From Eledone cirrhosa (Eukaryota), in NCBI GenBank assembly GCA_964016885.1, contig OZ024741.1:17422001-17486000 (forward strand): a stretch of 64,000 bases of DNA, written 5' to 3'. Below, one piece after another: positions 1 to 64,000 of this stretch (position 1 is the stretch's first letter; each line of letters begins with the position of its first letter). The translations under genes were made by a program, and so were the position numbers. The notes under the pieces are model-generated. The model had not been told where the DNA came from. It worked only from the letters and a program-made list of their open reading frames with translations, and ran no database searches.

Positions 1-464
1 CAATCTTTTGGGCAGGGTAACACCAGGAGCCCGGATTTTACGTTTGGTGATTAGATTCACTTTTGCGCGTACCAGGCGGTGGTCCGTCCAGCACTCAGCT
101 CCACGAAGAACACGAACACACCGCACATCCTGTCTGTCACGCATCCTGACTAGGACGTAGTCCAAAAGATGCCATTCCTCAGATGCAGGATGCATCCATG
201 TGGTCTTGAATTTGTTCTTTTGTTGGAACATGGTGTTGGTAACACACAGATCCAGCTCCTCACACATCTGCAGCAAGAGCATACCATTGCTGTTACACTT
301 TCCCACCCCATGCCTTCCGATTACATTCCATGTGTTAAAATCCCTACCCACTCTAGCATTAAAGTCACCAAGCACGATGACTTTGTCTGCCTGAGGGATA
401 TTTCTTAAAACACCTTTCAAGGCATGGTAAAAGGACAGTTTTTCTTCATCGACAGAATTCATAG

Positions 465-465
<1 letters not shown>
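1..465 (-). mobile_element. RTE-clade LINE fragment: C-terminal half of the AP-endonuclease domain (continues off the window)
   Basis: Manual minus-strand translation from 465 is open to the window edge: TMNSVDEEKLSFYHALKGVLRNIPQADKVIVLGDFNARVG...GRHGVGKCNSNG...TNTMF...TTWMHP...HLLDYVLV...GAECWTDHRLV. It contains the GDFNA, LDY and TDH motifs of the LINE AP endonuclease with RTE/BovB-type spacing. It is absent from the ORF track because no stop occurs inside the window. Confidence 0.9.
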
Positions 466-495
<30 letters not shown>

Positions 496-525
496 CATAC
501 ATACATACATACATACATACATACA
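466..525. repeat. (CATA)n microsatellite
   Basis: Perfect tetranucleotide run of about 15 units. Confidence 0.97.
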
Positions 526-686
526 GCTCCCTAATTGATAGACTACAAATGGCTGCGATAGCTGGCACCTTCAAAATTTGCAAAACATTCTTGTGATTCA
601 AGAGATGACGATTTCTTTTCCTCTACAGCCTTGCCCCCAGGAAGGTGGCCGGTCAAAAATGTACTCGAAATTAAGAAGAAGAGAAG
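526..686 (+). mobile_element. Extreme 3' end (last codons plus 3' UTR) of an R4/Dong-like non-LTR retrotransposon
   Basis: 528-596 translates as SLIDRLQMAAIAGTFKICKTFL*, homologous to the C-terminus of the neighbouring element (LVRILQVQSINGTVKICKTFQKF). About 90 bp of UTR follows, then (CATA)n resumes. Confidence 0.7.
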
Positions 687-737
687 CATACATACATATA
701 CACATACATACATCCATACATACATACAAACATACAT
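687..737. repeat. Imperfect (CATA)n microsatellite
   Basis: catacatacatatacacatacatacatccatacatacatacaaacatacat. Confidence 0.92.
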
Positions 738-1616
738 CAAAAACTCACACCCAGGGATGTCGCTCAGCAGTATCGCAGTGAATCCATGGATGAAAAACTG
801 CATGCCTATCAACAAAATATCATGCATGGATATGTTGCCAGCAAGCTCCAAAGTGAGAGTAATATAGATAAGGAAAGTAGCCTATCTTGGACCAACAACC
901 GCTATATTGGCTCCCACTTTGAAGGATACGCTTTTGCATTCCAGGAACAGGAGATTAGCTCGAAATACCTGATTCACAAAAGAGATAGGGATGCAGGCAA
1001 AACACCTAGATGTGATAACAAGTGCAGACTCTGCAGAACTAACATCGAGGATATCACCCATGTCATCAGCAGCTGTCCAAAGATGTCATCGCGGTACTAT
1101 CTACCTATGAGGCATGATGTAGCGGCCAAAACACTGTACAATGCAGTTCGTAAAAAAGATAGCCCCGATAATAAACACATTAAAAGCTACAACAATGTGG
1201 AAGACATCCGTGTACATAATATGAAAGAGTACTGGTGGAATGTTCCAGTAAAAACCCCAATAAAATGCAGGCATAACGGACTAGATATTATGATATGGGA
1301 CAGGGAGAAGAAAGCATGCGCACTAGTGGAAATTAGCTGCCCAGCAGATACCAATATAATATCAAAGATTAGTGAAAAGGAGAACATTTATGCAGAACTG
1401 ATGTGAAATCTGCAGATACTCCACCCTGATTACACCTTCAGATTTATGCCTGTGATTATTGGGGAACTGGGATATGTTAGTAACTGCCTCAATACAAATA
1501 TTGAGAAGCTAGGCTTCACAGGAACAGAAAGAACACAACTAGTCAGGATATTACAAGTACAATCCATTAATGGAACAGTAAAAATATGTAAAACATTCCA
1601 AAAATTTTGCATCTAA
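738..1616 (+). mobile_element. 5'-truncated R4/Dong-like (restriction-like endonuclease) non-LTR retrotransposon, pseudogenised
   Basis: ORF 786-1406 has MHG, FQEQEI, a CCHC knuckle (CRLCRTNIEDITHVISSC), RHD, and a PD-(D/E)xK-like endonuclease (GLDIMIWD...VEISCP...EKENIY). The same frame continues past TGA at 1404-1406 (NLQILHPDYTFRFMPVIIGELG...GTVKICKTFQKFCI*) to TAA at 1614-1616. No RT core is present. Confidence 0.85.
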
Positions 1617-1619
1617 TAA

Positions 1620-1735
1620 CTGCATATACACATATACAGATGCAAACCATATACACATGCACACATACAACTCAAAACATACACATCCACACATACAATA
1701 ACATCCATATCTACACATGCATGCATACATACATA
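1620..1735. repeat. Degenerate (CATA)/(CA)-rich simple sequence (3' UTR or target repeat of the R4-like element)
   Basis: catatacacatatacag...cacatacaac...catgcatacatacata. Confidence 0.7.
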
Positions 1736-1739
1736 TTCC

Positions 1740-3588
1740 TTAGAGCGTCCTGAACGAAGGACCGCTCTTGTTGCAAAGGAGCTTCGACGTTACGATCTTG
1801 ACGTCGTGGCTTTATCTGAGACGAGGTTAGCTGGAGATGGTCATTTACAGAATTTTGTGGAGAATATACATTCTTCTGGAAAGGAAGAGATGAAGGAACC
1901 AGAAGAGAGGCTGGGGTAGGATTTGCTGTTAAGACTGTTCTTGTGAATAAATTAGAAGAATTCCCAGTAGGGATTAGTGAGCGTCTTATTCCATGAGAAT
2001 TCTGCTGGACAAAGGAAGATATGCGACCCTGGTGAGTGTGTATGCTCAAGGATGTAAAATCACGTGTTAGGCGGAGTCTTTCTCAGATGAAGGATCAGTG
2101 GTGGAGTGAGAAGGCTGGTAAGATACAAACTGCGTCAGATTCCAATAACACAAAGCTGTTGTACAGTCTCTTGCGTGAGGTTTATGAACCATCTTCTTCT
2201 CTGGTGACACCGCTTCGCAGCAAAGATGGCAAAGAACTTATTCGTGACTCACAAGGAATTCTACGAAGGTGGCGAGAGCACTTTGATGATCTTTTGAATC
2301 AGCCGTCTGTCGTCAGTGAAGATTATCTCAATCTCATTCCAGAAAGTTCTGTGAAAGTAGCTCTCACAGAACCTCCGACGCTTGTGGAGGTTGCAGTGGC
2401 TATTTCGAAGTTGAACAGTGGAAGGTCTCCAGATATGGATGGCATACATGCTGAACTCCTACAATATGGTGGTGAGAGACTCCTGCAACATCTTCACTCT
2501 TTGTTTGGCAGGATATGGGCTAATGAATCCGTACCTGAGGACTGGAGAGATGCAGTAATGGTGGTCTTGTACAAGGGAAAGGGTAACAGGAATGATTGTG
2601 GGAACTACAGAGGTATATCATTGCTTTCTGCGTAGGGAACGTTTTATGTAGGGTGCTTCTGGACCGTCTGCTGACAGACATTTCAGATTGTGTTCTTCCT
2701 GAAAGTCAATCTGGTTTTCGTGCTGGACGCGGCACTACTGATATGATCTTCTCAGCTAGACAGCTCCAGGAGAAGTGCATGGAACAAGGTTTGGATCTGT
2801 ATCAGGTTTTTGTCGATCTGACAAAAGCTTTCGATACTGTTAACAGAGATGCATTATGGAAGGTTCTCCAGAGACTTGGTTGCCCTGATAAGTTCAGTGA
2901 TGTCGAGATTTTGGAAAGCTCTATGTGTGACAGTATAGAAGCTCTTGTGCTTAAGCAACGACTCCGTTGGAGTGGTCACCTTGCCAGGATGAAGGATTCT
3001 AGAATACCAAAACAACTCTTTTATGGAGAGTTAGTTAAAGGAAAACGACCGCCACATAAACCAAAAAAGAGGTATAAGGATTCCTTGAAAGCCTCTTTGA
3101 AAAACGCTAACATCTCTGCTGATACATTGGAAAATATTGCTGCTGATCGTAATAAATGGAGAAAGACTGTATATGAGGGAAAAGTTGCCTTTGAGGCATC
3201 TCGAATCGCATACGAGAAAGTAAAGCAGGATGTGAGGAAGGTCATTGCTGTTGCACTTCCAGACGGCGGGGGTCCTCCTATGGTGCTGACATGCAGCGTC
3301 TGTGCGAGACTCTGCCTAAGCAAAGCTGGACTCGAAAGTCATCTTCGCAGTCATAAAGTAAGACCAGTGGTTGACTACCAGGCTGCTGTTGGAGATGCTA
3401 CTCATCATGCTTGCCAAACATGTGGTAGAGAATGTAAATCAGCAGGAGGGCTCAAGCGACATGCAAAAGTACATGAACTCCAACCACAGTCGACTATTCC
3501 CAGTGAATGTTTTGGTTGCCGACTCTGTGCAAGACATTTTAGATCATTGGCTGGGCTAAAAAGCCACATTCGATCGCAGCACTGTTAG
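1740..3588 (+). mobile_element. RTE-clade LINE, pseudogenised, with frameshifts and two large internal deletions; C-terminal C2H2 zinc fingers retained
   Basis: 1743-2047 is the endonuclease N-terminus (ERPERRTALVAKELRRYDLDVVALSETRL / GEYTFFWKG...AGVGFAV / ...ATLVSVYA) with frameshifts near 1855 and 1990. It jumps at about 2047 to the linker (RWREHFDDLLN) and RT N-terminus (WRDAVMVVLYKGKG...CGNYRGISLLS, frameshift at about 2632, ESQSGFRAGRGTTDMIF, FVDLTKAFDTVNR). It jumps again at about 2895 to the RTE C-terminus (RLRWSGHLARM...PKQLFYGEL) and three C2H2 fingers at 3292-3585. Stop at 3586-3588. Confidence 0.92.
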
Positions 3589-3596
3589 TTGCTATC

Positions 3597-3661
3597 GTGT
3601 GTGTGTATAGATATGTTTATGTGCGTGCGCGTGTGTGTATATATATATGTATATGTATATT
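3597..3661. repeat. (GT)n/(AT)n compound microsatellite
   Basis: Alternating purine-pyrimidine runs directly after the RTE stop codon. Confidence 0.85.
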
Positions 3662-3678
3662 ATTATTGTTGTTGTCGT

Positions 3679-4192
3679 AGCCCCCTTCCTTTAGCCGGGA
3701 AGGGCAGGCAGTTTTTATCTGTCTGGTGGCCATGGCGAAAGAGATAGTATGGTGGACACGTTTGAAAGGGCTGAAGACGAGCACTTACCTCTTCGGTGAT
3801 GCCCTGATTAACTTTTTCAAATTTCACTTGAAAAGGAAAATCAGGGTAGAGAGGGAAGTGCTCTCTTCCCAGCATTTTGTTGAAAGATGGGTGAGAGAAG
3901 CAAGTATGGCCCGAATGAATGGGCCTTCTCTGAGTATGTGTCTGTAAATTAAAGGTGGAAAACTGGGAGAGGGCACTTGCCCTGGTGGTCAGGGCCACTG
4001 TGGTCTTTTAATGGGCTTTCTTCACAAATGTCCCTCGGAAGTCTCCCCCCCCATTGGGGAATTTTTCTTTGTTATTTTTATTTCATCCTCTGTTTTTTTA
4101 CACGCAGAAATGCCCATTTGTACCGTCCTGTATTGTCCTGTACTGTCCTTAATGTCTACTTTATGTAAACCCTTGTGGTTAATAAAGAAAAC
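3679..4192 (+). mobile_element. 5'-truncated Tx1/L1-like LINE 3' end with a 17-bp target-site duplication
   Basis: The frame ending at 3947 (...CLVAMAKEIVWWTRLK...FKFHLKRKIRVEREVLSSQHFVERW...*) resembles the Tx1/L1 ORF2 C-terminus (AK..W..R and E...F...W pattern). A T-rich 3' UTR ends in AATAAAGAAAA (4181-4191). Identical ATTATTGTTGTTGTCGT flanks it at 3662-3678 and 4193-4209. Confidence 0.72.
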
Positions 4193-4317
4193 ATTATTGT
4201 TGTTGTCGTTATTATTATTATTGTTATTATTATTATTATTATTGTTATTAATGTATATGTGTGTATGTATATATATATGTGTGTATATATGTATATGTAT
4301 GTATGTGTGTGTGTAAA

Positions 4318-4360
<43 letters not shown>
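4193..4360. repeat. (ATT)n plus (TA)n/(TG)n compound microsatellite
   Basis: Direct inspection. Confidence 0.93.
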
Positions 4361-4361
<1 letters not shown>

Positions 4362-4463
4362 GTAGATAAATCTACATATATATATAACGAAGGAAATGTG
4401 GTAAGGAACCAGGTGGACCATAACGCACCAAAATACTCAATACTTAGGGTAGTAGAATGGGTA

Positions 4464-4588
4464 ATAGGAACGAGTAGGACGCCGACGGCTGAGCTCAAGC
4501 CGTTTCGACGGCTAATTCTGGACGGCTAATTCTGGACAGAATTAGCCGTCGAAACGGCTTGAGCTCAGCCGTCGGGGTCCTACTCGTT

Positions 4589-4593
<5 letters not shown>
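4464..4593. repeat. Near-perfect inverted repeat (57-bp arms, 16-nt spacer)
   Basis: 4464-4520 is the reverse complement of 4537-4593 with one mismatch. The spacer contains a 14-bp tandem copy (GACGGCTAATTCTG) of the end of the left arm. Confidence 0.93.
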
Positions 4594-4641
<48 letters not shown>

Positions 4642-4690
4642 TTATTTTTTATTTTATTTATTTATTTATTTATTCTATTTATTTTTTTCC
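4591..4690. repeat. (TA)n followed by a (TTTA)n-like tract
   Basis: Direct inspection. Confidence 0.93.
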
Positions 4691-4729
4691 TCGTGCAATG
4701 GCCATACTCGATAACGAGGGGGCAGCCAT
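4691..4729 (+). repeat. 39-bp direct repeat, copy 1 (RTE-like 3' terminal stem-loop)
   Basis: TCGTGCAATGGCCATACTCGATAACGAGGGGGCAGCCAT is identical to 5008-5046. It has an internal CTCG-ATAA-CGAG hairpin and is followed by a short simple-repeat tail. Confidence 0.85.
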
Positions 4730-4740
4730 GATGTATGTAT

Positions 4741-5061
4741 GTCCTTCACTCCCATGTGAAGGACCCCTAGCCTTTCTCGGGGCATTCTTCTAGGAGAAGG
4801 CAACTCAGGAAACTGGGATAACTCCGATATAAAACCTGCGGCTCAGTAGTTACCGATGATGTTGATCTTTTCTTCTTTTCGGGTTATAGCTACTGTCGCT
4901 CAGAGAGTGGGATTGGCTCAGTGCACAGTCTTTCCTCACTTTAAAAAATATCTTCATGCACAGGTATTGCACGATAGAATCAATTAATTATTATTAATAA
5001 TGGTATATCGTGCAATGGCCATACTCGATAACGAGGGGGCAGCCATCATCATCATCATCAT
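4741..5061 (+). mobile_element. Probable RTE-derived non-autonomous (bipartite 5' UTR plus 3' tail) element
   Basis: The non-coding body has RTE-5'-UTR-like stretches (GGAGAAGGCAACTC...TAAAACC; CACTTTAAAAA...GCACAGG) and ends in the 39-bp stem-loop and a (CAT)n tail. The family assignment comes from recalled similarity, not a search. Confidence 0.45.
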
Positions 5062-5160
5062 GTATGTGTGTATGTAAGTATGTGTGTATTGTGTGTATGT
5101 ATGTATGTACATATGTATGTATGTGTGTATGTATGCGTGTATGTATGCGTGTATGTATAG
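5044..5160. repeat. (CAT)n then degenerate (TGTA)n microsatellite
   Basis: Direct inspection. Confidence 0.9.
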
Positions 5161-5500
5161 ATGGTAGACTTAATCCATTGCAAAGTGTAACACCACCACA
5201 TGGTCAGCTTCGTTGTAAGTATTGAAAACCTGATCGTTTCTTTCATAAGGTTGACTAGGTGACCCTCAAGAACTAGTAACCCTGCAAAATCTAGGGATTC
5301 AACAGGGAAGCCCCACAGCGACAAGGGGCTCATGACTTTTTTATTTTTTTCCTGATACATTGTTAACAGATTGATGTGCAACAGTGGGTTGATATGTCTG
5401 AAAGTGGTTTTCTCTTTGATATAGCTTCCCTTCCTCCGGAGGCTCTGTAAAGGGCCATGGCTCTGCTATTCTTGCCATGATAAAATAGCAAATATATAAA

Positions 5501-5842
5501 TACGAGGGTGGGTTGAAAAGTTCATTAGCTGACTTTGAAAGATGATGCTAGGGCTGTGAAATCTTACATGCATTAATTTCAACTCCTCTTATTAATAACT
5601 GCATTGTTTCTTTCCGAGATTATGTCGAAAAATAAGCCTCATTCGGTCATTCCATGAGAGTATCTTGGTCAGCCTATGAAGGGGTGATGCTAGAGCTGTG
5701 AAATCTTACATGCATTAATTTCAACTCCTCTCATTAATAACTGCATTGTTTCTTTCCAAGACTATGTCGAAAAATAAGCCTCATTCGGTCATTCCATGAG
5801 GGTATCTTGGTCAGCCTATGAACTTTTCAGTCGACTTTCGTA
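5501..5842. mobile_element. Tc1/mariner-type MITE with an internal 138-bp tandem duplication
   Basis: The left end TACGAGGGTGGGTTGAAAAGTTCATTAGCTGAC matches the reverse complement of the right end, TACGAAAGTCGACTGAAAAGTTCATAGGCTGAC, at 26 of 33 positions. TA lies at both ends. Internal copies are at 5543-5680 and 5685-5822. No transposase ORF. Confidence 0.8.
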
Positions 5843-5887
5843 AATAAAGACAATAAACTACGGCTGTCAAAGCAGATTGGGAGAGGT

Positions 5888-6079
5888 AATAATTGTTTCT
5901 ACTTTTTTTGCACAAGGCCAGCAATTATCCCAGTGCATTACTGGTACTTTATTTTATCGACCCTGTAAGGATGAAAGGCAAAGTTAACCGGGATTTGAAC
6001 TCAGTCCGTAAAGGGCCGTAACTATGCTGCAAGGCATGGCGTCAGACCCTCTACTGATACTACCAATCTACCACCCTAA
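5888..6079 (-). mobile_element. tRNA-derived SINE (octopus-type, Meta-like central domain); its 5' head is monomer 1 of the satellite
   Basis: The minus strand reads: head with A-box-like TGGTAGTATCAG (6065-6054), B-box GAGTTCAAATCC (6002-5991), central TTTGCCTTTCATCCTTACAGGGTCGATAAAATAAAGTACCAG, then tail CCTTGTGCAAAAAAAGTAGAAACAATTATTA. The family name is from recalled similarity. Confidence 0.8.
5991..6002 (-). promoter_or_regulatory. RNA polymerase III B-box
   Basis: GAGTTCAAATCC on the minus strand matches the GTTCRANNC consensus and lies about 50 bp downstream of the A-box-like motif. Confidence 0.75.
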
Positions 6080-9000
6080 CATGGCGTCAGAGCCTCCACC
6101 GATACTACCAATCCACCACCCTAATATGGCGTCAGATCCTCTACAGATACTACCAATCCACCACCCTAATATGGCGTCAGACCCTCTACCGATACTACCA
6201 ATCCACCACCCTAATATGGCGTCAGACCCTCTACAGATACTACCAATCCACCACCCTAATATGGCGTCAGACGCTCTACCGATACTACCAATCCACCACC
6301 CTAACATGGCGTCAGACCCTCTACCGATTCTGCCAATCCACCACCCTAACATGGCGTCAGACCCTCTACCGATACTGCCAATCCACCACCCTAACATCGC
6401 GTCCTACCCTCCACCGATACTGCCAATCCACCACCCTAGCATGGCGTCAGACCCTCCAACGATACTACCAATCCACCACCCTAATATGGCGTCAGACCCT
6501 CTACCGATACTACCAATCCACCATCCTAGCATGGCATCAGACCCTCCACCGATACTACCAATCCACCACCCTAATATGGCGTCAGACCCTCTACCGATAC
6601 TACCAATCCACCACCCTAGCATGGCGTCAGACCCTCCACCGATACTACCAATCCACCACCCTAATATGGCGTCAGACCCTCTACAGATACTACCAATCCA
6701 CCACCCTAACATCGCGTCCTACCCTCCACCGATAGTGCCAATCCACCACCCTAAGATAGCGTCAGACCTCTACCGATACTGCCAATCCACCAACCTAACA
6801 TGGCATCAGACCCTCCACCGATACTACCAATCCACGAACCTAACATGGCGTCAGACCCTCCACCGATACTACCAATCCACCACCCTAACATGGCGTCCTA
6901 CCCTCCACCGATACTGCCAATCTACCACCCTAGCATGGCTTCAGACCCTCCACCGATACTACCAATCCACCACCCTAACATGGCGTCAGACCCTCTACCG
7001 ATACTACCAATCCACCACACTAGCATGGCGTCCGACTCTCTACCGATACTGCCAATCCACCACCCTAGCATGGTGTCCGACCCTCTACCGATACTACCAA
7101 TCCACCAACCTAGCATGGCGTCAGACCCTCCACCGATACTACCAATCCACCACCCTAACATGGCGTCAGACCCTCTACCGATACTACCAATGCACCACCC
7201 TAACAAGGCGTCCGACCCTCTACCGATACTACCAATCAACCACCCTAACATGGCGTCAGACCCTCCACCGATACTACCAATCCACCACCCTAGCATGGCG
7301 TCCAACCCTCTACCGATACTGCCAGTCAACCACCCTAACATGGCGTCCAACCCTCTACCGATACGGCCAATCAACCACCCTAACATGGCGTCAGACCCTC
7401 CACCGATACTACCAATCCGCCACCCTAGCATGGCGTCCAAATCTCTACCGATACTACCAATCCACCACCCTAACATGGCGTCCAACCCTCTACCGATACT
7501 ACCAATCCACCACCCTAGCATGGCGTCCAACCCTCTACCGATACTGCCAATCCACCACCCTAGCAAGGCGTCCAACCCTCTACCGATACTACCAATCCAC
7601 CACCCTAGCATGGCATCCGACCCTCCACCGATACTGCCAATCCACCACCCTAACATGGCGTCAGACCCTCTACCGATACTGTCAATCCACCACCCTAACA
7701 TGGCGTCAGACCCTCTACCGATACTACCAATCCACCACCCTAACATGGCGTCAGACCCTCTACCGATACTGCAAATCCACCACGCTAACATGGCGTCAGA
7801 CCCTCTACCGATACTGTCTATCCACCACCCTAACATGGCGTCAGACCCTCTACCGATACTGCAAATCCACCACCCTAACATGGCGTCAGACCCTCTCTCG
7901 ATACTGCCAATCCACCACCCTACCATGGCGTCAGACCCTCTACCGATACTGTCAATCCACCACCCTAACATGGCGTCAGACCCTCCACCGATACTGCCAA
8001 TCCACCACCCTAACATGGCATCAGACCCTCCACCGATACTGCCAATCCACCACCCTAACATGGCGTCAGACCCTCCACCGATACTGCCAATCCACAACCC
8101 TAACATGGCATCAGCCCCTCCACCGATACTGCCAATCCACCACCCTAACATGGCGTCCGACCCTCTACCGATACTACCTATCCACCACCCTAACATGGCG
8201 TCAGACCCTCCACCGATACTGCCAATCCACCACCCTAACATGGCATCAGACCCTCTACCGATACTGCCAATCCACCACCCTAACATGGCGTCAGACCCTC
8301 TACCGAAACTACCAATCAACCACCCTAACATGGCGTCCTACACTCCACCGATACTGTCAATCCACCACCCTAACATGGCATCAGACCCTCTACCGATACT
8401 GCCAATCCACCACCCTAACATAGCGTCTGAACCTCTACCACCCTAACATAGCGTCCTACCCTCCACCGATACTGCCAATCCACCACCCTAACATGGCGTC
8501 TGACCCTCTACCGATACTACCAATCCACCACCCTAACATGGCGTCCAACCCTCTACCGATACTACCAATCCACCACCCTAACATGGCGTCAGACCCTCTA
8601 CCGATACTGCCAATCCACCACCCTAGCATGGCGTCCAACCCTCTACCGATACTACCAATCCACCACCCTAACATGGCGTCCTACCCTCTACCGATACTAC
8701 CAATCCACCACCCTAGCATGGCGTCCAACCCTCTACCGATACTACCAATCCACCACCCTAACATGGCGTCCGACTCTCTACCGATACTACCAATCCACCA
8801 CCCTAGCATGGCGTCCGACCCTCTACCGATACTACCAATCCACCACACTAGCATGGCGTCCGACCCTCTACCGATACTACCAATCCACCACCCTAACATG
8901 GCGTCAGACCCTCTACCGATACTACCAATCCGCCACCCTAACATGGCGTCAGACCCTCTACCGATACTACCAATCCACTACCCTAATATGGCGTCTGACC

Positions 9001-12000
9001 CTCCACCGATACTGCCAATCCACCACCCTAACATGGCGTCAGACCCTCTACCGATACTGCCAATCCACCACCCTAACATGGCGTCAGACCCTCTACCGAT
9101 ACTGCCAATCCACCACCCTAACATGGCGTCTGACCCTCCACCGATACTGCCAATCCACCACCCTAACATGGCGTCTGACCCTCCACCGATACTGCCAATC
9201 AACCACCCTAACATGGCCTCTGACCCTCCACCGATACTACCAATCCACCACCCTAACATAGCGTCAGACCCTCTACCGATACTGCCAATCCACCACCCTA
9301 ACATGCCGTCCGACCCTCCACCGATACTGCCAATCCACCACCCTAACATGGCGTCCGACCCTCCACCGATACTACCAATCCACCACCCTAACATGGGGTC
9401 AGACCCTCTACCGATACTGCCAATCCACCACCCTAACATCGCGTCCTACCAACCACCGATACTGCCAATCCACCACCCTAGCATGGCGTCAGACCCGCCA
9501 CCGATACTACCAGTCCACCACCCTAACATGGCGTCAGACCCTCTACCGATACTGCCAATCCACCACCCTAACATCGCGTCCTACCCACCACCGATACTGC
9601 CAATCCACCACCCTAGCATGGCGTCAGACCCTGCACCGATACTACCAGTCCACCACCCTAACATGGCGTCCTACCCTCTACCGATACTGCCAATCCACCA
9701 CCCTAACATGGCGTCCTACCCTCCACCGATACTGCCAATCCACCACCCTAATTTGGCGTCAGACCCTCCACCGATACTACCAATCCACCACCCTAACATG
9801 GCGTCCGACCATCTACCGATACTGCCAATCCACCACCCTAACATGGCGTCCTACCCTCCACCGATACTGCCAATCCACCACCCTAACTTGGCGTCAGACC
9901 CTCCACCGATACTACCAATCCACCACCCTAACATGGCGTCCGACCATCTACCGATACTGCCAATCCACCACCCTAACATGGCGTCAGAACCTCTACCGAT
10001 ACTACCAATCCACCACCCTAACATGGCGTCCTACCCTCCACCGATACTGCCAATCCACCACCCTAACATGGCATCAGATCCTCTACCGATACTGCCAATC
10101 CACCACCCTAGCATGGCTTCAGACCCTCCACCGATACTACCAATCCACCACCCTAACATGGCGTCAGACCCTCTACCGATACTACCAATCCACCACCCTA
10201 ACATGGCGTCAGACCCTCTACCGATACTGCCAATCCACCACCCTAACATGGCGTCAGACCCTCTACCGATACTGCCAATCCACCACCCTAACATGGCGTC
10301 TGACCCTCTACCGATACTACCAATCAACCACCCTAACATGGCGTCTGATCCTCTACCGATACTACCAATCAACCACCCTAACATGGCGTCCAACCCTCTA
10401 CCGATACTACCAATCCACCACCCTAACATGGCGTCTGAACCTCTACCGATACTACCAATCAACCAGCCTAACATGGCGTCCAACCCTCTACATATACTAC
10501 CAATCCACCACCCTAACATGGCGTCTGACCCTCTACCGATACTACCAATCAACCACCCTAACATGGCGTCTGACCCTCTACCGATACTACCAATCAACCA
10601 CCCTAACATGGCGTCTGACCCTCTACCGATACTACCAATCAACCACCCTAACATGGCGTCCAACCCTCTACCGATACTACCAATCCACCACCCTAACATG
10701 GCGTCTGACCCTCTACCGATACTACCAATCAACCACCCTAACATGGCGTCTGACCCTCTACCGATACTACCAATCCACCACCCTAACATTGCGACAGACC
10801 CTCTACCGATACTGCCAATCCACCACCCTAGCATGGCGTCCAACCCTCTACCGATACTACCAATCCACCACCCTAACATGGCGTCCTACCCTCTACCGAT
10901 ACTACCAATCCACCACCCTAGCATGGCGTCCGACCCTCTACCGATACTACCAATCCACCACCCTAGCATGGCGTCCGACCCACTACCGATACTGCCAATC
11001 CACCACCCTACCATGGCGTCAGACCCTCTACCGATACTGTCAATCCACCACCCTAACATGGCGTCAGACCCTCTACCGATACTGCCAATCCACCACCCTA
11101 ACATGGCGTCAGACCCTCCACCGATACTGCCAATCCACCACCCTAACATGGCATCAGACCCTCCACCGATACTGCCAATCCACCACCCTAACATGGCATC
11201 AGACCCTCCACCGATACTGCCAATCCACCACCCTAACATGGCATCAGCCCCTCCACCGATACTGCCAATCCACCACCCTAACATGTCGTCCGACCCTCTA
11301 CCGATACTACCTATCCACCACCCTAACATGGCGTCAGACCCTCCACCGATACTGCCAATCCACCACCCTAACATGGCATCAGACCCTCTACCGATACTGC
11401 CAATCCACCACCCTAACATGGCGTCAGACCCTCTACCGAAACTACCAATCAACCACCCTAACATGGCGTCCTACACTCCACCGATACTGTCAATCCACCA
11501 CCCTAACATGGCATCAGACCCTCTACCGATACTGCCAATCCACCACCCTAACATAGCGTCTGACCCTCTACCACCCTAACATAGCGTCCTACCCTCCACC
11601 GATACTGCCAATCCACCACCCTAACATGGCGTCTGACCCTCTACCGATACTACCAATACACCACCCTAACATAGCGTCCAACCCTCTACCGAAACTACCA
11701 ATCCACCACCCTAACATGGCGTCAGACCCTCTACCGATACTGCCAATCCACCACCCTAGCATGGCATCCAACCCTCTACCGATACTACCAATCCACCACC
11801 CTAACATGGCGTCCTACCCTCTACCGATACTACCAATCCACCACCCTAGCATGGCGTCCAACCCTCTACCGATACTACCAATCCACCACCCTAACATGGC
11901 GTCCGACTCTCTACCGATACTACCAATCCACCACCCTAGCATGGCGTCCGACCCTCTACCGATACTACCAATCCACCACACTAGCATGGCGTCCGGCCCT

Positions 12001-15000
12001 CTACCGATACTACCAATCCACCACCCTAACATGGCGTCAGACCCTCTACCGATACTACCAATCCGCCACCCTAACATGGCGTCAGACCCTCTACCGATAC
12101 TACCAATCCACTACCATAATATGGCGTCTGACCCTCCACCGATACTGCCAATCCACCACCCTAACATGGCGTCAGACCCTCCACCGATACTGCCAATCAA
12201 CCACCCTAACATGGCGTCTGACCCTCCACCGATACTGCCAATCCACCACCCTAACATACCGTCAGACCCTCTACCGATACTGCCAATCCACCACCCTAAC
12301 ATGGCGTCCGACCCTCCACCGATACTACCAATCCACCACCCTAACATGGGGTCAGACCCTCTACCTATACTGCCAATCCACCACCCTAACATCGCGTCCT
12401 ACCCACCACCGATACTGCCAATCCACCACCCTAGCATGGCGTCAGACCCTGCACCGATACTACCAGTCCACTACCCTAACATGGCGTCCTACCCTCTACC
12501 GATACTGCCAATCCACGACCCTAACATGGCGTCCTACCCTCCACCGATACTACCAATCCACCACCCTAACTTGGCGTCAGACCCTCCACCGATACTGCCA
12601 ATCCACCACCCTAACATGGCATCAGATCCTCTAACGATACTGCCAATCAACCACCCTAGCATGGCTTCAGACCCTCCACCGATACTACCAATCAACCACC
12701 CTAACATGGCGTCAGACCCTCTACCGATACTGTCAATCCACCACCCTAACATGGCGTCTGACCCTCTACCGATACTACCAATCAAGCACCCTAACATGGC
12801 GTCTGACCCTCTACCGATACTACCAATCAACCACCCTAACATGGCGTCCAACCCTCTACCGATACTACCAATCAACCACCCTAACATGGCGTCTGACCCT
12901 CTACCGATACTACCAATCCACCACCCTAACATGGCGTCTGACCCTCTACCGATACTACCAATCCACCACCCTAACATGGCGTCTGACCCTCTACCGATAC
13001 TACCAATCAACCACCCTAACATGGCGTCTGACCGTCTACCGATACTACCAATCCACCACCCTAACATGGCGTCAGACCCTCTACCGATACTGCCAATCCA
13101 CAACCCTAGCATGGCGTCCAACCCTCTACCGATACTACCAATCCACCACCCTAACATGGCGTCCTACCCTCTACCGATACTACCAATCCACCACCCTAGC
13201 ATGGCGTCCGACCCTCTACCGATACTACCAATCCACCACCCTAGCATGGCGTCCGACCCTCTACCGATACTACCAATCCACCACCCTAACATGGCGTCAG
13301 ACCCTCTACCGATACTACCAATCCGCCACCCTAACATGGCGTCAGACCATCTACCGATACTACCAATCCACCACACTAGCATGGCGTCCGACCCTCTGCC
13401 GATACTACCAATCCACCACCCTAGCATGGCGTCCGACCCTCTACCGATACTACCAATCCACCACCCTAACATGGCGTCAGACCCTCTACCGATACTACCA
13501 ATCCACTACCCTAATATGGCGTCAGACCCTCTACCGAAACTACCAATCCACCACCCTAACATGGCGTCTGACCCTCTACCGATACTACCAATCCACCACC
13601 CTAACATGGCGTCAGACCCTCTACCGATACTGCCAATCCACCACCCTAGCATGGCATCCAACCCTCTACCGATACTACCAATCCACCACCCTAACATGGC
13701 GTCCTACCCTCTACCGATACTACCAATCCACCACCCTAGCATGGCGTCCAACCCTCTACCGATACTACCAATCCACCACCCTAACATGGCGTCCGACTCT
13801 CTACCGATACTACCAATCCACCACCCTAGCATGGCGTCCGACCCTCTACCGATACTACCAATCCACCACACTAGCATGGCGTCCGGCACTCTACCGATAC
13901 TACCAATCCACCACCCTAACATGGCGTCAGACCCTCTACCGATACTACCAATCCGCCACCCTAACATGGCGTCAGACCCTCTACCGATACTACCAATCCA
14001 CTACCATAATATGGCGTCTGACCCTCCACCGATACTGCCAATCCACCACCCTAACATGGCGTCAGACCCTCTACCGATACTGCCAATCCACCACCCTAAC
14101 ATGGCGTCTGACCCTCCACCGATACTGCCAATCAACCACCCTAACATGGCGTCTGACCCTCCACCGATACTGCCAATCCACCACCCTAACATACCGTCAG
14201 ACCCTCTACCGATACTGCCAATCCACCACCCTAACATGGCGTCCGACCCTCCACCGATACTACCAATCCACCACCCTAACATGGGGTCAGACCCTCTACC
14301 TATACTGCCAATCCACCACCCTAACATCGCGTCCTACCCACCACCGATACTGCCAATCCACCACCCTAGCATGGCGTCAGACCCTGCACCGATACTACCA
14401 GTCCACTACCCTAACATGGCGTCCTACCCTCTACCGATACTGCCAATCCACCACCCTAACATGGCGTCCTACCCTCCACCGATACTACCAATCCACCACC
14501 CTAACTTGGCGTCAGACGCTCCACCGATACTACCAATCCACCACCCTAACATGGCGTCAGAACCTCTACCGATACTACCAATCCACCACCCTAACATGGC
14601 GTCCTACCCTCCACCGATACTGCCAATCCACCACCCTAACATGGCATCAGATCCTCTAACGATACTGCCAATCAACCACCCTAGCATGGCTTCAGACCCT
14701 CCACCGATACTACCAATCAACCACCCTAACATGGCGTCAGTCCCTCTACCGATACTGTCAATCCACCACCCTAACATGGCGTCTGACCCTCTACCGATAC
14801 TACCAATCAAGCACCCTAACATGGCGTCTGACCCTCTACCGATACTACCAATCAACCACCCTAACATGGCGTCCAACCCTCTACCGATACTACCAATCAA
14901 CCACCCTAACATGGCGTCTGACCCTCTACCGATACTACCAATCCACCACCCTAACATGGCGTCTGACCCTCTACCGATACTACCAATCCACCACCCTAAC

Positions 15001-18000
15001 ATGGCGTCTGACCCTCTACCGATACTACCAATCAACCACCCTAACATGGCGTCTGACCGTCTACCGATACTACCAATCCACCACCCTAACATGGCGTCAG
15101 ACCCTCTACCGATACTGCCAATCCACAACCCTAGCATGGCGTCCAACCCTCTACCGATACTACCAATCCACCACCCTAACATGGCGTCCTACCCTCTACC
15201 GATACTACCAATCCACCACCCTAGCATGGCGTCCGACCCTCTACCGATACTACCAATCCACCACACTAGCATGGCGTCCGACCCTCTACCGATACTACCA
15301 ATCCACCACCCTAACATGGCGTCAGACCCTCTACCGATACTACCAATCCGCCACCCTAACATGGCGTCAGACCATCTACCGATACTACCAATCCACCACA
15401 CTAGCATGGCGTCCGACCCTCTGCCGATACTACCAATCCACCACCCTAGCATGGCGTCCGACCCTCTACCGATACTACCAATCCACCACCCTAACATGGC
15501 GTCAGACCCTCTACCGATACTACCAATCCACTACCCTAATATGGCGTCTGACCCTCCACCGATACTGCCAATCCACCACCCTAACATGGCGTCAGACCCT
15601 CTACCGATACTGCCAATCCACCACCCTAACATGGCGTCTGACCCTCCACCGATACTGCCAATCCACCACCCTAACATGGCGTCTGACCCTCCACCGATAG
15701 TGCCAATCCACTACCCTAACATGGCGTCCGACCCTCCACCGATACTACCAATCCACCACCCTAACATGGGGTCAAACCCTCTACCGATACTGCCAATCCA
15801 CCACCCTAACACCGCGTCCTACCCACCACCGATACTGCCAATCAACCACCCTAACATGGCGTCAGACCCTCCACCGATACTACCAATCCACCACCCTAAC
15901 ATGGAGTCCTACCCTCCACCGATACTGCCAATCCACCACCCTAACATAGCGTCCTACCCTCCACCGATACTGCCAATCCACCACCCTAACATGGCGTCCT
16001 ACCCTCTACCGATACTGCCAATCCACCACCCTAACATGGCGTCCTACCCTCCACCGATACTGCCAATCCACCACCCTAACTTGGCGTCAGACCCTCCACC
16101 GATACTACCAATCCACCACCCTAACATGGCGTCCGACCGTCTACCGATACTGCCAATCCACCACCCTAACATGGCGTCAGAACCTCTACCGATACTACCA
16201 ATCCACCACCCTAACATGGCGTCCTACCCTCCACCGATACTCCCAATCCACCACCCTAACATGGCTTCAGACCCTCCACCGATACTACCAATCCACCACC
16301 CTAGCATGGCGTCCGACACTCTACCGATACTACCAATCCACCACACTAGCATGGCGTCCGACCTTCTACCGATACTGCCAATCCACCACCCTAGCATAGC
16401 GTCAGACCCTCCACCGATACTACCAATCCACCACCCTAGCATGGTGTACGACCCTCTACCGATACTACCAATCCACCACCCTAACACGGCGTCAGACCCT
16501 CTACCGATACTACCAATCCGCCAGCCTAGCATGGCGTCCATCCCTCTACCGATACTGCCAATCCACCACCCTAACATGGCGTCAGACCCTCCACCGATAC
16601 TGCCAATCAACCACCCTAACATGGCGTCGAACCCTCTACCGATACTGCCAATCTACCAGCCTAGCATGGCGTCAGACCCTCTACCGATACTGTCAATCCA
16701 CCACCCTAACATGGCGTCAGACCCTTTACCGATACTGTCAATCCACCACCCTAACATGGCGTCAGACCCTCCACCGATACTGCCAATCAACCACCCTAAC
16801 ATGGCGTCAGACCCTCCACCGATACTGCCAATCTACCAGCCTAGCATGGCGTCAGACCCTCTACCGATACTACCAATCCACCACCCTAGCATGGCGTCAG
16901 ACCCTCTACCGATACTGTCAATCCACCGCCCTAACATGGCGTCAGACCCTCCACCGATACTGTCAATCCACCACCCTAACATGGCGTCAGACCCTCTACT
17001 GATACTGTCAATCCACCACCCTAACATGGCGTCAGACCCTCCACCGATACTACCAATCCACCACCCTAACATGGCATCAGACCCTCCACCGATACTGCCA
17101 ATCCACCACCCTAACATGGCGTCAGACCCTCCACCGATACTGCCAATCCACCACCCTAACATGGCGTCAGACCCTCTACCGATACTACCAATCAACCACC
17201 CTAACATGGCGTCCTACCCTCCACCGATACTGCCAATCCACCACCCTAACATGGCGTCAGACGCTCTATCGGTACTACCAATCCACCACCATAGCATGGC
17301 GTCCGACCCTCTACCGATACTACCTATCCACCACCCTAAAATGGAGTCAGACCCTCCACCGATACTGCCAATCCACCACCCTATCATGGCGTCCGACCCT
17401 CCACCGATACTGCCAATCCACCACCCTAACATGGCATCAGACCCTCTACCGATACTGCCAATCCACCACCCTAACATGGCATCAGACCCTCCACCGATAC
17501 TGCCAATCCACCACCCTAGCATGGCGTCCGACCCTCTACCGATACTACCTCTCCACCACCCTAACATGGCGTCAGACCCTCCACCGATACTGCCAATCCA
17601 CCACCCTAACATGGTATCAGACCCTCTACCGATACTGCCAATCCACCACCCTAACATGGCGTCAGACCCTCTACCGAAACTACCAATCAACCACCCTAAC
17701 ATTGCGTCCTACCCTCCACCGATACTGCCAATCCACCACCCTAACATAGCGTCTGACCCTCTATCACCCTAACATAGCGTCCTACCCTCCACCGAAACTG
17801 CCAATCCGCCACCCTAATATGGCGTCAGACCCTCCACCGATACTGCCAATCCACCACCCTAACATGGCGTCTGACCCTATACCGATACTACCAATCCACC
17901 ACCCTAACATGGCGTCAGACACTCTACCGATACTGCCAATCCACCACCCTAGCATGGCGTCTGACCCTATACCGATACTACCAATCCACCACCCTAACAT

Positions 18001-21000
18001 GGCGTCAGACCCTCCACCGATACTGCCAATCCACCACCCTAACATGGCGTCTGACCCTATACCGATACTACCAATCCACCACCCTAACATGGCGTCAGAC
18101 CCTCCACCGATACTGCCAATCCACCACCCTAACATGGCGTCAGACCCTCCACCGATACTGCCAATCCACCACCCTAACATGGCGTCAGACCCTCCACCGA
18201 TACTGCCAATCCACCATCCTAACATGGCGTCAGACCCTCTACCGATACTACCAATCCACCACCCTAAAATGGCGTCCTACCCTCCACCGATACTGCCAAT
18301 CCACCACCCTAACATGGCGTCCTACCCTCCACCGATACTGCCAATCCACCACCCTAACATGGCGTCCGACCCTCCACCGATACTGCCAATCCACCACCCT
18401 AACATGGTGTCAGACCCTCCACCGATACTGCCAATCCACCACCCTAGCATGGCTTCAGACCCTCCACCGATACTACCAATCCAGCACCCTAACATGGCGT
18501 CAGACCCTCTACCAATACTATCAATCCACCACCTTAACATGGCGTCCTACCCTCCACCGATACTGTCAATCCACCACCCTAGCATGGCGTCCGACCCTCT
18601 ACCGATACTACCAATCCACCACACTAGCATGGCCTCCGACCCTCTACCGATACTGCCAATCCACCACCCTAGCATGGTGTCCGACCCTTTACCGATACTA
18701 CCAATCCACCACCCTAGTAGGCGTCAGACCCTCCACCGATACTACCAATCCACCACCCTAACATGGCGTCAGATCCTCTACCGCTACTGCCAATCCACCA
18801 CCCTAGCATGGCGTCCGACCCTCTACCGATACTACCAATCCACCACCCTAACATGGCGTCAGACCCTCTACCGATACTACCAATCAACCACCCTAACATG
18901 GCGTCCTACACTCCACCGATACTGCCAATCCATAACCCTAACAAGGCGTCAGACGCTCTTCCGATACTACCAATCCACCACCCTAGCATGGCGTCCGACC
19001 CTCTACCGATATTACCTATCCACCACCCTAACATGGAGTCAGACCCTCCACCGATACTGCCAATCCACCACCCTAGCATGGCGTCCGACCCTCTACCGAT
19101 ACTACCTATCCACCACCCTAACATGGCGTCAGACCCTCCACCGATACTGCCAATACACCACCCTAGCATGGCGTCAGACCCTCTACCGATACTACCAATC
19201 AACCACCCTAACATGGCGTCAGACCCTCCACCGATACTACCAATCTACCAGCCTAGCATGGCGTCAGACCCTCTACCGATACTACCAATCCACCACCCTA
19301 GCATGGCGTCAGACCCTCTACCGATACTGTCAATCCACCACCCTAACATGGCGTCAGACCCTCTACCGATACTGTCAATCCACCACCCTAACATGGCGTC
19401 AGACCCTCCACCGATACTGTCAATCCACCACCCTAGCATGGCGTCAGACCCTCTACCGATACTGTCAATCCACCACCCTAACATGGCGTCAGACCCTCCA
19501 CCGATACTGCCAATCCACCACCCTAACATGGCGTCAGACCCTCCACCGATACTGCCAATCCACCACCCTAACATGGCGTCAGACCCTCTACCGATACTAC
19601 CAATCAACCACCCTAACATGGCGTCCTACCCTCCACCGAATCTGCCAATCCACCACCCAAACATGGCGTCAGACGCTCTACCGATACAAACAATCCACCA
19701 CCCTAGCATGGCGTCCGACCCTCTACCGATACTACCTATCCACCACCCTAACATGGAGTCAGACACTCCACGGATACTGCCAATCCACCACCCTAGCATG
19801 GCGTCCGACCCTCTACCGATACTGCCAATCCACCACCCTAACATGGCGTCAGACCCTCCACCGATACTGCCAATCAACCACCCTAACATGGCGTCGAACC
19901 CTCTACCGATACTGCCAATCTACCAGCCTAGCATGGCGTCAGACCCTCTACCGATACTGTCAATCCACCACCCTAACATGGCGTCAGACCCTTTACCGAT
20001 ACTGTCAATCCACCACCCTAACATGGCGTCAGACCCTCCACCGATACTGCCAATCAATCACCCTAACATGGCGTCAGACCCTCCACCGATACTGCCAATC
20101 TACCAGCCTAGCATGGCGTCAGACCCTCTACCGATACTACCAATCCACCACCCTAGCATGGCGTCAGACCCTCTACCGATACTGTCAATCCACCGCCCTA
20201 ACATGGCGTCAGACCCTCCACCGATACTGTCAATCCACCACCCTAGCATGGCGTCAGACCCTCTACCGATACTGTCAATCCACCACCCTAACATGGCGTC
20301 AGACCCTCTACCGATACTGTCAATCCACCACCCTAACATGGCGTCAGACCCTCCACCGATACTACCAATCCACCACCCTAACATGGCATCAGACCCTCCA
20401 CCGATACTGCCAATCCACCACCCTAACATGGCGTCAGACCCTCCACCAATACTGCCAATCCACCACCCTAACATGGCGTCAGACCCTCTACCGATACTAC
20501 CAATCAACCACCCTAACATGGCGTCCTACCCTCCACCGATACTGCCAATCCACCACCCTAACATGGCGTCAGACGCTCTACCGGTACTACCAATCCACCA
20601 CCATAGCATGGCGTCCGACCCTCTACCGATACTACCTATCCACCACCCTAAAATGGAGTCAGACCCTCCACCGATACTGCCAATCCACCACCCTATCATG
20701 GCGTCCGACCCTCCACCGATACTGCCAATCCACCACCCTAACATGGCATCAGACCCTCTACCGATACTGCCAATCCACCACCCTAACATGGCATCAGACC
20801 CTCCACCGATACTGCCAATCCACCACCCTAGCATGGCGTCCGACCCTCTACCGATACTACCTCTCCACCACCCTAACATGGCGTCAGACCCTCCACCGAT
20901 ACTGCCAATCCACCACCCTAACATGGTATCAGACCCTCTACCGATACTGCCAATCCACCACCCTAACATGGCGTCAGACCCTCTACCGAAACTACCAATC

Positions 21001-24000
21001 AACCACCCTAACATTGCGTCCTACCCTCCACCGATACTGCCAATCCACCACCCTAACATAGCGTCTGACCCTCTATCACCCTAACATAGCGTCCTACCCT
21101 CCACCGAAACTGCCAATCCGCCACCCTAATATGGCGTCAGACCCTCCACCGATACTGCCAATCCACCACCCTAACATGGCGTCTGACCCTATACCGATAC
21201 TACCAATCCACCACCCTAACATGGCGTCAGACCCTCTACCGATACTGCCAATCCACCACCCTAGCATGGCGTCTGACCCTATACCGATACTACCAATCCA
21301 CCACCCTAACATGGCGTCAGACCCTCCACCGATACTGCCAATCCACCACCCTAACATGGCGTCTGACCCTATACCGATACTACCAATCCACCACCCTAAC
21401 ATGGCGTCAGACCCTCCACCGATACTGCCAATCCACCACCCTAACATGGCGTCAGACCCTCCACCGATACTGCCAATCCACCACCCTAACATGGCGTCAG
21501 ACCCTCCACCGATACTGCCAATCCACCATCCTAACATGGCGTCAGACCCTCTACCGATACTACCAATCCACCACCCTAAAATGGCGTCCTACCCTCCACC
21601 GATACTGCCAATCCACCACCCTAACATGGCGTCCTACCCTCCACCGATACTGCCAATCCACCACCCTAACATGGCGTCCGACCCTCCACCGATACTGCCA
21701 ATCCACCACCCTAACATGGTGTCAGACCCTCCACCGATACTGCCAATCCACCACCCTAGCATGGCTTCAGACCCTCCACCGATACTACCAATCCAGCACC
21801 CTAACATGGCGTCAGACCCTCTACCAATACTATCAATCCACCACCTTAACATGGCGTCCTACCCTCCACCGATACTGTCAATCCACCACCCTAGCATGGC
21901 GTCCGACCCTCTACCGATACTACCAATCCACCACACTAGCATGGCCTCCGACCCTCTACCGATACTGCCAATCCACCACCCTAGCATGGTGTCCGACCCT
22001 CTACCGATACTACCAATCCACCACCCTAGTAGGCGTCAGACCCTCCACCGATACTACCAATCCACCACCCCAGCATGGTGTCCGACCCTCTACCGATACT
22101 ACCAATCCACCACCCTAACATGGCATCAGATCCTCTACCGATACTGCCAATCCACCACTCTAACATGGCGTCCGACCCTCTACCGATACTACCAATCCAC
22201 CACCCTAACATGGCGTCAGACCCTCAATCGATACTACCAATCAACCACCCTAACATGGCGTCAGACCCTCCACCGATACTACCAATCCGCCACCCTAGCA
22301 TGGCGTCCAACCCTCTACGATACTGCCAATCAACCACCCTATCATGGCGTCAGACCCTCCACCGATACTGCCAATCTACCACCCTAACATGGCGTCAGAC
22401 CCTCCACCGATACTGCCAATCCACCACCCTAGCATGGCGTCAGACCCTCTACCGATACTGTCAATCCACCACCCTAACATGGCGTCAGACCCTCTACCGA
22501 TACTGTCAATCCACCACCCTAACATGGCGTCAGACCCTCCACCGATACTACCAATCCGCCACCCTAGCATGGCGTCCAACCCTCTACGATACTGCCAATC
22601 AACCACCCTATCATGGCGTCAGACCCTCCACCGATACTGCCAATCTACCACCCTAACATGGCGTCAGACCCTCCACCGATACTGCCAATCCACCACCCTA
22701 GCATGGCGTCAGACCCTCTACCGATACTGTCAATCCACCACCCTAACATGGCGTCAGACCCTCCACCGATACTGCCAATCCACCACCCTAACATGGCGTC
22801 AGACCCTCTACCGACACTACCAATCAACCACCCTAACATGGCGTCCTACCCTCCACCGATACTACCAATCCACCACCCTAACATGGCGTCAGATCCTCTA
22901 CCGCTACTGCCAATCCACCACCCTAGCATGGCGTCCGACCCTCTACCGATACTACCAATCCACCACCCTAACATGGCGTCAGACCCTCTACCGATACTAC
23001 CAATCAACCACCCTAACATGGCGTCCTACACTCCACCGATACTGCCAATCCATAACCCTAACAAGGCGTCAGACGCTCTTCCGATACTACCAATCCACCA
23101 CCCTAGCATGGCGTCCGACCCTCTACCGATATTACCTATCCACCACCCTAACATGGAGTCAGACCCTCCACCGATACTGCCAATCCACCACCCTAGCATG
23201 GCGTCCGACCCTCTACCGATACTACCTATCCACCACCCTAACATGGCGTCAGACCCTCCACCGATACTGCCAATACACCACCCTAGCATGGCGTCAGACC
23301 CTCTACCGATACTACCAATCAACCACCCTAACATGGCGTCAGACCCTCCACCGATACTACCAATCTACCAGCCTAGCATGGCGTCAGACCCTCTACCGAT
23401 ACTACCAATCCACCACCCTAGCATGGCGTCAGACCCTCTACCGATACTGTCAATCCACCACCCTAACATGGCGTCAGACCCTCTACCGATACTGTCAATC
23501 CACCACCCTAACATGGCGTCAGACCCTCCACCGATACTGTCAATCCACCACCCTAGCATGGCGTCAGACCCTCTACCGATACTGTCAATCCACCACCCTA
23601 ACATGGCGTCAGACCCTCCACCGATACTGCCAATCCACCACCCTAACATGGCGTCAGACCCTCCACCGATACTGCCAATCCACCACCCTAACATGGCGTC
23701 AGACCCTCTACCGATACTACCAATCAACCACCCTAACATGGCGTCCTACCCTCCACCGAATCTGCCAATCCACCACCCTAACATGGCGTCAGACGCTCTA
23801 CCGATACAAACAATCCACCACCCTAGCATGGCGTCCGACCCTCTACCGATACTACCTATCCACCACCCTAACATGGAGTCAGACACTCCACGGATACTGC
23901 CAATCCACCACCCTAGCATGGCGTCCGACCCTCCACCGATACTGCCAATCCACCACCCTAACATGGCATCAGACCCTCTACCGATACTGCCAATCCACCA

Positions 24001-27000
24001 CCCTAACATGGCATCAGACCCTCCACCGATACTGCCAATCCACCACCCTAGCATGGCGTCCGACCCTCTACCGATACTACCTATCCACCACCCTAACATG
24101 GCGTCAGACCCTCCACCGATCTGCCAATCCACCACCCTAACATGGTATCAGACCCTCTACCGATACTGCCAATCCACCACCCTAACATTGCGTCCTACCC
24201 TCCACCGATACTGCCAATCCACCACCCTAACATAGCGTCTGACCCTCTATCACCCTAACATAGCGTCCTACCCTCCACCGAAACTGCCAATCCGCCACCC
24301 TAATATGGCGTCAGAGCCTCCACCGATACTGCCAATCCACCACCCTAATATGGCATCTGACCCTATACCGATACTACCAATCCACCACCCTAACATGGCG
24401 TCAGACCCTCTACCGATACTGCCAATCCACCACCCTAGCATGGCGTCTGACCCTCTACCGATACAACCAATCCACCACCCTAACTTGGCGTCAGACCCTC
24501 CACCGATACTGCCAATCCACCACCCTAACATGGCGTCTGACCCTATACCGATACTACCAATCCACCACCCTAACATGGCGTCAGACCCTCCACCGATACT
24601 GCCAATCCACCACCCTAACATGGCGTCAGACCCTCCACCGATACTGCCAATCCACCACCCTAACATGGCGTCAGACCCTCCACCGATACTGCCAATCCAC
24701 CATCCTAACATGGCGTCAGACCCTCTACCGATACTACCAATCCACCACCCTAAAATGGCGTCCTACCCTCCACCGATACTGCCAATCCACCACCCTAACA
24801 TGGTGTCAGACCCTCCACCGATACTACCAATCCACCACCCTAACATGGCGTCCGACCCTCTACCGATACTACCAATCCACCACCCTAACATGGCGTCCTA
24901 CCCTCCACCGATACTGCCAATCCACCACCCTAACATGGCATCAGACCCTCTACCGATACTGCCAATCCACCACCCTAGCATGGCTTCAGACCCTCCACCG
25001 ATACTACCAATCCACCACCCTAACATGGCGTCAGACCCTCTACCGATACTATCAATCCACCACCCTAACATGGCGTCCTACCCTCCACCGATACTACCAA
25101 TCCACCACACTAGCATGGCGTCCGACCCTCTACCGATCCTGCCAATCCACCACCCTAGCATGGTGTCCGACCCTCTACCGATACTACCAATCCACCACCC
25201 TAGTAGGCGTCAGACCCTCCACCGATATTACCAATCCACCACCCTAGCATGGTGTCCGACCCTCTACCGATACTACCAATCCACCACCCTAACATGGCGT
25301 CAGACCCTCAATCGATACTACCAATCAACCACCCTAACATGGCGTCAGACCCTCCACCGATACTACCAATCCGCCACCCTAGCATGGCGTCCAACCCTCT
25401 ACCGATACTGCCAATCAACCACCCTATCATGGCGTCAGACCCTCCACCGATACTGCCAATCCACCACCCTAGCATGGCGTCCGACCCTCTACCGATACTG
25501 CCAATCCACCACCCTAACATGGCGTCAGACCCTCTACCGATACTACCAATCAACCACCCTAACATGGCGTCGTACCCTCCACCGATACTGCCAATCCACC
25601 ACCCTAACATGGCGTCAGACGCTCTACCGATACTACCAATCCACCACCCTAGAATGGCGTCCGACCCTCTACCGATACTACCTATCCACCACCCTAACAT
25701 GGCGTCAGACCCTCCACCGATACTGCCAATCCACTACCCTAGCATGGCGTCAGACCCTCTACCGATACTACCAATCAACCACCCTAACATGGCGTCAGAC
25801 CCTTTACCGATACTGCTAATCCACCACCCTAACATAGCGTCAGACCCTCTACCGATACTGCCAATCCACCACCCTAACATGGCATCAGACCCTCTACCGA
25901 TACTGCCAATCCACCACCCTAACATGGCGTCAGACCCTCTACCGATACTGCCAATCCACCACCCTAACATGGCGTCCTACCCTCCACCGATACTGCCAAT
26001 CCACCACCCCAACATGGTGTCAGACCCTCCACCGATACTACCAATCCACCACCCTAACATGGCGTCCGACCCTCTACCGATACTACCAATCCACCACCCT
26101 AACATGGCGTCCTACCCTCTAACGATACTGCCAATCCACCACCCTAGCATGGCTTCAGACCCTCCACCGATACTGCCAATCCACCACCCTAACATGGCAT
26201 CAGACCCTCTACCGATACTGCCAATCCACCACCCTAGCATGGCTTCAGACCCTCCACCGATACTGTCAATCCACCACCCTAGCATGGCGTCCGACCCTCT
26301 ACCGATACTACCAATCCACCACACTAGCATGGCGTCCGACCCTCTACCGATACTGCCAATCCACCAACCTAGCATGGTGTCCGACCCTCTACCGATACTA
26401 CCAATCCACCACCCTAGCATGGCGTCAGACCCTCCACCGATACTACCAATCCACCACCCTAGCATGGTGTCCGACCCTCTACCGATACTACCAATCCACC
26501 ACCCTAACATGGCGTCCGACCCTCTACCGATACTACCAATCCACCACCCTAACATGGCGTCAGACCCTCCACCGATACTGCCAATCAACCACCCTAACAT
26601 GGCGTCAGACCCTCCACCGATACTGTCAATCCACCACCCTAACATGGCGTCAGACCCTCTACCGATACTACCAATCCACCACCCTAACGTGGCATCAGAC
26701 CCTCCACCGATACTGCCAATCCACCACCCTAACATGGCGTCAGACCCTCTACCGATACTACCAATCCACCACCCTAACATGGCGTCAGACCCTCTACCGA
26801 TACTGCCAATCCACCACCCTAGCATGGCGTCCGACCCTCTACGATACTACCAATCCACCACCCTAACATGGTGTCAGACCCTCTACCGATACTACCAATC
26901 AACCACCATAACATGGCGTCCTACCCTCCACCGATACTGCCAATCCACCACCCTAACATGGCGTCAGACGCTCTACCGATACTACCTATTCACCACCCTA

Positions 27001-28899
27001 ACATGGCGTCAGACCCTCCACCGATACTGCCAATCCACAACCCTAACATGGCGTCAGACCCTCTACCGATACTGCCAATCCACCACCCTAACATGGCGTC
27101 AGACCCTTCACCGATACTGCCAATCCACCACCCTAGCATGGCGTCCGACCCTGCACCGATACTGCCAATCCACCACCCTAACATGGCATCAGACCCTCTA
27201 CCGATACTGCCAATCCACCACCCTAGCATGGCGTCCGACCCTCTACCGATACTACCTATCCACCACCCTAACATGGCGTCAGACCCTCCACCGATACTGC
27301 CAATCCACAACCCTAACATGGCGTCAGACCCTCTACCGATACTGCCAATCCACCACCCTAACATGGCGTCAGACCCTCTACCGATACTGCCAATCCACCA
27401 CCCTAGCATGGCGTCCGACCCTCTACCGATACTACCAATCCACCACCCTAACATGGCGTCCGACCCACTACCGATACTACCAATCCACCACCCTAACATG
27501 GCGTCTTACCCTCCACCGATACTGCCAATCCCCCACCCTAACATGGCATCAGACCCTCTACCGATACTGCCAATCCACCACCCTAGCACGGCTTCAGACC
27601 CTCCACCGATACTACCAATCCACCACCCTAACATGGCGTCCAACCCTCCACCGATACTGTCAATCCACCACCCTAGCATGGCGTCCGACCCTCTACCGAT
27701 ACTACCAATCCACCACACTAGCATGGCGTCCGACCCTCTACCGATACTGCCAATCCACCACCCTAGCATGGTGTCCGACCCTCTACCGATACTACCAATC
27801 CACCACCCTAGCATGGTGTCCGACCCTCTACCGATACTACCAATCCACCACCCTAGCATGGCGTCAGACCCTCCACCGATACTACCAATCCACCACCCTA
27901 GCATGGTGTCCGACCCTCTACCGATACTACCAATCCACCACCCTAACATGGCGTCAGACCCTCTACCGATACTAACAATCGACCACCCTAACATGGCGTC
28001 AGACCCTCTACCGATACTACCAATCCACCACCCTAGCATGGCGTCAGACCCTCTACCGATACTGTCAATCCACCACCCTAACATGGCGTCAGACCCTCTA
28101 CCGATACTACCAATCCACCACCCTAACATGGCATGAGACCCTCCACCGATACTGCCAATCCACCACCCTAACATGGCGTCAGACCCTCCACCGATACTGC
28201 CAATCCACCACCCTAACATGGCGTCAGACCCTCTACCACCTTAACATAGCGTCCTACCCTCCATCGAAACTGCCAATCCACCACCCTAATATGGCGTCAG
28301 ACCCTCCACCGATACTGCCAATCCACCACCCTAGCATGGCGTCCGACCCTCTAACGATACTACCAATCCACCACCCTAACATGGCGTCAGACCCTCTACC
28401 GAAACTACCAATCAACCACCCTAACATGGCTTCAGACCCTCCACCGATACTGCCAATCCACCACCCTAACATAGCGTCTGACCCTCTACCACCCTAACAT
28501 AGCGTCCTACCCTCCACCGAAACTGCCAATCCACCACCCTAATATGGCGTCAGACCCTCCACCGATACTGCCAATCCACCACCCTAACATGGCGTCTGAC
28601 CCTCTACCGATACTACCAATCCACCACCCTAACATGGCGTCAGACCCTCTACCGATACTGCCAATCCACCACCCTAACATGGCGTCAGACCCTCTACCGA
28701 TACTGCCAATCCACCACCCTAACATAGCGTCAGACGCTCTACCGATACTGCCAATCCACCACCCTAACATGGCGTCAGACCCTCTACCGATACTGCCAAT
28801 CCACCACCCTAACATGGTGTCAGACCCTCCACCGAGACTACCAATCCACCACCCTAACATGGCGTCAGACCCTCCACCGATACTGCCAATCCACCACCC

Positions 28900-31800
28900 T
28901 AACATGGCGTCCGACCCTCCACCGATACTGCCAATCTACCACCCTAACATGGCGCCAGACCCTCCACCGATACTGCCAATCCACCACCCTAACATGGCGT
29001 CCGACCCTCTACCAATACTGCCTATCCACTACCCTAGCATGACGTCCAACCCTCTACCGATACTACCAATCCACCACCCTAGCATGACGTCCAACCCTCT
29101 ACAGATACTACCAATCCACTACCCAATAATGACGTCCAACCCTCTACCGATACTACCAATCCACTACCCTAGCATGACGTCCAACCATCTACCGATACTA
29201 CCAATCCACTACCCTAGCATGACGTCCAACCCTCTACCGATACTACCAATCCACTACCCTAGCATGACGTCCAACCCTCTACCGATACTACCAATCCACT
29301 ACCCTAGCATGACGTCCAACCCTCTACTGATACTACCAATCCACCACCCTAGCATGACGTCCAACCCTCTACCGATACTACCAATCCACTACACTAGCAT
29401 GACGTCCAACCCTCTACCGATACTACCAATCCACCACCCTAGCATGACGTCCAACCCTCTACCGATACTACCAATCCACCACCCTAGCATGACGTCCAAC
29501 CCTCTACCAATACTGCCAATCCACTACCCTAGCATGACGTCCAACCCTCTACCGATACTACCAATCCACCACCCTAGCATGACGTCCAACCCTCTACCGA
29601 TACTACCAATCCACTACCCTAGCATGACGTCCAACCCTCTACCGATACTACCAATCCACCACCCTAGCATGACGTCCAACCCTCTACCGATACTACCAAT
29701 CTACCACCCTAGCATGACGTCCAACCCTCTACCGATACTACCAATCCACTACCCTAGCATGACGTCCAGCCCTCTACCGATACTGCCAATCAACCACCCT
29801 AACATGGCGTCCAACCCTCTACCGATACTACCAATCTACCACCCTAGCATGGCTTCAGACCCTCTACCGATACTGCCAATCAACCACCCTAACATGGCGT
29901 CCAACCCTCTACCGATACTGCCAATCAACCACCCTAGCATGGCTTCAGACCCTCTACCGATACTGCCAATCAACCACCCTAACATGGCGTCCAACCCTCT
30001 ACCGATACTGCCAATCTTCCACCCTAGCATGGCGTCCGACTCTCTACCGATACTGCCAATCCACCACCCTAACATGGCGTCCGACCCTCTACCGATACTA
30101 CCAATCCACCACCCTAACATGGCGTCAGACCCTCTACCGATACTGCCAATCTACCACCCTAGCATGGCGTCCAACCCTCTACCAATACTGCCAATCAACC
30201 ACCCTAGTATGGCGTCCAACCCTCTACCGATACTGCCAATCAACCACCCTAACATGGCGTTAGACCCTCCAACGATACTACCAATCCGCCACCCTAGCAT
30301 GGCGTCAAACCCTCTACCGACACTACCAATCCACCACCCTAACATGGCGTCCAATCCTCTACCGATACTACCAATCCACCACCCTAACATGGCGTCAGAC
30401 CCTCTACCGAACTGCCAATCCACCACCCTAACATGGCGTCAGACCCTCTACCGATACTGCCAATCCACCACCCTAAGATAGCGTCAGACGCTCTATCGAT
30501 ACTGCCAATCCACCACCCTAACATGGCGTCAGACCCTCTACCGATACTGCCAATCCACCACCCTAACATGGCGTCAGACCCTCCACCGATACTGACAATC
30601 CACCACCCTAACATGGCGTCCGACCCTCCACCGATACTGCCAATCTACCACCCTAACATGGCGTGAGACCCTCCACCGATACTGCCAATCCACCACCCTA
30701 ACATGGCGTCCGACCCTCGACCAATACTGCCAATCCACTATCTTAGCATGACGTCCAACCCTCTACCGATACTACCAATCAACAACCCTAGCATGACCTC
30801 CAACCCTCTACCGATACTACCAATCCACCACCCTAACATGGCGTCAGACCCTCTACCGATACTACCAATCTACCACCCTAGCATGGCTTCAGACCCTCCA
30901 CCGATACTACCAATCCACCACCCTAACATGGCGTCAGACCCTCCACCGATACTGCCAATCCACCACCCTAGCATGGCATCAGACCCTCTACCGATACTAC
31001 CAATCCACCAGCCTAACATGGCGTCCTACTCTCCACCGATACTGTCAATCCACCACCCTAACATGGCGTCCGACCCTCTACCGATACTACCAATCCACCA
31101 CCTTAGCATGGCGTCCAACCCTCTACCGATACTACCAATCCACCACCCTAGCATGGCGTCCGACCCTCTACCGATACTACCAATCCACCACACTAGCATG
31201 GCGTCCGACCCTCTACCGATACTACCAATCCACCACACTAGCATGGCGTCCTACCCTCTACCGATACTACCAATCCACCACACTAGCATGGCGTCCGACC
31301 CTCTACCGATACTACCAATCCACCACACTAGCATGGCGTCCGACCCTCTACCGATACTACCAATCCACCACCCTAACATGAAGTCAGACCCTCCACCGAT
31401 ACTACCAATCCACCACCCTAACATCGCGTCAGACCCTCTACCGATACTGCCAATCTTCCACCCTAGCATGGCGTCCGACTCTCTACCGATACTGCCAATC
31501 CACCACCCTAACATGGCGTCCGACCCTCTAACGATACTACCAATCCACCACCCTAACATGGCGTCCGACCCTCTACCGATACTACCAATCCACCACCCTA
31601 GTATGGCGTCCAACCCTCTACCGATACTACCAATCCACCACCCTAGCATGGCGTCCGACCCTCTACCGATACTACCAATCCACCACCCTAACATGGCGTC
31701 AGACCCTCCACCGATACTACCAATCCGCCAACCTAGCATGGCGTCCAACAATCTACCGATACTGCCAATCAACCACACTAACATGGCGTCAGACCCTCCA

Positions 31801-34800
31801 CCGATACTACCAATCCGCCACCCTAGAATGGCGTCCAACCCTCTACCGATACTGCCAATCAACCACCCTAACATGGCGTCCAACCCTCTACCGATACTGC
31901 CAATCAACCACCCTAACATGGCGTTAGACCCTCCAACGATACTACCAATCCGCCACCCTAGCATGGCGTCAAACCCTCTACCGACACTACCAATCCACCA
32001 CCCTAACATGGCGTCCAATCCTCTACCGATACTACCAATCCATCACCCTAGCAAGGCGTCCGACCCTCTACCGATACTACCAATCCAACACCCTAACATG
32101 GCGTCCAACCCTCTACCGATACTACCAATCCACCACCCTAGCATGGCTACCGACCCTCTACCGATACTACCAATCCACCACACTAGCATGTCATCAGACC
32201 CTCTACCAACACTGCCGATCCACCACCCTAACATGTCGTCCAACCCTCTCCCAATACTACCAATCCACCACCCTAGCATGGCGTTCGACCCTCTACCGAT
32301 ACTGCCAATCCACCACCCTAGCATGGCGTCCGACCCTCTACCGATACTGCCAATCCACCACCCTAGCATGGCGTCCGACCCTCCACCGATACTGCCAATC
32401 CACCACCCTAACATGGCGTCAGACCCTCTACCGATACTACCAATCCACCACCGTAACATGGCATCAGACCCTCCACCGATACTGCCAATCCACCACCCTA
32501 ACATGGCGTCAGACCCTCCACAGATACTGCCAATCCACCACCCTAACATGGCGTCAGACCCTCTACCGATACTACCAATCCACCACCCTAACATGGCGTC
32601 AGACCCTCTACCGCTACTGCCAATCCACCACCCTAGCATGGCGTCCGACCCTCTACCGATACTGCCAATCCACCACCCTAACATGGCGTCAGACCCTCTA
32701 CCGATACTACCAATCAACCACCCTAACATGGCGTCCTACCCTCCACCGATACTGCCAATCCACCACCCTAACATGGCGTCAGACGCTCTACCGATACTAC
32801 CAATCCACCACCCTAGCATGGCGTCCGACCCTCTACCGATACTACCTATCCACCACCCTAACATGGAATCAGACCCTCCACCGATACTGCCAATCCACCA
32901 CCCTAGCATGGCGTCCGACCCTCCACCGATACTGCCAATCCACCACCCTAACATGGCATCATACCCTCTACCGATACTGCCAATCCACCACCCTAGCATG
33001 GCGTCCGACCCTCTACCTATACTACCTATCCACCACCCTAACATGGCGTCAGACCCTCCACCGATACTGCCAATCCACCACCCTAGCATGGCGTCAGACC
33101 CTCTACCGATACTACCAATGAACCACCCTAACATGGCGTCAGACCCTTTACCGATACTGCCAATCCACCACCCTAACATAGCGTCAGACCCTCTACCGAT
33201 ACTGCCAATCAACCACCCTAACATGGCATCAGACCCTCTACCGATACTGCCAATCCACCACCCTAACATGGCATCAGACCCTCTACCGATACTGCCAATC
33301 CACCACCCTAACATGGCGTCAGACCCTCTACCGAAACTACCAATCAACCACCCTAACATGGCGTCCTACCCTCCACCGATACTGCCAATCCACCACCCTA
33401 ACATAGCGTCTGACCCTCTACCACCCTAACATAGCGTCCTACCCTCCACCGAAACTGCCAATCCACCACCCTAATATGGCATCAGACCCTCCACCGATAC
33501 TACCAATCCACCACCCTAACATGGCGTCTGACCCTATACCGATACTACCAATCCACCACACTAACATGGCGTCAGACCCTCTACCGATACTGCCAATCCA
33601 CCACCCTAACATGGCGTCAGACCCTCTACCGATACTGCCAATCCACCACCCTAACATGGCGTCCTACCCTCCACCGATACTGCCAATCCACCACCCTAAC
33701 ATGGTGTCAGACCCTCCACCGATACTGCCAATCCACCACCCTAACATGGCGTCCTACCCTCCACCGATACTGCCAATCCACCATCCTAACATGGCGTCAG
33801 ACCCTCTACCGATACTACCAATTCAACACCCTAAAATGGCGTCCTACCCTCCACCGATACTGCCAATCCACCACCCTAACATGGTGTCAGACCCTCCACC
33901 GATACTACCAATCCACCACCCTAACATGGCGTCCGACCCTCTACCGATACTACCAATCCACCACCCTAACATGGCGTCCTACCCTCTACCGATACTGCCA
34001 ATCCACCACCCTAGCATGGCTTCAGACCCTCCACCGATACTGCCAATCCACCACCCTAACATGGCATCAGACCCTCTACCGATACTGCCAATCCACCACC
34101 CTAGCATGGCTTCAGACCCTCCACCGATACTACCAATCCACCACCCTAACATGGCGTCAGACCCTCTACCGATACTACCAATCCACCACCCTAACATGGC
34201 GTCCTACCCTCCACCGATACTGTCAATCCACCACCCTAGCATGGCGTCCGACCCTCTACCGATACTACCAATCCACCACACTAGCATGGCGTCCGACCCT
34301 CTACCGATACTGCCAATCCACCACCCTAGAATGGTGTCCGACCCTCTACCGATACTACCAATCCACCACTCTAGCATGGCGTCAGACCCTCCACCGATAC
34401 TACCAATCCACCACCCTAGCATGGTGTCCGACCCTCTACCGATACTACCAATCCACCACCCTAACATGGCGTCAGACCCTCTACCGATACTACCAATCCA
34501 CCACCCTAACATGGCGTCCGACCCTCTACCGATACTACCAATCCACCACCCTAACATGGCGTCAGACCCTCCACCGATACTGCCAATCAACCACCCTAAC
34601 ATGGCGTCAGACCCCCCACCGATACTGTCAATCCACCACCCTAACATGGCGTCAGACCCTCTACCGATACTACCAATCCACCACCCTAACGTGGCATCAG
34701 ACCCTCCACCGATACTGCCAATCCACCACCCTAACATGGCGTCAGACCCTCTACCGATACTACCAATCCACCACCCTAACATGGCGTCAGACCCTCTACC

Positions 34801-37800
34801 GATACTGCCAATCCACCACCCTAGCATGGCGTCCGACCCTCTACGATACTACCAATCCACCACCCTAACATGGTGTCAGACTCTCTACCGATACTACCAA
34901 TCAACCACCCTAACATGGCGTCCTACCCTCCACCGATACTGCCAATCCACCACCCTAACATGGCGTCAGACGCTCTACCGATACTACCAATCCACCACCC
35001 TAGCATGGCGTCCGACCCTCTACCGATACTACCAATCCACCACCCTAACATGGCATCAGACCCTCTACCGATACTGCCAATCCACCACCCTAACATGGCG
35101 TCAGACCCTCTACCGATACTGCCAATCCACCACCCTAACATGGCGTCAGACCCTCTACCGATACTGCCAATCCACCACCCTAGCATGGCGTCCGACCCTC
35201 TACCGATACTACCAATCCACCACCCTAACATGGCGTCCGACCCTCTACCGATACTACTAATCCACCACCCTAACATGGCGTCCTACCCTCCACCGATACT
35301 GCCAATCCCCCACCCTAACATGGCATCAGACCCTCTACCGATACTGCCAATCCACCACCCTAGCACGGCTTCAGACCCTCCACCGATACTACCAATCCAC
35401 CACCCTAACATGGCGTCCGACCCTCCACCGATACTGCCAATCTACCACCCTAACATGGCGTCAGACCCTCCACCGATACTGCCAATCCACCACCCTAACA
35501 TGGCGTCCGACCCTCTACCAATACTGCCTATCCACTACCCTAGCATGACGTCCAACCCTCTACCGATACTACCAATCCACCACCCTAGCATGACGTCCAA
35601 CCCTCTACAGATACTACCAATCCACTACCCAATAATGACGTCCAACCCTCTACCGATACTACCAATCCACTACCCTAGCATGACGTCCAACCCTCTACCG
35701 ATACTACCAATCCACTACCCTAGCATGACGTCCAACCCTCTACCGATACTACCAATCCACTACCCTAGCATGACGTCCAACCCTCTACCGATACTACCAA
35801 TCCACTACCCTAGCATGACGTCCAACCCTCTACTGATACTACCAATCCACCACCCTAGCATGACGTCCAACCCTCTACCGATACTACCAATCCACTACAC
35901 TAGCATGACGTCCAACCCTCTACCGATACTACCAATCCACCACCCTAGCATGACGTCCAACCCTCTACCGATACTACCAATCCACCACCCTAGCATGACG
36001 TCCAACCCTCTACCAATACTGCCAATCCACTACCCTAGCATGACGTCCAACCCTCTACCGATACTACCAATCCACCACCCTAGCATGACGTCCAACCCTC
36101 TACCGATACTACCAATCCACTACCCTAGCATGACGTCCAACCCTCTACCGATACTACCAATCCACCACCCTAGCATGACGTCCAACCCTCTACCGATACT
36201 ACCAATCTACCACCCTAGCATGACGTCCAACCCTCTACCGATACTACCAATCCACTACCCTAGCATGACGTCCAGCCCTCTACCGATACTGCCAATCAAC
36301 CACCCTAACATGGCGTCCAACCCTCTACCGATACTACCAATCTACCACCCTAGCATGGCTTCAGACCCTCTACCGATACTGCCAATCAACCACCCTAACA
36401 TGGCGTCCAACCCTCTACCGATACTGCCAATCTTCCACCCTAGCATGGCGTCCGACTCTCAACCGATACTGCCAATCCACCACCCTAACATGGCGTCCGA
36501 CCCTCTACCGATACTACCAATCCACCACCCTAACATGGCGTCAGACCCTCTACCGATACTGCCAATCTACCACCCTAGCATGGCGTCCAACCCTCTACCA
36601 ATACTGCCAATCAACCACCCTAGTATGGCGTCCAACCCTCTACCGATACTGCCAATCAACCACCCTAACATGGCGTTAGACCCTCCAACGATACTACCAA
36701 TCCGCCACCCTAGCATGGCGTCAAACCCTCTACCGACACTACCAATCCACCACCCTAACATGGCGTCCAATCCTCTACCGATACTACCAATCCACCACCC
36801 TAACATGGCGTCAGACCCTCTACCGAACTGCCAATCCACCACCCTAACATGGCGTCAGACCCTCTACCGATACTGCCAATCCACCACCCTAAGATAGCGT
36901 CAGACGCTCTATCGATACTGCCAATCCACCACCCTAACATGGCGTCAGACCCTCTACCGATACTGCCAATCCACCACCCTAACATGGCGTCAGACCCTCC
37001 ACCGATACTGACAATCCACCACCCTAACATGGCGTCCGACCCTCCACCGATACTGCCAATCTACCACCCTAACATGGCGTGAGACCCTCCACCGATACTG
37101 CCAATCCACCACCCTAACATGGCGTCCGAACCTCGACCAATACTGCCAATCCACTATCTTAGCATGACGTCCAACCCTCTACCGATACTACCAATCAACA
37201 ACCCTAGCATGACCTCCAACCCTCTACCGATACTACCAATCCACCACCCTAACATGGCGTCAGACCCTCTACCGATACTACCAATCTACCACCCTAGCAT
37301 GGCTTCAGACCCTCCACCGATACTACCAATCCACCACCCTAACATGGCGTCAGACCCTCCACCGATACTGCCAATCCACCACCCTAGCATGGCATCAGAC
37401 CCTCTACCGATACTACCAATCCACCAGCCTAACATGGCGTCCTACTCTCCACCGATACTGTCAATCCACCACCCTAACATGGCGTCCGACCCTCTACCGA
37501 TACTACCAATCCACCACCTTAGCATGGCGTCCAACCCTCTACCGATACTACCAATCCACCACCCTAGCATGGCGTCCGACCCTCTACCGATACTACCAAT
37601 CCACCACACTAGCATGGCGTCCGACCCTCTACCGATACTACCAATCCACCACACTAGCATGGCGTCCTACCCTCTACCGATACTACCAATCCACCACACT
37701 AGCATGGCGTCCGACCCTCTACCGATACTACCAATCCACCACACTAGCATGGCGTCCGACCCTCTACCGATACTACCAATCCACCACCCTAACATGAAGT

Positions 37801-40800
37801 CAGACCCTCCACCGATACTACCAATCCACCACCCTAACATGGCGTCAGACCCTCTACCGATACTGCCAATCTTCCACCCTAGCATGGCGTCCGACTCTCT
37901 ACCGATACTGCCAATCCACCACCCTAACATGGCGTCCGACCCTCTAACGATACTACCAATCCACCACCCTAACATGGCGTCCGACCCTCTACCGATACTA
38001 CCAATCCACCACCCTAGTATGGCGTCCAACCCTCTACCGATACTACCAATCCACCACCCTAGCATGGCGTCCGACCCTCTACCGATACTACCAATCCACC
38101 ACCCTAACATGGCGTCAGACCCTCCACCGATACTACCAATCCGCCAACCTAGCATGGCGTCCAACAATCTACCGATACTGCCAATCAACCACACTAACAT
38201 GGCGTCAGACCCTCCACCGATACTACCAATCCGCCACCCTAGAATGGCGTCCAACCCTCTACCGATACTGCCAATCAACCACCCTAACATGGCGTCCAAC
38301 CCTCTACCGATACTGCCAATCAACCACCCTAACATGGCGTTAGACCCTCCAACGATACTACCAATCCGCCACCCTAGCATGGCGTCAAACCCTCTACCGA
38401 CACTACCAATCCACCACCCTAACATGGCGTCCAATCCTCTACCGATACTACCAATCCATCACCCTAGCAAGGCGTCCGACCCTCTACCGATACTACCAAT
38501 CCAACACCCTAACATTGCGTCCAACCCTCTACCGATACTACCAATCCACCACCCTAGCATGGCTACCGACCCTCTACCGATACTACCAATCCACCACACT
38601 AGCATGTCATCAGACCCTCTACCAACACTGCCGATCCACCACCCTAACATGTCGTCCAACCCTCTCCCAATACTACCAATCCACCACCCTAGCATGGCGT
38701 TCGACCCTCTACCGATACTGCCAATCCACCACCCTAGCATGGCGTCCGACCCTCTACCGATACTGCCAATCCACCACCCTAGCATGGCGTCCGACCCTCC
38801 ACCGATACTGCCAATCCACCACACTAACATGGCGTCAGACCCTCTACCGATACTACCAATCCACCACCGTAACATGGCATCAGACCCTCCACCGATACTG
38901 CCAATCCACCACGCTAACATGGCGTCAGACCCTCCACAGATACTGCCAATCCACCACCCTAACATGGCGTCAGACCCTCTACCGATACTACCGATCCACC
39001 ACCCTAACATGGCGTCAGACCCTCTACCGCTACTGCCAATCCACCACCCTAGCATGGCGTCCGACCCTCTACCGATACTGCCAATCCACCACCCTAACAT
39101 GGCGTCAGACCCTCTACCGATACTACCAATCAACCACCCTAACATGGCGTCCTACCCTCCACCGATACTGCCAATCCACCACCCTAACATGGCGTCAGAC
39201 GCTCTACCGATACTACCAATCCACCACCCTAGCATGGCGTCCGACCCTCTACCGATACTACCTATCCACCACCCTAACATGGAATCAGACCCTCCACCGA
39301 TACTGCCAATCCACCACCCTAGCATGGCGTCCGACCCTCCACCGATACTGCCAATCCACCACCCTAACATGGCATCATACCCTCTACCGATACTGCCAAT
39401 CCACCACCCTAGCATGGCGTCCGACCCTCTACCTATACTACCTATCCACCACCCTAACATGGCGTCAGACCCTCCACCGATACTGCCAATCCACCACCCT
39501 AGCATGGCGTCAGACCCTCTACCGATACTACCAATCAACCACCCTAACATGGCGTCAGACCCTTTACCGATACTGCCAATCCACCACCCTAACATAGCGT
39601 CAGACCCTCTACCGATACTGCCAATCAACCACCCTAACATGGCATCAGACCCTCTACCGATACTGCCAATCCACCACCCTAACATGGCATCAGACCCTCT
39701 ACCGATACTGCCAATCCACCACCCTAACATGGCGTCAGACCCTCTACCGAAACTACCAATCAACCACCCTAACATGGCGTCCTACCCTCCACCGATACTG
39801 CCAATCCACCACCCTAACATAGCGTCTGACCCTCTACCACCCTAACATAGCGTCCTACCCTCCACCGAAACTGCCAATCCACCACCCTAATATGGCATCA
39901 GACCCTCCACCGATACTACCAATCCACCACCCTAACATGGCGTCTGACCCTATACCGATACTACCAATCCACCACACTAACATGGCGTCAGACCCTCTAC
40001 CGATACTGCCAATCCACCACCCTAACATGGCGTCAGACCCTCTACCGATACTGCCAATCCACCACCCTAACATGGCGTCCTACCCTCCACCGATACTGCC
40101 AATCCACCACCCTAACATGGTGTCAGACCCTCCACCGATACTGCCAATCCACCACCCTAACATGGCGTCCTACCCTCCACCGATACTGCCAATCCACCAT
40201 CCTAACATGGCGTCAGACCCTCTACCGATACTACCAATTCAACACCCTAAAATGGCGTCCTACCCTCCACCGATACTGCCAATCCACCACCCTAACATGG
40301 TGTCAGACCCTCCACCGATACTACCAATCCACCACCCTAACATGGCGTCCGACCCTCTACCGATACTACCAATCCACCACCCTAACATGGCGTCCTACCC
40401 TCTACCGATACTGCCAATCCACCACCCTAGCATGGCTTCAGACCCTCCACCGATACTGCCAATCCACCACCCTAACATGGCATCAGACCCTCTACCGATA
40501 CTGCCAATCCACCACCCTAGCATGGCTTCAGACCCTCCACCGATACTACCAATCCACCACCCTAACATGGCGTCAGACCCTCTACCGATACTACCAATCC
40601 ACCACCCTAACATGGCGTCCTACCCTCCACCGATACTGTCAATCCACCACCCTAGCATGGCGTCCGACCCTCTACCGATACTACCAATCCACCACACTAG
40701 CATGGCGTCCGACCCTCTACCGATACTGCCAATCCACCACCCTAGAATGGTGTCCGACCCTCTACCGATACTACCAATCCACCACCCTAGCATGGCGTCA

Positions 40801-41920
40801 GACCCTCCACCGATACTACCAATCCACCACCCTAGCATGGCGTCAGACCCTCCACCGATACTACCAATCCACCACTCTAGCATGGCGTCAGACCCTCCAC
40901 CGATACTACCAATCCACCACCCTAGCATGGTGTCCGACCCTCTACCGATACTACCAATCCACCACCCTAACATGGCGTCAGACCCTCTACCGATACTACC
41001 AATCCACCACCCTAACATGGCGTCCGACCCTCTACCGATACTACCAATCCACCACCCTAACATGGCGTCAGACCCTCCACCGATACTGCCAATCAACCAC
41101 CCTAACATGGCGTCAGACCCTCCACCGATACTGTCAATCCACCACCCTAACATGGCGTCAGACCCTCTACCGATACTACCAATCCACCACCCTAACGTGG
41201 CATCAGACCCTCCACCGATACTGCCAATCCACCACCCTAACATGGCGTCAGACCCTCTACCGATACTACCAATCCACCACCCTAACATGGCGTCAGACCC
41301 TCTACCGATACTGCCAATCCACCACCCTAGCATGGCGTCCGACCCTCTACGATACTACCAATCCACCACCCTAACATGGTGTCAGACTCTCTACCGATAC
41401 TACCAATCAACCACCCTAACATGGCGTCCTACCCTCCACCGATACTGCCAATCCACCACCCTAACATGGCGTCAGACGCTCTACCGATACTACCAATCCA
41501 CCAGCCTAGCATGGCGTCCGACCCTCTACCGATACTACCAATCCACCACCCTAACATGGCATCAGACCCTCTACCGATACTGCCAATCCACCACCCTAAC
41601 ATGGCGTCAGACCCTCTACCGATACTGCCAATCCACCACCCTAACATGGCGTCAGACCCTCTACCGATACTGCCAATCCACCACCCTAGCATGGCGTCCG
41701 ACCCTCTACCGATACTACCAATCCACCACCCTAACATGGCGTCCGACCCTCTACCGATACTACTAATCCACCACCCTAACATGGCGTCCTACCCTCCACC
41801 GATACTGCCAATCCCCCACCCTAACATGGCATCAGACCCTCTACCGATACTGCCAATCCACCACCCTAGCACGGCTTCAGACCCTCCACCGATACTACCA
41901 ATCCACCACCCTAACATGGC
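28900..41920. repeat. Tandem duplication of about 6.4-6.5 kb within the satellite
   Basis: Rare landmarks recur with a 6416-bp offset (ORF starts 30433/36849, 30703/37119, 33476/39892; TGA variant 30664/37080; 28-bp monomer 33429/39845). Boundaries are approximate. Confidence 0.88.
29038..29802. repeat. Locally homogenised sub-array of a variant monomer (ATGACGTCCAAC type), copy 1 of 3
   Basis: 17 consecutive monomers with CATGACGTCCAAC, often with CACTAC. The block recurs at about 35544-36308 and about 53304-54022. Confidence 0.9.
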
Positions 41921-44900
41921 GTCCAACCCTCCACCGATACTGTCAATCCACCACCCTAGCATGGCGTCCGACCCTCTACCGATACTACCAATCCACCACA
42001 CTAGCATGGCGTCCGACCCTCTACCGATACTGCCAATCCACCACCCTAGCATGGTGTCCGACCCTCTACCGATACTACCAATCCACCACCCTAGCATGGC
42101 GTCAGACCCTCCACCGATACTACCAATCCACCACCCTAGCATGGTGTCCGACCCTCTACCGATACTACCAATCCACCACCCTAACATGGCGTCAGACCCT
42201 CTACCGATACTAACAATCGACCACCCTAACATGGCGTCAGACCCTCTACCGATACTACCAATCCACCACCCTAACATGGCGTCAGACCCTCTACCGCTAC
42301 TGCCAATCCACCACCCTAGCATGGCGTCCGACCCTCTACCGATACTGCCAATCCACCACCCTAACATGGCGTCAGACCCTCTACCGATACTACCAATCAA
42401 CCACCCTAACATGGCGTCCTACCCTCCACCGATACTGCCAATCCACCACCCTAACATGGCGTCATACGCTCTATCGATACTACCAATCCACCACCCTAGC
42501 ATGGCGTCCGACCCTCTACCGATACTACCTATCCACCACCCTAACATGGAATCAGACCCTCCACCGATACTGCCAATCCACCACCCTAGCATGGCGTCCG
42601 ACCCTCCACCGATACTGCCAATCCACCACCCTAACATGGCATCATACCCTCTACCGATACTGCCAATCCACCACCCTAGCATGGCGTCAGACCCTCTACC
42701 GATACTACCAATCCACCACCCTAACATGGCGTCCGACCCTCTACCGATACTACCAATCCACCACCCTAACATGGCGTCAGACCCTCCACCGATACTGCCA
42801 ATCAACCACCCTAACATGGCGTCAGACCCTCCACCGATACTGTCAATCCACCACCCTAACATGGCGTCAGACCCTCTACCGATACTACCAATCCACCACC
42901 CTAACGTGGCATCAGACCCTCCACCGATACTGCCAATCCACCACCCTAACATGGCGTCAGACCCTCTACCGATACTACCAATCCACCACCCTAACATGGC
43001 GTCAGACCCTCTACCGATACTGCCAATCCACCACCCTAGCATGGCGTCCGACCCTCTACGATACTACCAATCCACCACCCTAACATGGTGTCAGACTCTC
43101 TACCGATACTACCAATCAACCACCCTAACATGGCGTCCTACCCTCCACCGATACTGCCAATCCACCACCCTAACATGGCGTCAGACGCTCTACCGATACT
43201 ACCAATCCACCACCCTAGCATGGCGTCCGACCCTCTACCGATACTACCAATCCACCACCCTAACATGGCATCAGACCCTCTACCGATACTGCCAATCCAC
43301 CACCCTAACATGGCGTCAGACCCTCTACCGATACTGCCAATCCACCACCCTAACATGGCGTCAGACCCTCTACCGATACTGCCAATCCACCACCCTAGCA
43401 TGGCGTCCGACCCTCTACCGATACTACCAATCCACCACCCTAACATGGCGTCCGACCCTCTACCGATACTACTAATCCACCACCCTAACATGGCGTCCTA
43501 CCCTCCACCGATACTGCCAATCCCCCACCCTAACATGGCATCAGACCCTCTACCGATACTGCCAATCCACCACCCTAGCACGGCTTCAGACCCTCCACCG
43601 ATACTACCAATCCACCACCCTAACATGGCGTCCAACCCTCCACCGATACTGTCAATCCACCACCCTAGCATGGCGTCCGACCCTCTACCGATACTACCAA
43701 TCCACCACACTAGCATGGCGTCCGACCCTCTACCGATACTGCCAATCCACCACCCTAGCATGGTGTCCGACCCTCTACCGATACTACCAATCCACCACCC
43801 TAGCATGGCGTCAGACCCTCCACTGATACTACCAATCCACCACCCTAGCATGGTGTCCGACCCTCTACCGATACTACCAATCCACCACCCTAACATGGCG
43901 TCAGACCCTCTACCGATACTAACAATCGACCACCCTAACATGGCGTCAGACCCTCTACCGATACTACCAATCCACCACCCTAACATGGCGTCAGACCCTC
44001 TACCGCTACTGCCAATCCACCACCCTAGCATGGCGTCCGACCCTCTACCGATACTGCCAATCCACCACCCTAACATGGCGTCAGACCCTCTACCGATACT
44101 ACCAATCAACCACCCTAACATGGCGTCCTACCCTCCACCGATACTGCCAATCCACCACCCTAACATGGCGTCATACGCTCTACCGATACTACCAATCCAC
44201 CACCCTAGCATGGCGTCCGACCCTCTACCGATACTACCTATCCACCACCCTAACATGGAATCAGACCCTCCACCGATACTGCCAATCCACCACCCTAGCA
44301 TGGCGTCCGACCCTCCACCGATACTGCCAATCCACCAACCTAACATGGCATCATACCCTCTACCGATACTGCCAATCCACCACCCTAGCATGGCGTCCGA
44401 CCCTCTACCTATACTACCTATCCACCACCCTAACATGGCGTCAGACCCTCCACCGATACTGCCAATCCACCACCCTAGCATGGCGTCAGACCCTCTACCG
44501 ATACTACCAATCAACCACCCTAACATGGCGTCAGACCCTTTACCGATACTGCCAATCCACCACCCTAACATAGCGTCAGACCCTCTACCGATACTGCCAA
44601 TCCACCACCCTAACATGGCGTCAGACCCTCTACCGATACTACCAATCAACCACCCTAACATGGCGTCAGACCCTTTACCGATACTGCCAATCCACCACCC
44701 TAACATAGCGTCAGACCCTCTACCGATACTGCCAATCCACCACCCTAACATAGCGTCAGACCCTCTACCGATACTGCCAATCCACCACCCTAACATAGCG
44801 TCAGACCCTCTACCGATACTGCCAATCCACCACCCTAACATAGCGTCAGACCCTCTACCGATACTGCCAATCCACCACCCTAGCATGGCGTCAGACCCTC

Positions 44901-47900
44901 TACCGATACTGCCAATCCACCACCCTAACATGGCATCAGACCCTCTACCGATACTGCCAATCCACCACCCTAACATGGCGTCAGACCCTCTACCGAAACT
45001 ACCAATCAACCACCCTAACATGGCGTCCTACCCTCCACCGATACTGCCAATCCACCACCCTAACATAGCGTCTGACCCTCTACCACCCTAACATAGCGTC
45101 CTACCCTCCACCGAAACTGCCAATCCACCACCCTAATATGGCATCAGACCCTCCACCGATACTACCAATCCACCACCCTAACATGGCGTCTGACCCTATA
45201 CCGATACTACCAATCCACCACACTAACATGGCGTCAGACCCTCTACCGATACTGCCAATCCACCACCCTAACATGGCGTCAGACCCTCTACCGATACTGC
45301 CAATCCACCACCCTAACATGGCGTCCTACCCTCCACCGATACTGCCAATCCACCACCCTAACATGGTGTCAGACCCTCCACCGATACTGCCAATCCACCA
45401 CCCTAACATGGCGTCCTACCCTCCACCGATACTGCCAATCCACCATCCTAACATGGCGTCAGACCCTCTACCGATACTACCAATTCACCACCCTAAAATG
45501 GCGTCCTACCCTCCACCGATACTGCCAATCCACCACCCTAACATGGTGTCAGACCCTCCACCGATACTACCAATCCACCACCCTAACATGGCGTCCGACC
45601 CTCTACCGATACTACCAATCCACCACCCTAACATGGCGTCCTACCCTCTACCGATACTGCCAATCCACCACCCTAGCATGGCTTCAGACCCTCCACCGAT
45701 ACTGCCAATCCACCACCCTAACATGGCATCAGACCCTCTACCGATACTGCCAATCCACCACACTAGCATGGCTTCAGACCCTCCACCGATACTACCAATC
45801 CACCACCCTAACATGGCGTCAGACCCTCTACCGATACTACCAATCCACCACCCTAACATGGCGTCCTACCATCCACCGATACTGTCAATCCACCACCCTA
45901 GCATGGCGTCCGACCCTCTACCGATACTACCAATCCACCACACTAGCATGGCGTCCGACCCTCTACCGATAATGCCAATCCACCACCCTAGCATGGTGTC
46001 CGACCCTCTACCGATACTGCCAATCCACCACCCTAGCATGGCGTCAGACCCTCTACCGATACTACCAATCCACCACTCTAGCATGGCGTCAGACCCTCCA
46101 CCGATACTACCAATCCACCACCCTAGCATGGCGTCCGACCCTCTACCGATACTACCAATCCACCACACTAGCATGGCGTCCGACCCTCTACCGATAATGC
46201 CAATCCACCACCCTAGCATGGTGTCCGACCCTCTACCGATACTACCAATCCACCACCCTAGCATGGTGTCCGACCCTCTACCGATACTACCAATCCACCA
46301 CCCTAACATGGCGTCAGACCCTCTACCGATACTACCAATCCACCACCCTAACATGGCGTCCGACCCTCTACCGATACTACCAATCCACCACTCTAGCATG
46401 GCGTCAGACCCTCCACCGATACTACCAATCCACCACCCTAGCATGGCGTCCGACCCTCTACCGATACTGCCAATCCACCACCCTAGCATGGCGTCAGACC
46501 CTCTACCGATACTACCAATCCACCACTCTAGCATGGCGTCAGACCCTCCACCGATACTACCAATCCACCACCCTAGCATGGCGTCCGACCCTCTACCGAT
46601 ACTACCAATCCACCACACTAGCATGGCGTCCGACCCTCTACCGATAATGCCAATCCACCACCCTAGCATGGTGTCCGACCCTCTACCGATACTACCAATC
46701 CACCACCCTAGCATGGTGTCCGACCCTCTACCGATACTACCAATCCACCACCCTAACATGGCGTCAGACCCTCTACCGATACTACCAATCCACCACCCTA
46801 ACATGGCGTCCGACCCTCTACCGATACTACCAATCCACCACCCTAACATGGCGTCAGACCCTCCACCGATACTACCAATCCACCACCCTAGCATGGCGTC
46901 CGACCCTCTACCGATACTACCAATCCACCACCCTAACATGGCATCAGACCCTCTACCGATACTGCCAATCCACCACCCTAGCATGGCGTCCGACCCTCTA
47001 CCGATACTACCTATCCACCACCCTAACATGGCGTCAGACCCTCCACCGATACTGCCAATCCACAACCCTAACATGGCGTCAGACCCTCTACCGATACTGC
47101 CAATCCACCACCCTAACATGGCGTCAGACCCTCTACCGATACTGCCAATCCACCACCCTAGCATGGCGTCCGACCCTCTACCGATACTACCAATCCACCA
47201 CCCTAACATGGCGTCCGACCCACTACCGATACTACTAATCCACCACCCTAACATGGCGTCCTACCCTCCACCGATACTGCCAATCCCCCACCCTAACATG
47301 GCATCAGACCCTCTACCGATACTGCCAATCCACCACCCTAGCACGGCTTCAGACCCTCCACCGATACTACCAATCCACCACCCTAACATGGCGTCCAACC
47401 CTCCACCGATACTGTCAATCCACCACCCTAGCATGGCGTCCGACCCTCTACCGATACTACCAATCCACCACACTAGCATGGCGTCCGACCCTCTACCGAT
47501 ACTGCCAATCCACCACCCTAGCATGGTGTCCGACCCTCTACCGATACTACCAATCCACCACCCTAGCATGGCGTCAGACCCTCCACCGATACTACCAATC
47601 CACCACCCTAGCATGGTGTCCGACCCTCTACCGATACTACCAATCCACCACCCTAACATGGCGTCAGACCCTCTACCGATACTAACAATCGACCACCCTA
47701 ACATGGCGTCAGACCCTCTACCGATACTACCAATCCACCACCCTAACATGGCGTCAGACCCTCTACCGCTACTGCCAATCCACCACCCTAGCATGGCGTC
47801 CGACCCTCTACCGATACTGCCAATCCACCACCCTAACATGGCGTCAGACCCTCTACCGATACTACCAATCAACCACCCTAACATGGCGTCCTACCCTCCA

Positions 47901-50900
47901 CCGATACTGCCAATCCACCACCCTAACATGGCGTCATACGCTCTACCGATACTACCAATCCACCACCCTAGCATGGCGTCCGACCCTCTACCGATACTAC
48001 CTATCCACCACCCTAACATGGAATCAGACCCTCCACCGATACTGCCAATCCACCACCCTAGCATGGCGTCCGACCCTCCACCGATACTGCCAATCCACCA
48101 CCCTAACATGGCATCATACCCTCTACCGATACTGCCAATCCACCACCCTAGCATGGCGTCCGACCCTCTACCTATACTACCTATCCACCACCCTAACATG
48201 GCGTCAGACCCTCCACCGATACTGCCAATCCACCACCCTAGCATGGCGTCAGACCCTCTACCGATACTACCAATCAACCACCCTAACATGGCGTCAGACC
48301 CTTTACCGATACTGCCAATCCACCACCCTAACATAGCGTCAGACCCTCTACCGATACTGCCAATCAACCACCCTAACATGGCATCAGACCCTCTACCGAT
48401 ACTGCCAATCCACCACCCTAACATGGCATCAGACCCTCTACCGATACTGCCAATCCACCACCCTAACATGGCGTCAGACCCTCTACCGAAACTACCAATC
48501 AACCACCCTAACATGGCGTCCTACCCTCCACCGATACTGCCAATCCACCACCCTAACATAGCGTCTGACCCTCTACCACCCTAACATAGCGTCCTACCCT
48601 CCACCGAAACTGCCAATCCACCACCCTAATATGGCATCAGACCCTCCACCGATACTACCAATCCACCACCCTAACATGGCGTCTGACCCTATACCGATAC
48701 TACCAATCCACCACACTAACATGGCGTCAGACCCTCTACCGATACTGCCAATCCACCACCCTAACATGGCGTCAGACCCTCTACCGATACTGCCAATCCA
48801 CCACCCTAACATGGCGTCCTACCCTCCACCGATACTGCCAATCCACCACCCTAACATGGTGTCAGACCCTCCACCGATACTGCCAATCCACCACCCTAAC
48901 ATGGCGTCCTACCCTCCACCGATACTGCCAATCCACCATCCTAACATGGCGTCAGACCCTCTACCGATACTACCAATTCACCACCCTAAAATGGCGTCCT
49001 ACCCTCCACCGATACTGCCAATCCACCACCCTAACATGGTGTCAGACCCTCCACCGATACTACCAATCCACCACCCTAACATGGCGTCCGACCCTCTACC
49101 GATACTACCAATCCACCACCCTAACATGGCGTCCTACCCTCTACCGATACTGCCAATCCACCACCCTAGCATGGCTTCAGACCCTCCACCGATACTGCCA
49201 ATCCACCACCCTAACATGGCATCAGACCCTCTACCGATACTGCCAATCCACCACCCTAGCATGGCTTCAGACCCTCCACCGATACTACCAATCCACCACC
49301 CTAACATGGCGTCAGACCCTCTACCGATACTACCAATCCACCACCCTAACATGGCGTCCTACCATCCACCGATACTGTCAATCCACCACCCAAGCATGGC
49401 GTCCGACCCTCTACCGATACTACCAATCCACCACCCTAGCATGGTGTCCGACCCTCTACCGATACTACCAATCCACCACTCTAGCATGGCGTCAGACCCT
49501 CCACCGATACTACCAATCCACCACCCTAGCATGGTGTCCGACCCTCTACCGATACTACCAATCCACCACCCTAACATGGCGTCAGACCCTCTACCGATAC
49601 TACCAATCCACCACCCTAACATGGCGTCCGACCCTCTACCGATACTACCAATCCACCACCCTAACGTGGCGTCAGACCCTCCACCGATACTACCAATCCA
49701 CCACCCTAGCATGGCGTCCGACCCTCTACCGATACTACCAATCCACCACCCTAACATGGCATCAGACCCTCTACCGATACTGCGAATCCACCACCCTAGC
49801 ATGGCGTCCGACCCTCTACCGATACTACCTATCCACCACCCTAACATGGCGTCAGACCCTCCACCGATACTGCCAATCCACAACCCTAACATGGCGTCAG
49901 ACCCTCTACCGATACTGCCAATCCACCACCCTAGCATGGCGTCAGACCCTCTACCGATACTGCCAATCCACCACCCTAGCATGGCGTCCGACCCTCTACC
50001 GATACTGCCAATCCACTACCCTAGCATGGCGTCCGACCCTCTACCGATACTACCAATCCACCACCCTAACATGGCGTCCGACCCACTACCGATACTACTA
50101 ATCCACCACCCTAACATGGCGTCCTACCCTCCACCGATACTGCCAATCCCCCACCCTAACATGGCATCAGACCCTCTACCGATACTGCCAATCCACCACC
50201 CTAGCACGGCTTCAGACCCTCCACCGATACTACCAATCCACCACCCTAACATGGCGTCCAACCCTCCACCGATACTGTCAATCCACCACCCTAGCATGGC
50301 GTCCGACCCTCTACCGATACTACCAATCCACCACACTAGCATGGCGTCCGACCCTCTACCGATACTGCCAATCCACCACCCTAGCATGGTGTCCGACCCT
50401 CTACCGATACTACCAATCCACCACACTAGCATGGCGTCAGACCCTCCACCGATACTACCAATCCACCACCCTAGCATGGTGTCCGACCCTCTACCGATAC
50501 TACCAATCCACCACCCTCACATGGCGTCAGACCCTCTACCGATACTAACAATCGACCACCCTAACATGGCGTCAGACCCTCTACCGATACTACCAATCCA
50601 CCACCCTAACATGGCGTCAGACCCTCTACCGATACTAACAATCGACCACCCTAACATGGCGTCAGACCCTCTACCGATACTACCAATCCACCACCCTAAC
50701 ATGGCGTCAGACCCTCTACCGATACTGCCAATCCACCACCCTAACATGGCGTCAGACCCTCCACCGATACTGCCAATCCACCACCCTAACATGGCGTCTG
50801 ACCCTCTACCACCCTAACATAGCGTCCTACCCTCCACCGATACTGCCAATCCACCACCCTAATATGGCGTCAGACCCTCCACCGATACTACCAATCCACC

Positions 50901-53900
50901 ACCCTAACATGGCGTCAGACCCTCTACCAATACTGCCAATCCACCACCCTAGCATGGCGTCCGACCCTCTAACGATACTACCAATCCACCACCCTAACAT
51001 GGCGTCAGACCCTCTACCGAAACTACCAATCAACCACCCTAACATGGCATCAGACCCTCTACCGATACTGCCAATCCACCACCCTAACATGGCGTCCTAC
51101 CATCCACCGATACTGTCAATCCACCACCCTAGCATGGCGTCCGACCCTCTACCGATACTACCAATCCACCACCCTAACATGGCGTCCTACCATCCACCGA
51201 TACTGTCAATCCACCACCCTAGCATGGCGTCCGACCCTCTACCGATACTACCAATCCACCACACTAGCATGGCGTCCGACCCTCTACCGATAATGCCAAT
51301 CCACCACCCTAGCATGGTGTCCGACCCTCTACCGATACTACCAATCCACCACTCTAGCATGGCGTCAGACCCTCCACCGATACTACCAATCCACCACCCT
51401 AGCATGGTGTCCGACCCTCTACCGATACTACCAATCCACCACCCTAACATGGCGTCAGACCCTCTACCGATACTACCAATCCACCACCCTAGCATGGCGT
51501 CCGACCCTCTACCGATACTACCAATCCACCACCCTAACATGGCATCAGACCCTCTACCGATACTGCCAATCCACCACCCTAGCATGGCGTCCGACCCTCT
51601 ACCGATACTACCTATCCACCACCCTAACATGGCGTCAGACCCTCCACCGATACTGCCAATCCACAACCCTAACATGGCGTCAGACCCTCTACCGATACTG
51701 CCAATCCACCACCCTAACATGGCGTCAGACCCTCTACCGATACTGCCAATCCACCACCCTAGCATGGCGTCCGACCCTCTACCGATACTACCAATCCACC
51801 ACCCTAACATGGCGTCCGACCCTCTACCGATACTACTAATCCACCACCCTAACATGGCGTCCTACCCTCCACCGATACTGCCAATCCCCCACCCTAACAT
51901 GGCATCAGACCCTCTACCGATACTGCCAATCCACCACCCTAGCACGGCTTCAGACCCTCCACCGATACTACCAATCCACCATCCTAATATGGCGTCCAAC
52001 CCTCCACCGATACTGTCAATCCACCACCCTAGCATGGCGTCCGACCCTCTACCGATACTACCAATCCACCACACTAGCATGGCGTCCGACCCTCTACCGA
52101 TACTGCCAATCCACCACCCTAGCATGGTGTCCGACCCTCTACCGATACTACCAATCCACCACCCTAGCATGGCGTCAGACCCTCCACCGATACTACCAAT
52201 CCACCACCCTAGCATGGTGTCCGACCCTCTACCGATACTACCAATCCACCACCCTAACATGGCGTCAGACCCTCTACCGATACTAACAATCGACCACCCT
52301 AACATGGCGTCAGACCCTCTACCGATACTACCAATCCACCACCCTAGCATGGCGTCAGACCCTCTACCGATACAGTCAATCCACCACCCTAACATGGCGT
52401 CAGACCCTCTACCGATACTACCAATCCACCACCCTAACATGGCATCAGACCCTCCACCGATACTGCCAATCCACCACCCTAACATGGCGTCAGACCCTCC
52501 ACCGATACTGCCAATCCACCACCCTAACATGGCGTCTGACCCTCTACCACCCTAACATAGCGTCCTACCCTCCACCGAAACTGCCAATCCACCACCCTAA
52601 TATGGCGTCAGACCCTCCACCGATACTACCAATCCACCACCCTAACATGGCGTCAGGCCCTCTACCGATACTGCCAATCCACCACCCTAGCATGGCGTCC
52701 GACCCTCTAACGATACTACCAATCCACCACCCTAACATGGCGTCAGACCCTCTACCGAAACTACCAATCAACCACCCTAACATGGCTTCAGACCCTCCAC
52801 CGATACTGCCAATCCACCACCCTAACATAGCGTCTGACCCTCTACCACCCTAACATAGCGTCCTACCCTCCACCGAAACTGCCAATCCACCACCCTAATA
52901 TGGCGTCAGACCCTCTACCGATACTACCAATCCACCACGCTAACATGGCGTCAGACCCTCTACCGATGCTGCCAATCCACCACCCTAACATGGCGTCAGA
53001 CCCTCTACCGATACTGCCAATCCACCACCCTAACATAGCGTCAGACGCTCTACCGATACTGCCAATCCACCACCCTAACATGGCGTCAGACCCTCTACCG
53101 ATACTGCCAATCCACCACCCTAACATGGTGTCAGACCCTCCACCGAGACTACCAATCCACCACCCTAACATGGCGTCAGACCCTCCACCGATACTGCCAA
53201 TCCACCACCCTAACATGGCGTCCGACCCTCCACCGATACTGCCAATCCACCACCCTAACATGGCGTCCGACCCTCTACCAATACTGCCAATCCACTACCC
53301 TAGCATGACGTCCAACCCTCTACCGATACTACCAATCCACCACCCTAGCATGACGTCCAACCCTCTACCGATACTACCAATCCACTACCCAAACATGACG
53401 TCCAACCCTCTACCGATACTACCAATCCACTACCCTAGCATGACGTCCAACCCTCTACCGATACTACCAATCCACTACCCTAGCATGACGTCCAACCCTC
53501 TACCGATACTACCAATCCACTACCCTAGCATGACGTCCAACCCTCTACCGATACTACCATCCACTACCCTAGCATGACGTCCAACCCTCTACCGATACTA
53601 CCAATCCACCACCCTAACATGACGTCCAACCCTCTACCGATACTACCAATCCACTACCCTAGCATGACGTCCAACCCTCTACCGATACTACCAATCCACC
53701 ACCCTAGCATGACGTCCAACCCTCTACCGATACTACCAATCCACCACCCTAGCATGACGTCCAACCCTCTACCAATACTGCCAATCCACTACCCTAGCAT
53801 GACGTCCAACCCTCTAGCGATACTACCAATCCACCACCCTAGCATGACGTCCAACCCTCTACCGATACTACCAATCCACTACCCTAGCATGACGTCCAAC

Positions 53901-56900
53901 CCTCTACCGATACTACCAATCCACCACCCTAGCATGACGTCCAACCCTCTACCGATACTACCAATCCACTACCCTAGCATGACGTCCAGCCCTCTACCGA
54001 TACTGCCAATCAACCACCCTAACATGGCTTCCAACCCTCTACCGATACTACCAATCTACCACCCTAGCATGGCTTCAGACCCTCTACCGATACTGCCAAT
54101 CAACCACCCTAACATGGCGTCCAACCCTCTACCCATACTGCCAATCAACCACCCTAGCATGGCTTCAGACCCTCTACCGATACTGCCAATCAACCACCCT
54201 AACATGGCGTCCAACCCTCTACCGATACTGCCAATCTTCCACCCTAGCATGGCGTCCGACTCTCTACCGATACTGCCAATCCACCACCCTAACATGGCGT
54301 CCGACCCTCTACCGATACTACCAATCAACCACCCTAACATGGCGTCAGACCCTCTACCGATACTGCCAATCTACCACCCTAGCATGGCGTGCAACCCTCT
54401 ACCAATACTGCCAATCAACCACCCTAACATGGCGTCAGACCCTCCACCGATACTACCAATCCGCCACCCTAGCATGGCGTCCAACCCTCTACCGATACTG
54501 CCAATCCACCACCCTAACATGGCGTCCGACCCTCTACCGATACTACCAATCCACCACCCTAACATGGCGTCCGACCCTCTACCGATACTACCAATCCACC
54601 AGCCTAGTATGGCGTCCAACCCTCTACCGATACCAATCCTCCACCCTAGCATGGCGTCCGACCCTCTACCGATACTACCAATCCACCACCCTAACATGGC
54701 GTCAGACCCTCCACCGATACTACCAATCCGCCAACCTAGCATGGCGTCCAACAATCTACCGATACTGCCAATCAACCACACTAACATGGCGTCAGACCCT
54801 CCACCGATACTGCCAATCAACCACCCTAACATGGCGTTAGACCCTCCAACGATACTACCAATAGGCCACCCTAGCATGGCGTCAAACCCTCTACCGACAC
54901 TACCAATCCACCACCCTAACATGGCGTCCAATCCTCTACCGATACTACCAATCCACCACCCTAACATGGCGTCAGACCCTCTACCGAACTGCCAATCCAC
55001 CACCCTAACATGGCGTCAGACCCTCTACCGATACTGCCAATCCACCACCCTAACATAGCGTCAGACGCACTACCGATACTGCCAATCCACCACCCTAACA
55101 TGGCGTCAGACCCTCTACCGATACTGCCAATCCACCACCCTAACATGGCGTCAGACCCTCCACCGATACTGCCAATCCACCACCCTAACATGGCGTCCGA
55201 CCCTCCACCGATACTGCCAATCTACCACCCTAACATGGCGTCAGACCCTCCACCGATACTGCCAATCCACCACCCTAACATGGCGTCCGACCCTCTACCA
55301 ATACTGCCAATCCACTACCCTAGCATGACGTCCAACCCTCTACCGATACTACCAATCAACAACCCTAGCATGACCTCCAACCCTCTACCGATACTACCAA
55401 TCCACCACCCTAACATGGCGTCAGACCCTCTACCGATACTACCAATCTACCACCCTAGCATGGCTTCAGACCCTCCACCGATACTACCAATCCACCAGCC
55501 TAACATGGCATCCTACTCTCCACCGATACTGTCAATCCACCACCCTAACATGGCGTCCGACCCTCTACCGATACTACCAATCCACCACCTTAGCAGGGCG
55601 TCCAACCCTCTACCGATACTACCAATCCACCACCCTAGCATGGCGTCCGACCCTCTACCGATACTACCAATCCACCACACTAGCATGGCGTCCGACCCTC
55701 TACCGATACTACCAATCCACCACCCTAACATGAAGTCAGACCCTCCACCGATACTACCAATCCACCACCCTAACATGGCGTCAGACCCTCTACCGATACT
55801 GCCGATCTTCCACCCTAGCATGGCGTCCGACTCTCTACCGATACTGCCAATCCACCACCCTAACATGGCGACCGACCCTCTACCGATACTACCAATCCAC
55901 CACCCTAACATGGCGTCCGACCCTCTACCGATACTACCAATCCATCACCCTAGTATGGCGTCCAACCCTCTACCGATACTACCAATCCACCACCCTAGCA
56001 TGGCGTCCGACCCTCTACCGATACTACCAATCCACCACCCTAACATGGCGTCAGACCCTCCACCGATACTACCAATCCGCCAACCTAGCATGGCGTCCAA
56101 CAATCTACCGATACTGCCAATCAACCACACTAACATGGCGTCAGACCCTCCACCGATACTACCAATCCGCCACCCTAGCATGGCGTCCAACCCTCTACCG
56201 ATACTGCCAATCAACCACCCTAACATGGCGTCCAACCCTCTACCGATACTGCCAATCAACCACCCTAACATGGCGTTAGACCCTCCAACGATACTACCAA
56301 TCCGCCACCCTAGCATGGCGTCAAACCCTCTACCGACACTACCAATCCACCACCCTAACATGGCGTCCAATCCTCTACCGATACTACCAATCCACCACCC
56401 TAGCAAGGCGTCCGACCCTCTACCGATACTACCAATCCAACACCCTAACATGGCGTCCAACCCTCTACCGATACTACCAATCCACCACCCTAGCATGGCT
56501 ACCGAACCCTCTACCGATACTACCAATCCACCACACTAGCATGGCATCAGACCCTCTACCAACACTGCCAATCCACCACCCTAACATGTCCAACCCTCTC
56601 CCAATACTACCAATCCACCACCCTAGCATGGCGTTCGACCCTCTACCGATACTGCCAATCCACCACCCTAGCATGGCGTCCGACCCTCTACCGATACTGC
56701 CAATCCACCACCCTAGCATGGCGTCCGACCCTCCACCGATACTGCCAATCCACCACCCTAACATGGCGTCAGACCCTCTACCAATACTGCCAATCCACCA
56801 CCATAACATGGCGTCAGACCCTCTACCGACACTACCAATCCACCACCCTAGCATGGCGTCCGACCCTCCACCGATACTGCCAATCCACCACACTAGCATA

Positions 56901-59900
56901 GAGTCAGACTCTCCACCAATACTGCCAATCCACCACCCTAACATGGCATCAGACCCTCTACCGATACTGCCAATCCACCGCCCTAGCATGGCATCAGACC
57001 CTCTACCGATACTACCAATCCACCACCCTAACATGGCGTCAGACCCTCTACCGATACTGCCAATCCACCACCCTAACATGGCGTCAGACCCTCTACCGAT
57101 ACTACCAATCCACCACCCTAACATGGCGTCAGACCCTCCACCGATACTGCCAATCCACCACCCTAACATGGCGTCAGACCCTCTACCGATACTACCAATC
57201 CACCACCCTAACATGGCGTCAGACCGTCCACCGATACTGCCAATCCACCACCCTAGCATGGCGTCAGACCCTCTACCGATACTACCAATCCACCACCCTA
57301 ACATGGCGTCAGACCCTCTACCGATACTGCCAATCCACCACCCTAACATGGCGTCAGACCCTCTACCGATACTGCCAATCCACCACCCTAGCATGGCGTC
57401 AGACCCTCTACCGATACTGCCAATCCACCACCCTAACATGGCGTCAGACCCTCTACCGATACTACCAATCCACCATCCTAGCATGGCATCAGACCCTCCA
57501 CCGATACTGCCAATCCACCACCCTAACATCGCGTCCGACCCTCTACCGATACTACCAATCCACCACCCTAACATGGCGTCAGACCCTCTACCGATACTGC
57601 CAATCCACCAACCTAACATGGCATCAGACCCTCCACCGATACTGCCAATCCACCACCCTAGCATGGCGTCAGACCCTCCACCGATACTACCAATCCAGCA
57701 CCCTAACATGGCGTCAGACCCTCCACCGATACTACCAATCCACCACCCTAACATGGCATCAGACCCTTTACCGATACAACCAATCCAACACCCTAACATG
57801 GCGTCAGACCCTCCACCGATACTGCCACTCCACCACCCTAGCATGGCGTCAGACCCTCTGCCGATACTGCCAATCTACCACCCTAACGTGGCATCAGACC
57901 CTCCACCGATACTACCAAGCCACCACCCTAGCATGGCGTCAGACCCTCTACCGATACTGACAATCCACCACCCTAACATGTTGTCCGACCCTCTACCGAT
58001 ACTGCCAATCCACCACCCTAACATGGTGTCCGACCCTCTACCGATACTACAAATCCACCACGCTAACATGGCATCCGACCCTCTACCGATACTACCAATC
58101 CACCACCCTAATATGGCGTCAGACCCTCCACCGATACTGCCAATCCACCACCCTAACATGGCGTCAGACCCTCTACCGATACTACCAATCCACCACCCTA
58201 GCATGGCATCAGACCCTCCACCGATACTGCCAATCCACCACCCTAACATGGCGTCCAACCCTCTACCTACACTGCCAATCCACCACCCTAACATGGCGTC
58301 AGACCCTCTACCGATACTGCCAATCTACCACCCTAACATGGCATCAGACCCTCCTCCGATACAACCAATCCACCACCCTAGCATGGCGTCCAACCCTCTA
58401 CCGATTCTGCCAATCCACCACCCTAACATGGCGTCCTACACTCCACCGATACTACCAATCCACCACCCTAGCATGGCGTCAGACCCTCTACCGATACTGC
58501 CAATCTACCACCCTAACATGGCATCAGACCCTCCACCGATACTACCAATCCACCACCCTAGCATGGCGTCAGACCCTCTACCGATACTGCCAATCCACCA
58601 CCCTAACATGGTGTCCGACCCTCTACCGATACTACCAATCTACCACCCTAACATGGCATCAGACCCTCCACCGATACTACCAATCCACCACCCTAGCATG
58701 GTGTCCGACCTTCTACCGATACTGCGAATCCACCACCCTAACATGGCGTCAGACCCTCTACCGATACTGCCAATCAACCACCCTAACATGGTGTCCGACC
58801 CTCTACCGATACTACCAATCCACCACCCTAGCATTGCGTCTGACCCTCCACCGATACTGCCAATCCACCACCCTAGCATGGCGTCCGACCCTCTACCGAT
58901 ACTGTCAATCCACCACCCTAACATGGTGTCCGAACCTCTACCGATACTGCCAATCCACCACCGTAACATGGTGTCCGACCCTCTACCGATACTACAAATC
59001 CACCACGCTAACATGGCGTCCGACCCTCTACCGATACTACCAATCTACCACCCTAATATGGCGTCAGACCCTCTACCGATACTACCAATCCACCACCCTA
59101 ACATGGCGTCAGACCCTCTACCGATACTACAAATCCACCACGCTAACATGGCGTCCGACCCTCTACCGATACTACCAATCCACCACCCTAATATGGCGTC
59201 AGACCCTCCACCGATACTGCCAATCCACCACCCTAACATGGCGTCAGACCCTCTACCGATACTACCAATCCACCACCCTAGCATGGCATCAGACCCTCCA
59301 CCGATACTGCCAATCCACCACCCTAACATGGCGTCCAACCCTCTACCTACACTGCCAATCCACCACCCTAACATGGCGTCAGACCCTCTACCGATACTAC
59401 CAATCCACCACCCTAGTATGGCGTCCGACCTTCTACCGATACTGCCAATCCACCACCCTAACATGGCGTCAAACCCTCTACCGATACTGCCAATCCACCA
59501 CCCTAACATGGCATCAGACCCTCTACCGATACTGCCAATCCACCAACCTCACATGGCATCAGACCCTCCACCGATACTGCCAATCCACCACCCTAACATG
59601 GCACCAGACCCTCTACCGATACTGCCAATCCACCACCCTAACATGGCATCAGACCCTCCACCGATACTGCCAATCCACCACCCTAACATGGCATCAGACC
59701 CTCTACCGATACTGTCAATCCACCAACCTAACATGGTATCAGACCCTCCACCGATACTGCCAATCCACCACCCTAACATGGCGTCCGACCCTCTACCGAT
59801 ACTACCAATCCGACGCCCTAACATGGCGTCAGACCCTCTACCGATACTGCCAATCCACCACCCTAACATGGCATCAGACCCTCTACCGATACTGCCAATC

Positions 59901-62900
59901 CACCAACCTAACATGGTATCAGACCCTCTACCGATACTGACAATCCACCACCCTAACATGGCGTCAGACCCTCCACCGATACTACCAATCCACCATCCTA
60001 ACATGGCGTCAGACCCTCCACCGATACTGCCAATCCACCACCCTAACATGGCATCAGACCCTTTACCGATACAACCAATCCAACACCCTAACATGGCGTC
60101 AGACCCTCCACCGATACTGCCAATCCACCACCCTAGCATGGCGTCCAACCCTTTACCGATTCTGCCAATCCACCACCCTAACATGGCGTCCTACCCTCCA
60201 CCGATACAACCAATCCACCACCATAGCATGGCGTCCAACCCTCTACCGATTCTGCCAATCCACCACCCTAACATGGCATCAGACCCTCTACCGATACTAC
60301 CAATCCACCACCCTAACATGGCATCAGACCCTCTACCGATACTACCAATCCACCACCCTAACATGGCGTCCTACCCTCCACCGATACAACCAATCCACCA
60401 CCCTAGCATGGCGCCCAACCCTCTACCGATTCTGCCAATCCACCACCCTAACATGGCATCAGACCCTCTACCGATACTGCCAATCAACCACCCTAAGATG
60501 GCGTCCGACCCTCTACCGATACTACCAATCCACCACCCTAACATGGCGTCCAACCCTCTACCTACACTGCCAATCCAGCACCCTAACATGGCGCCAGACC
60601 CTCTACCGATACTACCAATCCACCACCCTAACATGGCGTCCAACCCTCTACCTACACTGCCAATCCACCACGCTAACATGGCGTCAGACCCTCTACCGAT
60701 ACTGCCAATCTACCACCCTAACATGGCATCAGACCCTCCACCGATACTACCAATCCACCACCCTAGCATGGCGTCCGACCTTCTACCGATACTGCCAATC
60801 CACCACCCTAACATGGCGTCCAACCCTCTACCGATACTGCCAATCCACCACCCTAGCATGGCGTCCAACCCTCTACCGATACTGCCAATCCACCACCCTA
60901 GCATGGCGTCCAACCCTCTACCGATACTGCCAATCCACCACCCTAGCATGGCGTCCAACCCTCTACCGATACTGCCAATCCACCACCCTAACATGGCGTC
61001 AGACCCTCCACCGATACTACCATTCCACCACCCTAACATGGCGTCAGACCCTCCACTGATACTACCAATCCACCACCCTAGCATGGCGTCCAACCCTCCA
61101 CCGATACGACCAATCCACCACCCTAACATGGCGTCAGACCCTCCACCGATACTGCCAATCCACCACCCTAGCATGGCGTCCAACCCTCTACCGATACTGC
61201 CAATCCACCACCCTAACATGGCATCAGACCCTTTACCGATACAACCAATCCAACACCCTAACATGGCGTCAGACCCTCCACCGATACTGCCAATCCACCA
61301 CCCTAGCATGGCGTCCAACCCTTTACCGATTCTGCCAATCCACCACCCTAACATGGCGTCCTACCCTCCACCGATACAACCAATCCACCACCCTAGCATG
61401 GCGTCCAACCCTCTACCGATTCTGCCAATCCACCACCATAACATGGCGTCCTACACTCCTCCGATACAACCAATCCACCACCCTAGCATGGCGTCCAACC
61501 CTCTACCGATTCTGCCAATCCACCACCCTAACATGGCGTCCTACACTCCACCGATACTACCAATCCACCACCCTAGCATGGCGTCAGACCCTCTACCGAT
61601 ACTGCCAATCTACCACCCTAACATGGCATCAGACCCTCCACCGATACTACCAATCCACCACCCTAGCATGGCGTCAGACCCTCTACCGATACTGCCAATC
61701 CACCACCCTAACATGGTGTCCGACCCTCTACCGATACTACCAATCCACCACCCTAACATGGTGTCCGACCCTCTACCGATACTGCCAATCTACCACCCTA
61801 ACATGGCATCAGACCCTCCACCGATACTACCAATCCACCACCCTAGCATGGCGTCCGACCCTCTACCGATACTACCAATCCACCACCCTAACATGGTGTC
61901 CGACCCTCCACCGATACTGCCAATCCACCACCCTAGCATGATGTCCGACCTTCTACCGATACTGCGAATCCACCACCCTAACATGGCGTCAGACCCTCTA
62001 CCGATACTGCCAATCAACCACCCTAACATGGTGTCCGACCCTCTACCGATACTACCAATCCACCACCCTAGCATGGCGTCCAACCCTCTACCGATACTAC
62101 CAATCCACCACCATAACATGGCGTCCGACCCTCTACCGATACTGCCAATCCACCACCCTAACATGGCGTCCGACCCTCTACCGATACTGCCAATCCACCA
62201 CCCTAGCATTGCGTCTGACCCTCCACCGATACTGCCAATCCACCACCCTAGCATGGCGTCCGACCCTCTACCGATACTGTCAATCCACCACCCTAGCATT
62301 GCGTCAGACCCTCCACCGATACTGCCAATCCACCACCCTAGCATGGCATCTGACCCTCTACTGATACTGCCAATCCACCACCCTAACATGGCGTCAGACC
62401 CTCTACCGATACTGCCAATCCACCACCCTAGCATGGCGTCCGACCCTCTACCGATACTGCCAATCTACCACCCTAACATGGCGTCAGACCCTCTACCGAT
62501 ACTGCCAATCCACCACCCTAGCATGGCGTCAGACCCTCCACCGATACTACCAATCCACCACCCTAGCCTGGCGTCCGACCCTCTACCGATACTGCCAATC
62601 CACCAGCCTAACATGGCGTCAGACCCTCCACCGATACTACCAATCCACCACCCTAGCCTGGCGTCCGACCCTCTACCGATACTGCCAATCCACCACCCTA
62701 GCATGGCGTCAGACCCTCCACCGATACTACCAATCCACCACACTAGCATGGCTTTTGACCCTCCACCGATACTGCCAATCCACCACCCTAGCATGGCATC
62801 AGACCCTCTACCGATACTGCCAATCCACCACCCTAGCCTGGCGTCCGACCCTCTACCGATACTGCCAATCCACCACCCTAGCCTGGCGTCCGACCCTCTA

Positions 62901-64000
62901 CCGATACTGCCAATCCACCACCCTAACATGGCGTCAGACCCTCCACCGATACTACCAATCCACCACCCTAGCATGGCGTTTGACCCTCCACCGATACTGC
63001 CAATCCACCACCCTAGCATGGCATCAGACCCTCTACCGATACTGCCAATCCACCACCCTAACATGGCATCAAACATCTACCGATACTACCAATCCACCAC
63101 CCTAACATGGCGTCAGACCCTCCACCGATAGTGCTAATCCACCACCCTAACATGGCGTCAGACCCTCTACCGATACTGCCCATCCACCACCCTAACATGG
63201 CATCAGACCCTCTACCGATACTGCCAATCCACCACCCTAACATGGCGTCAGACCCTCTACCGATACTACCAATCCACCACCCTAACATGGCGTCAGACCC
63301 TCCACCGATACTGCCAATCGACCACCCTAGCATGGCGTCAGACCCTCTACCGATACTGCCAATCCACCACCCTAACATGGCGTCAGACCCTCCACCGATA
63401 CTACCAATCCACCACCCTAACATGGCGTCAGACCCTCCACCGATACTACCAATCCACCACCCTAACATGGCGTCAGACCCTCCACCGATACTGCAAATCC
63501 ACCAACCTAACATGGCATCAGACCCTCCACCGATACTGCCAATCTACCACCCTAACATGGCGTTAGACTCTCTACCGATACTGCCAATCCACCACGCTAA
63601 CATGACGTCAGACCCTCTACCGATACTGCCAATCCACCACCCTAACATGGCATCAGACCCTCTACCGATACTGCCAATCCACCACCCGAACATGGCGTCA
63701 GACCCTCTACCGATACTGCCAATCCACCACCCTAACATGGCGTCAGACCCTCTCCCGATACTGCCAATCCACCACCCTAACATGGCATCAGACCCTCTAC
63801 CGATACTGACAATCCACCACCCGAACATGGCGTCAGACCCTCTACCGATACTGCCAATCCACCACCCTAACATGGCGTCAGACCCTCTACCGATACTGCC
63901 AATCCACCACCCTAACATAGGATCAGACCCTCCACCGATACTGCCAATCCACCACTCTAACATGGCGTCAGACCCTCTACCGATACTGCCAATCCACCAT

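What the first reader, a model, noticed from the sequence alone, without database searches (positions are those of the whole stretch)
5888..64000. A 58-kb satellite apparently grown in place from the Pol III A-box head of a tRNA-derived SINE, still fused to the parent SINE body
Seen in sequence: on the minus strand the monomer reads TTAGGGTGGTGGATTGGCAGTATCGGTAGAGGGTC(T/G)GACGCCATG. At 6035 it runs without a gap into CCTTGCAGCATAGTTACGGCCCTTTACGGACT-GAGTTCAAATCC (B-box), then the SINE core and tail. The SINE has no other head, so monomer 1 supplies it, with an A-to-B-box gap of about 50 bp. Established knowledge: TGGCAG(A/T)ATCGGTAGAG(C/G)GTCGGAC has the form of a tRNA D-arm/A-box (TRGCNNARYNNG). 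Minor variants restore the more tRNA-like state: a full A-box TGGCAGAATCGG at 6324-6335, 58401-58412, 60156, 60246, 60426, 61326, 61416 and 61506, and AGAGCGTC in the GACGCTCT monomers. Inference: the first 45 bp of one SINE copy was amplified about 1,290-fold, giving a very large array of A-box-like motifs upstream of a single B-box. The birth site of a TE-derived satellite is rarely visible this clearly. Most monomers carry an A-to-T change in the A-box, so promoter function may have been lost.
Basis: partly seen in the sequence, partly recalled or inferred. Interest (0 to 1): 0.85.

Follow-up and report, generated by a model that had tools for sequence, protein, structure and literature searches.

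The report
SINE-head satellite, one of hundreds
This 86-kb satellite is the first 45 bases of a small jumping element (a SINE) repeated about 1,900 times in front of the rest of the element, and it is one of more than 200 such loci in the genome, all found by the same joint, which likely passes between copies near chromosome ends before each locus likely grows in place.

Summary
The 45-bp unit is SINE nt 1-45, including the A-box, and it runs straight into the SINE body. The array is 86 kb, about 1,905 units.

It is not a unique birth site. At least 221 loci have (head)n+body with the same junction. n runs from 2 to about 2,200, and a ~100-kb array lies on C1. About half keep a target-site duplication (48/93, versus 56/131 single copies).

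The multi-head state occurs in all three body subfamilies and does not cluster on the body tree. First units are often 5'-truncated while second units are complete, as here. So the junction was probably imported, not made from the locus's own head. Multi-head loci crowd chromosome ends, single copies do not, and neighbouring arrays share variants. This favours DNA-level transfer of the junction, then growth in place by unequal exchange.

The 'A-to-T promoter loss' is wrong: T is the family state (146/156).

It is a new variant of the SINE-derived satellites described in reptiles. No transcription or function was shown.

The parts
6033..64000 (-). Tandem array of SINE nt 1-45 (A-box head); 1,280 units in the window; continues to window-equivalent 92,068 (86 kb, ~1,905 units)
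6033..6077 (-). Last (body-proximal) head unit, serving as the SINE's own head
6054..6065 (-). A-box-like motif of the last unit (degenerate in this copy)
   Evidence: weak alignment to the D-arm region of genomic tRNA-like genes
5991..6002 (-). B-box-like motif, 51 nt after the proximal A-box and 96 nt after the next one upstream
   Evidence: sequence
5888..6032 (-). SINE body, core and ATT-type tail (GCAG body subfamily)
5884..5893 (-). 3' copy of a probable degenerate target-site duplication; 8/10 match to the 10 nt just 5' of the array's far end (outside the window)
   Evidence: 8/10, reached by 1.4% of 2,430 background positions
30160..40743 (-). Internal 6,416-bp segmental duplication of the array (perfect runs of 28 and 26 units); coordinates approximate
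58900..64000 (-). Start of a region with ~11.9-kb tandem segmental repeats that extends beyond the window (perfect runs up to 71 units)

Best explanation
The array is the 5' 45 nt of a tRNA-like SINE repeated about 1,900 times in front of the SINE body, one of more than 200 such loci; it likely began as an ordinary SINE insertion that picked up the family's one fixed head-to-head junction, likely by DNA-level copying from another multi-head copy, and then likely expanded in place. Step 1, retrotransposition of the SINE (inferred; TSDs and tails are seen directly). Step 2, gain of a second head carrying the junction CCATG(C/T)T|AGGG (the fixed junction is shown; its transfer by ectopic gene conversion or replication template switching between SINE copies in recombination-rich chromosome ends is inferred). 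Step 3, growth by slippage and then unequal exchange of kb-sized blocks (the blocks are shown; the mechanism is inferred), with CpG loss and some exchange between neighbouring arrays. The array is most likely functionless, minisatellite-like DNA: only the one or two A-boxes nearest the single B-box could plausibly be used by Pol III. The descriptive part (SINE-head satellite, one of hundreds, grown in place) I hold at about 0.9. The seeding route is the uncertain step.
For: Fixed junction: 114 + 107 non-overlapping near-exact hits of junction + last unit + body start. 12,075 exact junctions genome-wide against 1 with a 1-3 nt longer joint. In laid contigs of run X3 the go-back-45 joints lead the head-internal joints (26 + 24 contigs, against 8 and 7 for 41- and 38-nt forms). 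TSD of 10 nt or more in 48/93 multi-head and 56/131 single copies. Not a clade: multi-head copies in all three body classes (49/30/24, 8 other); 59 label changes on the body tree against a shuffled mean of 60.5, at least 9 forced by well-supported branches. Not self-made from the local head: second unit complete in 107/109, first unit complete in 60/102; this array's first unit starts at nt 8. Junction-linked variants: T44 in about half of junctions but 6/156 single heads; T5 in the second unit of 7/11 exact-type dimers against 3/19 singles (p=0.015). Position: 33/42 multi-head loci on C1-C4 lie in the outer quarter of the chromosome against 8/28 ordinary copies (p=5e-5); n=2-4 loci also lie nearer ends (p=0.004); 4/34 against 12/23 lie on the four giant chromosomes (p=0.002). 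Arrays within 3 Mb of each other share non-CpG variants more than distant arrays (0.196 vs 0.028, size-stratified p=0.015), e.g. 44G above 15% only in four arrays at the C1 tip that have different bodies and flanks. Growth in place: perfect 71-unit runs at ~11.9-kb offsets and a 6,416-bp duplication; body divergence rises with n (rho 0.27, p=0.008).
Against: Dimers look young: other CpGs are 93-99% intact in n=2-5 loci and dimer bodies are no older than single ones (0.038 vs 0.043-0.046), which fits creation at insertion time. 38A is in 56% of all junctions but 2/25 dimers, so large old arrays are not the usual donors. The two rare non-CpG variants in dimer last units are shared with the first unit, which needs a short conversion tract or later homogenisation. 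The neighbour-sharing signal falls to p=0.058 without the C1 tip, whose arrays I picked by position. First units are complete more often than single heads (60/102 vs 54/154). The body tree is poorly resolved (148 columns, 13 of 193 branches starred, bootstrap unsettled). All multi-head loci were found with junction-containing queries, so other breakpoints are under-sampled (1 other internal duplication among 162 single copies).
Confidence: 0.5

Rival explanations
1. Two-headed source genes are transcribed by Pol III from the upstream A-box and retrotranspose as dimers. Dimers survive and expand mainly near chromosome ends.
For: TSDs enclose the whole unit. n=2 is the commonest class (25/111) and has the youngest bodies. 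First units start at or just inside nt 1 and are truncated like retrocopies. The second A-box lies 96 nt from the B-box, close to the 31-93 bp yeast range (PMC11724288, passage).
Against: No clustering on the body tree, so dimer sources would be needed in every subfamily. Even n=2-4 loci are end-biased while young ordinary copies are uniform. No RNA evidence was found.
Confidence: 0.25
2. The partner LINE reverse transcriptase reaches the RNA 5' end and jumps back to nt 45 (same RNA or a 45-nt fragment), making heads in tandem at insertion time. Template jumping by R2 reverse transcriptase is recalled; I saw only search listings.
For: It would recur in any subfamily. Nt 45 is the last paired base before the apical loop of a predicted rod formed by nt 3-93 (20/34 copies; mean z -1.6 in 14 copies). 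Rare variants are shared between units of low-n loci.
Against: It does not explain T5 in second units while first units keep C5 (dimer first units 14 C, 1 T, 10 unreadable). The 46-48-nt joints expected from the UUU loop are almost absent (1). It does not predict the end bias. The fold z-scores are modest.
Confidence: 0.12
3. One reading: this one SINE copy duplicated its own first 45 bp by a local accident, and this is the birth site of the satellite.
For: Continuous fusion to the body; array-enriched variant 26G; internal block duplications.
Against: The same junction is at 221 or more loci with unrelated flanks and bodies. This array's first unit lacks nt 1-7. A larger array exists on C1.
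Confidence: 0.04
4. The junction is written repeatedly by telomerase or by capture of telomeric repeat at a break after nt 43-45; the new end re-anneals to the AGGG at the head start.
For: The two junction-linked variants (T44, T5) together give GTTAGGGT, an 8-nt match to the TTAGGG telomere repeat (recalled); 751 copies in the window array. Strong bias to chromosome ends and small chromosomes.
Against: A break after nt 46 should be a good substrate, but 46-nt units are nearly absent. About half of junctions have C44. Loci whose first unit lacks AGGG still have full 45-nt second units. Five of the eight bases are SINE-encoded anyway.
Confidence: 0.07

Closest known systems
SINE-derived satellites (sSat1-3) of squamate reptiles (Vassetzky, Kosushkin, Ryskov 2023, PMC10702118; read parts 1-4 of 5, no supplements)
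   Same: Tandem unit is part of a tRNA-related SINE; one terminal unit extends to a SINE end; many loci from a few to over 1,000 units (320, ~950, >1,200 reported); uniform unit across loci in snakes; locus-specific subvariants; subtelomeric preference while the SINE itself is evenly spread.
   Different: Unit is 45 nt (theirs 67-290) and is exactly the 5' end, A-box without B-box. Both SINE ends and a TSD are kept in about half of loci (two termini were a minor variant there; TSDs were not discussed in what I read). Arrays reach 86-100 kb. Non-vertebrate host. Here the multi-head state was tested against body subfamily and found unlinked.
Tandem SINE arrays in the bivalve Scapharca broughtonii (PMC11481361; passages and section 15)
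   Same: Mollusc; TSD1-(SINE part)n-TSD1 architecture.
   Different: Units are near-whole truncated SINEs, 4-15 units, with internal units lacking part of the head; no kb-scale satellite.
TE-derived tandem repeats in human, including partial Alu duplicated at the 5' side of a full Alu (PMC3389668; passages)
   Same: 5' partial duplication next to a full element; arises more in young families; later expands in place; initiation mechanism stated as mostly unexplained.
   Different: 136 cases, mostly two units, with no fixed breakpoint reported; no satellite-scale arrays.
Octopus tRNA-derived SINEs OR1/OR2 (CORE-SINEs; Ohshima and Okada 1994, seen only as citations in PMC4824008 and PMC4758252)
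   Same: The body core resembles octopus SINEs as I recall them (recalled, not tested).

Membership tests
tRNA-derived SINE (parent element) | Short, dispersed, high-copy, non-coding | tested here: met
   ~190 nt; 12,068 exact head-body joints genome-wide
tRNA-derived SINE (parent element) | Target-site duplications and simple-repeat tail | tested here: met
   TSD of 10 nt or more in 56/131 single copies; ATT-type tail
tRNA-derived SINE (parent element) | A- and B-box in a tRNA-related head | tested here: inconclusive
   Both motifs present by eye. Best alignment to 7 genomic tRNA-like genes only p=0.007 against shuffles, uncorrected. ARAGORN 0 genes in 2 copies; no tRNA hit in Rfam at E<=10. 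Parent tRNA not identified.
tRNA-derived SINE (parent element) | Pol III transcription | not testable with these tools
   Only contigs were available; one RNA-labelled run gave one contig
tRNA-derived SINE (parent element) | 3' end shared with a partner LINE | not tested
   No search was made
SINE-derived satellite (sSat, PMC10702118) | Tandem unit is a portion of a SINE, shorter than the SINE | tested here: met
   Unit = nt 1-45; median best identity of 1,869 units to one of 44 dispersed single heads 93%
SINE-derived satellite (sSat, PMC10702118) | Terminal unit extends to a SINE terminus | tested here: met
   Body and tail follow the last unit here and in 11 of 12 array 3' ends read in C1 regions fetched by place; the exception is an interrupted array whose body lies 2.35 kb further on
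SINE-derived satellite (sSat, PMC10702118) | [quoted passage not shown] | tested here: met
   111 multi-head loci parsed, 68 with n>=6; 1,120 non-first units of exactly 45 nt
SINE-derived satellite (sSat, PMC10702118) | Subtelomeric preference | tested here: met
   33/42 vs 8/28 in the outer quarter of C1-C4; this array lies at 4% of C2
CORE-SINE superfamily (octopus OR1/OR2) | ~60-bp CORE domain | not tested
   No reference sequence was obtained from a tool

The most novel reading that the evidence does not exclude
The head-to-head junction is a self-spreading, telomere-mimicking seed. A GTTAGGGT joint, first written by telomerase or telomere capture at the apex of the SINE's 5' hairpin, jumps between SINE copies near chromosome ends and turns them into satellites of up to 100 kb that carry one telomere hexamer every 45 bp and could recruit telomere proteins.
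Probability: 0.08. Interest if true: 0.8.

Novelty: new variant of a known kind. Interest (0 to 1): 0.45.

Why it matters
The genome holds a full series of one satellite's life, from 2 to about 2,200 units, at hundreds of independent insertions with TSD-marked boundaries. How the first duplication of a TE-derived tandem repeat arises is stated as open in PMC3389668 and was not resolved in the parts of PMC10702118 that I read. Here it is directly testable: compare single-head, multi-head and empty alleles at the same TSD across individuals. If the junction moves between copies by DNA-level transfer, satellite seeding is contagious rather than a series of local accidents. The window's array is a large but ordinary member of the set; no function was shown.

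Tried and rejected
Pol III termination at the T-run plus end-to-end template jumping: predicts 46-48-nt units; 1 hit genome-wide.

One multi-head SINE subfamily: rejected by the body tree and class counts.

Large old arrays as usual junction donors: 38A in 56% of junctions but 2/25 dimers.

T5 as a requirement for large arrays: not shown; the ~100-kb C1 array carries 9-13% C5, and T5 against n is only weakly related (rho 0.19, p=0.076).

Variant 9A as evidence of neighbour exchange: dropped because it was in my query; the test was rerun without column 9 and without a duplicate locus.

Head variants diagnostic of body subfamily, to tell the models apart: none found.

Transcription: one RNA-labelled run held a small share and gave one contig; all runs were contigs, so nothing on strand, start or level.

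Parent tRNA: the Rfam tRNA search scored only 63 candidates and returned Thr, Ala, Val, Asp and Ile types, several looking like one repeat family; no assignment.

Megablast at 98.5% ungapped found only one block of 1.2 kb or more; unit-level comparison found the large duplications.

My parser stopped at an indel in the main array and counted it as n=53; its size comes.

Earlier scan notes: none for this genome or sequence.
Full report
Observation. The window is G000:C2:17,422,001-17,486,000 in a 3.0-Gb assembly. From 6035 to the end it is a 45-bp tandem array of 1,280 units, 1,232 exactly 45 nt. With the neighbouring stretches the array ends at C2:17,514,068: 86,033 bp, about 1,905 units, no N. 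On the minus strand it runs directly into a ~145-nt SINE body and tail. The A-box-like motif of the last unit (6065-6054) lies 51 nt before the B-box-like motif (6002-5991).

The monomer is the SINE head. A search with the body alone gave 42 scored matches of 1,121 candidates. In the 29 other loci fetched, the sequence 5' of the body is the same head, whole or truncated, in all but a few strongly truncated ones. The exact 40-nt head-to-body joint occurs 12,068 times, the reversed control 0. Among single heads with GGG at positions 2-4, 43 of 50 have A at position 1, so the unit is SINE nt 1-45 and holds no flank. The tRNA origin is supported only by the two box motifs and a weak alignment (best of 7 genomic tRNA-like genes p=0.007, uncorrected; ARAGORN and Rfam negative).

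It is one of hundreds. A four-unit query showed other arrays. The four I read first (12, 27, 104 and 172 units) all end in a SINE body. Two near-exact patterns of junction + last unit + body start, which cannot hit the same place, gave 114 and 107 hits: at least 221 loci. A looser pattern gave 521 hits, some of them inside arrays. Exact junctions number 9,589 + 2,486; this array holds 886 of them. I parsed 275 copies, 164 single and 111 multi-head, n from 2 (25 loci) to 172 (these are the loci I fetched, part of those listed). By 1-kb probes, an array on C1 spans about 10.317 to at least 10.416 Mb, some 100 kb, and another covers at least 27 kb. So this array is neither unique nor the largest.

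Anatomy of the set. A TSD of 10 nt or more encloses the whole (head)n+body in 48 of 93 complete multi-head loci, as in 56 of 131 singles. Here the match is 8/10, reached by 1.4% of background positions. The junction is fixed: a pattern for joints 1-3 nt longer found 1 site. In contigs of run X3 the go-back-45 forms (26 and 24 contigs) lead the 41- and 38-nt forms (8 and 7); only the best 15 of 236 joints were shown, and X3 may be the assembly's own sample. Two contigs of each 45 form are also in X7, labelled as another organism, at too low a share to count as support. Among 162 single copies, 1 had another internal duplication upstream and 40 sat behind another SINE's tail. My multi-head sample was found with junction-containing queries, so other breakpoints are under-sampled.

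Where the junction comes from. It is not made from each locus's own head and flank. The second unit is complete in 107 of 109 loci, the first in 60 of 102, and ten loci have a truncated first unit, a full second unit and a TSD (two or three of the ten may be alignment artefacts). This array's first unit starts at nt 8. It is not one subfamily either. Multi-head copies fall in all three body classes, and on a tree of 198 bodies the label needs 59 changes against a shuffled mean of 60.5, with at least 9 forced by supported branches; the tree is poorly resolved. Two variants hug the junction. T44 is in about half of junctions (my queries were biased both ways) but in 6 of 156 single heads. T5 is in the second unit of 7 of 11 exact-type dimers against 3 of 19 singles (hand count; p=0.015), while dimer first units keep C5 (14 C, 1 T, 10 unreadable). 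This points to an inherited junction block that moves between bodies (inference).

Position favours a DNA-level route. On C1-C4, 33 of 42 listed multi-head loci lie in the outer quarter, against 8 of 28 ordinary copies (p=5e-5). The ordinary copies are 16 body hits and 12 exact head+body hits, not all checked upstream. Loci with n=2-4 are also nearer ends (12 of 13 in the outer half, p=0.004; two loci dropped, one mis-sized and one fetched by place). Complete zero-mismatch lists put 4 of 34 multi-head but 12 of 23 ordinary copies on these four chromosomes, which are 54% of the genome. Arrays within 3 Mb share non-CpG variants more than distant ones (63 arrays; 0.196 vs 0.028; p=0.015; p=0.058 without the C1 tip). 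An insertion-time origin would not predict an end bias for young dimers unless retention differs by region.

Against this route: dimers look young. Large arrays cannot be the usual donors (38A in 6,746 of 12,075 junctions but 2 of 25 dimers). Rare variants in the last unit of n<=5 loci are shared with the first unit in 6 of 6 cases. These facts keep two rivals alive: two-headed RNAs from an upstream A-box (96 nt from the B-box, against 31-93 bp in yeast tRNA genes, PMC11724288 passage), and RT jumping back to nt 45, which is the last paired base before the apical loop of a predicted rod in 20 of 34 copies.

Growth in place. The array has perfect runs of 71 units at 11.8-11.9-kb offsets and of 28 and 26 units at 6,416 bp, against a 1% chance that two units are identical. 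This is the pattern of unequal exchange (established knowledge of satellite turnover). Variant 26G (34%) reached 15% in only one other of 64 arrays. Body divergence rises with n (rho 0.27, p=0.008). CpGs are lost as arrays grow, including by transversions; PMC9476566 (passages) reports satellites as the more methylated repeat class in octopus. Function: none shown. With one B-box, all but the nearest one or two A-boxes are out of known TFIIIC reach (inference), so the array is unlikely to act as a promoter battery. The RNA search gave nothing usable.

Comparison with what is known. Vassetzky et al. 2023 (PMC10702118; parts 1-4 of 5 read) describe SINE-derived satellites in squamates: part-SINE units, a SINE end on one side, up to more than 1,200 units, subtelomeric. 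This finding meets those features. It differs in a shorter unit that is exactly the 5' end, both termini and a TSD often kept, arrays of 86-100 kb, a non-vertebrate host, and a fixed junction shown to be unlinked to body subfamily. Bivalve tandem SINEs (PMC11481361, passages and section 15) and 5' partial Alu duplications (PMC3389668, passages) are smaller parallels. Searches listed no report of this satellite; I saw listings only, read no supplements, and could not consult Dfam, Repbase or Ohshima and Okada 1994, where it could be catalogued. The likeness to octopus SINEs is recalled, not tested.

Verdict. Observation confirmed; interpretation partly supported. New variant of a known kind, interest 0.45. 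The value lies in the genome-wide series and the testable seeding step, not in this one locus.

Noticed in passing
G000:C1:10,316,706 to at least 10,416,000 (L290-L293, L308-L310, L326, L327): A ~100-kb array of the same unit, larger than the window's, interrupted near the body by about 2.35 kb of other sequence; own variants 33G and 38A.
   Followed up: partly
G000:C1:1.3-9.6 Mb (L297-L307): Dense cluster of independent multi-head SINEs at the chromosome tip; four share 16T and the otherwise rare 44G.
   Followed up: partly
SINE copies genome-wide, e.g. L006, L021, L027: 40 of 162 single copies sit directly behind another SINE's tail (head-to-tail tandems), a possible source of the first junction.
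   Followed up: partly
L115:1493-1590 and other copies: SINE nt 3-93 are predicted to fold as one long rod whose apical loop starts right after nt 45, the unit boundary; modest z-scores.
   Followed up: partly
window 6035-64000: The junction forms TTAGGG in about 60% of units (1,116 in the whole array) and GTTAGGGT 751 times in the window.
   Followed up: partly
window ~780-1620 and ~1740-3590, + strand: By eye, decayed fragments of non-LTR retrotransposon reverse-transcriptase genes, the second RTE-like with zinc-finger-like coding at its end; not translated or searched.
   Followed up: no
window 4467-4591: Short palindromic, MITE-like element with a 14-bp internal tandem repeat (4507-4537); similar sequence follows the SINE in L005.
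   Followed up: no
window 5543-5822: 142-bp tandem duplication (96% match) just beyond the SINE tail.
   Followed up: no
L246, L248-L251, L253-L256: tRNA-like genes typed as Ala-GGC, Val-GAC, Ala-AGC and Asp-GTC share one body, likely a tRNA-derived repeat family with drifting anticodons; tRNA-Thr clusters in L245 and L247.
   Followed up: no
L173 (G000:C10:5,303,887 and 5,308,888): Two near-identical dimer copies 5 kb apart with the same flank: a local segmental duplication (counted as two rows in my tables).
   Followed up: no
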